The translations under genes and the position numbers were made by a program. Below, in pieces: positions 1-64,000 of a DNA stretch of 64,000 bases. The stretch covers positions 1 to 64,000 of the IMG/VR virus record IMGVR_UViG_3300031576_000006; one strand, given 5' to 3'. Every line of letters begins with the position of its first letter. Position 1 is the stretch's first letter. Source of the stretch: a virus. A model generated the notes under the pieces. The model worked only from the letters and a program-made list of their open reading frames with translations, searched no databases and was not told where the DNA came from.

Positions 1-361
1 TAAAACCACACAGGATGACACAGATATCCTGCGCAAAACCATCAATACAAAGCAATGGCAGGTAGTTCAAGATTTTGGATTATCCAATGCCTTGTTTAGT
101 TTAAGAAAGGCCTTAGAGGCCGGTACCCCATCGGCTGCTCCGTCTGCATTAGTAGGCGGCGCTGCACTTCAAAGCGAATCTCATCTAACACGTTTAGGAA
201 AGCTTATGAGCAAAAAGCCCATTCGCAGAGATTCTCTCAAGAAGTTATTGCCAAAGGCCACAGATGAGCAACTTGAAAAAGTAGAAGCCTATCTGAAAAA
301 ACTTCGTTTGAAAAAATACGAAGAGGTCGCTCAGATTGCTTTTGAGCAACTGATAAAATAA
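1..361 (+). CDS. C-terminal part of probable prohead (capsid maturation) protease; 5' partial
   Basis: Frame of ORF 92..361 has no stop back to the window start. It contains LRKALEAGTPSAAPSALVGGAALQ, nearly identical to the MCP N-terminus. The protease call is inferred from position; no catalytic motifs lie inside the window. Confidence 0.5.
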   Translation, partial: KTTQDDTDILRKTINTKQWQVVQDFGLSNALFSLRKALEAGTPSAAPSALVGGAALQSESHLTRLGKLMSKKPIRRDSLKKLLPKATDEQLEKVEAYLKKLRLKKYEEVAQIAFEQLIK

Positions 362-373
362 TTAGGATTCTTA

Positions 374-1816
374 ATGGATGGTCAGCTTAAAAAGCCGCTC
401 AAATTATTACTATTGCTTAGGGCTTTAAAGAAAGCTAATGGCGCAGCTGTAGCCTCACCCGCAATGCCTCCCTCTGAACCTCCCGCTAATCCACCTACTC
501 AAGATACTGTGGATAATACAACTAACATTCGCTGGTTTGGCACTATTTCGCAAAAAAAGAAAAAAAAGAAACGCGATTGGCTCACTACATCTAATGAGCA
601 AAATAAAGAGCTTTACAAATCAGCCATTAAGCGGCATTTTGAAGATATGGGGTATCTTGAAAAAGGATTGCACGGTAATTGGGAAGCTGAAGGTTACAAG
701 ATCAGTCATATTCCAAGAGATAATGGAGTCATGGAAATCCATGCTCATGCGCCGGACGGCAAGCACGTAGGGTATGCAATGATCTACCCTCACGAGACTG
801 AGCCTCATGCACTCATGCCTATGGTAACTTCTATTCGCCCTGAACATCAACGTAAGGGACTTGCCACTGCTATGTATCGCCATGCTGAAAACGTATCTGG
901 AAAAATGGTTTTACCTTCTACAGATCAAAGCCCAGACGCACAAAAATTATGGAATCAACCCAAAAGACCTTCCGGTAAGTCTGAACTTGAAAAAGGTCTT
1001 CATGGTGATTGGCAAAAAGAAGGATATAGAATCTCTCATTCTTTTCCAGAAGATTACTGTAAGGATTGCGCAATTCATAGTGATACTGAAATGAGAGTAT
1101 CCGTTACAAAAGATGGCAGAGAAGTTGCCCATGCTCATATAGGTGGAGGACATGAATCACATGATTTTTTATGGCCAAGGGGTATTAATGTAGACAAAGC
1201 CCATAGGAGAAAAGGGATTGCCAGTGCAATGTATCAACATGCTGAGAATTATTACGGGAAACATATAAAGCCTAGTGATGCTCAATCAGAAGATGCTATA
1301 TATCTTTGGGCTCAACCTAAGCGTCCATTTGGAAAGAATGATTGGCAAAAATCTTATCAGCTTCACAAAGAAGAAGTAAAGCAGCCGGAAATTTTACATC
1401 ATTATAGCCGTCAGGCTGGTCTAAAATCAATTGACCCTCGGCAAATGGGTATGGGTACATCTGGTGATTTTAATAAACGATTTAATCCATCTCAGATTGA
1501 AGATTTTCCACATACGTCCTTTCACTACATTCAAAATCAACCGGAAGATGTAGTTCGTCACGGAGCAGTTTCTAAGTATACCCTCAGGTTAGATCCAGAT
1601 AAGCATAAGCTGTACGACCTTTCTCACGACAAGGAAGGGTTGGTTCGCCAAGCTATTGATGAGAATCAAGGTGCCTGGAACTATGAGAACATGCTCAACA
1701 GGATCAAAGGTGCTGGCCATTACGGCATTTGGTCTAGTGCATCACAAAATCCTATTATAGCTAATACTGTACAATTGTTTCATCAACATCCAATAGAATC
1801 AGAAGAGGTTGCATGA
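374..1816 (+). CDS. Putative internal virion polyprotein: GNAT - GNAT - ADP-ribosyltransferase-like domain
   Basis: Two acetyl-CoA motif A copies (HQRKGLATAMY, HRRKGIASAMY), each preceded by LEKGLHG.W..EGY.ISH. C-terminal LHHYS...LYDL...IKGAGHYG resembles ART-fold domains of phage polyvalent proteins. Confidence 0.65.
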   Translation: MDGQLKKPLKLLLLLRALKKANGAAVASPAMPPSEPPANPPTQDTVDNTTNIRWFGTISQKKKKKKRDWLTTSNEQNKELYKSAIKRHFEDMGYLEKGLHGNWEAEGYKISHIPRDNGVMEIHAHAPDGKHVGYAMIYPHETEPHALMPMVTSIRPEHQRKGLATAMYRHAENVSGKMVLPSTDQSPDAQKLWNQPKRPSGKSELEKGLHGDWQKEGYRISHSFPEDYCKDCAIHSDTEMRVSVTKDGREVAHAHIGGGHESHDFLWPRGINVDKAHRRKGIASAMYQHAENYYGKHIKPSDAQSEDAIYLWAQPKRPFGKNDWQKSYQLHKEEVKQPEILHHYSRQAGLKSIDPRQMGMGTSGDFNKRFNPSQIEDFPHTSFHYIQNQPEDVVRHGAVSKYTLRLDPDKHKLYDLSHDKEGLVRQAIDENQGAWNYENMLNRIKGAGHYGIWSSASQNPIIANTVQLFHQHPIESEEVA

Positions 1817-4743
1817 AGGACGTAATTGGCCAACCACATTTTATATTTTCCGTAGAAAATGCGGCACATCCCCCTAAGGTTGAGTCGCCTACACACGAAG
1901 AGGCTTTGGAATGGTTGAGAAGGCAAGGTGAAGATGCCATTAGTGCTACGGGATATTACGACCGGCCAGAAAGATCTATTATTGTTTGCAATCCTAAAAA
2001 CATAGAAGGCTTGAAACAGCTAGCTCAGGATACTGGTCAAGAATCGGTAATCAACTCTGACGGACACAAACACGAACTACATTTTATAAATGGCGAACAT
2101 CAAGGCAAGGTTGTCCACGGAATCGGATCTGAAGTTTTTCCTCAGATGCCGCAAGGTCCATTTACTTCTTATATTGATGAACATAACGATCCTATATATT
2201 TTCGTCATAATTTTGATTTAGAGTCTATGGAAAAAGCTGAAGGCTTGAAAAAGCGCAAACGAGATCCCGGTCGTAAAGAACCGGCCATGCATGGACATCA
2301 CACCATTCCAGTAAAAGAGAGTGGATTGCCCGGCTTGGAATGGCATCTTAGAAATCTTTGGGAAACCCAAGAAAGCCCCGGAGGCTGGAGATCAATTAAA
2401 GAGATCCCAAGAGAACAGCATATAAAAATTCATGCAGGAAGACGAAGGAAGAAATTAGCAGCCTCTGAAGAACTGGAAAAAGCTCAGGAACCCAACGATC
2501 AGATTAGGCAGGTCGCCGATCAATATACTAAGTCTAAGGGATTACAAATACAACACAATCTTATGCCCATTAAGGCTAATCCTGAAAAATCTATTAGAAT
2601 TGCGCAGGCCTATCATGAAATGCCGCATACCCCAAATGATCCTGCAGTGCAAAGTGCATATGGTCACTTGATCAACGAAACAATGGATCAGTTTCAGCAC
2701 ATCAAAAATGCTGGCCTCAAAATATCTAAGATTCAATCGGGCGCAGAGAATCCATACAAAACCTCTAAAGATCTGTTTCATGATATTAAAAACAATAATC
2801 ACATGTGGTTCTATCCTACCGAAAGCGGATTCGGTACTGAAAATAAAATCACCGATCATCCTATGCTTGCTCCAACAAATGAAACACATGAAGGTAGGCC
2901 GCTATTGGCGAACGATGTGTTTCGAATTGTTCACGACTATTTCGGCCATGCCAAAGAGGGACACGGATTCGGGCCTAACGGTGAGGAGAATGCATGGCAG
3001 AATCATATGCAGATGTATTCTCCTGAAGCTCAAAAAGCTATGACTGCTGAAACAAGAGGTCAGAATAGTTGGGTTAATTTTGGACCACATGCAATACACA
3101 ATCGGGCAAATCCTTCACAGACTATTTATGCCGATCAAAAGGCCGGGTTACTGCCTGAATGGGCACTGTCTAAATCCGAAGATTTGAATAAAGGACCCCT
3201 TCCTTCTCTTGGTTACGACATAGAACGAGCAAAAAAAGAAAGTTTGCCAGACATAGCTCATAATGATGATTATATACACAAGAAATCAGTTAGATTGCCC
3301 AACGGCCTTGAATATCGAAAATACCAACATAAATTTGCACTACCTCATCAAGAAAAATTTGTACATACACTATTCGATCCTTCTGACAAACATGAACCGT
3401 TAGCGTATATGGAAACTTCTCACGATGAAGATGATTCTGGTTTCCATCCACATGCTGTAGATTGGTCTGAAGTGCAACCTCTGCATAGAGGAAAGGGATT
3501 AGGTCGCCAGCTTTATTTGGCTACTTTAGTTCACAGTACCAATAAGCTCACCTCAGATGCCCATATTTCCCCTGAAGCACATAGGATGTGGGAATCGTTA
3601 AAATCATATCCTGGGCTTCGTGCAAAAATACGTCCATATAAACATAAGGCCGATCCTTTTTATCGTCCTCCAATGAAGGATGATAAATTTTCTGAACGCC
3701 ATCACGTATATGTACGAGATCTCAACAAGCTCGATCACGCTAAAATGTTTCCTCCGGTGGATCTTTTCAAACTGGCCGCCTCCGAAAATGAAGAATCTGA
3801 ATTATTAAAGGCAATTGATGAAAAATCCTGGAATAGAATTCTTAAAACTCATAATAAGTCGGTTCGTGAGGACGTTGTTGATTCGGGCGGCCATATACGA
3901 TACTTCAATAATACGCACCCTGAATATCAATCACAGGTGCTCGATAGTAATAAAAAAATGAAATCTGATTCTTCTAGGGGTATGGGTTCGTTCCCTAAAA
4001 TGATTCACACACTCCCATCTCAAGAAGGTGAAATAAAATTTATGGCTAAGCCGTACCATGCTCCAATGGAAAGATGGGCTAAAAGTTGGACTAAACATCC
4101 CATTAAGGGATGGGCTACCTTAACTACTAAGAAGCTATTTGATGCGGCACAAATTCCTGAACTAGCTGAAGACATTTCGGCGCACGTCCATAAAGGTGTT
4201 CCGATTATTGTTAGTAGGTTTCATCCGGAAGCAAAAGAATCTTACAATACGGGTCCGAATAAATATACGCAGCCATTTACCCCTCCAGACGTTGCTAAAA
4301 TTTTAGTTATGGATTTTTTGACCAACAATCAAGATCGACATTCAGGTAATATTATGAGAATAAATGAGCACGAGCCGTTGGCAATTGACCATGAACGAAA
4401 TTTTCAATATTTTCACCGTAAGCCTGGATTTGACCCTAATATATCTCCATATCACGCCTGGTACAATTCAGGGTTTGCTGAACACAATAAACTGCTTCCT
4501 AATCAAATTGATACGTTCTCGGACCATTTAGTTGACTGGTGGGGCAAAGCACGAGATAATGTAAAGAAGGAGATGTATCATAATTTGAAATTTATTAAAG
4601 ATCCAAGCATTAATCGGCATATAGCGGGTAACTTTTATGAGAGGTGGAGATGGATAAATGACAGGATGGAATCAGATCCGTCTTTGATGTTTGACAAAAA
4701 TGTTCCGGGGTCGTATCCTTTGGGATATAGGAAAGATAAGTAA
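1813..4743 (+). CDS. Putative internal virion polyprotein: SAM-lyase-like - HDxxGH domain - GNAT - HipA/PI3-4K-like kinase
   Basis: Motifs GYYDRPERSII...LAQDTGQESVI; NDVFRIVHDYFGH...GEENAW; HRGKGLGRQLY; MDFLTNNQDRHSGN...IDHER. Linkers MEKA, LEKA, LSKS/LNKG, LLKA. Confidence 0.65.
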   Translation: MKDVIGQPHFIFSVENAAHPPKVESPTHEEALEWLRRQGEDAISATGYYDRPERSIIVCNPKNIEGLKQLAQDTGQESVINSDGHKHELHFINGEHQGKVVHGIGSEVFPQMPQGPFTSYIDEHNDPIYFRHNFDLESMEKAEGLKKRKRDPGRKEPAMHGHHTIPVKESGLPGLEWHLRNLWETQESPGGWRSIKEIPREQHIKIHAGRRRKKLAASEELEKAQEPNDQIRQVADQYTKSKGLQIQHNLMPIKANPEKSIRIAQAYHEMPHTPNDPAVQSAYGHLINETMDQFQHIKNAGLKISKIQSGAENPYKTSKDLFHDIKNNNHMWFYPTESGFGTENKITDHPMLAPTNETHEGRPLLANDVFRIVHDYFGHAKEGHGFGPNGEENAWQNHMQMYSPEAQKAMTAETRGQNSWVNFGPHAIHNRANPSQTIYADQKAGLLPEWALSKSEDLNKGPLPSLGYDIERAKKESLPDIAHNDDYIHKKSVRLPNGLEYRKYQHKFALPHQEKFVHTLFDPSDKHEPLAYMETSHDEDDSGFHPHAVDWSEVQPLHRGKGLGRQLYLATLVHSTNKLTSDAHISPEAHRMWESLKSYPGLRAKIRPYKHKADPFYRPPMKDDKFSERHHVYVRDLNKLDHAKMFPPVDLFKLAASENEESELLKAIDEKSWNRILKTHNKSVREDVVDSGGHIRYFNNTHPEYQSQVLDSNKKMKSDSSRGMGSFPKMIHTLPSQEGEIKFMAKPYHAPMERWAKSWTKHPIKGWATLTTKKLFDAAQIPELAEDISAHVHKGVPIIVSRFHPEAKESYNTGPNKYTQPFTPPDVAKILVMDFLTNNQDRHSGNIMRINEHEPLAIDHERNFQYFHRKPGFDPNISPYHAWYNSGFAEHNKLLPNQIDTFSDHLVDWWGKARDNVKKEMYHNLKFIKDPSINRHIAGNFYERWRWINDRMESDPSLMFDKNVPGSYPLGYRKDK

Positions 4744-5123
4744 TGATTACGATGATTGTCCATAACTTACATACAGGATCTTCAAAGCGATATGACTTTG
4801 AAAAGCTTTATGATTTCGATAAGGTGGTCTCCGATTACGGACCTGTGATCAATTCTATTGTAGGCGATGTCAAAAATTTGCGTACAGCTGTTGATCAAGT
4901 TGCTGAATATTTATCGAACCACCATTTATCTGCTGAAGTAGTAGACCCTGAAGATGCAGAGGAAATTTATGATCCAAATGTTGAAACTTTTACAGAATCA
5001 GATAAGAAGCCAGAGAAGGCCCTTGATCTTAAGGATGTTCTTGAATCTTATAATGAAGTAGAACATATTGATGTGCCGGACATGCACGTACTAGATTCCT
5101 CTACTCACCGATGGAATAAATAA
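4743..5123 (+). CDS. Acidic hypothetical protein
   Basis: 126-aa ORF coupled to the upstream gene by a TAATG overlap. Confidence 0.6.
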   Translation: MITMIVHNLHTGSSKRYDFEKLYDFDKVVSDYGPVINSIVGDVKNLRTAVDQVAEYLSNHHLSAEVVDPEDAEEIYDPNVETFTESDKKPEKALDLKDVLESYNEVEHIDVPDMHVLDSSTHRWNK

Positions 5124-5129
5124 CTTAAA

Positions 5130-7685
5130 ATGACCAACGATAAAAGAGAAAAACTTATTTTTGATCTCATCAATCAAGGCTCCTGGGATAAGGCCATTGA
5201 ACACGCTAAGGCTATGCCTAACAATTGGGATGTTTGGCAGCGTATGCCTTCTGCCGTTCCATTAGGAATGCCCGATCAAGCAATCAATAAGGTTTTAGAT
5301 CATTTAGGTCCGGAAGGACTGAAGCATTCGGGATTTTTATTTGAGATTGCTTCTAATCTGGGTATAAAACATGACACTGCAACAATTCGCCGCCTTGCTA
5401 ATTTATCAAATGACATTGATTCGTATCACGAAACTCAAAAATTTATCGAACACCCTGATTATGCAAAATCTCCAGAAGAAGAAGGTTTAGCCTATGCAAA
5501 TAATTTATGGAGTGATTATGAGCTTGCAGTAGATCCCGGCCATTTTGCTGCTGTTAAATCTATATACACAAGTAAGCCTGAAATTATTAAACATAGAGGG
5601 TTGGAAGGAAAATCAACGGATTGGAATAAAGCTATTCCACATCTTAGAGATTATGCCGCTAAAGTACAAGAAAAAATTATCAATGATGATAATGTTCGCA
5701 AACGCAATTACAACGGAGAACCATACATAAAGGTACACCGTGGAGTCGGCGGTCACTATTCTAAAATGTTGCGCGATGCAGTTAAATACAATCCTAAAAC
5801 TGGCGAATATGATTCAAAAAATATTACCGTACCCGCGATAGCTTTTTCTTCGTGGACCACCGAGCCGAACATAGCAAAGAATTTTGCCGAGCACCGCAGC
5901 GCGGATCTTTTGCCAGGGCATGGATTGATAATGTCTAAGTGGATGCCGGTTAAAGACATACTTCATTCTGGGTATCATAGAATGCTGCCAGAATTTCCTG
6001 GCAATCACCCCAATGAACAGGAACTTATTTTTGGACACCCAACCGGTCGAATGAAACTTAATCCCAATGAATTTCAATTTCAATATAAAAATAATAATTA
6101 TGATCCAAAGAAAGAGTATGGGTTTACGTCTAAAGGTTATGTGCCTGTAGAACATGAATTTAATTTTGATAAGGGCATTAAGCGAGAAAAAATTTCCAAG
6201 GGTATAAGGGATAAAGCACTACAGCTTGGCATTGCCACTGCCATGTTGGGCATGCCACAACACATGATAGATCAAGGTAAAGATCAATTTATTGAACCAC
6301 AGCAACAAACAGAACAAAAAATAAATCCATTGCCTGGATTAAAATATATTGAGATGGTCGAGAGTTCTGGCAATAAGAACACTAGACATCAACTTGTCAC
6401 CTCTGGAGTTAATGCTGGTACTCGTGCAATAGGCCGATACGGCATTATGCCATTACAGGCCATAGAGACTGTTTCGAAAGACCAGCAGCTTGCTCAACAG
6501 TATCCTGAATTTTTAAATTATCATCACGTCAGAGATCAGGATGCTATTTCTCAAAAAATACTTGGTAGTCGAGATGTAGAAAATTCTATAGCTAACTCAC
6601 ACTGGAAGCGCCTATACGATCGCTTTGATGGAGATGAAAGTAGGATGGCTCATGCTTGGAATAAAGGAATTACTGGCACCTTAAATACAGATCTTGATAG
6701 GCTTATAGATGACGACTATGTTAAAAAATATCACAGATATAAAAAAATGATGAATCTAGAACGCCGACCGGCTGAATTGAAAAAAAATGAATCCAAGCTG
6801 CCTCCTGAGATAACAACCATAAAACAATTTACGTCATTCGACTCCACTATTCCTGATAATCAACTTAAGGAAAAAGAAATCAATCAACTTATTGAAAACA
6901 GAGCATTTCATTCTGTTCCTGGCATGGGCAACTTTACTCACAGCAGTTTTGTGCTTGGTACCAATCACGATAATGCATGGCTTATCAAGGTGGAAGCTGG
7001 AAACCGTCCCGGCATTATATCAGCTAAGTCCGGCTTGCAATCTGTTAAAGAATCTGCATTCTACATAGTCGCAAGGGATATTTTTGGATTAGGTGAGCTA
7101 TTGCCCGAAGTTCTTCTGGGTGAGGTTATTTATGAAAACGATCGGAAACCGGCTGCTGCAATAAAAATGTTACCTAGTAGGTATAAACTTGCAGTGGAAC
7201 AAGAACGGGAGCGACCGGGCTCTATGCCAGCCATACTTAGTAAATATTTGAAATCCGGGCTACTTCATAGGGTTGCATTTATGCTTTATGCTTTGGGAGA
7301 TGGTGATTCTCATGGTCGTAATATAATGACGGATGGTCATTTTGTAAAATTTATAGATCATGGTTCCGGTTTTGCTAATGCAGACTTTAATCCCGCTACG
7401 GATCATAACATTTTTATGCCCTATATATTACGTGCTGGTGTTGTTAAGGAAAATATGTCGCCAGAGGAGAAATTGGATAAAATGCCGAAAATTGAGAATA
7501 TGGAAGTTAGAAAGAACCTAAGTGCTTGGATTTTATCGATTAATTCCCGTAGTTTAGCTCAAAAACTTAATAGTAAAGAGATAGACCCCCTTCCAACTGA
7601 GGGTCGTTTGAAAAAAATACAATCAATGGTAGCAGAGGGCATGGAGCCCGATCAGGCCATTAATCAAGTTTGGGTAAGGGGTTAG
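5130..7685 (+). CDS. Putative internal virion polyprotein: R-S-E type ADP-ribosyltransferase - lytic transglycosylase - HipA/PI3-4K-like kinase
   Basis: ART triad VHRG / FSSWTT / EQELI; SLT motifs MVESSGN...AIGRYGIMP...AWNKG; kinase motifs LIKVE...DGDSHGRN...FIDHG. Linkers ISKG, LKKN. Confidence 0.7.
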   Translation: MTNDKREKLIFDLINQGSWDKAIEHAKAMPNNWDVWQRMPSAVPLGMPDQAINKVLDHLGPEGLKHSGFLFEIASNLGIKHDTATIRRLANLSNDIDSYHETQKFIEHPDYAKSPEEEGLAYANNLWSDYELAVDPGHFAAVKSIYTSKPEIIKHRGLEGKSTDWNKAIPHLRDYAAKVQEKIINDDNVRKRNYNGEPYIKVHRGVGGHYSKMLRDAVKYNPKTGEYDSKNITVPAIAFSSWTTEPNIAKNFAEHRSADLLPGHGLIMSKWMPVKDILHSGYHRMLPEFPGNHPNEQELIFGHPTGRMKLNPNEFQFQYKNNNYDPKKEYGFTSKGYVPVEHEFNFDKGIKREKISKGIRDKALQLGIATAMLGMPQHMIDQGKDQFIEPQQQTEQKINPLPGLKYIEMVESSGNKNTRHQLVTSGVNAGTRAIGRYGIMPLQAIETVSKDQQLAQQYPEFLNYHHVRDQDAISQKILGSRDVENSIANSHWKRLYDRFDGDESRMAHAWNKGITGTLNTDLDRLIDDDYVKKYHRYKKMMNLERRPAELKKNESKLPPEITTIKQFTSFDSTIPDNQLKEKEINQLIENRAFHSVPGMGNFTHSSFVLGTNHDNAWLIKVEAGNRPGIISAKSGLQSVKESAFYIVARDIFGLGELLPEVLLGEVIYENDRKPAAAIKMLPSRYKLAVEQERERPGSMPAILSKYLKSGLLHRVAFMLYALGDGDSHGRNIMTDGHFVKFIDHGSGFANADFNPATDHNIFMPYILRAGVVKENMSPEEKLDKMPKIENMEVRKNLSAWILSINSRSLAQKLNSKEIDPLPTEGRLKKIQSMVAEGMEPDQAINQVWVRG
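7550..7574 (+). promoter_or_regulatory. Candidate late promoter motif (inside the 3' end of the 851-aa gene)
   Basis: TAGTTT-AGCTC-AAAAA-CTTAAT-AGT matches the 9-copy fixed-spacing consensus. Confidence 0.55.
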
Positions 7686-7883
7686 ATGGAAAAAATATGC
7701 AATAATTGCCAACTCCCTAAAGTTCTTAATTATAGTTACACTGGTTGGCACATAGATCACAAAAAAGCTCTTGCAAATTTTGATCTTACCGATCGTGAAC
7801 AATTTTTACAAGCTATGCATTATACCAATTTACAACCTCTGTGGGCAAAAGACAATATTAGTAAATTAAATAGGATTATATAA
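7686..7883 (+). pseudogene. Internally deleted HNH homing endonuclease relic
   Basis: N-terminal KICNNC is joined directly to GWHIDH...HYTNLQPLWA.DN. Same family as 23823..24569 but ~180 aa shorter. Confidence 0.7.
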
Positions 7884-8426
7884 ATGACAAAAAAAGATGT
7901 TTTAAGTTTGGAAAAAGTAGGCCAGTCTCAAGATGGCAGTGAGATATATCACGTACAGTCAAAAGGCGGGTTACATAAAATGCTCAAGAAGCGAAAGAAG
8001 GGTGACTTCTTTGTTCTTGGAGAAGGCAACCATCGTGCAGTTGCAAGAGTTCTTGCTAACAGAATGGAAAAAAATATACTGTGGCACGAGTCGTTGTTCA
8101 AATCAGAAGACGCCGAATATTTGAAAAAGGCAGAACGTGATAATATTATTCTTCCAGAATCAACTCCGGAAAATCATATTGCACAGGCCGTATGGCATTC
8201 GTACATATATAACAACGGCGATTCATTGAATCGTGTCTACCATAGCATGCAAGCCATAGCGCACTATGAAGCAGCGGGTTTAGACAACAAGCGTGCTCTT
8301 GAGGCAGTCAACACCACACTACAAAAATTGAATAAAAGTTATACTATGGATAAACCTTTCGAAGATACGCTTTTAAAAGTTGCGTGGGAAAAGAAAAACG
8401 GTAAGCCGTTTCCTTCTGGTGAATAA
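7884..8426 (+). CDS. Hypothetical head-associated protein
   Basis: 180 aa with LFKSE, LKKAE, LNKS motifs; lies in the late cluster. Confidence 0.5.
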   Translation: MTKKDVLSLEKVGQSQDGSEIYHVQSKGGLHKMLKKRKKGDFFVLGEGNHRAVARVLANRMEKNILWHESLFKSEDAEYLKKAERDNIILPESTPENHIAQAVWHSYIYNNGDSLNRVYHSMQAIAHYEAAGLDNKRALEAVNTTLQKLNKSYTMDKPFEDTLLKVAWEKKNGKPFPSGE

Positions 8427-9323
8427 ATGACTGATAGTTTTCAATCCAGCAGCAATAGAGATGGGCAAAAGCCTATTGACATTAAGTACAACGATCCATG
8501 GGAGCAGGTAAACAGTTCCGCTACTGCGTGGAATAATTTTGTTGCTGGCCTTGGATTGCGATTTCAGCACTGGGCATTTACGCCCTACGTTTTAGGCGCT
8601 ACGGATACCGGATCGTTGAGAAATTACGATGAACAGCGTGTAAAAAAATCTGACGATAAAACCGTTTATGATAATAATGGTATGTATCGTTATATGGGTG
8701 ATGTGTTTGTGATTTGGCAATCAAATTCAAAAAGAGAAGCTCAGCTACCTCCTGGGTATTATCCAGATTCAATTGCAACAATCACGCTCAATAGACATTA
8801 TATTGATACAACTGAAATTATTGGATTGAGTGAGTACGATAAATTTATTTTAGTGCTGAGGCCAGAAGACGATCCTCTTGAATTCGCTACGGTTAACTGG
8901 GAAGGGTATCAGCATAATCCTACCGGAATCGATAGATTAATGTTTAAAGCCGTAAGGGTGGATTACATATCAGACGCTAACGGCGTTGAATATATCGATG
9001 GTAAGGATTTTGTTGTTAGCGAGGGTAATATTAAATGGCTTCCAAATGGCACCCGCCCTGGATTCGATAATGCCTCCAGTGAAGGTGTAATTATGTCAGT
9101 AAGATATCGATATATTCCATCTTTTTACATAAAAAATGCCACACATGAACTTAGATCCCATTCGACCGTAAATCCCAATACTGGTACAAAGACGGCAGTT
9201 AGAATGCCGATGACTGCATCTGTTCAAATTGATTGGGTATTTTTACAATCTCTGAAGAATCAAGAAAAAGGCGGCGATTCCAGTAAGAACGTTGGCACTG
9301 GCGGGAACATGGGAAGTCGATAA
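8427..9323 (+). CDS. Probable neck/head-closure structural protein
   Basis: 298-aa beta-rich protein; Y..G.DF.V..G.I.W...RP...SVRY.Y.P pattern recalls large-myovirus neck proteins; context. Confidence 0.5.
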   Translation: MTDSFQSSSNRDGQKPIDIKYNDPWEQVNSSATAWNNFVAGLGLRFQHWAFTPYVLGATDTGSLRNYDEQRVKKSDDKTVYDNNGMYRYMGDVFVIWQSNSKREAQLPPGYYPDSIATITLNRHYIDTTEIIGLSEYDKFILVLRPEDDPLEFATVNWEGYQHNPTGIDRLMFKAVRVDYISDANGVEYIDGKDFVVSEGNIKWLPNGTRPGFDNASSEGVIMSVRYRYIPSFYIKNATHELRSHSTVNPNTGTKTAVRMPMTASVQIDWVFLQSLKNQEKGGDSSKNVGTGGNMGSR

Positions 9324-9929
9324 ATGTATTTGATTTATATGGCTGTTAATATATTGAATGGTAAAAAATACATTGGCAAAAATAAAGGCACCGTATTTTA
9401 CCGAAAACATGAACACAAACGGGAAGCCTTGAAGAGAAACAGCCAGACTCATTTTCACAATGCAATTCGCAAATACGGTTTCGAATCTTTCAAATGGTAT
9501 CGGTTGGAGCTTTGTCTAAATAACACAGATGCGGTTAAAAGAGAGAGATTTTACATTAATATGCATGATAGCGTAAATAGTGGGTATAATTTATCATTTG
9601 GCGGTGACGGCCCTGAAGGTCACAAACAATCAGAAAAATCTCAACAAAAAAAGCGAAATTCTAATCGCGGAAATTCTAATTCATCCAGGGCAGTAATCAA
9701 TAGTTTGGGTGAAATATTTGAGTCCGTTAGTATGGCCGAGAAACAGTATAAAAATTCCAAAATTAGAGAGGTCTGCTTAGAAAAAAGAAATTCGGCTGCC
9801 GGGCTATCTTGGAAATTTTACACACTTGGAATTGAGAAACCCGAACATCCGCAGGTAAGCAGACGAACGCCCAAAAAATTACTTGAAACTTACCAACATG
9901 CTATACTTAAGCAATTTGGACAAATGTGA
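9324..9929 (+). mobile_element. Free-standing GIY-YIG homing endonuclease
   Basis: LIY...NGKKYIG, R..EH, AIRKYG, E..YI...S...GYN; C-terminal NUMOD-like segment. Confidence 0.85.
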
Positions 9930-9953
9930 AAAGATTAAAGGTAGTAAAATCAA

Positions 9954-9978
9954 TAAGTTGAGCTAAGAACTTAATATT
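9954..9978 (+). promoter_or_regulatory. Candidate late promoter motif
   Basis: TAAGTT-GAGCT-AAGAA-CTTAAT-ATT upstream of 10007. Confidence 0.65.
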
Positions 9979-10006
9979 ACTGAAGAATCTAAAAAAAGAG
10001 GACTAT

Positions 10007-10447
10007 ATGAAAGTTAAACGTACTCCAAAAAACACCGCCGCATTAGGGGCAAATGACATTGCCAGTATAACGGCGAATGCTAGGGCTGGAGCAGTTAAGT
10101 CATTACTGGTTGGTCCTGAGCTAAGGAAAATGCCAGGCCAGACTCCTCCGCAAAATCAAGTTATTGGTTTTACGGCCAACGCTGCTCCGGTAAAGATCCC
10201 ACCAGGAACATCACTTTGGCTGTTTAATAACAGCGCAACCGTTGCGTGGGCTACTATGGCTCCTGCAGATGCAACTATCACGGCACCAACCGGGATCACT
10301 AATGCAATTCCCTTGAAGCCAAATGATTGGACTCGTTTGAATATGGGCGAAAATGCTCAACTTCAAACCAGTGCAGCTACGGTCGGTGTTTATATCGTTG
10401 AAGATGACACCACATTTCAAGTTATTGCCGAAGATCAACAATTCTAA
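10007..10447 (+). CDS. Probable virion structural protein
   Basis: Ala/Thr/Pro-rich, beta-strand-like, 146 aa; GAGGA SD; follows the late motif. Confidence 0.5.
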   Translation: MKVKRTPKNTAALGANDIASITANARAGAVKSLLVGPELRKMPGQTPPQNQVIGFTANAAPVKIPPGTSLWLFNNSATVAWATMAPADATITAPTGITNAIPLKPNDWTRLNMGENAQLQTSAATVGVYIVEDDTTFQVIAEDQQF

Positions 10448-10455
10448 GGTGCGGT

Positions 10456-11469
10456 ATGTACAGCAACGAGAAATTGGTTAGATCCATTTTAGGTGATCGG
10501 GTTTATGAGGCTTTAAATAAGTCTATCGTAAAGCTTAACACCAAAAGCGTTGTAGATATTTCCGAACTTCACGCGGCTTTAAAAATTGCCCCCAAGTCTG
10601 TAGTTGCTTTTTTAATGAAAGAAACTGAGGATATGAAAAAAGACGGGGCAAAAGAGATTAAATTGCCTTGGGACGGTAACGCTACAATGCTTTTAAATAA
10701 GCTCGATACAGATACATACAAAGGCCATATCTCAAAAGATGGCCGTATTGTCCACGAATTCGATCTATGTTCCATTCCACAATTAGCTGCCCACATCCTT
10801 TCTTTTTTCGAACTATATGATGAAGTTCCTGAACAAGGCGAACCGAAGGAAGAATCTAAACAAGAGCATGAAGATATAGAAAAAATCAAACATCAACTTC
10901 AAACCCTAGAATCTAAACTTAATGCCTTAATTATGCTTGCGGCTGGTCCCAGCCAAGAGCCCGTACAAAAAAGCCAGAAAGACAAACTTACAAAAGCCAT
11001 TACGGCTTTAAAAAAGGCTGGATTGGCACCCACTATGCCTAAGCCGCCAAAGCCTGGAGTTCATTCTGGAAGTCAACAGGGGATTACACAAGCTGGATTT
11101 CATAGTCCCAAAACTACGGAATCTGATTCATCCGTAGGCCGTCAAAAGACAAAAGAAAAAATGAATCCACATTTGAAAACTGGCGATAAGCTGGCTACTC
11201 AAAGTGGATTGCCTCAACCAGCTAAACAACCCAAGCAACCTAAAATGTCCATGGCGTTAAAGTCTGAAAGTATGAGTAGTAAGTGCCTAGATTGCGGAGA
11301 GCCTGATTTTATCAATGGTAAATTTGCTAGATGTGCTTGTTTCAAGGCTATGAGTATGCCCGATATTAAAAAATCTGAAAATGGTTTAACATTTTATTTC
11401 GGAAGTGATTGGGATAGCGACAATAAAATAGCATTATGGCATTCACTTAGGAAGGTAAGACGTGGATAA
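10456..11469 (+). CDS. Hypothetical head-associated protein with C-terminal Cys cluster
   Basis: Many hydrophobic-x-K-[AS] motifs (LNKS, VQKS, LTKA, LKKA, IKKS); CLDC...CAC. Confidence 0.55.
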   Translation: MYSNEKLVRSILGDRVYEALNKSIVKLNTKSVVDISELHAALKIAPKSVVAFLMKETEDMKKDGAKEIKLPWDGNATMLLNKLDTDTYKGHISKDGRIVHEFDLCSIPQLAAHILSFFELYDEVPEQGEPKEESKQEHEDIEKIKHQLQTLESKLNALIMLAAGPSQEPVQKSQKDKLTKAITALKKAGLAPTMPKPPKPGVHSGSQQGITQAGFHSPKTTESDSSVGRQKTKEKMNPHLKTGDKLATQSGLPQPAKQPKQPKMSMALKSESMSSKCLDCGEPDFINGKFARCACFKAMSMPDIKKSENGLTFYFGSDWDSDNKIALWHSLRKVRRG

Positions 11470-12397
11470 AATTATTGCCGCTATAAGATTCAAAGAACTC
11501 GATACGTCTGTTGCTTCTGATATTGACATCCTTACAAACTATAATAAACAAAAGAGTGAAGCAAGGCATCATATTGTTTCTATGATCTTATCCGTTGGTG
11601 GTCGAGAAATTGGCGATCATGAATCTGATCTGATTGTTGAAATACCATTAGATTCAGCAAATATTCTGCGTGACGCCCACGCCCGATTGGAACATGAATT
11701 GGAAATTTCTACAACTATTGGCGTAGGGGACGATCTTAAATATGCCAAAATGGCATTAGATTGGGCTGTTGAAAACCGTCCCGGTACTATTAAAGTAATG
11801 GAGCCAGTAATCGAAAAAGAAGCTAAGAAGCTTGATGACAAAGATGACTTTGACCATCTTATGCCTGAAGATGTTGCTATAGATCAAGAAGGTCGCCCCG
11901 AACAACATATAAATAAGGCCGAGGGTGATACTGACGATTGGGCCAATGACAAGGAATCTATTTCTGATGAAATGAGAGCTAAAATTGTTAATATCGTTAA
12001 GATGTTGCAGGGCAATAAGGAACGTCTCAATAGCCTGCGGGAAACTAGTCCAGAAGTATATGCAGGCGTCGTTGGGTTAGTTAATTCTATTTCTGCTATG
12101 GCCCAGAGTGCTAAAGTGGAAGACGCTAAGGCCCATAGCAAGATGATCACTAAAGTATCTAAATACCTTGATCAATCTGAAGAAAAGAATTTGGATGATC
12201 AGGCTGCTTCGGTTATGGAAATGCTAATCGAAGCGATGAAAGAAAAAGAAGAAGAGCATAAGGCAGAAATGCAAACTATGCATCAGGGCGCAGAGCGTAG
12301 ATTTAAAGTTCGCCGTAAGCTTGCTATTGATCATGCCAATAAGACCGGCTCTGATCCGAAGTTTTTACTTAATCTAAATAGAACTATGAGACGTTAA
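11462..12397 (+). CDS. Protein with degenerate GGDEF/mCpol-like N-domain and helical module
   Basis: SVGG...LIVEIP...TTIGVGDDLKYAKMAL pattern; catalytic acidic motif not intact. Confidence 0.4.
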   Translation: MDKIIAAIRFKELDTSVASDIDILTNYNKQKSEARHHIVSMILSVGGREIGDHESDLIVEIPLDSANILRDAHARLEHELEISTTIGVGDDLKYAKMALDWAVENRPGTIKVMEPVIEKEAKKLDDKDDFDHLMPEDVAIDQEGRPEQHINKAEGDTDDWANDKESISDEMRAKIVNIVKMLQGNKERLNSLRETSPEVYAGVVGLVNSISAMAQSAKVEDAKAHSKMITKVSKYLDQSEEKNLDDQAASVMEMLIEAMKEKEEEHKAEMQTMHQGAERRFKVRRKLAIDHANKTGSDPKFLLNLNRTMRR

Positions 12398-12398
12398 G

Positions 12399-15300
12399 AT
12401 GCCAGAATCTTTGAAACACAGAATTTTAAATCCTACCGGCGAGCACAGTGATTCGTTTTATTTCAGCAGCTATGATAGCAGTAATGAGCACAAAGCCCAA
12501 CTGGAAGATTTGAAAAGAACCATTACCCCTGTTGAATTTATCAATCTCATTGCTGGTAAATATGGACACAGTTCTGTGTATTCGGATGAAATTGCCAAAG
12601 TATTTGAAGGTCATCCGCATAATAATCCAAAAAATGTTGATATCGCTATGAATCAATTATCATCTGATGATGCCTCTTCATCTGCAAGACAGAACCAACA
12701 AGAAAAAATGGTCGCTCTTTTACGCCATTTTCAAGTTTCTCCGAAAATGATAGAAAAAACCATAAGTATGCCTGAAAAATATGGAGGTATGGAGATTATT
12801 AAATCTGGCCGCCTCCCAATTAATAGCACTGCCAAAGTATTGAGCAATCAAAAAGCTCTTACGCCAGATCACATAAAAAAATTATTACAACACGAAAGTC
12901 AATTTCGAATCGAAGCTGGATTACTTCACCACCCTGCGGCCAATTTAGAAATACAAAAAGAAATAGCCCAAACTCCAAATGCCGAATTAGACGCAAATGC
13001 TGCTGAGGTATTAATAAACAATCACGCACTGCACGGAAATTTAGGTCCAAATCCTGATCAAATTTTATCACACCTAATAAGAAACAATCCACATCTCGGC
13101 ACCAATACCTTCGATAAAATTGCAGACCGAATGGACTTCGGTGCAATGGAAAAGTTACATAATGAACTTCTTGGCATTGATGGCGGTAAGCCAAATGATG
13201 GAGAAGATGCCATAAGTCCAGAGACAAATTGGAACAATTGGGAAAACGGTGATAAATTTAGTCATCGACATGAAGACGATTTAGCCGCATCAAGACATCT
13301 CACCCCAACCCAAGCTGAACACATAATGCGTCATGGGGATTTTGACTCTAAATGGAACCTCTTCAATAATAAAAGACTGGGAAGCAAATATGCCGATCAA
13401 ATGTATGAAAAATGGCTAAACGATGACTCTGATCATGGCTATGATTTAGATGCCTTTAAAGAAAAAATTAAAGAAGAGCATCCATTTGAATACGATGACT
13501 GGTACGAAGAGGCGCAACAGGCCGCCGAAGAAGATTATCCTATATCTACATTTATAAGAGATCATTACAACGATGAAGACTTGATGGGCGAACCACAAGA
13601 GGATTGGATTAAAAAACAACTTGAAAAAAATCACGATTGGACCCATAAGCTTGATGACAAACAGTGGCGTAAAAGAATGGCAAACAATGATACCAAAAAT
13701 CAAGATTGGCTTAAAATGCTTGATATGGTTACACCTGGGCTTCTCGGCCACAAAATGGGGAACATAACAAAAAGAGATGTTGAAAGTGCCGGAATTAGTT
13801 TAAATCAATTTCCTTATGATTTCACAGATCACCCAGATGATTCAATATCTTCTGATGATTTAATGGAAGAAATCGAAAAACAACATCCAAAAGAAGTAGA
13901 TTTTGCTGAAGATAACGACATAGAATCTCATCCAGAATATGATGGGCGGCACAAAGAAGAAGAAAATTCCTGGGATGAAGAAGTCAAACGCATATCGGAA
14001 AGAGATATGCCTGATAGTGTTTATGATTCTTACAGTGAATCCATGAGTGAGGATATCCATCAAAGGGCTGATAGGCTTTATAGAGATAAAATGGATAATG
14101 CTCATGAAGATGAAGAATTTTTACCAGATCATCTATCTGCTATAGCAGAAATCAAACGTAAACAGGCGGAAGTCAAAGAAGCGGCTGCATTTAAAGAAGC
14201 TCAAGCTAAAGAGGGTGCCGTTAAAGAAAAACTCGATCAATACATCCCAAACAGACCTAAAGAACATGCATATGGAGAAGGTCAGCATCATATGGAGCTT
14301 GCTAAACAATACTCTGATGCGAATAAGGGATCTATTGATATAGGCCACTTAAATAAAATGTATCCTAATCTTACTGAAAAATGGAAAAAGATTTTTGGCG
14401 GCAAAGGTAAAATATCGTCTGACGAACTTCAGCAAAAAATTGATGCTTTGCCAAAATCAAAGTACAATTTGAGCTATGGCCATTGGGGTCCACAGAATAT
14501 GCAGAACCTTAATGGTCAAGACGAGATGGTCGTTAGGTTAGATCACAGCCCAGAGACCTTAGCTGCTTTAAAAAAAGATCCTGAAGCTCATGATGTTTTT
14601 CAAAAAGTAAATGATGCGTCTCAAAGATCGGGTCACCCCACTAATTATAATACTATTGGTTGGGCTCGTGTAGACTTTACAAATCCTAAACATCCTATGG
14701 TTGATGAACTACAGTCTGACTTCTCATCTGCTGCAAGAGATTATCTTGCTGAACATGGCGAGACTGGTCAAGAAAAGGCTAAGGCTCTGGATAAAATCAT
14801 GCACATTCAAAAGAATTGGCGTGAAATTTTACTTAATGCTGTGACAAAGATCGCCGGAGCCAATGGTGCTGAAAAGCTTTCTACACATAGTCCCGAATCA
14901 AAAGCAGCCCATACAGGTGCAGGCAAGGTCCATTCTGTTTACAAAGATTCTTACGAAAAAATTCCCCGTCAATTAGGATTCAAATCCGCCCCAATGGAAA
15001 CCCTTCCTCTAAACGAAGAGGGTAAGGGTACATTCCTTATGTCTCGGTCTGGCACCCCAACTGAGGATTTATTATCACAACATAAAGAAGGGATGAATAT
15101 GCATGCTAGACTGTGGGATAGACACAAGGATTTGGCCGAAAACCCCGTAGAAATTGATAATGAACCCGTTCATATAGAGAACAGATTATCAAGAATTGCA
15201 GTCCATAAAAATCTTATAGAACATCATGCTTTTCTATATAAGCAGCATCAACAAAGACTATCTCAACTTGATCCTTCTCATGAATTGCGTACCGCAAAGA

Positions 15301-15944
15301 CACCTGGAATGTATGTAGGCACATACAAAGATAATAATCCTGTACCGGGTTTCGATTATATGGGACATGCGATCGATCGCGCTATTAATCATGAAGCTCC
15401 CGTTTTTAGTTTCGATAGTGCCTTAAAACAAGAACCTGCAGTTACTGTAGGGCACACTGGTCATACATTACCACTGGCCGTAAATGCTTTTAAAAAACAT
15501 ATCATGGTTCTTGATCTGCTTCAAAAAGCCCAGATGAAGGATGACGATAAGGTTGCTATTGCTCAAGCTCTTATGAATATTAAATCACAACAAGAAAAAA
15601 TCGAACAATTGAAGGCTCAAAACCCAGAAGCCTACGATACTATTTCTCAATTAACAGAAGTCCTCGTAGATCTTTTTAAGGAATTGAACAACGAGCCTAT
15701 TGAAGCGGTCCAACATCAACTCGAAGCCGAATCAGCTATGGCACCACAAGAACAAGCTACGGCACAAGCCCAAGGACAGGCAGGATTTAAACCTCCACCT
15801 GAAGAAAAACCTATTACCCATGGGCCGAAAACCTTACCTATAGGTGCTGAAAGAACTTATTCTTCTAAAGAAGCCAGGCAAAAAAGCCCAAGTGGTGAAT
15901 GGATATCTGTTCAGGGCGGCAATAAAACGCAGGGTTGGCAGTAA
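12399..15944 (+). CDS. Large polyvalent/internal virion protein (1181 aa)
   Basis: Helical repeat N-region, very acidic middle, GH...IGWARVD...VDELQSD domain seen in phage polyvalent proteins, and a C-terminal module shared with 11462..12397. Confidence 0.55.
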   Translation: MPESLKHRILNPTGEHSDSFYFSSYDSSNEHKAQLEDLKRTITPVEFINLIAGKYGHSSVYSDEIAKVFEGHPHNNPKNVDIAMNQLSSDDASSSARQNQQEKMVALLRHFQVSPKMIEKTISMPEKYGGMEIIKSGRLPINSTAKVLSNQKALTPDHIKKLLQHESQFRIEAGLLHHPAANLEIQKEIAQTPNAELDANAAEVLINNHALHGNLGPNPDQILSHLIRNNPHLGTNTFDKIADRMDFGAMEKLHNELLGIDGGKPNDGEDAISPETNWNNWENGDKFSHRHEDDLAASRHLTPTQAEHIMRHGDFDSKWNLFNNKRLGSKYADQMYEKWLNDDSDHGYDLDAFKEKIKEEHPFEYDDWYEEAQQAAEEDYPISTFIRDHYNDEDLMGEPQEDWIKKQLEKNHDWTHKLDDKQWRKRMANNDTKNQDWLKMLDMVTPGLLGHKMGNITKRDVESAGISLNQFPYDFTDHPDDSISSDDLMEEIEKQHPKEVDFAEDNDIESHPEYDGRHKEEENSWDEEVKRISERDMPDSVYDSYSESMSEDIHQRADRLYRDKMDNAHEDEEFLPDHLSAIAEIKRKQAEVKEAAAFKEAQAKEGAVKEKLDQYIPNRPKEHAYGEGQHHMELAKQYSDANKGSIDIGHLNKMYPNLTEKWKKIFGGKGKISSDELQQKIDALPKSKYNLSYGHWGPQNMQNLNGQDEMVVRLDHSPETLAALKKDPEAHDVFQKVNDASQRSGHPTNYNTIGWARVDFTNPKHPMVDELQSDFSSAARDYLAEHGETGQEKAKALDKIMHIQKNWREILLNAVTKIAGANGAEKLSTHSPESKAAHTGAGKVHSVYKDSYEKIPRQLGFKSAPMETLPLNEEGKGTFLMSRSGTPTEDLLSQHKEGMNMHARLWDRHKDLAENPVEIDNEPVHIENRLSRIAVHKNLIEHHAFLYKQHQQRLSQLDPSHELRTAKTPGMYVGTYKDNNPVPGFDYMGHAIDRAINHEAPVFSFDSALKQEPAVTVGHTGHTLPLAVNAFKKHIMVLDLLQKAQMKDDDKVAIAQALMNIKSQQEKIEQLKAQNPEAYDTISQLTEVLVDLFKELNNEPIEAVQHQLEAESAMAPQEQATAQAQGQAGFKPPPEEKPITHGPKTLPIGAERTYSSKEARQKSPSGEWISVQGGNKTQGWQ

Positions 15945-16201
15945 TGTTGACAATAGAAGAAATCAAAAAAAGGATTAATGTGGTGCATCGGGGGCGTGTG
16001 GCGCTCGACATATCTACTTATGTAAAAACTACCATCAAGGCTCGTTTTATAGATTCTGAATACGGTGAATGGTGGGCCAAACCCAATGATATTTTTAATG
16101 GCCACGGGCATCCTAAAAAAGCTATTTATAAAAGAAACGATAAGCATCCTGGATCTGAACTTTGGGATAAAAATAAATTCAAACATCTTGGAATCATATA
16201 A
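15944..16201 (+). pseudogene. Homing-endonuclease N-terminal repeat relic
   Basis: STYV....KARFID.EYGEWWAKP.....GHGHP is a DNA-binding repeat typical of phage HEGs; no nuclease domain. ATG at 15944 overlaps the upstream stop. Confidence 0.5.
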
Positions 16202-16963
16202 ATGTTTAAAAAATATGATCTCGAAGAGCAATTAAAAGAATTTGGTTTTAGTATAGCTCAGCTGACAGATGAGATTACGGCTCGCGCTAAGTTGGCCATG
16301 GGCATACTTCAATTAAAAATTCATGCTAAGATTGTAGAAAAGGCACAGGAGAAACTTAAGTCAACTCGCGATATTTATATTGCCAATCTTGGTATGATGA
16401 ACGAGACAGATAATCTCTATGTAGTCTATCTTAAAAAAGAAGCTGCCTGGATTGAAGATGGTATAAAGCCGCATGAAATGATTGATGATCTTACGTCTGG
16501 TCCTAAGGCCAAACATAATACTAAAGACGGATCTCGATACGCCATTATTCCATTTCAGCACAATAAGCCGCCTACACAGACATCTAGAGCGCAAATGCAG
16601 ATTCAAAACGTAGTAAACGATGAACTGAAGAAACGTGGTCTTGATAAGACAATTAAAATAGGCAAGAAGGCTGTTTTAGGTAAGGCTGCTTCTATAAACG
16701 TTACAGACTTTGCTTCATCCGTAATATCTCGCAGATCTTTATTGGCAGGATTGACTATTTATCAGAAAAAGGTAGGGAAGAAGGTTATGAGAGACGTTAT
16801 GACCTTCAGAGTGGTATCTACAAAACAAAAAGGCTCCGGCATGTGGTTCCACCCTGGATCAAAAGGTGTCAACCTCTTCGCCGAAGTTGAAAAAGAGGTC
16901 GATCAAATGTGGGATCAATTGTTTAAAGATGTTGTTGGACAAGTTAAGATTGAGGGCACATAA
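16202..16963 (+). CDS. Probable neck/tail-completion protein
   Basis: A...L..TR..Y...WIEDG...G.RY.IIPF.H...TFRVVS...W.HPG pattern of Herelleviridae-like neck genes. Confidence 0.6.
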   Translation: MFKKYDLEEQLKEFGFSIAQLTDEITARAKLAMGILQLKIHAKIVEKAQEKLKSTRDIYIANLGMMNETDNLYVVYLKKEAAWIEDGIKPHEMIDDLTSGPKAKHNTKDGSRYAIIPFQHNKPPTQTSRAQMQIQNVVNDELKKRGLDKTIKIGKKAVLGKAASINVTDFASSVISRRSLLAGLTIYQKKVGKKVMRDVMTFRVVSTKQKGSGMWFHPGSKGVNLFAEVEKEVDQMWDQLFKDVVGQVKIEGT

Positions 16964-17928
16964 TGATTCGCGCCAGTGATCTATATTTTACTCGCGTCAC
17001 ACAGCTTATGCTTAAGGACTTAAGGAAGAATCGTTTCTTGGTAGACGATATTCTTTGTGATGTTACCGGTGATGAACTATTAAAGGATCTTTATGGCGCT
17101 AAAGAAGTCGAAAAATTTAATTTGCTAGTTGACAAAGATATTCAAATTAATGTAGAGCATGCGGTTGATCACGCTAAACTTCCCGCTATTGCTATTCGAG
17201 TCAGCGGCGGTTCTGAAGATACCAGTCGTACTGGGGATGCCCTATCTGACGGTTATCGTACCGACAGGGTTGATGCAAAATCGCTTGGCGGAATTTATAA
17301 AACTCCTAGAATTATTCTAGGCCCCGTCACACCAGAATCATTTGATTATTTAACTGGAAAAATGACCTTTCCTGAGTCTGTAAGTCTTGCTCGTGTTTTT
17401 GATGAGATGATGGTATATGATGAAGTTAATAAAAAGGCCTATCCAATTGTCACCGTAATGAATGATTTTACACTATTCATAGATCCTCCAAAAGAACGTC
17501 CTAATTTGACCGGCATGACTATTCGCGGTAAGGATGAATCTGCAATACATGTCCGTAAGGAATATTTTACAACCGAACAGGTTACATTTATTTGTGCCGC
17601 CAAAGATCCAGTTGAGGTTATATATCTTTATCAGATTATGATGTACCTTATCGGTCGTCACAGGTTGAACTTCTTTGAGACTCGTAATTTTCGCAATACA
17701 ACTTTGCAATACAGCCCTATTTATAAGTTGACCGCCCCAGATGATCCTAATTTTGTTTTCGCCAGAGATATTACATTAAATGGTACTGTTGAACATAATT
17801 ACATCGAAAGCACTTCACGTCCACTTGACGGATCTTCTCCAGATGTAAGAATTGCAGACATGAAAACCCCAGATGCATTAATTGCACAGGCTTCTGGCCA
17901 AGGATGGTCTGGCGAAGAAGATCCATAA
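16963..17928 (+). CDS. Probable tail terminator/completion protein
   Basis: LPAIAI...SED and FARDITL pattern; upstream of sheath. Confidence 0.5.
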   Translation: MIRASDLYFTRVTQLMLKDLRKNRFLVDDILCDVTGDELLKDLYGAKEVEKFNLLVDKDIQINVEHAVDHAKLPAIAIRVSGGSEDTSRTGDALSDGYRTDRVDAKSLGGIYKTPRIILGPVTPESFDYLTGKMTFPESVSLARVFDEMMVYDEVNKKAYPIVTVMNDFTLFIDPPKERPNLTGMTIRGKDESAIHVRKEYFTTEQVTFICAAKDPVEVIYLYQIMMYLIGRHRLNFFETRNFRNTTLQYSPIYKLTAPDDPNFVFARDITLNGTVEHNYIESTSRPLDGSSPDVRIADMKTPDALIAQASGQGWSGEEDP

Positions 17929-17935
17929 ATTTCAA

Positions 17936-17960
17936 TAGGTTAAGTCAAAAACTTAATAAT
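17936..17960 (+). promoter_or_regulatory. Candidate late promoter motif
   Basis: TAGGTT-AAGTC-AAAAA-CTTAAT-AAT. Confidence 0.7.
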
Positions 17961-17969
17961 GATGTCACT

Positions 17970-18368
17970 ATGTCAAATGATGCCAATTTATACAAAAAAG
18001 TTAGTCAGTTAAAAGATTTACGTTTGGCCATAAAAGAAGTGAAAAAAGTTTCACAACCAGAACCTGTAAAGATTACAAAAGCCCAAGAGCCCATGGAATC
18101 TCAAAAAGAATACCCACTCAAATATTTAGGCCGCAAAAAGATGCTTGGCGGGATCTTATCTCACCTCATTGGCTCCGGCCAGGATGGCGATAATAACTAC
18201 GAGATGAGCGTTAATTTGGAGAAATATAATAAAGGCATGCCATGTGTAATTCTTTCACACATATCTCCTAAGGGTGAAGTTCTTGATCACTCTGATGAAC
18301 ATTATGACGATATGAAAAATGCCATCAAGGCTATTGTAAATCATAAAATGAAAAAGGCTTGGAAATAA
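17970..18368 (+). CDS. Hypothetical head-associated protein (start revised to ATG 17970)
   Basis: The called start (17904) overlaps the upstream gene and the promoter motif. ITKA and MKKA motifs present. Confidence 0.55.
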   Translation: MSNDANLYKKVSQLKDLRLAIKEVKKVSQPEPVKITKAQEPMESQKEYPLKYLGRKKMLGGILSHLIGSGQDGDNNYEMSVNLEKYNKGMPCVILSHISPKGEVLDHSDEHYDDMKNAIKAIVNHKMKKAWK

Positions 18369-19231
18369 TGGCCGATTACGTAAAGGTCCCAGATTCGAAA
18401 AGTAACAAGGAAGATGCCGAGAGGCACTTACGTTCCCTTGTCGATTCTATGAAAAAAAGAACTGCCGATGCCTCACCTGAAAAAGGCATACATCCAACTG
18501 CAAAATTACAAATAGACACTCCAGGTATGAGCATGGCCGGTATCAGTGTTCGGTCTGCACAAGTTAATCGTGAGCAGGGCACCAGCGATTGGCAGAATAC
18601 TAATGAAGCAAAAGATCGTCACAAAAAAGTTATTCGTGAGCTTATATCTATGCCAAAACCTAAACTTACCAAATCAGAAATCGAACAGTTCGATGGCCAA
18701 TTAAAAAAGGCTGGATATTGGTCAAAAAGAATACAGCAAATACGCACACAGAAAGAAACAGACCGTCAACGGGCACTTAAAGAACATTTTGGTGCTCAAA
18801 ACAAACCTGTGCCTCAACATTTAGCTCAACCTCAAAAAGAGGGTAGACTGGATTATAAAAAGATCATTAGGGAATACAAAACTAAAAATAATATTCCTCA
18901 GAAACCAGAAACTCCCGCCGTAGCAGCACCTGAATCTCAACCGGCTGGATATGGTAAATTACACGATCCTAGATTAAGCGGGTTAGCGCCAAAAGTTAAA
19001 AAGGCTGAGCCAAAAGTTAGGGTAGATCCTGTCGATATCTCTGATCCGATAGTTCAAAACCGTACTACAGTTAGTTCTCCTTTGAAGATCAGTGGACCGG
19101 CATCAATGAGTCCTGTACGCGATGAAGGTCTAAAGAAGTGCGGTCGTGTCCTGCGCCATATGATTAATAGTTTACAAAAAATCGATCCAAAAACAAAGTT
19201 GCCGGGCAATTTGATTAACAAGGCTAAGTAA
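18359..19231 (+). CDS. Basic low-complexity internal head protein
   Basis: Lys/Pro-rich with LTKS, LKKA, VKKA, INKA; shares a module with 19231..20292. Confidence 0.55.
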   Translation: MEIMADYVKVPDSKSNKEDAERHLRSLVDSMKKRTADASPEKGIHPTAKLQIDTPGMSMAGISVRSAQVNREQGTSDWQNTNEAKDRHKKVIRELISMPKPKLTKSEIEQFDGQLKKAGYWSKRIQQIRTQKETDRQRALKEHFGAQNKPVPQHLAQPQKEGRLDYKKIIREYKTKNNIPQKPETPAVAAPESQPAGYGKLHDPRLSGLAPKVKKAEPKVRVDPVDISDPIVQNRTTVSSPLKISGPASMSPVRDEGLKKCGRVLRHMINSLQKIDPKTKLPGNLINKAK

Positions 19232-20292
19232 TGAAAAAGAACATGTCTGAAGTTTTAAATCGTATGTGTAAGTCGTTGAGCGCCTCAGAAGGTAAATCTG
19301 TAAAGCAGCATCCGTGGAGAAAAGTTCCAGCAGTTTTTGGCGGTGATCGGGGTGCCAGAACAAGAGCAACAATAGAAGCACAAAAGAAAAAATACGGAAA
19401 AGATGTTGTTCGTGATTCATTTAAAGATAGGCTCGGCGTCGAAAAAGTAGAACCTCTTTCTAAGCCTTACGCCTCTGAAGCTCAACGCGGCAAATTCCAT
19501 GCTATGGAAAATCGTGGCGAAATCAGTCATGCAACTGTAGCTGAATGGGATAAAGAATCAAAGGGCAAAAAATTGCCTGAACGTGTAGCAAAAACCGAAG
19601 GATTGAAGAAATGGAACTTTTCTCATATAAGAGATCAACTTAGAATAGAAGCTAAAAATAAAGAAAAGGGTATCAATAAGCCATTGGCTGGCAAGCCCGG
19701 TCAATCTCATATGGGGTTAGATGTTAGAGGTGCAGCAGTACAAGAAGCGAGGCGTAAAGAAAATCCCATTTTTGATAAATTATCAAGGTTAACAGGTCAA
19801 CCTTCTCATGGGAAAAATATACAAGAAGCTAAGGTAGACGCCAGAAAACAGGCCCACACGGTTTTGAATGAAATTCGAACTATGTCCAGGCCAAAACTCA
19901 CAAGATCTGAATTGGAAAAATTTGATCAGGATCTAAATAAAACCTGGGGATTAAGAAAAGACATCAATTTTAAACTGCAGGCACCGCAAAAACCCAAAGA
20001 TCCAGTTATGAATCCAGCTACCCCACCTAAGCCTGCTAGCGATACTTACAAACAAAAAGCAACCGCTTTTGTTCAGAAACCGCCAGTGAAAAAAAATATA
20101 CCAACACGATCTGATTTAGAGAAGTTTGATCAGGATCTAAATAAATCTTGGGGTAAGGCCGAAGGCGCTCCTGCTCCTGCTTCGAAACCAGCTATGCCAA
20201 AACGGCCTGCGATGCCAAAAATGAAATCAATAAAATCTCCTGTGCCTAAAAAAGCGCCAGATATGCAAATGAATGAAGATAAAAATAAGTAA
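19231..20292 (+). CDS. Basic low-complexity internal head protein with internal repeat
   Basis: TRS(E/D)LEKFDQDLNK(T/S)WG twice; PYASEAQR.KFHA...GEIS...V.EWD...KLPERV mini-domain. Confidence 0.55.
   Translation: MKKNMSEVLNRMCKSLSASEGKSVKQHPWRKVPAVFGGDRGARTRATIEAQKKKYGKDVVRDSFKDRLGVEKVEPLSKPYASEAQRGKFHAMENRGEISHATVAEWDKESKGKKLPERVAKTEGLKKWNFSHIRDQLRIEAKNKEKGINKPLAGKPGQSHMGLDVRGAAVQEARRKENPIFDKLSRLTGQPSHGKNIQEAKVDARKQAHTVLNEIRTMSRPKLTRSELEKFDQDLNKTWGLRKDINFKLQAPQKPKDPVMNPATPPKPASDTYKQKATAFVQKPPVKKNIPTRSDLEKFDQDLNKSWGKAEGAPAPASKPAMPKRPAMPKMKSIKSPVPKKAPDMQMNEDKNK
19921..20145 (+). repeat. 21-bp exact direct repeat TTTGATCAGGATCTAAATAAA (19921..19941, 20125..20145)
   Basis: Read directly from the sequence. 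Confidence 0.85.
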
Positions 20293-20305
20293 TTGAAATT
20301 TTTAC

Positions 20306-20578
20306 ATGGAATTAACAAGACCTATGTCTAACAATAACAATAATAATAAAAATCGACCTAAAAAGGATCAGGATATTACTAGTGACGAAACGGTCCAAAA
20401 TACCGCTCCTGTTTTCGGTTGGTCTTCGTTTGATCATTTTTGGTCTTCTTGTGTAAAAAATGGAACACCGTCTATAAAATCTTCATGTATCGCACACCTC
20501 AAAGCTACTAATCGTTGGCAGGATCAATCTAAATGGGTTGAGGGGTGTACACACTTCGGAATACCAATTGAAAAATAG
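20306..20578 (+). CDS. Small hypothetical protein preceding the tail sheath
   Basis: 90-aa ORF; true start may be ATG 20324. Confidence 0.55.
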   Translation: MELTRPMSNNNNNNKNRPKKDQDITSDETVQNTAPVFGWSSFDHFWSSCVKNGTPSIKSSCIAHLKATNRWQDQSKWVEGCTHFGIPIEK

Positions 20579-20590
20579 TAAGAATTTCAA

Positions 20591-20615
20591 TAGGTTGTGT
20601 TACAAACTTAATAAT
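20591..20615 (+). promoter_or_regulatory. Candidate late promoter motif (sheath operon)
   Basis: TAGGTT-GTGTT-ACAAA-CTTAAT-AAT; its end overlaps the ATG at 20614. Confidence 0.7.
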
Positions 20616-21021
20616 GGGTCGTATGGTTATATACAGAATTGTAAATCAAATGAATCAAAAGTGCTATATTGGTCAAACAATTATGGAACCTAAAAAGCGA
20701 TGGAACGCACACAAATACAAGCGTGGTTCATCTGCCATACATTCTGCTATAAAAAAATACGGTATTGAAAATTTTACATTTGATATAATCGACCATACTT
20801 CGTCTTTGAATACAAAAAGTCAAATTCGTTTCTTCAAAAATTCATGCGGAGAAATTATAGAAGTATCGATCTTATCAGATTTTTGTAAAGGCTGTAATTT
20901 AACAGATTACAATATGAGGCGGGTTTTCAACGGAAAGCGCAAATCTCATAAAAATTGGACTCGCCCGTCTGATTTAGAAATAAAATTATTTTTAGAAAAT
21001 AACAGGAGTCACAATGTCTAG
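20614..21021 (+). pseudogene. Internally deleted GIY-YIG endonuclease relic
   Basis: VIY...CYIGQT...RW..H...AIKKYG present, but the catalytic Glu helix and GYN motif are missing; fused to a C-terminal helical tail. Confidence 0.65.
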
Positions 21022-23821
21022 AACTTTTACTGATAGTAACGGAGTTACGTTAATTATCCCGGATAGTTCAGTAACCACTAACGTAGTTAGCCAGCCTACC
21101 GGTATTGCTACTACTGGAGTTATTGCTTTAGTCGGTGAGGCCGATCAAGGTTCACACTGGTCAGAAGAAGAAAAATTATCAGATAATAGCTTTGGTCCGC
21201 TCGACCTAGCGCGTGTTGTTTCTAAATACGGCTCAGGCCGACTTGTTGATGGATTCCGAGGTCTTATAGGTGCCTCATCTGGTCCAAGAATCCAAGGTTC
21301 TTTCAGTAGAGCTATTCTTGTAAAGCCTAACCTTGGCAATAAGGCTTCTAAGGCCACTGACGATGGTCACGGCACACTTAAGGCAAAATTAGCCGGTGCC
21401 CCTGGAAATAATATTAAAGAAACTATCTCTGCTGATACAGCAGAGGCCGCTCCTACTACTGGAAGCTTCTCTTATGTACCAAGTGCAAGTTCGTCTTCAT
21501 TGGCTGCCCGTGTAAACGGTGGAGCTAAGCAGACACTCGCAATATCCGCAGATCAAACACCTGCGTCTTTAGCCAGTGCCATCACCGGCTTAGCCAATCT
21601 TAATGCTGTTGGAGGAGTCGATCGAGTAATCACTTCCGGTCTTTCAATCGCAAACAGCGTTGCTGTTGCAGTAGTTTCAGGACAAAACGTAACTATTACA
21701 CTTACCGCTCCTGCAGTTTGGGGTGCTTCACCACAGGTTGGTGACACCGTTCGTATTCCACTCGGTTCTGTGATTGCCGGTGTCGCTAATGCCAACGTAG
21801 GTTGGTACTTAGTTACCGCATCATCTAACACTGCTACTCTCGCTCAGATTTCTGCAAAGAAAATCACAGCTGGTGCTCCAGTTGCCGTTTCAGCAGTTGC
21901 ATTCTCAGCTACTCCAGCAAGCGATATTGTAGATTACAGTTACATGAGAATTGACAACATGTCTGGCCGTAACAGAGATATTCTCTCTGCTTTAGTCGGT
22001 CAAAGTGCCGCTGTTACCGTAGCAGCTTCAGCCCTTACATTTACTTTGGTCGGTTCAAATGTTTTCAGCACTAAACCACGAGTCGGAGATATCGTATATA
22101 TCCCGTCAGGTTCGGCTTTCGCAGGCGCTGGTTCTGCAAACGTTGGATGGTATCAAATTACCGCTTCCAGCAATTTTGCAACTGCCGCATTCTTCACAGC
22201 TTCTCGTCTTTCTAACGGTTCACCTGTTGCCGTAGCCTCTACACCTATCGTAGCGACTACCGATATTCAAGACTACGATCGTCAGATCCGTGGTTCCGGT
22301 AAGGCATTGGAATTATATGACAACGCCGGTACTGTAAATGTTAATACAGTCCTCAAACAATTGGGTGCAGATTCTGCAGCTAGTTGGCTTGAAGTATTGA
22401 CTACCTCTTCCGCAGAACTCAAAAAACGAATTGATCTTTCTAAGCCAAATCCACTTGTTACCGAATCCTTTATTCACGGCGGAAATATCGTCCTTCAATT
22501 GGGATATAAAGGTACAACTGCAATTGCTACAGTAATCACTAGCTCTGGAATTAAAAAACTTCAAACTACCGTTACTGGTGGAGTCGGAGCCAATCTCGAT
22601 ATTACCTTGTCGAATTATAATTCAATCAGTGATTTGGTTGATTTTCTTAATCTACAGCCTGGATATAATGCAGCTGCACATTCTTCTCAAGAAGCTCAGC
22701 GCAATCCTTCTCAGGTACTTGATGAGGTTTCTGCAATCGGAATCGATTCAGATCTTTCCAATCGCCCAGGACGTATCAAAAGAGACATCTATGATATGAC
22801 TGCAGGTCTTGGAAACATCGCCCAAAATTCAGTATTAGTTACTTACGTAAATATTCTCAAAGCTGGTCTTCCGGAAGATGAAGGTCCTGCCTTCTTGTCT
22901 GGTGGAGCTAAAGGTGCGACTACTGGTTTGGCGTTTAGCCAAGCTATTGATGCATTGGCTAACGTCCGATGTAACTTCGTAGTTCCTCTTGCTAGCCGAG
23001 ACGCATCTGTTGACTCTGCTAACAATGAAACGGATGCCGCTTCAACATATACCGTTGATGCTATCAATGCCGCAGTGAAAACTCACTGTATTAATATGTC
23101 TACCCCTAAGGTTAAACGTCATCGCATTGGTTTCGTTTCTAAGAAAGGTACTTTCTCAGAAGCAAAAGCCTCTGCACAAACTATGGCGTCTTTCCGTATC
23201 GCTCACACTTTTGAAGATGCTAAGGATTTGGATAGTAATGCTAATATCTCTACCTTCCAACCTTGGATGGCTTCTTGTAAAGCTGCCGGTATGCAAGCCG
23301 CAGGATTTTACAGATCAATATTCAATAAGGCAATCAACATTTCTGGCATTGTTAATCCTTCAGGCTTTGACGATCAATCGCAGTCTCTTTGCGAAGATGC
23401 AGTTTCTGCAGGACTTCTTGTCATTCAACGTCAAGAAGATGGTACTTTTACTTTCTTGAGTGACCAATTGACTTATGGATTGGATAACAATTTCGTATAC
23501 AATTCTATTCAGGCTGTTTACGTTGCAGACATTATCTCATTGACTCTCGCCGAATCACTTAAGAAGGCTTTTGTCGGTGAATCAGTTGCTGACGTTACGC
23601 CGTCTGTTGCGATCTCATTCACCAAAGGTAAAATGGCAGAATTCTTGGATAAAAAACTCATCGTTGGAAGTTCTAAATTCCCATCTGGATGGAAAAATAT
23701 TCAAGTTACCATCGCCGATGGTGTTATGGCCGTTCGATGTGTCGTCATCGAAGCTACTTCAATTTACTTCATACCAATCAACGTTGATATCGAAGGTTTA
23801 CGTGACAGCGCAGCTGCTTAA
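21014..23821 (+). CDS. Tail sheath protein
   Basis: 935 aa; N-terminal GVIALVGEADQG, LSGG.KG.T, C-terminal sheath domain ending YFIPINVDI; AGGAG SD. Confidence 0.9.
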   Translation: MSRTFTDSNGVTLIIPDSSVTTNVVSQPTGIATTGVIALVGEADQGSHWSEEEKLSDNSFGPLDLARVVSKYGSGRLVDGFRGLIGASSGPRIQGSFSRAILVKPNLGNKASKATDDGHGTLKAKLAGAPGNNIKETISADTAEAAPTTGSFSYVPSASSSSLAARVNGGAKQTLAISADQTPASLASAITGLANLNAVGGVDRVITSGLSIANSVAVAVVSGQNVTITLTAPAVWGASPQVGDTVRIPLGSVIAGVANANVGWYLVTASSNTATLAQISAKKITAGAPVAVSAVAFSATPASDIVDYSYMRIDNMSGRNRDILSALVGQSAAVTVAASALTFTLVGSNVFSTKPRVGDIVYIPSGSAFAGAGSANVGWYQITASSNFATAAFFTASRLSNGSPVAVASTPIVATTDIQDYDRQIRGSGKALELYDNAGTVNVNTVLKQLGADSAASWLEVLTTSSAELKKRIDLSKPNPLVTESFIHGGNIVLQLGYKGTTAIATVITSSGIKKLQTTVTGGVGANLDITLSNYNSISDLVDFLNLQPGYNAAAHSSQEAQRNPSQVLDEVSAIGIDSDLSNRPGRIKRDIYDMTAGLGNIAQNSVLVTYVNILKAGLPEDEGPAFLSGGAKGATTGLAFSQAIDALANVRCNFVVPLASRDASVDSANNETDAASTYTVDAINAAVKTHCINMSTPKVKRHRIGFVSKKGTFSEAKASAQTMASFRIAHTFEDAKDLDSNANISTFQPWMASCKAAGMQAAGFYRSIFNKAINISGIVNPSGFDDQSQSLCEDAVSAGLLVIQRQEDGTFTFLSDQLTYGLDNNFVYNSIQAVYVADIISLTLAESLKKAFVGESVADVTPSVAISFTKGKMAEFLDKKLIVGSSKFPSGWKNIQVTIADGVMAVRCVVIEATSIYFIPINVDIEGLRDSAAA

Positions 23822-23822
23822 T

Positions 23823-24569
23823 ATGAAGATATGTAGAACTTGCAATATCGAAAAAGATTTTCCTTGCTTTACTAAACATAAAGGCAGGAAAGATGGACAT
23901 TTGGAAATCTGCAAAGATTGTCGTAAGTTATCGCGCAAAGATAAAACATCGCCAGAAGTGAATCGGGCTAAATATCTTAAAAATAAAGAAAGATATTTGG
24001 CGAAGCAGAAAGAATACCATTTAGCCAATCGAGAAGAACGGTGCGCTAAAATGAAAGAATACAATCAACGCACCGAGTATAGCAAAAACCACTATGCGGC
24101 CAATAAAGAAATTGTGGATGCAAAATGGAAGACGTATTACGAGAAAAATAAAAAAGTATTGCAGGCTAAAAATTTGCAATACAGAAAAGAAAGACTCAAG
24201 GTTGACCCTGGCTATAGAATACTTAATTCATGTAGACGCAGGTTGCGTAGAGCATTAAAGGGCGAAAGAAAACTTTATAATTTCATGAAAAATGTAGGAT
24301 GTTCTGCGGATCAACTGAAGTCATATCTCGAATCACAGTTCCAACCAGGGATGACTTGGCAAAATTATAGCAATAGAGGATGGCACATTGATCACATTAA
24401 ACCTCTGAGCAAGTTTGACTTAACAAAAGAAGATCAATTTCATCAAGCCATCCATTACACAAATCTTCAACCGTTATGGGCTGGAGATAATTTAAAAAAA
24501 TCTAACAAATTAGTTTGTGCTAATTTATCACCGGGAGGTGATTTATCGGAAGCCCTCACGTTATATTAA
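23823..24569 (+). mobile_element. Free-standing HNH homing endonuclease (start revised to ATG 23823)
   Basis: KICRTC...CKDC zinc finger; GCS...L..YLESQF..GMTW.NY...WHIDHIKP...HYTNLQPLWA.DN. Confidence 0.85.
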
Positions 24570-25012
24570 CGGGCGCTCGTGCCCAATTGATAATCGACGG
24601 TAAAATCGTCGGATTGTTTACAAGTTGTTCCTATAATATCACCTATGATGCAAATCCTGCATTTATCTTGGGACGTTACAGCGCAGCTGAAATTACTTAC
24701 ACTGCTCAAGATGTTATCTCGGTAGATGCAACTGGATTTCGCGTCATTGACGCCGGTCCACATGCCGTTGCCTCAGTTCCTAAGCTTCAAGATCTTTTGA
24801 ATCACGAAGACGTTGCATTATCATTGATAGACCGTAAAACCGGCAAGAACTTTATGACTGTCGTTGGCGTTCGCCCAATGGGATATAGTTCAAACGTGAC
24901 CGCTCGTGGCGTTGTGGAAATTTCTGCACGATTTATGGGACTTCGGGCTGAGGATGAAAGCGGCACGCAAAACGAATCTGGTGGAGCTTCATCTCTACTT
25001 AGCGGAACATAA
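24545..25012 (+). CDS. Tail tube protein (probable ATC start at 24545; ORF caller used TTG 24587)
   Basis: In-frame upstream extension GSPHVILTGARAQL is tube-like; GGAGG lies 6 nt before ATC; follows the sheath. Confidence 0.75.
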   Translation: MGSPHVILTGARAQLIIDGKIVGLFTSCSYNITYDANPAFILGRYSAAEITYTAQDVISVDATGFRVIDAGPHAVASVPKLQDLLNHEDVALSLIDRKTGKNFMTVVGVRPMGYSSNVTARGVVEISARFMGLRAEDESGTQNESGGASSLLSGT

Positions 25013-25047
25013 CAGTTTTGCTATAAAAATTATAACAAGTTTGCTAG

Positions 25048-25076
25048 AAACCTAGGCCTAAAAACCTGGGTTTTTT
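25048..25076 (+). terminator. Rho-independent terminator after tail tube
   Basis: AAACCTAGG-8nt-CCTGGGTTT plus T-run. Confidence 0.7.
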
Positions 25077-25194
25077 ATTTTGTCCACACCTCATACACCA
25101 TTCTGGCAGTGCATGATGTCATTAGGGCAGCAATACAATGGAACAACAAGAATCCTAAAGGATTTGATTTAAACCATTCCCAGTAGTGCTTCAT
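25075..25194 (-). CDS. 39-aa membrane peptide (not in ORF track)
   Basis: MKHYWEWFKSNPLGFLLFHCIAALMTSCTARMVYEVWTK; TAATG overlap with the upstream gene. Confidence 0.45.
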   Translation of the reverse strand: MKHYWEWFKSNPLGFLLFHCIAALMTSCTARMVYEVWTK

Positions 25195-26258
25195 TACTCT
25201 AAACCTAGCACATTGGTTTCTTTAGTTCTAATAATTCTAAAGAAAAATTGAAACGCTTCACTGTATTTTTTTGCAGACATTAATGATGCGGCGATAGAAG
25301 AATCAGAAAGTTTGTCAGAAAATTTTTTCGCTATCGTTTTTGGATCTAACTGACCAAATACATGCCTACCGGTATATTTATCCCATACTATGGCTGCGAA
25401 TAGCATCCCGTTAGCTGTTAAATTCTGTGCCTGGGAATTTAATTTTGCGCTCAGCTTACTTCCCTGATTTAAGTCTTGAAGTTGTACAAATCTTTTTAAG
25501 ACGGCTACTCCGAAATCAATAGCTTCTACTAAATCAGTTGTTGATTTAGCTTGCAACCTAAGTCCAAATTCTTCCGGTAATTCATTCGCTAAAATTTTTA
25601 TTCTTTTCGAAGAAGACCTGATCATTTTTTCAAAGTCCATATCCTTGTGCCCAGGCATTTCAGAAATGGCAATAACTATTTGACCTATTAAGGTTTTTTT
25701 ACCATCATCAATTATGGTAACCCCTAGAGCAGGTGATAGATCTGCTTGGGTTAATGTCTTTTTAATCAACCTACCTAAACCCAAATCTTCATTTGTGATC
25801 TTATCTTTGAGTGAATGAGATCGAACATTGTTTAGATTAGCATAGGCTCGCATTTTTTCAGATTCAGGTACGATGCGTATGGAAATTTTTACATCTTTAT
25901 AAGAATCTAGGGAGCCAGATTTGAATAGATCTATTAAAGCATAAATTCTATGGTGCCCATCTCTAATTTGGTATTGGTTATTCCCAAAATCTACCAAGGT
26001 TAATTGGCCAATATCATCGATATTGAATTTTTGTACAATCTCAGCTACTCTGGTAAAATTAATTTTTCCAGAACCTCTATTGCGAGCATATGGTGCTACC
26101 CTGCCGGTCATAATCGCATTCACTAAATCAATGGGGGTAGTTACGGCAAGATCTGATTTTTCTCCCACATCACTTAATTTAGTTAAAAAATTTACAGCCG
26201 TCGTTGCCCTTTTGACGCCCTTTTCAAAATCTGTTTGGTAGCCCTGTAGATCACCCAT
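25194..26258 (-). CDS. ParB/Srx-fold (DGxHR) domain protein
   Basis: YQIRDGHHRIYAL; upstream RNR; downstream E...YANLN; AGGAG SD. Confidence 0.6.
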   Translation of the reverse strand: MGDLQGYQTDFEKGVKRATTAVNFLTKLSDVGEKSDLAVTTPIDLVNAIMTGRVAPYARNRGSGKINFTRVAEIVQKFNIDDIGQLTLVDFGNNQYQIRDGHHRIYALIDLFKSGSLDSYKDVKISIRIVPESEKMRAYANLNNVRSHSLKDKITNEDLGLGRLIKKTLTQADLSPALGVTIIDDGKKTLIGQIVIAISEMPGHKDMDFEKMIRSSSKRIKILANELPEEFGLRLQAKSTTDLVEAIDFGVAVLKRFVQLQDLNQGSKLSAKLNSQAQNLTANGMLFAAIVWDKYTGRHVFGQLDPKTIAKKFSDKLSDSSIAASLMSAKKYSEAFQFFFRIIRTKETNVLGLE

Positions 26259-26466
26259 TTACATCTCCTTGTTTTGTTTCATTATAGTATTCATTGATTT
26301 TATTGTAAACACTTTTAATCGTGATACCCAACATTTTTGCGACTTTAGTTTTATTGCCCCCGGCTAATTTCATAGCCTTAAAAAAATGCTCCCTATTCAA
26401 TTCTTCAAAGGTTTGGAAATTCTCCACTGTAGAATTTTTTTCTGCTAGATTATCGGGTGTACTCAT
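26251..26466 (-). CDS. Stand-alone Fis/NtrC-type HTH protein
   Basis: TFEELNREHFFKAMKLAGGNKTKVAKMLGITIKSVYNKINEY. Confidence 0.8.
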   Translation of the reverse strand: MSTPDNLAEKNSTVENFQTFEELNREHFFKAMKLAGGNKTKVAKMLGITIKSVYNKINEYYNETKQGDVNG

Positions 26467-26474
26467 ATAATCTC

Positions 26475-26899
26475 CTATTTCGGCTCCTTAAGTTCTTTGA
26501 TTTCAATAATAGGCCAATCCCACCAACCATTGGCCGCTTCCCCTTTGACAAGATCCCAAACTTCAACTTCGGAATGGCCACGTCGTAACCCCGGCACATA
26601 GAGATATTTGTTTCCCAAAGATCCATCACTGCAAACCAGTCTGAATGTAAAAGCTTTCCCACTTTCAACGTCGCGAAGATAAGTCTCGTCAAGTTTTCGG
26701 ATGATTTCCTTAGCACCCTCTTCAAGGGAAAATTTACTATTTGGCCTAACGCAGCTATCACAAAGAAGCCAGTGCTGGCCGTTGCCTGAATAAATTAATC
26801 GAGCAGCAGTTCGCGGTCGTTGCTGACAGCTTTGACAAAGCTTATTGATTTTCAGGCTCTCTACTTGTCCAGCAGATGAATGAAGATACAGTGACATAT
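26475..26899 (-). CDS. Hypothetical protein with CxxC...CxxC zinc finger
   Basis: Part of ORF 26475..26987; likely start MSLYLH next to the upstream stop. Confidence 0.5.
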
Positions 26900-27939
26900 T
26901 AGAAAATCCTGTCAATGATTGAGGTAACGTAATTATTCTCCACTTTAAAGTCCTGATCTTTCTCTTGTTTAGTTCGTAGGGCTTCAATGAGAACCATGAA
27001 GTAGGCAGAATCTACACCAACAAGCTGATCTTCCAGAACGTCAATATTCGTTAGATCCAGCTGTGACAGCTGGAAGCACATTTTCAAATACTGACCAGCG
27101 TTGATATGGAATCCACGTTTAATGAACTTGCGTGTACGAATTACAGAGCAGAGTGGATACTTGCTGCCTTGATACTTAAGCTCTTTGGCCATCAAAGACT
27201 CAAGAGCCTCTGGCCGGAGAACCAATTCATCCTTACCGTAATCATAGTAATTTGTGCAATGAACGAAGTCGTAATTTTCATGGATCTGATCTGCTTCCCC
27301 GTAGAAACGGATCACGACCTGGATTTTATCAGAAAGAGTAATTGCATTACTGCTGAGGAATACTGGACGGTAGTCGTCTTGTTTCATAGCTTCACTGCCG
27401 GAACCTTCCAGCTTGTCGGCTCCTACTTGATCGGCTGTATCTAAAACATCAACCACGTCTTCAAATGGCTCATTCAGGATATTGTCATCCTCTGCTGCTA
27501 CGCCGTCCGAGCGAACAATAATTTTCACTCTGTCTGGTGTGCAACCAGCGATCATCCGAGTGAGGATCTTACCCTGATTAGTAAATTCTTTGTAAAGGTC
27601 ACTGGACGTTTTGATGCTGACCAAATTATCCATACGGTCAAGATCGGCTTCACCATCTAGGACGTAAGCCTTGGCACTTCCGCCTAGGCGATTTTTCTTA
27701 TCCTTATGTCTTTCATTGAATTGATTCACGTAATATCGAGAGACTGCAACGGTAGTTTCCTTGTCTTTGAAGTATATGTCGTAGTCTTTAACCTCTTCAC
27801 CAATAAGAAGGTTAGCGATTGAACCTCCAGTTAGGATAGTATTTTTTTCAACTAACTTTCGAACTTTTTCGTCAGTGATACTTTTCATCCATTTTGTAAG
27901 CTTTGACTTACAGATAGTTTTAATTGTTTTTCTGTTCAT
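26899..27939 (-). CDS. Pol-beta-superfamily nucleotidyltransferase (CCA/poly(A) polymerase head-like)
   Basis: LTGGSI...VKDYDIYF and YDFVHC motifs; start revised to MNRKTIK with a GGAGG SD. Confidence 0.7.
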   Translation of the reverse strand: MNRKTIKTICKSKLTKWMKSITDEKVRKLVEKNTILTGGSIANLLIGEEVKDYDIYFKDKETTVAVSRYYVNQFNERHKDKKNRLGGSAKAYVLDGEADLDRMDNLVSIKTSSDLYKEFTNQGKILTRMIAGCTPDRVKIIVRSDGVAAEDDNILNEPFEDVVDVLDTADQVGADKLEGSGSEAMKQDDYRPVFLSSNAITLSDKIQVVIRFYGEADQIHENYDFVHCTNYYDYGKDELVLRPEALESLMAKELKYQGSKYPLCSVIRTRKFIKRGFHINAGQYLKMCFQLSQLDLTNIDVLEDQLVGVDSAYFMVLIEALRTKQEKDQDFKVENNYVTSIIDRIF

Positions 27940-28141
27940 TTTGAGCCTCCTCGACTGATTGTAAAAATTTTCGAATGTAACGCATAAACAGTATAGCACG
28001 ATCTTCGTTCAGAAATGTAGCATTTCCAATGTCGCCTATGGGAACCGGGAAGACCAGACCGGTTTCCGTTTTGTAGTAAAGATTACCATCTCTGTAAAAT
28101 TGAAATTTTACAAGACCTTCAATGTGTTTTTTCAAGTCCAT
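27920..28141 (-). CDS. Conserved small phage protein (start revised)
   Basis: VKFQFYRDGNLYY...FPVPI.DIGNATF...MRYIRK. Confidence 0.6.
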   Translation of the reverse strand: MDLKKHIEGLVKFQFYRDGNLYYKTETGLVFPVPIGDIGNATFLNEDRAILFMRYIRKFLQSVEEAQNEQKNN

Positions 28142-28142
28142 G

Positions 28143-28373
28143 TTAGCTCTGTGCGTATCGCGCAAGTTTATTGTAAACTGTTTTAGTGCTGACGCCAAGG
28201 ACCTTAGCAGCTTTTTCCTTACTGCCGCCAACCTTTTCAAGTACCTGCAAAACGTACTCTTTTTCAATTTGAGCTAGTGTTGGCATGTTCAAGGCCTGAT
28301 TCGTTTGGCCTGTGGGCAGTTCTGTAGAATTTACAGCAGCCTGCTCCGTGGTAGTATCATTTACATTATCCAT
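28143..28373 (-). CDS. Stand-alone Fis/NtrC-type HTH protein
   Basis: TLAQIEKEYVLQVLEKVGGSKEKAAKVLGVSTKTVYNKLARY. Confidence 0.85.
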   Translation of the reverse strand: MDNVNDTTTEQAAVNSTELPTGQTNQALNMPTLAQIEKEYVLQVLEKVGGSKEKAAKVLGVSTKTVYNKLARYAQS

Positions 28374-28409
28374 TAGACCCTCCCAGAGTCGTTTTTATCA
28401 TCTTTTCTC

Positions 28410-28438
28410 ATACTAATACATGTCTCAAAATAATGCAA
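28410..28438 (-). promoter_or_regulatory. sigma70-type early promoter
   Basis: TTGCAT-17 nt-TAGTAT on the minus strand. Confidence 0.65.
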
Positions 28439-28485
28439 GTTTTTCTTAAGAATGTTTTTCATTGTAAAAAGTCCAGTAATTCCTC

Positions 28486-28510
28486 TAACTTAGGCCAAAA
28501 ACTTAATGGT
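28486..28510 (+). promoter_or_regulatory. Candidate late promoter motif (capsid operon)
   Basis: TAACTT-AGGCC-AAAAA-CTTAAT-GGT. Confidence 0.7.
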
Positions 28511-28586
28511 ATCTATGTTAAACGGTGGATACTATTCACCTAAGTCTAATTTCGAAGTTAATTAACAGGACAAAAGGAGTTTTTCA

Positions 28587-29060
28587 ATGTCTACAATTGC
28601 TAAATCGCAAGCTATCATGCGAGATTTGAAGGATCGTCTTCAAAAGAAAATGCCGTCAACGTATGTATTTTCTGAATCTTTTGATGCTCAAGGCGCTCGC
28701 CTCTTGATTTCTGCTGATGCCTCACCAGCCGCTGGTGAACAGGTCATCGCAATCCGTATTGAAGGTGAATCTACTGCACATAAAGATGTGCTTGGAAGCG
28801 CACAAAGAGTCTACGCTCCCCTTAAAGCTCAAGTAATCGAAGAAGCTTCTACCATTTCTGGTGTCTCTTTGATTACCCTAGTTAACCGTTTGATGGTTGA
28901 CCTTGAATTGGCTCGTATGGGACTTAAACAAGATCGTTATATGAATGCTAATACTGTTGTTCCTGCAGTTTCTCAATTTGCAGCTGATGGAAGCGTTTCC
29001 AGTTCTAGTCTTATTGCATCATTGCCGTTCGATATGTACTGGCCTCTTTCTGGACAATAA
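28587..29060 (+). CDS. Probable virion (head) protein
   Basis: First gene of the capsid operon; strong AAGGAG SD; high-expression-like codon usage. Confidence 0.55.
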   Translation: MSTIAKSQAIMRDLKDRLQKKMPSTYVFSESFDAQGARLLISADASPAAGEQVIAIRIEGESTAHKDVLGSAQRVYAPLKAQVIEEASTISGVSLITLVNRLMVDLELARMGLKQDRYMNANTVVPAVSQFAADGSVSSSSLIASLPFDMYWPLSGQ

Positions 29061-29095
29061 TAAACGTCAAGTACTTAACCCTAAAGGAGTTAATA

Positions 29096-30031
29096 ATGGG
29101 CTTAGATATTAATAAGCTGCTTGACGAGGTGGAAGCAGAAGTAAAAACACTGCTTAAGTCAGCACAAGATGATGCTGCCAATCTATCTAAAAAAGCAGAT
29201 GAAAAAACCGCTGGAACTAAGGTTGCTAAAGCCGAAGAGTCTAGCAAAGAAGAATCATCTAAAGAAAAGTCAAAAAGCGAAATGGAAAAAGCTTTACCAA
29301 ATGAAGTTTCCGCTAAAGAAGGCTCTGGTTATGAAAACCAAGCCCCTGAAGCTTCAGGTTCTGCCTCTCCCGCTGATGCTTCTGCACCCGCTCCGGACGC
29401 CTCTGCGTCTGCTCCTGATGCTTCCGCTCCTCCTGCACCCGGTGCAGAAGATCCACAAGCTCAGGAAGAAGATGCTGCAGCTATGCTACAAGGTCTTGAC
29501 GACGATATGCTCCATGAGCTTTATCAAAAAATCAAGATGGAACTTATGGCTAGAATGCAAGCTCAAGAAGGTTCTGCTTCCGCGTCTGCTCCTGCTCCTC
29601 AAGCCGCTCCTGCCGATGCTTCTGCATCAGCCGCCGCTGCTCCTGAAGCAATGATCAGATCTGAAAAAGAAGCTGGTGAAAAACTTGCAAAAGCTCAATC
29701 TGAGGCGAAAGCTAAAGATGAAGAAATTGCAACTTTAAAGAAAGCTGTCGCCGAGCGCGATGCTGGTATCGGTGAATTTGCTGATATCGTGAAAATACTT
29801 GTAGAACGTCCTGTCGTTCGTGCGGTAACTGATGTACAATTTGTTCCTAAAACGGACGACTTGAAAAAAGCAGAAGATAAAACTCCTGAGGACATCAAAA
29901 AAGCCGTTGACGCCATTTCTGGAGATCGAAGGAAGCTTGCTTCTCTTACGAAATCAGAAGTCGATACTTTGCAAGATTTTTACAGTGGTCACTATAATAA
30001 AGAAAAAGTTCTTAAGGTCATTAATAAATAA
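29096..30031 (+). CDS. Capsid scaffolding protein
   Basis: Acidic, Ala/Pro-rich coiled-coil directly before the MCP; many LLKS/VAKA/MEKA/LAKA/LKKA/LTKS sites. Confidence 0.75.
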   Translation: MGLDINKLLDEVEAEVKTLLKSAQDDAANLSKKADEKTAGTKVAKAEESSKEESSKEKSKSEMEKALPNEVSAKEGSGYENQAPEASGSASPADASAPAPDASASAPDASAPPAPGAEDPQAQEEDAAAMLQGLDDDMLHELYQKIKMELMARMQAQEGSASASAPAPQAAPADASASAAAAPEAMIRSEKEAGEKLAKAQSEAKAKDEEIATLKKAVAERDAGIGEFADIVKILVERPVVRAVTDVQFVPKTDDLKKAEDKTPEDIKKAVDAISGDRRKLASLTKSEVDTLQDFYSGHYNKEKVLKVINK

Positions 30032-30042
30032 AGGAGAATGCC

Positions 30043-31425
30043 GTGTTAGAAAAAATTCAAGATTTAAAGAAAGCGTTAGAAGCAGGCTATCCCAGTGCCG
30101 CTCCTGGTGCTTTAACCCAAGGTGCCTCTCTTCAAGAGCCGGACCTGTCCAACATTATGAATGTTGCGACATTCCAAGACAGCGCAATTAAGTTGCAGAA
30201 AGAATTCAAAGTTGTTCCCGCTAAAGGAACTCTTGTGCAATTCAATCGCCAACTTGATTACGGTATTTTTGGGGGTTCCGCAGTACTAGAAGGTGCTGTC
30301 GGTCAAGAAGAAACCAGTAACTACGTTCGTGTGGTTGTTCCTATGGCTTACTACGTACATGTTAGACGTGTAACGTTGCAAGCTGAAATGGTATCCACAT
30401 TTGACGGTGTAAAAGCCGAAGATCGAGTTGCCGCCGATGCAGCTATTAAACTCGCTGCTGACATCGAATTTCATCTATTCCGAGGTCGCGCAAGCTACTC
30501 GAATGCTGGATTGTTCGATGGTAACCCTCTTGCCGCTGCTGATAATGAGCCGGGCATGCATGGATTGGATATGCAAATTCGTCAATCTGATGGACAAGCA
30601 AATACTCAGGATCTTATGTTGAATGAGTATGGCGCTGATAGTTCAGTTTCCATCAATCAAAACGGTATACTTGCACAATCAACCATGGAAGATATTTACA
30701 GTCGTGCCCAAATGCACAACGGTAATCCCGAAAAATTTTATCTCGATCCTTTGACTCATAGTGCATACAATAAAATTGCACATGGCAAAGAGCGTATCGT
30801 TCTTGCTGGTTCACCCCAACAAGCTACAGGCGCTCAATTGAAAGAACAATGGGTTGCTGGTGGAGCTATTTCCATCGAATCTAGCCGATTCCTTTCTGGT
30901 AAGACTGCTCCTGCACGTCCCCGATTGAACACCCCTTCTGCTCCTTCACAAACTGCCGCTGAGTTTGCTGGAACTACTAGCTTTCAAGCTGGTGAATCTT
31001 ATAGCTTTTCTTGTACTGCCGCTAACGAAGTTGGAGAATCTACTGCATCCACAGCTACTTCTCAAGCTATCAGCGTAAACGGTAACTATATTGCTGTAAC
31101 TATCACCCCTGCTGCTGGTATCGCTGCCCTTTACTTCAACGTTTACCGTTCAGTATCTGGAAGCCTCGTTAAACGCTACATTGGTCGTGTTAAGAATTCT
31201 GGCGCAGCCACTACTATTTTCACCGATCTTAATGGTCGTTCCCCTGCATTCGTCACTGGCTTTGCCCTTGATATGCGTGGAATCGAAATGAACGAACTTA
31301 GCCCATTTAAACAAGCTGAGTTGGCAAAAACCGATCTTAGTACTCCAAAAGCGTATTACAGATTCTGTTCTTTGGCAGTTAAACTTCCTCGCTTCAACAT
31401 CCTTGTTGATAACTTGAGCCAGTAA
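30043..31425 (+). CDS. Major capsid protein (Herelleviridae/SPO1-Twort-like)
   Basis: LKKALEAG...GASLQ..DL N-terminus; QFNRQLDYG...EG; IEFHLFRG; GLD..I; Ig/Fn3-like insertion; 460 aa. Confidence 0.9.
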   Translation: MLEKIQDLKKALEAGYPSAAPGALTQGASLQEPDLSNIMNVATFQDSAIKLQKEFKVVPAKGTLVQFNRQLDYGIFGGSAVLEGAVGQEETSNYVRVVVPMAYYVHVRRVTLQAEMVSTFDGVKAEDRVAADAAIKLAADIEFHLFRGRASYSNAGLFDGNPLAAADNEPGMHGLDMQIRQSDGQANTQDLMLNEYGADSSVSINQNGILAQSTMEDIYSRAQMHNGNPEKFYLDPLTHSAYNKIAHGKERIVLAGSPQQATGAQLKEQWVAGGAISIESSRFLSGKTAPARPRLNTPSAPSQTAAEFAGTTSFQAGESYSFSCTAANEVGESTASTATSQAISVNGNYIAVTITPAAGIAALYFNVYRSVSGSLVKRYIGRVKNSGAATTIFTDLNGRSPAFVTGFALDMRGIEMNELSPFKQAELAKTDLSTPKAYYRFCSLAVKLPRFNILVDNLSQ

Positions 31426-31442
31426 TTATTCCAAAACTTACG

Positions 31443-31468
31443 AGAGCCATTAATAGGGCTCTTTTTTT
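31443..31468 (+). terminator. Rho-independent terminator after MCP
   Basis: AGAGCC-8nt-GGCTCT plus T-run. Confidence 0.65.
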
Positions 31469-31494
31469 GTCACAATTTTTAAATAGGAGTTAAA

Positions 31495-31839
31495 ATGTCC
31501 GCACTTTCCTCTGACTCAGCAAAAAGCTTAGCTCATGCGCTTACATCGCCTAGTAGAGCTAATGAAGCTGCTGATGCGTTGAATAAAGCCGATGCGTTAT
31601 GGTCTCAGTCTGCTAAATTAATGGCTGCTGCTATCGTTGCCACAGCTACAAGCACCACTACTGATTTCGGTGCTCTTCGGGTCGGCGATTTGCTTATCTC
31701 GATCCCTGCCGTTGCAGGCAATGCAATATTCGAAACTGTCGCAGTTATCGGAACTAAACCTTCCGCTGCTGTAATTGGTGATTTGTACCTTGCACTCCGC
31801 GCTAAATCAGCACCTGCTGCTTCTGCAATTATTCTGTAA
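31495..31839 (+). CDS. Probable head decoration protein
   Basis: Ala-rich 114 aa directly after the MCP; AGGAG SD. Confidence 0.5.
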   Translation: MSALSSDSAKSLAHALTSPSRANEAADALNKADALWSQSAKLMAAAIVATATSTTTDFGALRVGDLLISIPAVAGNAIFETVAVIGTKPSAAVIGDLYLALRAKSAPAASAIIL

Positions 31840-31862
31840 TTTTTGACCTTAAAGAATCCATC

Positions 31863-32342
31863 TTAACCCCATAAGCGAAATCTTATGGGGTTTTTCTTTT
31901 TTTGGGCCTTGAAGGCTAGATCCCAGCCTTTGTAGAAGCCGAAGTGGTATCCATACAGGAAGCCCCTTGAATAGCTCTTACCGACCTGATAGAAGGCTTT
32001 GTACTTGAATCTTGGGAAGAACATCTTCATTAACTCGGCACCGCGCTTATCGGTATAGATCTCAGCCCTGTGACTGTAGCTTATGGATTGATTGAAAGTT
32101 TTAAAGTGGTCTTGGTAAGTAGGAGTCTGACTGTGCATGAGCGGATATTTTCCTTCTCGCCAATTCAGATAGTGACCCATCTCATGGCAAAAAACATTTG
32201 CTACCATGCGTTCGCCTCCACCGGCACCAACGGAAATAACTTCGCCATGGTTCCAATAACCGCCCTGGTTACCTTCTAACCATTCAATCCTAGCACCAAA
32301 CATTGTTGCAATGTCTTCACAATATCTGTGCAGTTCAGTCAT
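31863..32342 (-). CDS. HExxH metallopeptidase-like protein (ImmA/IrrE-like)
   Basis: VFCHEMGH...AEIYTD; start revised to MTELHRY. Confidence 0.6.
   Translation of the reverse strand: MTELHRYCEDIATMFGARIEWLEGNQGGYWNHGEVISVGAGGGERMVANVFCHEMGHYLNWREGKYPLMHSQTPTYQDHFKTFNQSISYSHRAEIYTDKRGAELMKMFFPRFKYKAFYQVGKSYSRGFLYGYHFGFYKGWDLAFKAQKKKNPIRFRLWG
31865..31903 (+). terminator. Rho-independent terminator ending the capsid island
   Basis: AACCCCATAAG-CGAAAT-CTTATGGGGTT plus T-run. Confidence 0.75.
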
Positions 32343-32707
32343 TTTATATCCAACGCTTTCAATGCTGCCAGGCAAATGGCATGAGGCAGGGTTTCCGCCT
32401 TCTCTTCCCATTCTTTATTAATCAAGTCACTATTGCGGAATTTTACCGTGTAATATCGATCTCCACAATATTGCCAATTCATGATGGTGACCATAATTCC
32501 CTTCAAGGCTAACTTCTCTACGATTTTAAAAGCCTCTTCGGCTGAATCCGTATAGAAAGGGATCTCATTCATTAGAGTGCTGCCTTCGAACCTTATCCAA
32601 TCCCAATCCGCAGGTCCATCACTTAGGGTTCTACCTTCGCTGGAAAAAACAGGATTGAGATTGAAGATATGTTTCGCAATGAGGGCGTCAATCTTTCTGT
32701 CGATCAT
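32339..32707 (-). CDS. Phage ABA-sandwich (BC1872-like) protein
   Basis: IDALIA..IF...PFYT.S...AF.IVEKL...AETLPHAICLAALKA. Confidence 0.65.
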   Translation of the reverse strand: MIDRKIDALIAKHIFNLNPVFSSEGRTLSDGPADWDWIRFEGSTLMNEIPFYTDSAEEAFKIVEKLALKGIMVTIMNWQYCGDRYYTVKFRNSDLINKEWEEKAETLPHAICLAALKALDIK

Positions 32708-33003
32708 AGTTTCCCCAATCTTCTCAGTGCTTCTCCTTTTGCACTGTGCCATTTTTTCCAGCCTTCTGTATTTTTTTGGTTTGGTTCTACGATTCCCATC
32801 ATATAAAGGAATTCTACTTGAGCCCGGCGACCGGCACCGGCAGCACGTCTAACAACGGTGTGTTGGTGTCTACCGATGGGCCGTCTTATATGACCATCAA
32901 TTTGATCTGCAGTTTGATGATAGACCATCCAAGCTTTTACGTAGGCTTCATACTCGTGATCAATCATAGGTTCAGATAGATATTCTTGTTTGAAATCACT
33001 CAT
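32704..33003 (-). CDS. Hypothetical protein
   Basis: Part of ORF 32704..33075; likely start MSDFKQE. Confidence 0.5.
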   Translation of the reverse strand: MSDFKQEYLSEPMIDHEYEAYVKAWMVYHQTADQIDGHIRRPIGRHQHTVVRRAAGAGRRAQVEFLYMMGIVEPNQKNTEGWKKWHSAKGEALRRLGKL

Positions 33004-33479
33004 ATATTTGGCCCAATAATTCCAAAGTGTGCATTCAAGGCTTTGAAAAATCCAGCCAACTCCGGAGCACGCCAAGCATGGTCAACGTATGTATGGGCGT
33101 TGTCAGAGTAGTGATAGTGATTTATTTCTAAATGGCGTTTGGCGTCGTCCTCAGTAAGAAATAAGCCTTTCTGCTCCCATCGCTTCTTGATGCCATATTC
33201 GTGCGCTTCTTTCATTTGCTCTTCGATGTCGTCGGCGTATCCAAGCTCTACCATCATATTTTCCATGGCCTTCTTGGAGTGAAATGATGAGTCATTCCAG
33301 TACCATTTAGTAAAGTCACAGTTTTCAATGGGTGCCGGATCTTCAACTTCAGTTCTAATGACATAGAAAAATGGGGATGCTGTACCTCTGTTGTTCTGAG
33401 TGGCCATCTTTGTGAGAAAGTTTTTTATAATTTCTTCGTTAGTGATGGTTGGTTCGGTGGTTGTAATATTTTTATCCAT
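33000..33479 (-). CDS. Conserved phage hypothetical protein
   Basis: TQNNRGTASP...FLT...AKRHLE.NHYHY...HTYV.HAWR. Confidence 0.55.
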   Translation of the reverse strand: MDKNITTTEPTITNEEIIKNFLTKMATQNNRGTASPFFYVIRTEVEDPAPIENCDFTKWYWNDSSFHSKKAMENMMVELGYADDIEEQMKEAHEYGIKKRWEQKGLFLTEDDAKRHLEINHYHYSDNAHTYVDHAWRAPELAGFFKALNAHFGIIGPNI

Positions 33480-33776
33480 TGATTGAAATCTCCTTCGATT
33501 CTTTATAAATCGTAAATTCTCCCTTGCAGATACGGCCTAAGGCACTATCGTATTTTACCTCATAGTCATCAAATTCTGAAGGAAGTTTATCCAACATTTC
33601 TTTAAGAATTTTTACAGTAATTTGTTTACCGCAGTCTGGATCGTTTTCAAATGGCTGCTCCATTAATCATCTCCTTTTTATAGAACTGCAAATTTCTTGC
33701 ATAATAAAGCTCAATCTGCTGAGTAGATCTTCCAGTTTCTCTATATTAGCCTTAAGCTCTTTAAGTTCTTGCATTG

Positions 33777-34355
33777 TCACCTTATGATCATTTTAGGCAG
33801 GTTTGCCTTTTTTAGCAACAAATCTTCCATATTTTCAAAAGAAAGATCACAACAATCCTCTGTATTGCATTTGGGGCAAATATTAGACCGTCCTATACAG
33901 TTACCTTCGTAGTCATAATCACTTTCATCTTTAAGATCGGGGTGAAGGAATTTTTTACCACAATGGCAACATTTAACCTTAGTCTTCTTGTGTTTAAAGA
34001 AATATGGAGGTTCTGGTTCCATAAAGTTTAAGTGATCATAATTGTTGGTGACCGTGTACTTTAGACGATTTTTGAAGCGTTTCATGAGCTTCTCGATTAA
34101 AATGTCTACTTTTTCGGGATAATCGATAAGTAAATAATGAGTTTCGTAATAAATTTCTTCTGAGGACATTTTACTACTGGAGCCAGTCATCCTAACCTTA
34201 TCATTTTCCAACGATCTGTGTTTGCCCCTTACTGTAAATTCGCAGGTGGAATTAATAAGAATGTGAGCTTCGGTTTCTCCGGCATTAGGATTGCGTTCGA
34301 TCGACTTTGGATCTATTTCCACAAAAAATAATTGAGGTTCCTTATTTCTTTTCAT
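33777..34355 (-). CDS. Hypothetical protein with zinc ribbon
   Basis: CCHC...CPKC. Confidence 0.55.
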   Translation of the reverse strand: MKRNKEPQLFFVEIDPKSIERNPNAGETEAHILINSTCEFTVRGKHRSLENDKVRMTGSSSKMSSEEIYYETHYLLIDYPEKVDILIEKLMKRFKNRLKYTVTNNYDHLNFMEPEPPYFFKHKKTKVKCCHCGKKFLHPDLKDESDYDYEGNCIGRSNICPKCNTEDCCDLSFENMEDLLLKKANLPKMIIR

Positions 34356-34587
34356 ATAATCTCTTCATGGTTTATGTGTTTTATTTTTATTAATGTCAAC
34401 TGAGAATAATCTCCCTTCCTGATACTGTTGTCGTACACGTAGGCGGTCAATATCTACGCCCTTAGAGATTATCCTATCTGAAACTGGAACCTGAGCGCCA
34501 AACGTTTTAGTATAAGCTATACATTCACCATCGGCATCCAGGTGTCTTTTTTGAACCAACTCTACAGCACTGTTAATAAATAATGCT

Positions 34588-35076
34588 CTATTTCGCTTCG
34601 GTTTTAGGTCCACTAGCAGTCCCTCCTATGTTAATGGAGGTTCCCCTAATTCTCCAGTGGCAATATCGCATGCGCTGATCTTCACCATTGGCTGTCATAA
34701 ATCGATCTAAGTAAGTGTTGTCCACCAAATACTGATATTTGCCGAAATTCAATAGTTTATAATTGACCTGACTAGTTACCTTGTTTTTAATAAGCCTGAG
34801 AATTTGTTTGACGATGAACGATGATTGTGTGTCTCCCGACATGCCCTGTGGGACATCAATCCAGGCCGCATCTACATCGCGGCGATCTAAGTAGTTTGGG
34901 ATATCGAGATCTGGACTTATAAAAACAGTAGCGCCCTTCGTAAGGGCGTTTTCAATCCAAACTTCATCAGACTCGCTTCGAGCGTGATAAACTATATCAT
35001 AACCGGCTTCCCGGATCTCCTGAGCCGCTTTGCGGGAAATTTGATTGTCAAGAGCCAGCTTGATTAGGATTAGCAC
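34588..35076 (-). CDS. PIN-like (DUF5615/Mut7-C type) domain protein
   Basis: LALDNQIS...IREAGYDIV...SDEVWIE.A...VFISPDLD. Confidence 0.6.
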   Translation of the reverse strand: MLILIKLALDNQISRKAAQEIREAGYDIVYHARSESDEVWIENALTKGATVFISPDLDIPNYLDRRDVDAAWIDVPQGMSGDTQSSFIVKQILRLIKNKVTSQVNYKLLNFGKYQYLVDNTYLDRFMTANGEDQRMRYCHWRIRGTSINIGGTASGPKTEAK

Positions 35077-35287
35077 TAGGACAACCTTTCCCTCAGAGTT
35101 TCACGCTCTTTTTCATGAAGCGCACGCTTTTTTCTAAGAAAAGAAATCATCTCTCTATCTCCCGATTGATTTCCTTCAGAATTTTCGAGTAGAAATTTTT
35201 GATATATTTCAATTTCGGTACTAATTTTCGCGATGATGGCCGCCTTGCCATCCAGAGCTTTTTGTTTACGTCTTCTTTGATATACGG

Positions 35288-35605
35288 TCATACCTCCTCC
35301 TTAATAGGATCATCAATAAGATAAATGGTTACCGGCATCTCCCTGAATGATTCAGATACCATAACTCCATCCAGCTGCTTTTTATCTTCACTATCAAGGT
35401 TGCGCCACTTAGCAATATCAGCATTTTTGGCAATGCCGATAGGTGCGCCTCTTTCCATAGATCCAGTATCAAATCTATGTTCTTTCAGCCAAGTAGTGGC
35501 TTCACTGTAAGCCGAGAAATTGTCATTAGGTGTACCGTTGAATGTTTTAGTGAATCCCAACTCTTTACCGATAAACCCCTTCACTTGTTCCTTTGTATAG
35601 AGCAT
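35288..35605 (-). CDS. Conserved phage hypothetical protein
   Basis: FSAY.EA..WL...GSMERGAPIGI...IAKWRNL...LDG; start revised, AGGAGG SD. Confidence 0.55.
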   Translation of the reverse strand: MLYTKEQVKGFIGKELGFTKTFNGTPNDNFSAYSEATTWLKEHRFDTGSMERGAPIGIAKNADIAKWRNLDSEDKKQLDGVMVSESFREMPVTIYLIDDPIKEEV

Positions 35606-35631
35606 AAAACCTCCTAGATTTAGTTTACCAC

Positions 35632-35664
35632 AAGAAAACACCGCCGTCCAACATTGAACGGCGG
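35632..35664 (-). terminator. Rho-independent terminator
   Basis: CCGCCGT-10nt-ACGGCGG followed by TGTTTTCTT on the minus strand. Confidence 0.6.
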
Positions 35665-35674
35665 CTAATATTAT

Positions 35675-36127
35675 TTAGTAATCGTAACCGACGCCGAGCA
35701 TGAACGTGCCGTTCGTCAAGACTTGTCCGTTTCCAGACCATCGTTCGTCTAACATATGATCAAGGCCAAATCCGAGAACTGCATCGTTCTTAGTTCGAAC
35801 CGTCATAGTTGAGCCATTGACTTCTTTGTCAATCTTATTGCTGGGTCCTACACCGCCCATCAATCTTACCCGGTTCAATCTTTGAACCGGAACTTCAACA
35901 ACTTGCGTTTGAACTGCAACCTGCTGTTCAGCTGCGGCTGCAGCTTCACCGATCTTCACAACTTTGTATTCAGCGCGGCTCATATCGCCGATTTTTTTAC
36001 CTGAAGGTTGGTGAATCACAAGGATTCGGTATTCAGCCAGTTGTTCTTTGGTCATATCATCGAACATACTTTCTGCGCTGGCTACTGCCGCTACGAACAT
36101 AATTAAGAAAATAATTAATTGTTTCAT
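35675..36127 (-). CDS. Secreted/outer-membrane protein
   Basis: Signal peptide (AVASA); C-terminal amphipathic beta-strands ending LGVGYDY. Confidence 0.6.
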   Translation of the reverse strand: MKQLIIFLIMFVAAVASAESMFDDMTKEQLAEYRILVIHQPSGKKIGDMSRAEYKVVKIGEAAAAAEQQVAVQTQVVEVPVQRLNRVRLMGGVGPSNKIDKEVNGSTMTVRTKNDAVLGFGLDHMLDERWSGNGQVLTNGTFMLGVGYDY

Positions 36128-36137
36128 TTTTCCCGCC

Positions 36138-36758
36138 TTAGTTAAATTCTATCAGCTTCGCATCATTTGGCTCTGCGAAGGTTAAGAGTTTGCCGTTGAT
36201 CCAGAACATTGGACTTGAGTTTTGCAGTGTTGCTTTTTTGGTTGAACTGTGGCAAGAATTGTTATTGTACACATTATATTCATTTGATGAGCTTTTGCCA
36301 TAATATCCATCAGCGATTGCATGGCATGAACTTGAGGTGAAAGTTGTGATAGTTACCGACCCCGAAGATTCTCCTGGAGGACCCTGAGGACCATCATTAC
36401 CATCTTCACCGTCTGATCCATCTTCACCGTCTGATCCATCTTCACCGTCTGATCCATCTTCACCGTCTGATCCATCTTCACCGTCTGATCCATCTTCACC
36501 GTCTGATCCGGCTGGGCCGCGAGGAATGGTGATAGATCCAGCGTAAGTATCGAGTTCTGACACTGAATTGGATTCATCTGAATCGACATAGAAATCGACC
36601 TGGATACCTTCTTCAACTGTAGTAGAAGTAAAAAGAAGTTTCTGGACTTTGCCAGGCGCTCCGCCATCACCCTTGTCGCCCTTGTAGGCGCTGATCTCGG
36701 CTGTCTGAGCACATCCGGCAACCAATGCCATTAAAATAATACCTTTCAAAAATTTCAT
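36138..36758 (-). CDS. Collagen-like lipoprotein
   Basis: Lipobox LVAGC; Gly-X-Y run including (GSDGED)6. Confidence 0.75.
   Translation of the reverse strand: MKFLKGIILMALVAGCAQTAEISAYKGDKGDGGAPGKVQKLLFTSTTVEEGIQVDFYVDSDESNSVSELDTYAGSITIPRGPAGSDGEDGSDGEDGSDGEDGSDGEDGSDGEDGSDGEDGNDGPQGPPGESSGSVTITTFTSSSCHAIADGYYGKSSSNEYNVYNNNSCHSSTKKATLQNSSPMFWINGKLLTFAEPNDAKLIEFN
36400..36507. repeat. Perfect 18-bp tandem repeat x6 (CCATCTTCACCGTCTGAT)
   Basis: Read directly; encodes GSDGED. Confidence 0.9.
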
Positions 36759-37713
36759 ACCCCGTCCCCTTCGTTTTGGCCGTTATTGGCCGTTTTTAAG
36801 TTTCCTTTTTTTAATTCTGGATTAAAGAAAAGTTCAAGAATAACTTCGCGGACGAATTGTTCGCCCATGGTCGCCATCATATTGCGCATATGGACGCAAA
36901 TAATATAGGCGTCCGGCGCAGCCTCCAGGCTAAATTCACGCTTCTTTGACTTTATTAAATTATTTTTTGGTTGTTCGTCGCTCATTCGTGCCTCCCTTGA
37001 GCATCTTTTTTAGCCAAACGTGCGTCGATAATCACCTTGGCATCATTCATGATTTGGTAGGCCAACTCAAAGTATCCGGCGAGGCTTGCTTCCTGAGCGT
37101 CTGAGAGCATAGACATGACGTACAAAGAAGCAGGCATGGTAGAATTGTCACATCGCTCCAAGGCATCCTTACGATCTTGCTCCATTTTAGTCTTTATGGT
37201 AGCGATCCTGACCTCTTCCTGAACTATTCCGTTTTTACATACTAATCCCATAGACTTCCTCCCTATAGATACAGTATATCGCAGTAAGTAAAAAATACAA
37301 TCTTTCATCTGAAAAAGTTTCATTTTGAAACAACCTCGAACCCATCTTTCATATATTTTACGTACCGCTCAGCCTCAGATTGATATATGAAGCACATATC
37401 TCCCCCAAAATCCTTTTCATCTAGATCTTCGGGCCTTTGTATCGTTCTCCAAAAGAACCAAAGAAATCTGATTTGAATTTTATAAAATCCTCCCTGTAAT
37501 ATAATGCGTGTTTTCATTCTTCCTCCTCATAATAAATTTCTACATGGTTAGCTGCCCACTCGTTGACTTCCTCTTCTTTTTCGTCCTCGGTTAATGCCAA
37601 CCATTCTTCTTTGGTATAGCCAAGGCTCTTTTGTCCTTTTTCTGTATTAAGATCAAAAGTCACTGATTTGCATGAGTGTATATTTGCACAAGAATCTAGA
37701 TTAAATGTTACTT

Positions 37714-38178
37714 TCATAATAAACACCAAATGATAAAATAATTAGTTAAGTGATGGGCCATTTGATCTGCGCCCAGACTCCACCAGAATAGAGTATTTGA
37801 ACGTAATTGAGCTTTAGCTTTATTATTGAAAGATAATTGTTTTATCACTGGAATAAACTCAGCTTTACTTAAAGCTTCATAACGTCCTAATAAATTCGGA
37901 CTAGCTTTAATCCGATCCACCACAAAATGAACGCTAAAGTCAAAGACAGCTAATCCTAATGCCATAGGCCACATGAAAAAGTGGTGTGTGTAGTAAAAAT
38001 AATACAACAATACAATAATAAAAGTGAAGAATGCATGAACTCCACAATGAGCAGCTAGAGGTAATGCCCAGTCTTTAGATTTGAATTTACCCATCATATA
38101 TTTTCCCTGGAGTGGGAAGTCTGCCAAGAAGTGTTTGATTTGATAAACAGTCAGCAATATAAAAATTTCTGTAATCAT
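37714..38178 (-). CDS. DUF3307-like membrane protein
   Basis: KHFLADFPLQ...H.GVH...HFVVD..K...GADQMAH. Confidence 0.75.
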   Translation of the reverse strand: MITEIFILLTVYQIKHFLADFPLQGKYMMGKFKSKDWALPLAAHCGVHAFFTFIIVLLYYFYYTHHFFMWPMALGLAVFDFSVHFVVDRIKASPNLLGRYEALSKAEFIPVIKQLSFNNKAKAQLRSNTLFWWSLGADQMAHHLTNYFIIWCLL

Positions 38179-38811
38179 AATTCCCCCCAATAACTCATCG
38201 TTGTTCTTGCATATTCAATACCGTCTTTGTAAAAGAACGAATTTTGACTGTTTAAATACATATCGGCAATCCATAATTTACCAGTTCTCTGACTTTCCTT
38301 GATGGCTGCGAGTGAAATAAGCTCTTTAGCTGATTCTTTACGGTCTTGATTCCCTTTAGGTAATTTTATTATTAATTCTTTCGTGTGTTTTTGTTTACCT
38401 ACTTTCTCTAGGTGTTCCACTTCCATATCAATTGGTCTTTCGGCCAGCCCCATTATGCCTTGCATAAAATCCTCATGAGTCATTCTAATCTCGATGAATC
38501 TTGCCCCTGAGACTTCATCTTTCATCCGTATACTGACTAGGCCGTCAGATGGGTTTGATATCGTAATTCTACCTTTGATCATAATTCCTCCTTATGCCCC
38601 TTACAGTCAGGACTGTCGCAAACATGATTAGGGTCTGTTTCAGTAGCAGCAGCCGTTTCTGCTAAAGCACCGCGCATGAATTTTTGTTTGAGGGCTTCAA
38701 CTACTACATCAGCCGCTATCGCACCATCTCTGAGGCCATCATGTCGCCAAGCAGTTGCCAGGCGTTCGACTTCTTGTATTACTTCGTTTAAATTGGCATT
38801 TTTCTTGCTCA

Positions 38812-39264
38812 TTATTTCCAACTTTTGTGAAAGATTAAATACGCTTCTGCGATCGGGTAGTTTATAAACTCCATAGAATCGAAACTGTCAATGTCGCCGG
38901 AGTGAGCAATGTTGTTATTGTAAATGACCGACCATGTGCTCTCTTCTTTATAGCAGTGTTGGTTGATCAGTAATACATTCATCGTGTTGATATCCGGCTT
39001 TCCTCTCTTGACACTATGAGCCTCCACCACATTACCGAGAGTTACTGGTATGATTTCGAATCCGCGCTTTTTCAAAAATGAGAACATCATAGAGTTTGGC
39101 CAGTGCCCCTTTCTGGACATTTTTATAATTTTTTCGTATGGCAGTTTGGTTAAAGTGTAAAGTGCATATGCGCCGCATTCCGCAGACATCATTTCCTGGG
39201 CGAAGCGAAAATGAGGAGTGCGATATTCTTTCCAGTTTATTAATTTTGGTATGCCGATTCTCAT
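38812..39264 (-). CDS. Peptidase C39-like fold protein (possibly inactive)
   Basis: Q....ECGAYALYTL; the expected H-W/Y-V motif reads STWSV. Confidence 0.4.
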   Translation of the reverse strand: MRIGIPKLINWKEYRTPHFRFAQEMMSAECGAYALYTLTKLPYEKIIKMSRKGHWPNSMMFSFLKKRGFEIIPVTLGNVVEAHSVKRGKPDINTMNVLLINQHCYKEESTWSVIYNNNIAHSGDIDSFDSMEFINYPIAEAYLIFHKSWK

Positions 39265-40473
39265 TTTTTCTTCTCCCCGCACGAGGCGCAGTATTCGTAA
39301 GTTTCGATTAGGCCGACATAAGGAACAAGCTGATGCTGATTATAGGCGTTAAAATAAACACATACTGATTTTGGTACGACCGTGAATCCGCGTGACTCTG
39401 GAAAATTTTCAATATACTCTGGCATACCAAGGAAATCTGAAGGTTGGATTTTACCGGCATATGGCTTAAGTTTCGTTACCAGAGGATTGACCGCTGCACC
39501 CCATAGAGCCTGATTTACAGCAACTCCATTTACGGCCCTAAGCATATAGTCAAGGGAGGCAACATTCCAACTGTATCTTTTTCCATCGTCTTCTTTTATT
39601 TCATATTTTTGATATGCAACTGCCACAGTGAAAATTGCTATCACCTCTCCATAGAAAAATACACTTGCTTTAGCTGCAAATCTATCTCCAACTTTCATCA
39701 TCGGTTTACTCATAAAACTCCCTCGGATTTCCATGTTTCTAGCACCTTCAACGCATCAAGCCCATAGACTGTAGTTTCTCCGATAGGTCCACCCCATTCA
39801 TCATCCTGATTCAACTTAGCTGCTTCTTTAGTTTTGAAGGGGCCGACAGTTATGCCTGAATATCTAGGTTCGTATGAAAAATACGTGGCTTTCAGGGTAC
39901 TTAGAGGTCCGAATGCGGTTGAATAATCCATTAGACTTCTCCCCAATATTGCCAAGTACCTTGACCTTTGCGATTCCAGTCATTGAGCATTAAAAGAAAT
40001 GTGAGGGTTGACATTTCACCCACCGTCCGTTTTTTAAAAACAACGCCAGTTGGGACATAGAATGCAAAATAAGTTCGTTCTTCCATACTTTCCCTCAATT
40101 CAAATAAGATCGAACGTCATCGAATCTGTGTTTTCGAATCAAAAAGTTACCTTTGTAAAAAACTGTATAGGTCTGCTTCGTGCAACTCCAAACCACTGTA
40201 AAGTTTTCGTTCTTTCTGGTGAATGTCATAATTCACCCTTCGCCTGAGCCTTGCCAAGCTCGAAATCGTTAACGGCGTGAGTCTCGCACTCAATTTTGCC
40301 ACAAGTCGCTTCGAAGCCAACCATAGGTTCATTGGTTTGGAAATGATGGAACGGAGCAGCTTTTGCTGGTGCATCACAGTAGTTGCAAAGGATTAGCAGT
40401 TGATTCATTTCACCCCTTGGGAGGGTTACCGCTGGGCCACTGTATCTTACCGTTAATTCCATAAGTACTCCTA

Positions 40474-40875
40474 TTAGGCCGAAGCTTCAAATATAGCATC
40501 TTGACACCGTTTTACAAAATCATTTGCGAGTTTAAGCTGGCGCTCAATAACTTCGTTCGGATCTTCTGAATGAAAGTTTTCGCTCCAAAATGATTCACCA
40601 CCAATACCGTCATCAGCACTGAAAAGAACGCTGTATTCGAGTTTGCCAATAGTGTATTCGTGTATGTAAATTTTCATGCCGCCTTTTTGTATTGAAGTGT
40701 GCCAGCCGCAATTTTCCCATACTGCCACTTTCCAACCGGTTTTGTTTTTGAGGAGCTTTAAGGCCGCCCTAGCCTTTGCTCTGGCCTTAAGATAAGCCTT
40801 ATGGGTACATTCAAAGCCGCAAGCCGGAGCACAATAGATCTTTTCTTTTCTAACTGCTTTCCAACTTAATCCCAT
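40474..40875 (-). CDS. Conserved phage hypothetical protein
   Basis: YCAPACG..CT...W...VWENCGWH. Confidence 0.55.
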   Translation of the reverse strand: MGLSWKAVRKEKIYCAPACGFECTHKAYLKARAKARAALKLLKNKTGWKVAVWENCGWHTSIQKGGMKIYIHEYTIGKLEYSVLFSADDGIGGESFWSENFHSEDPNEVIERQLKLANDFVKRCQDAIFEASA

Positions 40876-41160
40876 TTATACCCCCTTCGCTTTGGCGATT
40901 GCACTTTTTACGATCGCCCTTAAGCCTTCAATGTCCACCTTGCCGTCATTATTCGTAACGTCATCGGTCAAGCCAAAAAGCACGGTCTCAAGTGCTGACA
41001 ACATTTCGGGCGCGGCAGCTAGGACTTTGGCATTATCTGCATACGGCAATTCTACTTCAACTGAACCAATATAGGTTTGCTCTTCCACAAGAGCGATTCT
41101 GGTTCTACCAGCTGCAATTATTTTTCCATCAGCTTTCCATGGACCTTGTGTATGGCTCAT
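40876..41160 (-). CDS. Phage early protein (HTxGPW...NA..AAAPE family)
   Basis: MSHTQGPW...NAKVLAAAPEML...AIAKAKG. Confidence 0.65.
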   Translation of the reverse strand: MSHTQGPWKADGKIIAAGRTRIALVEEQTYIGSVEVELPYADNAKVLAAAPEMLSALETVLFGLTDDVTNNDGKVDIEGLRAIVKSAIAKAKGV

Positions 41161-41207
41161 TTCCCATCCTTTGTAAACGTTACAAATACAGTATATCAAA
41201 ATAGGGA

Positions 41208-41236
41208 TTGCAATCAATAAAAAATTGATTTAGTAT
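41208..41236 (+). promoter_or_regulatory. sigma70-type promoter driving the tRNA-like RNA
   Basis: TTGCAA-17 nt-TAGTAT. Confidence 0.65.
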
Positions 41237-41238
41237 CA

Positions 41239-41417
41239 TTATGTGACATGCGGCGTGGGAAGCTGTGGGGATATTACCTCTAGGTGTGTGGACGCAAGTC
41301 CTGCCCTGGATTTTAGAAAGACCACTGGAGACACGTTCGGATAATATTACCCTAACGAATAGCACGGATGGGCATTACCGTGCATTGGTCGGAGTCGCGT
41401 CCGGCCATGTCACATAA
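41239..41417 (+). ncRNA. Candidate tRNA-like cloverleaf ncRNA
   Basis: 12-bp perfect closing stem TTATGTGACATG/CATGTCACATAA encloses the arms CGTG/CACG, TTCG/CGAA, GCACGG/CCGTGC and GTCGGA/TCCGGC; GC-rich island. Confidence 0.6.
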
Positions 41418-41656
41418 GGAGAATCAATGAAACCAAGTTTTAAAATAATTACAGGTTTAAAAAAGGCTACAGGGGTGTCAGATTTTGAGATTAAGCTTAT
41501 AGTTCGAGATTTTATCAAGGCCACGAGTAAGCATAAGAAAAAAATTCCACAGTCAGTTGTAGATGCTGCTTTTAATTTCTTTCTTGCTGGTAATTTAAAC
41601 GCTACGGCCCATAACACTTGCTTTGGGAAATACATGTCACCATTTCTTAGGGAAAA

Positions 41657-42085
41657 ATGAAACCTAATTCCAGCTGCTTTATCTGTAGCAGAAAATTCTA
41701 TAGAATCCCCTCTAGAAAGCAGGAAAGAAATTTTTGCTCTTATTCTTGTCGTAATAAATATTTTTCCAAAGAAAAGAGTTTTGTTTGGAAGGGCGGCAAG
41801 CGAAATCAAGCTAAGGCTTATTCGGATGCCAGACTAAGAAGGGTTAAATATAAACAAATCGTAGTTAATTTGATGGGCGGCAGATGTCAGAATTGTCATT
41901 ACAATAAGTGCCTATCAGCTTTAGAATTTCACCATACCGATGACAATAAAGATCGCAATGTAAGGGATTTCGTAAGAGGAAGCTTAAGTAAAGCTATAAA
42001 AGAGGCTAAAAAATGTATACTTCTGTGCGCTAATTGTCACAGAGAAGAACACGAAAGGTTAAAGGAAAATGAAAAAAGAACTTGA
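41657..42085 (+). CDS. HNH endonuclease with zinc fingers
   Basis: CFIC...FCSYSC; CQNC...LEFHH...CILLCANCHREEH. Confidence 0.8.
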   Translation: MKPNSSCFICSRKFYRIPSRKQERNFCSYSCRNKYFSKEKSFVWKGGKRNQAKAYSDARLRRVKYKQIVVNLMGGRCQNCHYNKCLSALEFHHTDDNKDRNVRDFVRGSLSKAIKEAKKCILLCANCHREEHERLKENEKRT

Positions 42086-42650
42086 TGAGAGGTTGTGTAA
42101 AGAATTCCCCAATCTCTTTGCGGATCGCAATGGGGATATGATGTCTACCTGCATGGTTTGGGGTTTCGAACATAGCGATGGCTGGTTTGATATCATATAT
42201 GAAGCAGCTTCAAAGATTGAGCCGCTTATTGTCGCCATGAAAAAGGAACATCCAAATCTTGAATGGTACCCCAGAGCTTCTCAGGTCAAGGAAAAATACG
42301 GAACCTTGAGGTTCTACATGTCTTCCGAAACTGATGAAATGAGTAAGATTATTCAAGAAGCTGAAGATAAGAGCGAAGTAACCTGCGAAATATGTGGGCA
42401 ACCCGGAAAAACTCGCGGCATTGGATGGCTCAGCACCAACTGTTTAGAACACACAAGTAAGGAAGCTTTGGAATCTATGTATGAATATGTTTGTAAATAT
42501 AAAAAAGAGAACGACGAACGTCACGAAAAAATCATGTCTGACTTAGTAAAAAGCGGCCTTATTCCTAGAGAAGCCTTGAAGAAAATCACCGGACTCAGCG
42601 ATTGGTCTATCGATTCATACTTGGAAGGCTGTAAATCTGATAATGGTTGA
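42069..42650 (+). CDS. Conserved phage protein with zinc ribbon
   Basis: GW..II...QVKEKYGTLRFY...TCEICG.PG. Confidence 0.65.
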   Translation: MKKELDERLCKEFPNLFADRNGDMMSTCMVWGFEHSDGWFDIIYEAASKIEPLIVAMKKEHPNLEWYPRASQVKEKYGTLRFYMSSETDEMSKIIQEAEDKSEVTCEICGQPGKTRGIGWLSTNCLEHTSKEALESMYEYVCKYKKENDERHEKIMSDLVKSGLIPREALKKITGLSDWSIDSYLEGCKSDNG

Positions 42651-43176
42651 AATATTTACTTTCATAGATTTAGAACTGGCTCAGCCGTCAAGAAAACTTA
42701 TTCAGTTGGGCGCTGTGGTGGGAAATATTAAAACCGGCCAGGTTTTAGAACGTTTATCTGTTTTTGTTAATCCCCACGAACAGTTAAGTGAATTTATAAT
42801 TAATCTTACCGGTATTACCCAGGAGCAAGTTGATACGGGAACAACCCTTGAAAAAATGTATGAACAACTTTGCTCATTACATAAAAAGCATGGAAGCTAT
42901 CGTAATTTTGTTCAATGGGGCAGCGGTGATTCTGAGTGTATTAGAGAACAGATGGGATTAAATGGAGAAGTTTTTATTGGAGGTAGACGCACCATTGATG
43001 TAAAAACTATTTTTATTGCATGGCGATTATCTCAGGGCGAAAAACTTCAAAGTGGATTAGCAAAATCTTTGGTAAAATTGGGGTTAAAATTTGAAGGTAC
43101 CAAGCATAATGCTCTTTCGGACGCCGAAAATACTTTTAGGATTTTTATGGCACTTCAGAAAAAATTTAGAGCATGA
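42643..43176 (+). CDS. DEDDh 3'-5' exonuclease
   Basis: IDLE, LTGIT, WG..D, HNALSDA. Confidence 0.85.
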   Translation: MVEIFTFIDLELAQPSRKLIQLGAVVGNIKTGQVLERLSVFVNPHEQLSEFIINLTGITQEQVDTGTTLEKMYEQLCSLHKKHGSYRNFVQWGSGDSECIREQMGLNGEVFIGGRRTIDVKTIFIAWRLSQGEKLQSGLAKSLVKLGLKFEGTKHNALSDAENTFRIFMALQKKFRA

Positions 43177-43257
43177 TTAAATAGCCTCTTCGTCGTTGCG
43201 ATTGATTAATGGTCCTATAGCATATGGCACTGCATCCGCTGCATGATTCACATCGTC

Positions 43258-45018
43258 CTAATTTATTACATTAACTCCATTGATTCGAACTGGTCGAATT
43301 GGAGGTTGTATATCGCCAGCATCTAAAGCTCTTCGTAATTCACTCAAAGCACTAATTAAATCTCGCTCTTTGGCTAACTCTTTTTCAGCCAAAAATTTGA
43401 GCACCGTAACTTTATCTTGCAGATCTGCAGGGCTATTGCGATATGAATAAAACTGATGAATTTCTTTGTTGTATACCTCTATATTGTATTTTAGCGCCCC
43501 GTCTTTGTGAACCCCCAACAACCACTGTCTTCCATCGGAGTTGTTTACTTGACGGCCATACGAGCCAATACAATTGCTCATTTTTTGGCCCCATAAGATA
43601 AGTTCAATATTTGTTTTTGGGATGATAAGCTTAAGCCCTCCTTCTAGTTCTATGCCGTCTATTGCCACCACCTCATCTTTGAATTTTAGGTCAAAATTAT
43701 CCGTGGATAGTTTTCTGTATTCAATCGTAACGTAGTCATGCAAAGCTTCTAAGGTTCGTAAGTCGCTTGGTATTAATATTTTGTCTGGCTTTTCATTCCA
43801 TTGATTGGCCGTATCTCGTAGATAATTAAATTTGTGGGATACTAATCCAGCTTCCAAGCTCGCTACGTCCCAAATATCTTTTAGGACCCTTTCCGTTCTT
43901 GATTCCCCAATATGCTTGAAAAATTTATCTATTTTTTGCTTTGCGAATACAAGACCACCAATTGCTGGTAATAAATCCTGACGGCCAACTAGGGTTTTTG
44001 TACGGGCAGTGCGTTCAATTTCAAGAAAAATATCTTGAACTTTGTCGAGGTTGATATACTCCTTCAAGAATTTACCTAAAGTGAAAACTGACAAATCAAA
44101 CATTCCTAAGGTTCTTAAAAAAGTGAATGTTTGATAATTACCGGGTCGTACAGTTATATTTATAGGGTTCTCTGCATTGAAGTTTATTAAATTTTCATTA
44201 TTGACAGGAATATATTTTTCTATCGATTTGGCTTCCGCGATTCTATATATCAGTCTTGCTTGGACTGCACGCCTTAAGTACTTGGCATTTTTGCCGAAAA
44301 CCTTTTTGCAGATTTTTTCCAGGGAATTGTGCTTGCGTAGTAGTTTGAATATTGCAAAATTTTCTTTATCGCCCTGTTCAAATCTAATCGTTTCTATATC
44401 ATTGTTCGATTTAATGAAGTAGTAAATATTATTGCACAAAAATTCAGACCCTATAGATAGTCGTAATAAATTTAATCCTGTTTTTCGTGCGCAATTCTTG
44501 TTGAGCTTACCAGTAAACAAACCTTCTTTCTTTGCCTTCCATAAAATAAGCTCAGACATACGCCTGTCAAATGCCAGTCTAGTCTTGGCTACAGATATCG
44601 TAGTGCCCTTGACTTGTTTGATATTTTTGGATTGAATGGTTTTCATTATAATTTCATCCCACCGGGTTGACTTATAAGTACCATTGGTGAATATTTTACC
44701 TTTTGCGTCCCACGGTGAATTATTCAAAAGCAGCATCACGCTTTTCTTTTTAAACAAGAATGTGGCCATCCATTTATACTCGTATTTTTGTTTTGTATGG
44801 TTGCCAATAACATACATAAGCACGAGTTTGCCGGGCTTTTCAAAACATTTTATACCAGCTATACCTTTGACTTGGTTGTCGCTTTCAGGTTTGCTTGTAT
44901 TTATGCCGTTAGGATAATGAGCTTTATTGAGATTTTGACGTTCGATTAAAACTGCAGCCGGAACTCTATATATGTCCCAGTATTTATTTCCATTTTTAGC
45001 TACGCCGTCAGGTTTCAA
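43258..45018 (-). CDS. PcfJ-like domain protein
   Basis: C-terminal LHD...P.T..EL..WG..M.NCIGSY...QF....N. Confidence 0.65.
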   Translation of the reverse strand: MKPDGVAKNGNKYWDIYRVPAAVLIERQNLNKAHYPNGINTSKPESDNQVKGIAGIKCFEKPGKLVLMYVIGNHTKQKYEYKWMATFLFKKKSVMLLLNNSPWDAKGKIFTNGTYKSTRWDEIIMKTIQSKNIKQVKGTTISVAKTRLAFDRRMSELILWKAKKEGLFTGKLNKNCARKTGLNLLRLSIGSEFLCNNIYYFIKSNNDIETIRFEQGDKENFAIFKLLRKHNSLEKICKKVFGKNAKYLRRAVQARLIYRIAEAKSIEKYIPVNNENLINFNAENPINITVRPGNYQTFTFLRTLGMFDLSVFTLGKFLKEYINLDKVQDIFLEIERTARTKTLVGRQDLLPAIGGLVFAKQKIDKFFKHIGESRTERVLKDIWDVASLEAGLVSHKFNYLRDTANQWNEKPDKILIPSDLRTLEALHDYVTIEYRKLSTDNFDLKFKDEVVAIDGIELEGGLKLIIPKTNIELILWGQKMSNCIGSYGRQVNNSDGRQWLLGVHKDGALKYNIEVYNKEIHQFYSYRNSPADLQDKVTVLKFLAEKELAKERDLISALSELRRALDAGDIQPPIRPVRINGVNVIN

Positions 45019-45733
45019 GTTCGTAATCCAAAATAGTTACAGGGTTAAGAGGTCCGCCAATCCAAGTGCAAATAGCTACATTATAAAAGCTTATACCTTC
45101 TTGATGTTTTTGCCCGTGGCCCTGATGTATGTGTCCAAAAAAATGGAGATCAGGTCTGATGCGCTCAACGGCATCACGAAGATCGGCACACCCTAAAAAT
45201 TGTCCTAATGGTGTTCCTTGGAAGGTTGTTAATTCATCAAGGATATATAGCGGAGGTCCGTGAGTAATAAGTACATTGATGTCTTCAGGCATCGTAGCCC
45301 AATCATCCTTAATCCATGGAATCCGGCGAAGCATACTCTCTGAAAGCGTCCGGGCTCTGTTGAATGCGTAGTCGTTATACCATGGAGTATACGGAGATCC
45401 GAAGAACTTGATACCCTCAAGCGTAATTGCTTCATGGTTGAGTAGGATCACATTATTATCTTCACACATTTTTCTTGCGTCCGTTGGGTTCTGTTCGAAG
45501 TATCGATCGTGGTTGCCTGGCGTAAAAATAATGTGCTTGAAGTTTAATTCGCCATACCATTTGAGAAACGTTTCCGTTTCTTTCATGTCTCCCCAGAAAG
45601 TGGCATCTCCGGCATGGATAAGAATATCGCCGCTTAACGGCTCTTTATCTTCGCCCAAAGAGTTGATTTCTTTGAATTCTGGTATGAGGTAGTGGTAGTT
45701 ATGTGTGTCCGATATTGCAGCTATTTTTAACAT
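45008..45733 (-). CDS. Calcineurin-like metallophosphoesterase
   Basis: SDTH, HAGD, GNHD, THGPP, FGHIH. Confidence 0.9.
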   Translation of the reverse strand: MLKIAAISDTHNYHYLIPEFKEINSLGEDKEPLSGDILIHAGDATFWGDMKETETFLKWYGELNFKHIIFTPGNHDRYFEQNPTDARKMCEDNNVILLNHEAITLEGIKFFGSPYTPWYNDYAFNRARTLSESMLRRIPWIKDDWATMPEDINVLITHGPPLYILDELTTFQGTPLGQFLGCADLRDAVERIRPDLHFFGHIHQGHGQKHQEGISFYNVAICTWIGGPLNPVTILDYELET

Positions 45734-46139
45734 ATTAACTCTCTTGGTGATTTATCCATCCACCGTTTTTTACAAGATCTCCTATTCTATAGGCACATAT
45801 GGCACCGCCGAAATGATCCCAGCTGACCCTAAACCATCCATCTTTCATAATTTCTGTGATTGCTCCAACCCACTTGCGATGTCCGAAATCGACAATTACG
45901 GTATCCCCAATTTTCACGTTAATCCTTAATTGTATTTTTCGACCACTCTTCGTATGCTGACATAGGTATCATTCTACCCGACCTTGATCCCCCTACAAAG
46001 CTAAATTTTGCCAAAATAAGATAATCGTCTTGATCCGTTGTTTTGTTCGTTCTAAAGCAGGTTGCATAAAACTTATACACTGCCGTCAGTAGTAATAGGC
46101 CGACCAATATGGCTGGATGATAATTCAAGAAAAATGTAA

Positions 46140-46760
46140 TCATAACTTGACTCCCATTAATTGATTCGTAAATTCATCCTGCTCTGCTTGCTCCGAATCC
46201 GACATCAGTCTTAAAAAACTTCTAGATGGCAACGTCCAGGGTGCCCACTCTGTACTCCACCATTTACGGTCCTTATAGCCCCAATTTGGATCTAAAATTT
46301 GTTGGCCGTCCCATGTGACCACATGTTGAGCATTTAATACGTTTAGGCTCTTAAGGGTTACGAGGCATGGTTTGCCGGTCGGCCTGTTCGTATAGACTAG
46401 ATCTCTACCGAACATTTTGGCAACCTTCAGCGTCCAGACATCATTAATGCCATTCTCGTCATTATTCCACCCTAACTTGGCATAAGCTCTCTTTACGGCG
46501 ATCAGTGGCTCTTGTAGGAGCATCGCAAGTGCGGCGGGACCACATTCATACTTGCCCTGCCTGACAATATTGACTCTTGGTTCTTGTCTGTTGACAATAT
46601 TACAGTGCAATTCAACATGGCTGGGAGATGTTAGCCTAATCCCTCCTCCGTTGTTTTCTTTTGAATAAATTACAAGCCGCTCGCTATAGTTCATCCCTAC
46701 AGCAAGAATCAGAATGCCATCCTTCTCTGTTATTATTTTGGGAACTCGCAATTTGATCAT
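46140..46760 (-). CDS. Peptidase C39-like cysteine protease
   Basis: Q...ECGPAALAM...QHVVTW...ILDP. Confidence 0.65.
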   Translation of the reverse strand: MIKLRVPKIITEKDGILILAVGMNYSERLVIYSKENNGGGIRLTSPSHVELHCNIVNRQEPRVNIVRQGKYECGPAALAMLLQEPLIAVKRAYAKLGWNNDENGINDVWTLKVAKMFGRDLVYTNRPTGKPCLVTLKSLNVLNAQHVVTWDGQQILDPNWGYKDRKWWSTEWAPWTLPSRSFLRLMSDSEQAEQDEFTNQLMGVKL

Positions 46761-47244
46761 TGCTTAAGTCCTTTAAATTCTGAGAATATAAAGGTGCCGA
46801 ATGTGCCGAAGTGTGCAGTATCGTGATCATTTTGCTCCATTACTTCAAGCCCAATAACAATCTCGTTTTTTTCCACACCCATTTCTTCCAAGTATTCAGC
46901 CATTTCGACCAAAGGTCCAGTCTTTTCAGATAAAGTGCATGGACCATTGACATCCAAAGCCTTAACGATGGCCCTTGCCTTTCTAGCGTCCATATTTTCT
47001 ATGATTAACTGATATCCTATTGCCGGAATCGTCATTTTGCTTGCCTGTGCTTGCATCTTAACCTCCCACGTAACTTATAATCCAATATCCCAATTTAATT
47101 TCATAATAATGATCATGATTGAAGTATTTAGGCATCCATTTCCAATTTCGACAGCGATGAATTTCTAATTTTTTAAATTTCAAGTGTCGCTCCTTAGATA
47201 ATAGAATAGTGCAATATTTACACAAACACAAGAGAAATAATTGC

Positions 47245-47273
47245 TTGCATTTTGATACGCATCAGATTAAGAT
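47245..47273 (+). promoter_or_regulatory. sigma70-type promoter, leaderless gene 47280
   Basis: TTGCAT-17-TAAGAT-6 nt-ATG. Confidence 0.6.
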
Positions 47274-47279
47274 TGTAAT

Positions 47280-48548
47280 ATGGGTCTAATAAGGATTTAT
47301 TTGTGGCTGATGGCCGCCATTATCATTGGAGCAATGCTCAACCGGGCCTACATCGTGATCGGCGTATCATCCTGGAACGAGGGGTGCAAGGAAGCATCTA
47401 TGAAAATGGGCATGGTTTACGGACTGCAATATCAAGGATATTTGGACAAATTTTGTAATGCTAGATTAAATCATATGAATGAAGAATTTCAATTGGAGGA
47501 TTAAGTGAAAGTTATTGATGTAGAGGCCGTTGAGGCATTGGCTGGGTTGGCTCAATCTCACGGCAAAGAACTGAACATTACTATTAACAACAGTAAAACA
47601 TTTGGAACGAAAATTTCCGTAGGTGATCACGAATATTTCACCGACCGACTAGATAATATGTCAGTGATAGCGGCCCTTACCCATATTGGAAGAGGATTGG
47701 CACTTGAGCAAAAAGATGAGGAAACAAAGAAAGAAGCTTAGGCCGGTCGGAGATATTTTATCCGACATGGAAAAGTTTTTATATGAACTTCATGAAGATC
47801 ATGATTTACAGCATGGTGAGGTTCTCTATCTCGTGAACGGATGGCAGAAAATTCATGTACCTGAACACATTGAATCTTACCTAGATGGCACTCATCCCAT
47901 CCTATACGGACCAGGGGAGGATAAATGAAGGCTGAATTGATGACCGTGATATCAAAGATCACAAATTCTAAACCGGGCCTTACTAAGGGAAAGAAGTACA
48001 AAGTCATTGAATACGGTTTCAGTATGACCCACGGACCCTGGTACGAGATCAAGAATGATCGAAAGGAATTGATTTCCATCGTCAATGCAAACAAATATTT
48101 GAAGCTGGTAAGTCCAGTCAAAAGGAAGAAGAAGTGAAAAAAGGATTTTGGTACTATTTTCGGAACATTTATACCGGTGTGGCTATCTGGCAGGTTGCCG
48201 CATTTCTAACAACCTTTGTATTTCATAGTGAACTGGATAGATATATGGCTCTTGCTCGAATTCCAATTATCTTAATTGGGTCGTCTGTTCCAATCATAGT
48301 AAGTTCTTTAATCTTATCAAAGAAGGATAAGAATGCTGGTATCAATAGTTAAAGGGCTGCTGACAGTATTTCTGACTTTCGTTCTGCTTACGGCGGCACC
48401 GGGCCTTCTACTGGGTGCCGGAACATGCCTAGCTCTGATAGGTAAACTTTTAGGTATGCTCCTCAAGGGATCTCCAGTAATATTCTTTATTTTATCTGTA
48501 ATTATTTCAATTCTACATGGACTTAAAGTTTTTCTTACCTCAAAATAA
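47280..48548 (+). other. Operon of six small hypothetical genes (three with TM segments)
   Basis: Abutting or overlapping ORFs 47280, 47505, 47686, 47925, 48134, 48333. Confidence 0.55.
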
Positions 48549-48561
48549 TCAGCATTAACAA

Positions 48562-48586
48562 TAGGTTACCTCAAAAACTTAATAAT
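48562..48586 (+). promoter_or_regulatory. Candidate late promoter motif
   Basis: TAGGTT-ACCTC-AAAAA-CTTAAT-AAT. Confidence 0.7.
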
Positions 48587-48613
48587 TGAAACGTAAGCTT
48601 GAGGTGTCTAGAA

Positions 48614-48934
48614 ATGGCTAATGAAGATAATAGGCCTAAACCTACAATCAATGATCAAATTGCTTTGTATGTTTTACATGAAAGAGTTAACGAACTCAGA
48701 GAAGCGCATAGGCAGAAGGACGATAGGGATTTGCGGCTGTTTCAACAGCTGGCTGATGCCCAGAAGTCAACGTCTGAGCGTTTGGCGGTAGTCGAGACAA
48801 ATGATATTCATGTATCCCATGCAGTCATTAAACTTCAAAAAGAATCTTCGATACAAACTAAGCTTTTGACTGGTATTTTCCTGTCTGCTATCAGTGCGCT
48901 AATAACAATTATTGTTAAAGCTATTTTGGGGTAA
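48614..48934 (+). CDS. Coiled-coil protein with C-terminal TM helix (holin/antiholin-like)
   Basis: GAGGTG SD before ATG 48614; hydrophobic C-terminus. Confidence 0.45.
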   Translation: MANEDNRPKPTINDQIALYVLHERVNELREAHRQKDDRDLRLFQQLADAQKSTSERLAVVETNDIHVSHAVIKLQKESSIQTKLLTGIFLSAISALITIIVKAILG

Positions 48935-48936
48935 TC

Positions 48937-49326
48937 ATGAAATTTGGAATCCAGATGTTAGAATCAGAGTCAACTCTCAATAACCTTATTCCTTCTAATC
49001 AGTTGGAGGTTAGCCCTGGTGAAACTGCCACAATAATGTTTCAATTGGTCAATGAAAAGACTGGACAGCGATACATACCTGCGTCTGGTGCGACCATGAC
49101 AGCACGTCTCGTCGCCAGTAATAATGTCAACGTCATAAGCAAGATCCCTACACAGCCCTTTGTTGCGGACGATAGATCTATTTGGTCATTCCCGTTGAGT
49201 GCAGTCGACACAGCTAAGGCGGCTGGAATAAATATAGAAGTTGTTTTGACCGAAGGCGCTAATATCAAAAAAGTTTGGGCTAAATCGGTACTTATCATGT
49301 CTCCCAATTCACCCTTTAAGGCATAA
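48937..49326 (+). CDS. Probable virion structural protein (beta-sandwich)
   Basis: Late island; beta-rich 129 aa. Confidence 0.5.
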   Translation: MKFGIQMLESESTLNNLIPSNQLEVSPGETATIMFQLVNEKTGQRYIPASGATMTARLVASNNVNVISKIPTQPFVADDRSIWSFPLSAVDTAKAAGINIEVVLTEGANIKKVWAKSVLIMSPNSPFKA

Positions 49327-49393
49327 TTATATGGAACTTTATTCAGATAAAAACATTATTCAGTTATCGAAATAACCGATTTGAGAGAATAAT

Positions 49394-50299
49394 ATGAGCG
49401 ATTTTTCAAATAAAAAACCAAATCCCCATGGAGCGTATCCATTAGACCATGAAGCCTTACCGGCAGATAGTACTAATGTGGGCAGTGGATTCACTCGCGT
49501 TGAAGCCTGGATGACCGTTGAGCGGCTTAAGGATGAATATCTATTCGGTATTCCCTTAATGAGTCCTATCACTCAACAGCGCCTCACGGACCCCGTTTTA
49601 AAGAACATTCTAACTAAGTCTGCTGCACGCATAGAGCTTGAGTGTAATATTGATGTATTCCCCCTTGTTCGTGTTGTTAGGCAGCCATTTGATCGCGTTA
49701 AGATGACTCAGGGCTTTAATCAGATCGATACTGGGGTTCGAAGCATTCGTGAACTTCTGGAAGTTTCCATACGTTCGTCTAATTCATCTCACACACAAAA
49801 TAATGTAGATTACCAAACAGACACAACCAATCGTGAAGGGTCTGTTTTGTATAATTTTCCTCTTGAATGGATAGATCCAAGTCTAATGAGAAAAGGTTTA
49901 ATTCATTTTGTTCCACTTCAATCGTCTGCCAATGGCACTATACCGGGCGGATTGATTGGCGGCACTGCCGCACCGTTATTTCAAATTCTTACTCAGTTGA
50001 CTAGTATTCCTGGATATTTCTTTATCCGTTACGCTTCTGGTTGGCAGGAGAATTCTATTCCATCTACAGTTAACGACCTTATTGGCACTTATGCCGCTAT
50101 GGAAGTACTTTCATTACTAGGTCCTACTAATCGATGGAACAGTCAAAATATTGGTATTGATGGAGCCAGTCAGGGTATTTCTGGTCCGGGCAACCAACTT
50201 TTTGCTCTGAGAATGCAAGAATTAACAGCTAAGGCCGATCAATTGAGAGATCTTATTAAGAAGCGTTTTTCAAACGCTATCTTCATGCGGCATATTTAA
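49394..50299 (+). CDS. Probable head-tail adaptor/neck protein
   Basis: L...YLFGIPL...IE....I.VFP...Y.SG...IP..VNDLIG..AA...S....IDG.SQ pattern of Herelleviridae-like adaptors. Confidence 0.65.
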   Translation: MSDFSNKKPNPHGAYPLDHEALPADSTNVGSGFTRVEAWMTVERLKDEYLFGIPLMSPITQQRLTDPVLKNILTKSAARIELECNIDVFPLVRVVRQPFDRVKMTQGFNQIDTGVRSIRELLEVSIRSSNSSHTQNNVDYQTDTTNREGSVLYNFPLEWIDPSLMRKGLIHFVPLQSSANGTIPGGLIGGTAAPLFQILTQLTSIPGYFFIRYASGWQENSIPSTVNDLIGTYAAMEVLSLLGPTNRWNSQNIGIDGASQGISGPGNQLFALRMQELTAKADQLRDLIKKRFSNAIFMRHI

Positions 50300-50958
50300 T
50301 AATATCATACACTTACACCACTCTACTAATCTACCAGCCTCAATAAGCATGGTAGATTTCTATCCCAAAATTCTATACCTCTTTCTCTGAAGTATTTATA
50401 CACAAAGGTTGATTTGTCGGAACCCTGTAGGTAGAAGCAAAACACCCTATCTTCTATGATAAATTCTTTATATAGGCTTCCTAAGGCTTGCCTCGGCCCC
50501 TTAAGAATTTGACCGCCTGGCAAGTGATATTCGGCGTTCTTTAAATCAATCACTCCGTAAGTGTATGTCATTTTTTAGGTTTCATAAAAATAGTAATGGG
50601 CTGTCTTTGAAACACTTTCGGCCTCATGTTGACATGTATATCTCTGCCATTTACTTTATAATATCGACTATTATTGGCAGGATCAGACACCGAAGTTTCT
50701 GCTTTTTCTTCTTCCTTAACATTTAAATAATAGCCCATTATTGATCATCCACAATGGCGTCTTGTGCGACCGGTGACTCGGTTACATCCCTGAGACCACT
50801 CTGGGCAATAATTTGCCTTAAGCCTAAATTTGCAATATTAAGAACGTCATTTTTGAAAACTTCAACCGTTACCGAAGCTCCATTGGATGCCTTGTAAACT
50901 TTACCGTCTATCTCCACTTGTATATTAACGGTCACCTTGTAATCAGACATACCGTCTC

Positions 50959-51867
50959 CTATTTGTGTTCGATTTTTTCGTATTCAATATTTTCAAACGG
51001 CACTTTAAGTTTTGCCTTAAACCCAGATGCTTGCGCATGTCCGCCACCGCCGAACTGTTCCGCTACCTTAGATACATCAAAATTCTTTTTTGATCTCAAG
51101 GAGAACATCCTCACTTCATTTCGAATATCAGAGTATGAGCACGAGAAGTCAACGTCAGGATAGAGATCCAGTAGTTTCATGCCGACTTCTGACCAGTGAC
51201 TGGTTGCGTTAACGACGACGGCCTTGTGCCCCAGGAAGTTATCATCTACTCGTGCATTCTTGCAAATTTTATCTACGATTTGATCTGTCATTCTGGATAG
51301 AGCGGCACCTTCGACGCATTTTAATTCCAATACCGTATTATTCAGTAAATCATTATATAGCCCGAAGTCAAATGGAATAGATAATAGGTAGGAATGGAGA
51401 TTCACAGTCTCCGGATATTTGAAGAGCCAAAGGTCCCTATCTTCAATAAGATTAATTAATTTGGGTCTGTTGGGATTGTCCGCACACGTATGGAAATAAT
51501 CCCAGGCAACACCGGCACCCGATCTGTCCATATCTATGTTAATGAGGCAGTGATCGCCATTAAAACGGTAATTTCTTTCGTCATTAATTCCTTGAGAAAA
51601 CCTGCCCTGATCTTTTATAAAATTTTCATATGCGGTTTTGTGATGGTCCAGCACTATGACTTGTTTATGGTCAATAGAAAGCTGCATTGTAGTCTCAGGA
51701 CTGAAGGCAATATCTAGCATATAGACAGTGCTGCCTGGCTCCATATCTGGAAGTTTTTGACCGTAACCCACAGGAATGTATTTAGCTGAGTTGCTTAAAT
51801 ATTTCCAGGCAGCGAAGGCTGCTCCAAATCCGTCACAACATTGTGCATGATAAAGTACGTAAATCAT
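50959..51867 (-). CDS. DHH/DHHA1 phosphoesterase
   Basis: YH..C.DG, LDHH, EDRDLW, SLRS, GGGGHAQASG. Confidence 0.9.
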   Translation of the reverse strand: MIYVLYHAQCCDGFGAAFAAWKYLSNSAKYIPVGYGQKLPDMEPGSTVYMLDIAFSPETTMQLSIDHKQVIVLDHHKTAYENFIKDQGRFSQGINDERNYRFNGDHCLINIDMDRSGAGVAWDYFHTCADNPNRPKLINLIEDRDLWLFKYPETVNLHSYLLSIPFDFGLYNDLLNNTVLELKCVEGAALSRMTDQIVDKICKNARVDDNFLGHKAVVVNATSHWSEVGMKLLDLYPDVDFSCSYSDIRNEVRMFSLRSKKNFDVSKVAEQFGGGGHAQASGFKAKLKVPFENIEYEKIEHK

Positions 51868-51871
51868 TTTT

Positions 51872-52525
51872 TTACCTCAACCAATAATCGTGATACATAC
51901 TTTGCACTTGCTTCAGCATAAATTCTACAGACGACGTGTTGTCTATAGTATAATCGAATTTTTCATTGTCTAAGTCTCTCTCTGACGGATCTTCTGAAGG
52001 GGAAGTTGCGAATCGATTAACCCTTAACGTGATAAGTTGATTGCCAAACGCTTCCTTAAGCTGCACTAACTCTGATCTATATCTAAGATCTGTTATGACG
52101 TGTAGTTTCTGCCCATTGGAATTTTTTTCCTGAATTGACCTGATCGCCTGCTTAACCCAAAACGATGGATCTACTGCTCTATTGGTAGAGCCCTTAAGAA
52201 TACACAATGCACGAGGTGTCCAATACATAACTGATTCTAAATTTCCATCGATCTGCGCCTTACCGTTCTGATCTCTGAATTCACGTCGCATGAAATCAGT
52301 AAGCATTGTTGTGAATTTGTCTCTTGGGTCAACCGGAAGGTTCATGAGTGGAGATTCTTTATACTTAGGATCGTCGGCCCAACTTCTAGGAAACCCGTAT
52401 TCTTCTGCTGCCAGGTCCTTCAGTGGATCTGCAAACGCAGTTCTACTAGCATCATATTGTTCTATTAAATAATTAGCGATTGTATCTTTCCCAGATCCCT
52501 TCCATGCACTTATTGCGACAACCAC
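51872..52525 (-). CDS. Deoxynucleoside monophosphate kinase (T4 gp1-like)
   Basis: KGSGKDT.A, FADPLK, ITDLRY..E, SE..LD. Confidence 0.8.
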   Translation of the reverse strand: MVVAISAWKGSGKDTIANYLIEQYDASRTAFADPLKDLAAEEYGFPRSWADDPKYKESPLMNLPVDPRDKFTTMLTDFMRREFRDQNGKAQIDGNLESVMYWTPRALCILKGSTNRAVDPSFWVKQAIRSIQEKNSNGQKLHVITDLRYRSELVQLKEAFGNQLITLRVNRFATSPSEDPSERDLDNEKFDYTIDNTSSVEFMLKQVQSMYHDYWLR

Positions 52526-52793
52526 CTGATCCTCCTAAAAATCTAATTCTATCATTTTTGGCTGTCGTGTCAACTTGATTCTATATCTGATTTTATAGAT
52601 GACAAAAAGGCCGCACCTGTTTCCCATATTTTAAAATACGGAATGTGGTCTTCTGGGATATCAATTTCAATAATTTTACTTTGGGATGGGTCCAAGACGT
52701 ATTGCCTGTGGGTCCAGCTATTCGGCTGCCCCAGATCTTGGACCTGGAGCTTCATTGGCCATATTCTGTCATTCACCAGTGCGATCTTAACTT

Positions 52794-53342
52794 TCACACA
52801 ATTCCCATATATTTCAAAAACACGATTGTAATAATGCCATCGAAGAATCCGGCAATCCAGAAGACCGATCGGTTGGACAAAATTTCAATCATTCGCGATC
52901 TGACGGACGAATAATGCACTGCTTCTGTTTCCTCAGACTCATCGCCCATCTCACAGCGACATGAATTCCATGGCAGCAAACAGAATTCACATCCATCAAT
53001 CATTTCACCTTCTTCGCGCTCTTCATCATCTTCACGTTCCTCGGCTTCTTCCGCATCTTCATCAAGTTCAAATTCTTCGTGGAGTTCCTTCACAAATTCT
53101 TCTCCATGAAGTTCTTTAAGCTTTACGGTTACATCGGGTACCGTTTTTGAAATCTCAAGAAGAATATTTTTGAAAGCATCTGTGGTTAAAAACTTGCGTT
53201 CGTGCAGGACTTTTGCTGCCTCAATCTTCCAATAGCCTATAGTATATGGGTCGTTGATGTAGTTGGTTAGGATTTCTTCAGAGGTGGAAGATTCGAAGAC
53301 GCGGCGCATGAGATCTATTTGTTCCGGTGAAATTCTGTACAT
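52794..53342 (-). CDS. Acidic, Cys-cluster, C-terminally anchored membrane protein
   Basis: Glu/Asp run, CEFC...CRC, terminal TM helix. Confidence 0.5.
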   Translation of the reverse strand: MYRISPEQIDLMRRVFESSTSEEILTNYINDPYTIGYWKIEAAKVLHERKFLTTDAFKNILLEISKTVPDVTVKLKELHGEEFVKELHEEFELDEDAEEAEEREDDEEREEGEMIDGCEFCLLPWNSCRCEMGDESEETEAVHYSSVRSRMIEILSNRSVFWIAGFFDGIITIVFLKYMGIV

Positions 53343-53610
53343 ATGGACCCCCTTGTATAACTATAGTATTGCAAATTTTACAAGCCAGGTCAACAAATTC
53401 CTTCTTTTGCTAGCAAATGAATCCACACAATGTCTCGTTCTGGGGCGATCAACATCTTCTCTATTGTACCAAAGACTCCATTGATTTCAAGCTGTTTACC
53501 TACGTGTAGGTTTCCAAGAACTTCACTAACCTTATCGTACCTTAATGCGAAATTTATAATAGCTCTGCCTGGAGTTGGATCTTGCCCTATTACGGTTGCG
53601 CCCGTGATTG

Positions 53611-54189
53611 TCATTTTTTAAATTGCTCCCAGTTACTTTTCTTCATACGTTTTTGCGGCGTAATGCCAATGGCCGACATTTTTTGTTCCATGGCCTTCAC
53701 TTCAGCGATAGCTTCTTCCGCAGATTTGAATGGGTAATCCTTACGTGCTTCAATCTCGACCCTGCGACCAACTTCCTGCATGTTTTTGTCATAGATTATA
53801 TAATAAACGACATCAATTTTTTCAAAGTAGTAGATGTCACAGTATTTATAAACACGAAAGTTTTCTTTGAACCCCATAAGGCTTACAAATTTCATCACAA
53901 GCCATTCGGGAACGCCTTCTAGCAACGGTAGATCAACTTCTGTACGATGGTTATTATTTTTGTCATCAGTTTTGATTTTGATGGTCAATTCTGGACCTGG
54001 CCCGTTACGGAATCTAACGAATTCGAATGGCAATCCTGAACCGCTGTAGTAGATATCCCAGCTGGCGATTTCCAATCTTTTTTCGGGAGTAGACGCCTCT
54101 GCAAATTTTACGAAGTCAGCCAGCTTAATGTCTTCCGCCGAATACTTAAGCTCTAGCTCTTCGGTTCTAATATCGAATAATTGTTCCAT
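53611..54189 (-). CDS. CYTH (triphosphate tunnel) domain protein
   Basis: ELELKY, D.YY, FVRFR, LTIK.K, RTEVD, RVEIEA. Confidence 0.75.
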   Translation of the reverse strand: MEQLFDIRTEELELKYSAEDIKLADFVKFAEASTPEKRLEIASWDIYYSGSGLPFEFVRFRNGPGPELTIKIKTDDKNNNHRTEVDLPLLEGVPEWLVMKFVSLMGFKENFRVYKYCDIYYFEKIDVVYYIIYDKNMQEVGRRVEIEARKDYPFKSAEEAIAEVKAMEQKMSAIGITPQKRMKKSNWEQFKK

Positions 54190-54699
54190 ATATCAAACAG
54201 ACGGTGCATACTGCGTAAAACAGTAATATCAGGACTGCCAGTCCCTTCCTTAGTCTATTTTTCAGTCTCCTTCTGTTAAGGTCAATTACTTTCATTTCAA
54301 TGAATCAATAGTCATTTGAGTTCTGTGGATCTCCAAGTTCAACCAATCGAAGTATACTTCCTCTCGTTCCTTATATTTTGCGGGAACTGCCGCCATTAGA
54401 CGATTCTGTAAGACAATCACGTATTTATCTAGACGTAAAATCCTATCTTTGATGTGTTTGTTGTCGATTATTGCCATGAGACCCCCTTATGAGACAATAT
54501 TACCTGCGTTTGGTTTTTTTGTCAACTCTTGTTTTTTCCCACTCATTTGCCCTTTCTCTAAGCCTCGAAACCTGCTCTCTAAGAAAATCGTGGGCTGTGC
54601 CGGGACGAATAACCCGCGAGGTTAATTGTATCATGAGTTCTAGGCGTGCAATTTCATAATCCGCCTGGTTCTTGAAGGTCTTTTGCCACAGAGGCTTGC

Positions 54700-54993
54700 T
54701 CACGGTTTATACTCCTCATAAATATGTCCTACAATACCGGGCGGCATTTGAAGGGTAGCAAGATATCGAAAGTTAGTATAGTTTTCAAATTCGAATTCCT
54801 GGCCTGTCATAATGACATGGAATGTGCGCGGTTCAATCACAAGAGATTGCGGTAGATGATCTTCGGTGGGTTTTTCAATCCATACTGTTGGTATCCCGTC
54901 CTGTAACTGTACGTCGAGTGCGCTGGCCCCCGCAGGAAGAGCAAAAGTATTTTTCGTTTCGTTTAGTTGATACTTATGGACTACGCTTTTCAT
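54700..54993 (-). CDS. Conserved small phage protein
   Basis: VHKYQL...LP.GA..L.VQ.Q...P.VW...TG...YLAT.Q...V.H.YE. Confidence 0.6.
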   Translation of the reverse strand: MKSVVHKYQLNETKNTFALPAGASALDVQLQDGIPTVWIEKPTEDHLPQSLVIEPRTFHVIMTGQEFEFENYTNFRYLATLQMPPGIVGHIYEEYKP

Positions 54994-55004
54994 AAAACCT
55001 CCTT

Positions 55005-55180
55005 AAAAAATGTCCGTCGCGAGGTTTCGAACCGCTCCACGGACTCTGTTTCTGGTGCCGGGCCTCTGAGAAGCCTTCTTCCGTCTATCAGCCGATCATA
55101 CAACTAATTAACCGATCTTCGACTACGAAAACTAGCAGTTAATTAGGACTTAGGGCGGCGGCTTTCGCCGCCTTTCCCTA
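55005..55180 (-). ncRNA. Candidate structured ncRNA / multi-hairpin intergenic element
   Basis: Four consecutive hairpins on the minus strand, including GGCGGC-GAAA-GCCGCC and GTCCGT..GGTTCGAAACC..ACGGAC followed by T6. Confidence 0.45.
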
Positions 55181-55191
55181 CTTATTTTATA

Positions 55192-56184
55192 TCATGCCGC
55201 CCTGGACATTTCAACTGCAGTTTTCAATGCTTTCTTATTCATGGCTGCACCGGTACCAAACCACAATGAATCCAATCGAGTAGATTCATTGGTGCCGCGC
55301 TCATATTGCAAGTATTCAGTTACTGAATTATAAGCTGCCCACATAGTGCCTTTAACACCGGGAAGATCATTGCCACGGCCTTTTTCGAAAAGCTCAGTAA
55401 TCCGGCCCATAACCCGCTTCCCACTGGTCAATTCTTCACCAGTAATAAGAGCTTCCTCTTCTTGCTTCGGAGTGGCAAATACGATTTTAACGTATTTCTC
55501 AAGATCTTTGCGATTGATTTCGCGAGAAGCAAGTATACGAAATTGTTCGGCAGTTGATTCAAAGGATTGATCTGCAATGTTTATCACTTCGCGGATTTCC
55601 TCCAAAGTTTTAACAATGTCACCTGTGTGTTTCACTTTGAGAAGCTGTGAACCGCCATTTTGGATGGCCATGGTCAAAGTGTTGTTGCAAACAACGCGAA
55701 CGGGCGTATAGCCGATGCGGATCGCCAAGGTACCGTCGTGGCTATTCGACATAAGAATGTACTTTTTAATGCGGTCGTCTGACTTTGAGACGATCACTGA
55801 ATCAGGGCGATTCATGGCCGCAAGAATCCAAACCCGGCGACCGTTCATCAAAGAACCGGCTGTTTCGAGAGAGGCTTCTTTTGCGTCCAAGAACGGTTGG
55901 AAGAACTGGAATGCTTCTCTGTTTTGAAGCACTTTGTAGTTTTTACCTACAACGCCAAGAATTGCGCCGTCGTCTTTGCGGTAAGTCGCGACGTGCGTCT
56001 TGATCAATTCGCCGCCGAGTTCTGGAACTACAGCAAGCTCTTTCGTACCAACTTCCCAATTGAGCTTTGCTACCATGATGCCTTCTTCAATGGTAGGAGC
56101 GATTGGGAGAACGGTTCCTAGGCGATGCCAGGGAATTTCGTTCACCGAAAACATTGTATCTTTTTCTTGGATCTCATGTGCCAT
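55192..56184 (-). CDS. DUF932 (LGT_TIGR03299-like) protein
   Basis: MAHEI...PWH.LG...YKVLQN.EAF.FF...ETAGSL..GRRVW...NSHDG...VRVVC.NTL...GTMWAAYNSVTEY. Confidence 0.85.
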   Translation of the reverse strand: MAHEIQEKDTMFSVNEIPWHRLGTVLPIAPTIEEGIMVAKLNWEVGTKELAVVPELGGELIKTHVATYRKDDGAILGVVGKNYKVLQNREAFQFFQPFLDAKEASLETAGSLMNGRRVWILAAMNRPDSVIVSKSDDRIKKYILMSNSHDGTLAIRIGYTPVRVVCNNTLTMAIQNGGSQLLKVKHTGDIVKTLEEIREVINIADQSFESTAEQFRILASREINRKDLEKYVKIVFATPKQEEEALITGEELTSGKRVMGRITELFEKGRGNDLPGVKGTMWAAYNSVTEYLQYERGTNESTRLDSLWFGTGAAMNKKALKTAVEMSRAA

Positions 56185-56285
56185 AACGGCCTCCTTTGTT
56201 ATTAATTAATAATAGCAACGTTCTTATTATTTAGCAATAATATAATGCAGAAATCTTTTATTGCTCTATTGGTTAATAATATCAA

Positions 56286-56310
56286 TAACTTATCCTAAAA
56301 ACTTAATAAT
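56286..56310 (+). promoter_or_regulatory. Candidate late promoter motif
   Basis: TAACTT-ATCCT-AAAAA-CTTAAT-AAT. Confidence 0.7.
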
Positions 56311-56364
56311 TCATATGCTGGCACGGGTCGGTATAGTCTTCGGACTGTGGAATAGGTTAGGGAA

Positions 56365-57096
56365 ATGGCCAATGAAAGAAAATGGTTTGCAGTAACGCAG
56401 GCCTTCACAGCTAACGGTACACTTCAGGGAAAGATCACGGTAGCAGATGTTGCCGGATTATACGTCAAGTCCAAAGTCAGGATTTCCTCCAATACACAAC
56501 CCCCTCAATTACTTGAAATCAAAAGAATAGAAGGCACAACAGTCCTCTTTGTTGGACTGTGCGGTGACAATATCAATGATCGCACTGATATGTCAGCCTA
56601 TCTCGTTATAGATTCTGCTAAAGTAGAGCTTTTTGAACAAAAAATCCCAACAATCAAGCAAGAAGATATAGCTCAGGCTGTCTATGCCAGGGAGCCAATC
56701 TGTGCGATCCGAACTATCGGTGTTGATAAGTATGGTCGATATTATGATGCCAACAACAGGTTTCCGGTCGATGCCACTGTTACCATTGGCGATGTTTTAG
56801 TCAATGTTGAAAATCCTACAATACCGGATATCGCCAATGTCTCGGTCCCGCTGGCTGCCACTGAAGTTTCATTCACTTTCCCACTTAAGACCAAAAGATT
56901 CTTAATGAGAATCCGCGATGGAAGTGCAAATATACAGCTGGCATTCATAGCTGGGCAAAGTGGAACAAATTACACAACAATTTCTAGGGGTTGCAATTAT
57001 GGATCTGGGGATATCGATCCGCCTGATCCATTCAGTATCTATTTCCAATGTGATAAACCTGGCAAAACGGTTGAGATTTTATCCTGGAACAATTAA
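56365..57096 (+). CDS. Probable virion structural protein
   Basis: Late island; beta-rich. Confidence 0.5.
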   Translation: MANERKWFAVTQAFTANGTLQGKITVADVAGLYVKSKVRISSNTQPPQLLEIKRIEGTTVLFVGLCGDNINDRTDMSAYLVIDSAKVELFEQKIPTIKQEDIAQAVYAREPICAIRTIGVDKYGRYYDANNRFPVDATVTIGDVLVNVENPTIPDIANVSVPLAATEVSFTFPLKTKRFLMRIRDGSANIQLAFIAGQSGTNYTTISRGCNYGSGDIDPPDPFSIYFQCDKPGKTVEILSWNN

Positions 57097-57109
57097 TTAG
57101 TTAAATCGC

Positions 57110-57134
57110 TAACTTAGGCCAAAAACTTAATAAT
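57110..57134 (+). promoter_or_regulatory. Candidate late promoter motif
   Basis: TAACTT-AGGCC-AAAAA-CTTAAT-AAT. Confidence 0.7.
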
Positions 57135-57174
57135 TGATTGTAAAATTGTTATTCGATGACCACGGAAGGTAAAA

Positions 57175-57924
57175 ATGGGCGGAATGATAGGAAAAGATAG
57201 ATTGATTTTTGATCCAACGGATACCACTCAAGGTGACAATGTTGGAGCTTTCATACGTGCCAGTGACGGCACCTTGATCACTCATACGGCTGTCGGCCCT
57301 AAAAAGGCTCTTGATGTAAATATCGTCGCGGGTCCCGACGACCCAGTTTATGATGAAGATTCTGCTTCTGCAAATGGCGATAAGCTTATGTCTGTCGGCG
57401 CAGTTAGACAAGATGCTTTGGCATCAAGCGTTGACGCTGACGGCGACTATGCCTGGTTTAAATTAAACAGCCGTGGCGCACTATGGACAGCACCTGTTGG
57501 TACGGTTGCCGATGACGCAGCTGATACTGAAAACCCGGTAAAGATCGGTTCGCGGTCTGTTTCTGGCGCAGCCTTACTCGCTGTTTCATCTAACAATGAC
57601 CGCGCTGATTTGATTTCAGATAAATATCGTAGGATTTATATTAATGACAGCCCAAACATTGGACTGGCATCTGTAGCTGTGCCCGTCGATACCACTGCCG
57701 GTGGGACTGCGATACCAACAACAGCTTTAGCCGGTAGACGACGAATTATGGTTCAGAACCTCGGAACAAAAGATATTTACGTAGGACCTGCAGGTGTAAC
57801 AGATACATCTGGCCTTAGAGTCGCGAATGGTGCAACTCTATCTCTCGAAATTGGCGAAAACATACTCCTTAAAGCCATTGCCGCTTCTGGTTCTCAAGAT
57901 GTTCGAGTGTTCGAATTAGCATAA
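57175..57924 (+). CDS. Probable virion fibre/whisker protein
   Basis: Ala/Asp/Gly-rich shaft; C-terminal RR.I.VQN.G...IYVG...V....G beta domain. Confidence 0.55.
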   Translation: MGGMIGKDRLIFDPTDTTQGDNVGAFIRASDGTLITHTAVGPKKALDVNIVAGPDDPVYDEDSASANGDKLMSVGAVRQDALASSVDADGDYAWFKLNSRGALWTAPVGTVADDAADTENPVKIGSRSVSGAALLAVSSNNDRADLISDKYRRIYINDSPNIGLASVAVPVDTTAGGTAIPTTALAGRRRIMVQNLGTKDIYVGPAGVTDTSGLRVANGATLSLEIGENILLKAIAASGSQDVRVFELA

Positions 57925-57931
57925 GGTAAAA

Positions 57932-58177
57932 ATGCAAATCACCCAGAAAGATAAATCAAATGCTGAAAATTTGTTGCGTGCTTTAAACAAAGCACGCTTC
58001 AATGATATTGAAGGTGTTGAAGTTTTGGCGCTGGCTGATGTTTTCAAATGGGCTTCTGGACTCGTGAAAAGAATTGATGAAGACCTTATACTTCAACAAG
58101 CCCTATCTAAGGCCACGATTCAAACTCCAGATGAATCTATAAAATCTGAAGAAAAATCCCAGCCTCAAACACCATAG
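57932..58177 (+). CDS. Small hypothetical protein (possible fibre chaperone)
   Basis: 81-aa helical ORF between fibre-like genes. Confidence 0.45.
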   Translation: MQITQKDKSNAENLLRALNKARFNDIEGVEVLALADVFKWASGLVKRIDEDLILQQALSKATIQTPDESIKSEEKSQPQTP

Positions 58178-58186
58178 AGAGGTTTC

Positions 58187-59680
58187 ATGGGCGGTCTAGA
58201 AAAAGATACAGAATACGGTAAAGCACTATCGGGATCTATCACTGGCGTCGGCCAAAGTGTAGATATTTTTGATTCCAATTCCAATACCAGGACTATTCAG
58301 CTTGCTGGCACATGGTCTGGTACCTTAGTTGTAGAAGCCAGTAATGACAATGTTACCTACACAACTCTCTCAATTTTAAAATTAAGTTCATTTACATTCA
58401 TCGCTTCGTTAACGGTCAGTGGCATGTACATAGTAAATGGAGGTGGATATAGCCATCTTCGTGTAAGATCCACCGCCTGGACGAGCGGCACTGTAGATAT
58501 CTCTGCTCGTGGTACAGATGCAGCTTCCTCGATTCACTCTCAGTCTACCGTCCGAGGATCAGACGGAACCCAAATCGGAAATGCTTTTGACGCTCTTAAA
58601 ATAGGCATACAGGGTAGCGATGGAAATTATGTTGCAGATGTAGAGTTAGTTAATAGCAAGCGAAGACTTCTTACTGATGCCATTGTAACCGTTGAAGAGA
58701 TCTTTGGACAAGATCCCTTCCCAGATACATTTTTTACTATTGTAAATGCTGGCGCTGCTGGAACCACAATAAGAGTACAGGTTGCGGCAACAACTGGAGA
58801 TCCAACGACTCCAGATAGAGATATCGCAGCGGTTGATCTCACTTATACTCTTGTGGCGGCTGACGTTGGTGATGAGATAAAACTCAGAGACAATATTATA
58901 ACCTACCTGAACGCTCAATCTTCATTCAGTGCAAGCCTTAAGGCTCAAAAAGTAAAAGATCTGGCTATTGTTCACATTACCTCCAAGTTTCGTTCGATGA
59001 CTGGAGAATTTTATGAGAGGCCGGGTGTCAACGGTTTTCAGGTCACAACTACCGGAGCTACCTCAGTTCTTGTTGCCTTTGACAATGTAAAATCTCGCGG
59101 TAAGGCAACTTCTCTCGCGAGAGATCCAGATTCGCCGCACAGACTTGGAATTCTTGGTATTTCAGGTTCGGTAACTGTAACTCCCGGTGGAATTTCCGAT
59201 CTATTCATTGACAAACTACTCAATGTTGCCTCACCTGACATGCTTGTAAACGGTTCTGTCACCCCAGTAACTTTTACGCTTCCAACATCCTCACTGAATG
59301 ACAAGTATGTACAAAGACTCAGATTAGTAGCTAACGGTAATGGAATAAAATTTGGTCAATTCCTAAGTCAGAATAGCTCACTAACGACGGGCCTTTTGAT
59401 AGAGATTAAAAGTGACAATATTGTGACGACCTTACCCGTAATAAAATCAACAGACGACCTGAAGCATTTATTTTCCTTTCCCCCTACAGGATTTTCTCTA
59501 CACGTCCAAGCTGGTCGAGATGATCTAACTGCGGAGTTTCAATTTGAAAATCCATTTGTTATCAGACGAACTGGAACCTTTACAACTGATGATTATCTTA
59601 AGGTCACGGTTCGGGACAATTTAACGAACAACATTTTATACCTTGAAAGCATAGCTTTCGGATTTGAAAAGGAGCCTTAA
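58187..59680 (+). CDS. Probable virion fibre/structural protein
   Basis: GTWSGT.VVEASND...Y...RVR.TAWTSGT N-terminal domain; Thr/Val-rich. Confidence 0.55.
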   Translation: MGGLEKDTEYGKALSGSITGVGQSVDIFDSNSNTRTIQLAGTWSGTLVVEASNDNVTYTTLSILKLSSFTFIASLTVSGMYIVNGGGYSHLRVRSTAWTSGTVDISARGTDAASSIHSQSTVRGSDGTQIGNAFDALKIGIQGSDGNYVADVELVNSKRRLLTDAIVTVEEIFGQDPFPDTFFTIVNAGAAGTTIRVQVAATTGDPTTPDRDIAAVDLTYTLVAADVGDEIKLRDNIITYLNAQSSFSASLKAQKVKDLAIVHITSKFRSMTGEFYERPGVNGFQVTTTGATSVLVAFDNVKSRGKATSLARDPDSPHRLGILGISGSVTVTPGGISDLFIDKLLNVASPDMLVNGSVTPVTFTLPTSSLNDKYVQRLRLVANGNGIKFGQFLSQNSSLTTGLLIEIKSDNIVTTLPVIKSTDDLKHLFSFPPTGFSLHVQAGRDDLTAEFQFENPFVIRRTGTFTTDDYLKVTVRDNLTNNILYLESIAFGFEKEP

Positions 59681-59682
59681 GT

Positions 59683-60147
59683 ATGTGGATTCCAGAGAAA
59701 AATTCTAATGGCATACCCATAAGTGCTCCGACTTTCGAAGATGTTGGCAATCTCACTCCAGTATGGAAGGGTTTTTTGTACGTTGCTGCGCCTATGTCTT
59801 TGAGTATGTTTGATCAAGTTATTACTAGCCAGGAAAGGCTCAGGGAGGGATGGTTCAGGATATTGCTAGATGGACACATTGGAGATTACATAGAATGCTC
59901 TATTGTGGACAAGGATGATGTCTTAGGAATGTTCTCTGCACTGAATTTAGTGGTTGGTGTAGACGTTCTTGAAATAAAAAAATATGTCAAAACAGAATAC
60001 GTAGCCCCTGAAGATAAAGGTAGACAAGAATTCAAATCAAATTCTGTGTCTGAATTGATGCCAGGTCTTTTTTTAAGGGTCAGCTATCTAAATATAGGAT
60101 CGGAGCCGGTAACCTTTACTGTTACTAAGAAATTTTATGAAGCTTAA
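59683..60147 (+). CDS. Probable virion structural protein
   Basis: GDYI...IVDKD.VLG...GLFLRVSY; late island. Confidence 0.5.
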   Translation: MWIPEKNSNGIPISAPTFEDVGNLTPVWKGFLYVAAPMSLSMFDQVITSQERLREGWFRILLDGHIGDYIECSIVDKDDVLGMFSALNLVVGVDVLEIKKYVKTEYVAPEDKGRQEFKSNSVSELMPGLFLRVSYLNIGSEPVTFTVTKKFYEA

Positions 60148-60301
60148 TATAAACGGAAAAGAAGTGGATCTAATCATAAATGGCGAAATTCCAGATTTTT
60201 TGGCTAAAAAAGTCAAACTGGCAGATGAAGGATTGACTCCTGATGAAGTGGTACGAAAACGTCGGGAAGAATTGAAGAAATCGGAAGAAAATGAAGAATA
60301 A
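60137..60301 (+). CDS. 54-aa hypothetical protein (not in ORF track)
   Basis: MKLNINGKEVDLIINGEIP...; fills the gap and overlaps both neighbours. Confidence 0.45.
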   Translation: MKLNINGKEVDLIINGEIPDFLAKKVKLADEGLTPDEVVRKRREELKKSEENEE

Positions 60302-60554
60302 TTGCAGAATTTGTCGATATTTTTGGAACAATCTCATTGCGGTTGATCAATTGGTTAATACCATTTTTGGTGGTGACCCTGATGAAACCATTAGCTCTCG
60401 AATGGGCAAGTGGGGCATTCACTACAAAGACGATCATAATAATTGGCGTCATAAGTTCGCTAAGGGTCTTTGCTGGCTTCTAAATCTCATCGACAAAGAT
60501 CACTGCAATAAATCCATCGAGTCAGATGAAGGCAATAAAGAGGTAATAGAGTAA
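60291..60554 (+). CDS. Conserved phage protein
   Basis: LIAVDQL.N..FGGDPDETISSR.G...C..L..ID.DHC. Confidence 0.65.
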   Translation: MKNNCRICRYFWNNLIAVDQLVNTIFGGDPDETISSRMGKWGIHYKDDHNNWRHKFAKGLCWLLNLIDKDHCNKSIESDEGNKEVIE

Positions 60555-60907
60555 TGAATCTTAAGCTTTTTGCCGAAAAATGGAAAGATCTAATAGATAA
60601 GGCTAACTCTCGTGGTATTCCACTGCCTATGGTTAGAGATAAAGGCAAGGCTTCGATTACGGCTACACTTGTTGTAATTTCTTCAGGCCTGTGTGGTATT
60701 TCCATACTCATGATGTTGGCAGTATTTATATCCAAAATGACCGCCTTCTTTATGCTCAATGATGCCACTTTCAATATCATGAAAGAAGCATTTAGCTCCT
60801 CATTCCAATTCTTTATTGCATCTCTTGGCGGCTATCTTGGCCGTAAAATGCAGAAAAATGGTAATGATGTTACGCTCGACGAGAAAAAAGATCCCCCTAA
60901 AGAATAA
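60554..60907 (+). CDS. Putative holin-like membrane protein
   Basis: Two hydrophobic segments, Y.GRK and a charged C-tail; end of a late island. Confidence 0.45.
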   Translation: MNLKLFAEKWKDLIDKANSRGIPLPMVRDKGKASITATLVVISSGLCGISILMMLAVFISKMTAFFMLNDATFNIMKEAFSSSFQFFIASLGGYLGRKMQKNGNDVTLDEKKDPPKE

Positions 60908-60913
60908 AAATTC

Positions 60914-60942
60914 TTGTATCTATTAATCAATTGGGTTAGTAT
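60914..60942 (+). promoter_or_regulatory. sigma70-type promoter, leaderless gene 60949
   Basis: TTGTAT-17-TAGTAT-6 nt-ATG. Confidence 0.6.
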
Positions 60943-61637
60943 TGATACATGATTGATCGTACTAAAAAATACAAAGTCGTAGGATATAATACGCCATGGT
61001 CCCCACCATTACCATCGGTCAACGAATACGACTTAAAATGGGCTCAAGAACTAAAAGACGTATATGGACTCAATCTAGATGTGCAAGTAATTGCATTAAA
61101 CTGGCGAACTTTCTCAAGCGATCTGTATTGTGCCGGATGGGTAGCAGACTCTAAAGAAAGCATCGAACGTTGTTTCGGTGTAGTCCTGGAGGAAATCCAG
61201 TGAGGTTTGATCCAAGATCCACCAAACACCCCGACGAACCTTACGTCTCAAGCCCAGACTGGGCGATTCAAAAGAATAATTTTTTAATCAATAAACAAGA
61301 AGTTAAGGCGTGTAACGCTAAAATGAATGGTAGGTTTCATTGGCCCAAGCGCGAAATACCGCCTGATATGGAGATTACAGATGGTTCTATCCGATAAAGA
61401 AGCCAAGTTCATAGCAATTCTTTTGGACATGGCCAAAGATGAGTTCGCAAATCACGGCTGCAATGATCTATCAGACGAACTTAGAAACTTTTTCACAAAA
61501 GAAGAACAGGATAAGCTCAACAGAGATATGCACAATTGGAACGGTGACCCTGAAGAGTACCGTAGGGGTGAACCGCTTATGAATTATGACTGGCTTTGGA
61601 TGTCATTCTTTGCTGGTAAACTAAGAGGAGAAATAAG

Positions 61638-62672
61638 ATGAACTTTAATCGCAGGCCCAGACTAGATATGGGCTATGGCAACCCCGGATTCCTTCAGTCA
61701 TACTGGCAGGAAGTTGGCCTGAGATTTCTTTCCAATCCACTAATAAGTCAAATGAGTTATCCACATAGTAAAGCTACTCTTCCGGAATTAGCTAACTACA
61801 TCCGACTTATCCACAAGAAACATAAGAATGTAAAAATTACTGATAAGTCTCATATTGTAGTGACCAACGGAGCCGTTCAAGCTCTCTCTGCTGCAATGTT
61901 CTATTACCATAGAAAAAAGTACGTAGACTATATGTACGCCCCCATTCCTTATTGGGGTAGGTTCGATGACTTAGCCTCCAATCTACATATCACATTAGTC
62001 AATCAATGGTTAATGGATGACACTAAAACTGATTACCAACAGGCTACTGCAGTTAAGAAAGATAGTGGGGTAATTTCACTTATCACTTCACCCAACAATC
62101 CGGACGGACAGGATACTTCAAAGCTTCCAGCTACAATCAGAGATGCCTGTTATAATTGGTCACATTATACCGATAAGGTCGTCAAGTTCAAAGATGAGGT
62201 TGTAATCTTTTCACTATCTAAATTCTCTGGCCATTCTTCCTCACGTATAGGCTGGGCTATTACTGAAAATCCTGAGATTGCCGAAACTATGCAAAAGTAT
62301 ATAGACACCTTTACTAGTGGAGTCAGTATAGATGCTCAAGTGAAGGCATCCAGAATTTTGTCTTATATGAATTCAAACAATGATTTCGTGTTTGATAGTT
62401 TGGCTGGAATCATAAAGAAAAGAAATTTCATATTAAGAAAGCTTGTAAAACATACACAGCTTCCAATTAAGATCCTATCAAGACAAGGCATGTTTTTATA
62501 TGTCGAATGCGATCCAGACTTAGTTAAAAAGCTTAATGTAGAATGTACAAACGGTAAGTACTTCGGAGACAACGAAGATCGACACAGATTTAATATTGGC
62601 GTCACTGAAGAAGTGTTTGTAGAGTTTGTTTCGAGACTTACACAAGTAAGTAAAGATTACATTAAAACGTAA
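61638..62672 (+). CDS. PLP-dependent fold-type I enzyme, alliinase/tryptophan aminotransferase (TAA1)-like
   Basis: TSPNNPDG, D.CY.W.HYT, IFSLSKFSGHSSSRIGWA (PLP lysine). Confidence 0.8.
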   Translation: MNFNRRPRLDMGYGNPGFLQSYWQEVGLRFLSNPLISQMSYPHSKATLPELANYIRLIHKKHKNVKITDKSHIVVTNGAVQALSAAMFYYHRKKYVDYMYAPIPYWGRFDDLASNLHITLVNQWLMDDTKTDYQQATAVKKDSGVISLITSPNNPDGQDTSKLPATIRDACYNWSHYTDKVVKFKDEVVIFSLSKFSGHSSSRIGWAITENPEIAETMQKYIDTFTSGVSIDAQVKASRILSYMNSNNDFVFDSLAGIIKKRNFILRKLVKHTQLPIKILSRQGMFLYVECDPDLVKKLNVECTNGKYFGDNEDRHRFNIGVTEEVFVEFVSRLTQVSKDYIKT

Positions 62673-62949
62673 AGCCAAACATCAATCGACCTTCTTTATT
62701 ATTCCCTTCAATTGATATGTATTTGTTAATCACAGCCCTAGCATTATGACCAGTACTAAAGATGATCAATGGCATAGTGTAAGGAACAAGTACCTCGCTG
62801 ACAAAAGGACCGGCCACTTTCTTAGCCTGCATCTCACCACGCTGTACCATTTCCCTAAACTCCTTATTCTGTGCGTAGTAAGCCTCTGGAGTCTTATTAC
62901 ACTCGTATCCACTGACACACATAGCAATAACGAACGCTTCTAACCACAT
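62662..62949 (-). CDS. Small envelope-associated protein (start revised; leaderless)
   Basis: TTGCAC-17-TATATT-6 nt-ATG 62949; hydrophobic N-terminus; ends MFGFTF. Confidence 0.5.
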   Translation of the reverse strand: MWLEAFVIAMCVSGYECNKTPEAYYAQNKEFREMVQRGEMQAKKVAGPFVSEVLVPYTMPLIIFSTGHNARAVINKYISIEGNNKEGRLMFGFTF

Positions 62950-63010
62950 ACTGACAATATACCACATGTCAGCACTTTGTGCAATTAACACCAATATCCA
63001 ATGATATCGC

Positions 63011-63035
63011 TAGCTTAGCTCAAAAACTTAATAAT
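63011..63035 (+). promoter_or_regulatory. Candidate late promoter motif (tail chaperone/tape measure operon)
   Basis: TAGCTT-AGCTC-AAAAA-CTTAAT-AAT. Confidence 0.7.
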
Positions 63036-63082
63036 AAACCGTCCCACTTCCCCGCCTTTCTATCCTTCAATTAGGAAAACCT

Positions 63083-63475
63083 ATGAAAAAGCTGCCGGAC
63101 ATAATTAAATTTGTGTCTCTTGAATCCGTTGGTGAGAACACTGGTCACCGATATGTTGGGTCTTTTCGACTCAAAGTTTTAATAACTCATGATCAACGTT
63201 TTGCCATTGAGCGTACATATAAAGAGATGTTGCCTGATGATGTTGGCGTCATTCAAGAGATTAAAATCAGATGTGGCGCTATAGCCGAGCTTGAGCATCG
63301 TGTCGTTGAAGCTCCATTATGGTGGAGAGATTCACGCAATGGTAGAGACCTTATCGATTCACAGCCCCTATATGACATGATGATCCATATCTCTGAAAAG
63401 TACGAAGAATGGAAATCTGAACTTCAAAAGGAAGTAGCTGAGCCGAATGTACCTACCGAACAATCAAGTTCTTAA
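63083..63475 (+). CDS. Tail assembly chaperone
   Basis: G..Y.G.F..K...A.L...VVEAP.WW...D...LY pattern; position before the presumed tape measure. Confidence 0.65.
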   Translation: MKKLPDIIKFVSLESVGENTGHRYVGSFRLKVLITHDQRFAIERTYKEMLPDDVGVIQEIKIRCGAIAELEHRVVEAPLWWRDSRNGRDLIDSQPLYDMMIHISEKYEEWKSELQKEVAEPNVPTEQSSS

Positions 63476-63953
63476 ATATATTAGGCTTTTGTCTATTTAT
63501 AATGTCAATAGTAATTCCATTGAGTGGTATGTAGAACAGGCCTATCGATACTATTCCAAGACCTACCATACCCCATTACACGTTGCTCGTAAGAATATGA
63601 TCCCAGCTGAAGTCGTCCAGATCTTTATGGAAGATGAGATGGCCGATATGAATCCTGAAGATGTCACGGCCCTTAAGGATAGACTTGTAAAAGTTCCAAA
63701 ACCTATGCTTAATGTCGAAGACTATCAACCTGAAGAAGACACTGAGCTTTCCGATGAAGAATGGGTTATGCAACAAATGGCTGAAGCTGCTAAGAATGAA
63801 AAGAATACAAAACCAAAGCCTAAGGCCAATCCTGGCCCAAGTATGGGAGATGCCATGTCGGCAGCCCAGAAGGCCGTTCAAAACCTATATTCTCAATTAA
63901 ACAAACCTACGCCTGATAAAGATGAAGGCGAAATCAAGTTCAATAAAGAGTAA
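63447..63953 (+). CDS. Second tail assembly chaperone
   Basis: RYYSKTYHTPL motif and acidic tail; overlaps the first chaperone. Confidence 0.55.
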   Translation: MYLPNNQVLKYIRLLSIYNVNSNSIEWYVEQAYRYYSKTYHTPLHVARKNMIPAEVVQIFMEDEMADMNPEDVTALKDRLVKVPKPMLNVEDYQPEEDTELSDEEWVMQQMAEAAKNEKNTKPKPKANPGPSMGDAMSAAQKAVQNLYSQLNKPTPDKDEGEIKFNKE

Positions 63954-63956
63954 TAA

Positions 63957-64000
63957 ATGCAAAGCGACTTAATCAAGCAGATTATCCTCAAATTTAAGAC
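63957..64000 (+). CDS. Start of probable tape measure protein (3' partial)
   Basis: ATG 63957, MQSDLIKQIILKFK, open to the window end; called on position only. Confidence 0.35.
   Translation, partial: MQSDLIKQIILKFK

Follow-up and report, generated by a model that had tools for sequence, protein, structure and literature searches.

Several enzymes of T4, including the ART Alt, are loaded into the prohead by an N-terminal peptide which is cut by gp21 (partly after Iyer 2017, PMC5512222). These enzymes are injected together with the DNA; the cuts fall after Glu (L/I-x-E), concern the leader only and are made in single-function proteins. In phages of the phiKZ/SPN3US type, many packaged and ejected head proteins are cut by the prohead protease, some of them at several sites, and the protease (gp175/gp245) also cuts itself (PMC10052503). 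Polyvalent proteins join 2-15 disparate conflict domains in one polypeptide, including ART, GNAT, kinase, lysozyme/transglycosylase and NUDIX-like domains; they are mosaic, and packaging and delivery together with the DNA are predicted for them (Iyer 2017, PMC5512222). Their release was proposed to proceed mainly via embedded zincin-like metallopeptidases, and assemblin-like peptidases are fused to some of them, at C-termini only (Iyer 2017, PMC5512222). Such proteins occur widely in phages and plasmids, and the delivery and release of their domains are mostly conjecture.

The window analysed here covers the initial 64 kb of an IMG/VR record of 116 kb. Its source is an Mx1-like myovirus, an uncultured relative of Myxococcus phage Mx1; the publication on Mx1 is a genome announcement. 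The late head/neck operon appears to encode host-takeover and anti-defence enzymes as multi-module proteins. These modules are a SAM lyase, GNATs, ARTs, PI4K/HipA-like kinases and a lytic transglycosylase, to which relatives add NUDIX and others. Our main reading, with a probability of about 60%, is a cargo system in which effector modules are joined by prohead-protease sites, packaged, cut and ejected. The linker site, hydrophobic-x-Lys-small, would be the recognition site of the prohead protease of this phage. Entry into the prohead may depend on a short amphipathic N-terminal leader ending in a cut-site or, in Mx1 and some relatives, on fusion of the cargo to the protease. The activated protease would trim the major capsid protein (MCP), degrade the scaffold, cut itself and cut the cargo at the linkers, and the freed enzymes would remain in the head and leave with the DNA. 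Because the joints carry the capsid protein's own protease site, it is probable that the head takes up these enzymes, that they are separated there and that they enter the host along with the DNA. What the sequences show is which domains are present, the motif and how it is conserved, that it falls on module boundaries, that it is homologous to a site of mapped cleavage and that it goes with the protease lineage; it is packaging, cleavage, ejection and the targets that we infer.

The head genes concerned are as follows, a slash marking the predicted cut here and below.

2..361, + strand: C-terminal 119 aa of a predicted prohead protease, truncated by the contig start (PHROG and hhalign on full-length homologues)
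29096..30031, + strand: scaffolding protein, with 8 motif matches
30043..31425, + strand: major capsid protein (phrog_752, E 1e-34; 52% identity to the Mx1 MCP)

The initial annotation had placed the effector ORFs directly after a probable prohead protease, and its ORFs and coordinates were correct. By sequence comparison, ORF 2-361 is assigned as the C-terminus of a Herelleviridae-type (A511 gp84) Ser/His prohead protease. Full-length homologues (308-336 aa) match phrog_1028, head maturation protease, at 1e-8 to 1e-10, and also phrog 38466 and 3270. The family profile, A2, aligned with A511 gp84 in hhalign at a probability of 95.3% and E 2e-8, and the homology spans the catalytic core including the G-F-S-[VI]-E-G serine motif in the full-length homologues tested, of which the window holds the C-terminal 119 aa. 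The N-terminal half of the protease, the portal and the terminase are absent from the IMG/VR record; that the missing half is the catalytic one is counted against the main reading. Identical proteins are present on a 162.7-kb contig, and the upstream head genes missing here would be on that contig. The protease carries conserved copies of the cut-site. Its predicted self-cleavage site is L-R-K36/A (bases 107-109), after which stands a copy of the MCP N-terminal arm, as also in the proteases of A511, SP-10 and Mx1.

In the MCP, the predicted maturation cut is L-K-K10/A (30070-30072), by which a 10-aa propeptide would be removed. The arm reads L-K-K/A-L-E-A-G-Y here, L-N-K/A-L-E-A-G-Y in SP-10 and A-L-K/S-F-T-T-G-Y in A511. 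The site aligns with K23/S24 of A511 Cps, which is the start of mature Cps in the GenBank mat_peptide, and it is kept in 10 IMG/VR relatives and in Mx1, one of these with R-K/T. Conservation and alignment together predict Lys cleavage at the start of the x-x-x-G-Y arm. The motif had been reported earlier at the MCP N-terminus (DLKKA) and at least 6 times in the scaffold. It was found again at K10, and the 8 matches in the scaffold compare with 2.25 expected, with no shuffle as high; about 5 of these positions are kept in most of 8 aligned relatives (7 relatives and Mx1). With the Herelleviridae A511 and SP-10, the Mx1-like phage shares the homologous protease and MCP arm, the aligned Lys cut (predicted here), the MCP-arm copy in the protease and a scaffold rich in Lys-Ser. 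It differs from them in that the head-gene stretches examined in A511 and SP-10 are without adjoining effector polyproteins, and that the A511 propeptide has 23 aa instead of 10 aa.

The cargo polyproteins, their modules and the other candidate substrates are listed in order of position.

374..1816, + strand: cargo polyprotein 1, with two GNAT stretches (Pfam) and a possibly ART-like C-terminal domain
665-994, + strand: GNAT 1 of ORF 374, ending at K207/G
995-1351, + strand: GNAT 2 of ORF 374, ending at K326/S
1352-1813, + strand: C-terminal domain of ORF 374, possibly ART-like (ART-PolyVal/PARP leads)
1813..4743, + strand: cargo polyprotein 2, with five modules (AF2 model and VIA-align)
1813-2235, + strand: D1, predicted SAM lyase, ending at K141/A
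2236-2481, + strand: D2, small module, ending at K223/A
2482-3174, + strand: D3, widespread HD..GH domain of unknown function, ending at K454/S, with a second site at K460/G (3190-3192)
3193-3810, + strand: D4, GNAT, ending at K666/A
3811-4740, + strand: D5, predicted PI4K-like kinase (VIA-align)
4743..5123, + strand: small acidic ORF of 126 aa, start-stop coupled to ORF 1813, with a partial homologue in relative G001
5130..7685, + strand: cargo polyprotein 3 (AF2 model, VIA-align, 15 homologues)
5130-6200, + strand: helical domain and predicted R-S-ExE ART, ending at K357/G
6201-6785, + strand: predicted lytic transglycosylase, starting with a hydrophobic helix and ending at K552/N
6786-7682, + strand: predicted PI4K-like kinase of ORF 5130 (PI4K-II, Z 9.7)
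7884..8426, + strand: 180-aa protein, predicted substrate, with L-F-K73/S at bases 8100-8102
10456..12397, + strand: two proteins of 337 and 311 aa with conserved sites (genome-wide orthologue test)
12399..15944, + strand: conserved protein of 1181 aa with a single site, L-Q-K1043/A (15525-15527), about 140 aa from the C-terminus
18359..20292, + strand: two Lys/Pro-rich paralogous proteins with repeated peptides of about 20 aa ending in L-x-K and then A, T or S

ORF 374 starts with an amphipathic leader ending at K20/A (431-433), followed by a low-complexity spacer and a further site, K97/G (662-664). A leader ending in a cut-site was present in three ORF 374 homologues, and a fourth has its first site about 48 residues from the N-terminus; leader and site also occur in a polyprotein of relative G004, in the scaffold and in the MCP. 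In this respect ORF 374 and its homologues are comparable with the T4 enzymes. They differ from T4 in that the predicted cut is after Lys and that multi-enzyme proteins have such sites again and again between their modules. An N-terminal leader is absent from ORFs 1813 and 5130, which we count against the main reading. The earlier description of ORF 374 as GNAT-GNAT-ART-like holds for the two GNATs, found with Pfam; the C-terminal domain may be ART-like, ART-PolyVal and PARP being leads only. No ART-PolyVal, MPTase-PolyVal or LPD domain was above the Pfam threshold in the proteins of the window, and the syntenic Mx1 polyprotein has a bona fide ART-PolyVal domain (61 bits).

ORF 1813 had been read as SAM-lyase-like, HDxxGH, GNAT and kinase, which for the SAM lyase, the GNAT and the kinase agrees with the folds found by VIA-align. 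Residues 1-135 aligned with chain L (152 residues) of PDB entry 7ock at Z 10.8 and rmsd 3.7 over 120 residues. The title of this entry is "MAT in complex with SAMH", and we take chain L to be the T3 SAMase. By the model, D1 is a T3-type SAM lyase with the SAMase fold present; the Pfam family S-AdoMet_lyase (PF23780) was sub-threshold in three homologues. Residues 490-648 are a GNAT (Z 7-8), and residues 692-972 aligned with PI4K-IIalpha at Z 13.3, so that D5 is modelled as a PI3/PI4-kinase-like fold. PF00454 stayed just under the Pfam cut-off in the kinases of the window and was over it in Mx1. D2 and D3 gave no VIA-align rows, those stretches of ORF 1813 being barely covered. D3 is a very abundant viral domain of unknown function, which was flagged by the ORF 1813 analysis; it occurs in proteins of 212-3703 aa, and its local alignments, among the 150 representatives listed, mostly start near residue 224 and end near residue 453. 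The coupled ORF 4743 is without a cut-site.

The three domains previously proposed for ORF 5130 (ART, transglycosylase and kinase) were all recovered. A Foldseek search with the whole model gave weak kinase rows only, but VIA-align separated the three. Residues 117-348 aligned with C3bot2 (Z 7.1), CPILE-a (6.9), Certhrax (6.7) and VIP2 (6.4), which are middling values, and R204, S241, E296 and E298 are invariant in 15 sequences; motifs and modelled fold identify an ART of the R-S-ExE (C3/Alt-like) type. Residues 398-544 aligned with the lytic transglycosylase MltC (Z 9.7, rmsd 2.5, 112 aligned) and with Slt70 (Z 8.2). E411 and S412 are invariant in the same number of sequences, and the middle domain is on this model a Family-1 lytic transglycosylase (Slt/MltC) of goose-lysozyme-like fold with the catalytic Glu-Ser present. 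The kinase match covers residues 566-819 (VIA-align), with D726, H728, N731 and D743 of the D-x-H-x-x-N and D-H/F-G motifs invariant. PDB sequence searches with ORFs 1813, 5130 and 12399 and the protease profile gave nothing useful, and the HMM search of PDB sequences with that profile had no match.

The motif, hydrophobic-x-K followed by A/S/G/T/N, is found in every inter-module linker of ORFs 374, 1813 and 5130; S, A or G follows the Lys, sometimes T or N, and Glu is often next. All the motifs named in the initial annotation were found, namely K20, K97, K207 and K326 in ORF 374, K141, K223, K454/K460 and K666 in ORF 1813, K357 and K552 in ORF 5130 and K1043 in ORF 12399. It had also called for a comparison of linkers with folded domains, and two results bear on this. 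Six independently defined boundaries all hold a site, which occurred in 0 of 20,000 composition-preserving shuffles, and in 131 proteins with D3 the stretches on either side of that domain carry 2.35 and 1.71 motifs per 100 aa, versus 0.41 within its core. The motif counts were 6 versus 2.28 expected in ORF 374 and 9 versus 3.95 in ORF 1813; in ORFs 5130 and 12399 the count alone was not significant. The loose motif is common, with 193 matches genome-wide versus about 170 expected, and this modest enrichment is counted against the main reading. In the orthologue test, 13 of 43 sites in the head/cargo block were conserved versus 3 of 37 elsewhere in the genome (p = 0.023).

Conservation of the Lys, invariant or nearly so, was checked in the ORF 5130 and ORF 12399 families. 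All 15 homologues of ORF 5130 have K357 and at least 90% of them have K552, and six other loose matches show no conservation; the boundary between the helical domain and the ART is without a conserved site. The low-confidence linkers of the AF2 model are residues 323-341, 355-396 and 543-555. Relatives were recruited via the MCP, after a pattern search of IMG/VR with ORF 1813 as one protein had found no match; a near-identity DNA search of cultured phages also gave none. When relatives were compared for domain swaps at the motif, as had been suggested, modules of ORFs 374 and 1813 proved to be exchanged between proteins in G001-G004 with breakpoints exactly at the sites. The C-terminal domain of ORF 374 relocates between proteins of relatives, with breakpoints at residues 311-341.

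It is rather unlikely that packaged proteins are trimmed at their ends only, losing leader or tail pieces in the manner of the T4 capsid-targeting sequences, with most internal linker sites inaccessible and the large multi-domain proteins ejected intact. This would agree with K141 and K223, which lie within or at the end of predicted helices and not in clearly disordered linkers (AF2) and which we count against the main reading, and with ORF 12399, where the site is near-terminal only. T4 Alt and the internal proteins of T4 lose just a short leader, and very large proteins are ejected by phages. But the Lys is invariant or nearly so in variable, low-confidence internal linkers (K357, K552, K454/K460, K666), doubled sites such as K-S-E-D-L-x-K-[AGS] stand between modules in many relatives, and the tandem GNAT repeat duplicates the domain together with its cut-site. 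Since phages eject very large proteins, there is no support for the proposal that the proteins must be cut to be "small enough to eject". What stands of the payload system claimed along with it is that sites join the modules and that loading into the prohead is probable, on the homology of the MCP site and of the protease to those of A511, the conserved Lys, the shuffling, the link of the motif to the protease lineage and the protease-cargo fusion.

The motif might instead be a conserved non-proteolytic linker, a flexible or helical joint or a docking peptide, which was spread by recombination and resembles the MCP site by coincidence. We regard it as quite unlikely, even though Lys, Glu, Ser and Ala abound in the linkers, some sites are preceded by another conserved element, K-L-A-A-S-E, with no obvious protease logic, and the count enrichment is modest. 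Against a varying neighbourhood, the Lys and the small residue at P1' stay constant, and in one homologue the motif has moved by a few residues and is yet retained. The mapped homologous A511 site also shows this same motif, which co-occurs with the protease lineage. From copy to copy the recurrent linker element uses different codons, which argues for selection on the linker peptide and leaves no signal of recombination at the DNA level; a DNA-level recombination hotspot was ruled out on the same ground. Cleavage after Glu in E-K contexts, as in T4 or phiKZ, was also ruled out, because Glu is not constant and the mapped homologous A511 bond is Lys/Ser.

The co-occurrence with the protease was seen in a comparison of 8 versus 6 genomes. 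D3 proteins of other IMG/VR phages are mostly without the motif. In three further D3-bearing records with an A511-type protease, the motif stands beside D3 in G006 and G011 but not in G010, which has no strict motif there despite the protease and is counted against the main reading. Six D3-bearing genomes (97-100% complete) without an A511-type protease have no motif, save one loose match. By sequence, this supports that the motif travels with the A511-type protease lineage. The protease ORF, usually about 310 aa, has 1239 aa in Mx1, 868 aa in G006, 890 aa in G010 and 574 aa in G011, and in Mx1 and G006, where the extension was read, it consists of cargo modules. In the window, the protease ORF and ORF 374 share the reading frame, and G001 has two stops in between; stop-codon read-through from one to the other was ruled out by a TAA and a ribosome-binding site between them.

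That the polyproteins are not head proteins, being late cytoplasmic or tail/neck-associated with any processing outside the prohead or by another peptidase, is very unlikely: there is no MuF fusion, the transglycosylase would suit a tail-tip role and polyproteins of G004 and G006 have an HExxH motif, but the genes lie between the protease and the neck/tail genes in synteny with Mx1, the protease ORFs of Mx1 and G006 are fused to cargo (those of G010 and G011 being similarly long), and Pfam called no peptidase in the polyproteins of the window.

The cargo system favoured here can be compared with the two other kinds of multi-site or multi-domain proteins. The phiKZ-type cleavage motif is A/S/G-x-E; these phages have another motif and belong to another lineage, and their substrates are not described as shuffled strings of enzymes with sites at the joints. 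Like polyvalent proteins, ORFs 374, 1813 and 5130 hold 3 to 5 unrelated conflict-type modules each, which are mosaic between relatives (G001-G004). They differ from polyvalent proteins in having a separate or N-terminally fused protease and linkers that are punctuated by a defined site motif. We tentatively suggest, at somewhat less than an even chance, that in a large, mostly uncultured clade of Mx1-like myoviruses (about 110-170 kb) the head-maturation protease took over the release of polyvalent-protein modules. This would account both for the processing of polyvalent proteins that have no embedded peptidase and for the swapping of modules exactly at the joints. If true, the Lys-Ser/Ala site is a universal joint, and flanking sites, or fusion to the protease, would suffice for any enzyme module to be loaded, freed and injected. 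For the release of polyvalent domains this offers a sequence-defined answer, namely head-protease sites in the linkers, with a specificity that is tied to a cleavage mapped in a cultured relative. It would allow virion cargo and the boundaries of mature effectors to be predicted by rule from sequences of this clade, and its predictions are testable in cultured phage Mx1 on Myxococcus xanthus. It also points to a modular means, found in nature, of packing foreign enzymes into capsids.

Further candidate substrates lie downstream of the three polyproteins. In the 180-aa protein, whose gene is syntenic in Mx1, L-F-K73/S is kept in 3 of 3 orthologues amid variable flanks. The 337-aa protein has three conserved sites and the 311-aa protein has I-N-K152/A (11915-11917), which makes both candidate internal head proteins on sequence. 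ORF 12399 had been called a polyvalent protein, which we do not follow, as it has no mosaic architecture, no Pfam domain and one site only; its 20 homologues, of about 1100 aa, are colinear without shuffling. L1041 and K1043 are invariant in these 20 homologues, with P1' mostly A or S; like K357 and K552, K1043 stands in a variable linker of low pLDDT, and the segment C-terminal to K1043 aligns with a separate Mx1 protein. In relatives, the homologues of the two Lys/Pro-rich paralogues belong to longer proteins that vary, and a SAM-lyase-like domain is embedded in the Mx1 protein encoded at this position.

The polyproteins of the window are probably (about 60%) packaged cargo of the phage head that is cut by the head protease, and we infer that they would be loaded into the prohead, cleaved and ejected. 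Processing of packaged, ejected proteins by a head protease is established in T4 (PMC5512222) and in phiKZ/SPN3US-type phages (PMC10052503). In the present phage it is predicted, and the new element here is a Lys-specific site punctuating the joints. Polyvalent proteins, with the delivery predicted for them, are also already known, and Iyer et al. (PMC5512222) noted that some carry fused assemblin-like peptidases. The N-terminal protease-cargo fusions are new. New as well are the definition of the joint site, anchored to a mapped cleavage (A511 Cps), and its coupling to one protease lineage. The initial annotation had held that cutting is required for ejection, for which support was not obtained.

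The source record has 116,231 bases and is about 76% complete (IMG/VR), and no near DNA match to the window was found among cultured phages. Its MCP (phrog_752, 1e-34) shares 52% identity with that of Myxococcus phage Mx1, for which the literature is a genome announcement, and 64-90% with those of ten IMG/VR contigs. Together with the sheath gene, these matches identify an uncultured Mx1-like myovirus. The head and tail genes needed here are:

2-361, protease ORF, truncated at the contig start
21014-23821, tail sheath gene
29096-30031, scaffold
30043-31425, MCP

In the window and in relative G001, about 28 kb that includes sheath, tube and minus-strand genes separates the protease and polyproteins from the scaffold-MCP pair. 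Protease, scaffold and MCP stand side by side in relatives G002-G004, and three small genes separate the protease from the pair in Mx1. The polyprotein block stands in synteny in Mx1 and the window, where it precedes the neck and sheath genes. The structural operon is also broken up by homing-endonuclease-like genes (9324-9929, 15935-16201, 20614-21021, 23571-24569): two GIY-YIG genes, one short HNH-like fragment and one ORF with H-x-D-H...N-L-Q-P, the last of the four, which overlaps the end of the sheath gene.

The truncated ORF encodes the last 119 aa of a protein that in relatives measures 308-336 aa. Full-length homologues match PHROG head-maturation-protease families (1e-8 to 1e-10), and their profile matches gp84, the prohead protease of Listeria phage A511, with 95% probability (E 2e-8), the alignment centring on the G-F-S-V/I-E-G serine motif. 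Because mature Cps begins at codon 24 in the A511 GenBank record, the A511 cut is A-L-K|S-F-T-T-G-Y. The aligned place reads L-N-K|A-L-E-A-G-Y in SP-10 and L-K-K|A-L-E-A-G-Y in the window phage, so the motif noticed earlier at the MCP N-terminus coincides with the mature Cps start. In the MCP, 10/10 IMG/VR relatives and Mx1 all retain L-x-K with A or T after it. A copy of the MCP arm follows hydrophobic-x-K in the proteases of all four phages, A511, SP-10, Mx1 and the window phage. The scaffold, expected to carry 2.25 matches, has 8 (at least six had been reported), and about five of these positions are conserved in most of the eight relatives aligned.

The site is hydrophobic-x-K followed by a small residue (A, S, G, T or N), with the predicted cut after Lys. 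Its positions in the polyproteins are:

ORF 374: K20, K97, K207, K326
ORF 1813: K141, K223, K454/K460, K666
ORF 5130: K357, K552
ORF 12399: K1043

The models place K357, K552, K454/K460 and K666 in linkers of low confidence, and K141 and K223 at helix ends. Homology breakpoints and model linkers were used to define six module boundaries, and none of 20,000 shuffles placed a site in all six. K357 never varies among 15 homologues of ORF 5130, and at least 90% of them retain K552, both residues lying within gap-rich linkers; the six other loose matches showed no conservation. P3 is always hydrophobic, P1' is G/S/T/N (K357) or N/S/A/H (K552), and one homologue keeps its second site displaced by a few residues. 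L1041 and K1043 are invariant across 20 homologues of ORF 12399. In the comparison with G001-G004, the head/cargo block has 13 conserved loose sites out of 43, against 3/37 elsewhere (p = 0.023), and 7/8 sites conserved within variable flanks are in this block. The conserved-site test added ORFs 7884 and 11462 as predicted substrates. In the subgroup of the window phage, a K-L-A-A-S-E peptide lies 2-21 residues upstream of several module-end linker sites (window 2452-2469 and 3769-3786; also stretches L020, L023, L025 and L027); the first 41 kb of Mx1 showed none. Since the copies of K-L-A-A-S-E use different codons, the peptide itself is under selection.

The enzymatic domains first assigned to ORFs 374, 1813 and 5130 proved right. 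ORF 374 has two GNAT stretches, and its C-terminal domain gave ART-PolyVal/PARP leads only. In the AF2 model of ORF 1813 (mean pLDDT 78.6), residues 1-135 match the SAM hydrolase chain of PDB 7ock (Z 10.8), 490-648 match GNATs (Z 7-8) and 692-972 match PI4K-IIalpha (Z 13.3). In that of ORF 5130 (73.7), residues 117-348 match C3-type ARTs (Z 6.4-7.1), 398-544 MltC (Z 9.7) and 566-819 PI4K-II (Z 9.7). Invariant in the ORF 5130 family are ART R204, S241 and E296/E298, transglycosylase E411-S412, and kinase D726/H728/N731/D743. N-terminal leaders are absent from ORFs 1813 and 5130. A conserved hydrophobic helix rich in Ala/Gly/Met/Leu opens the transglycosylase module directly after K357 (window 6201-6260; residues 358-377); it resembles a signal-anchor-release element and, once the enzyme is released, could direct it to the membrane or periplasm. 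The name "polyvalent" does not suit ORF 12399, because it has no Pfam match and 20 colinear homologues. In two Lys/Pro-rich paralogues (18359-20292), peptides of about 20 aa recur (S-E-L-E-K-F-D-Q-D-L-N-K, next S or T, and after that W-G); their homologues in relatives belong to proteins of 353-1229 aa, and the Mx1 protein in the place of the paralogues contains a SAM-lyase-like domain.

Modules of ORFs 374 and 1813 are recombined in relatives exactly at the sites:

G001: SAM lyase (D1), GNAT (D4) and kinase (D5)
G002: D1 and D4; second protein with NUDIX, the small module D2 and the ORF 374 C-terminal domain
G003: D1 alone
G004: ORF 374 C-terminal domain, then D1 and more; second protein with D3, D4 and more

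Polyproteins of G004 (L023 4319-7516) and G006 (L133) have an H-E-x-x-H module after an S-x-N-V-R-E-Q-R stretch, which may be a zincin-like peptidase; Pfam made no call for it.

Protease and cargo are also fused in Mx1 and G006. The Mx1 "putative prohead protease" CDS (1239 aa) runs from the protease through the MCP-arm copy and several sites into cargo whose C-terminus is kinase-like. The protease ORF of G006 (868 aa) bears GNAT-like cargo, and long protease ORFs occur in G010 (890 aa) and G011 (574 aa). A 1479-aa Mx1 polyprotein has GNAT, ART-PolyVal (61 bits), NUDIX and transglycosylase domains with sites between most of them. The window protease ORF and ORF 374 share a reading frame. Read-through between them was rejected, as one stop (two in G001) and a ribosome-binding site intervene (359-376; L020 16012-16029); the arrangement looks like gene fission or fusion.

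The link to the protease lineage comes from one module of ORF 1813:

2482-3174, D3 (ORF 1813 residues 224-454)

D3 is extremely widespread and strongly conserved, matching 5,321 cluster representatives (2,752 at E<1e-30) and occurring on at least 562 IMG/VR contigs, at 47-67% identity and within proteins of 212-3703 aa, with no Pfam family or named Atlas cluster. Its invariant residues include H-D-x-x-G-H, F-G-x-x-G-E-E and Q-N-S-x-V-N. Among 150 representatives listed of the 5,321, local alignments mostly begin near residue 224 and stop near 453. Across 131 listed representatives the motif occurs at 0.41 per 100 aa in the D3 core, at 2.35 and 1.71 in its two 25-aa flanks and at 0.75 outside both; the P1' residue is Ser in 78% of sites and the P2' residue Glu in 53%. 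D3-containing representatives often have doubled sites, for example K-S-E-D-L-x-K-[AGS]. Most D3-bearing IMG/VR contigs, of other phage types, have no such site adjoining D3. Of three further D3-bearing records with an A511-gp84-type protease, two (G006, G011) have the motif adjoining D3, and a strict match is absent from that position in G010. In six D3-bearing genomes that are 97-100% complete and lack this protease type, the motif is absent save one loose match. Another conserved peptide, R-E-K-[MFY]-A-D-G-G, possibly a different type of linker signal, lies just after D3, at the same boundary, in P0117, P0132, P0144, P0154, P0155, P0160 and similar representatives.
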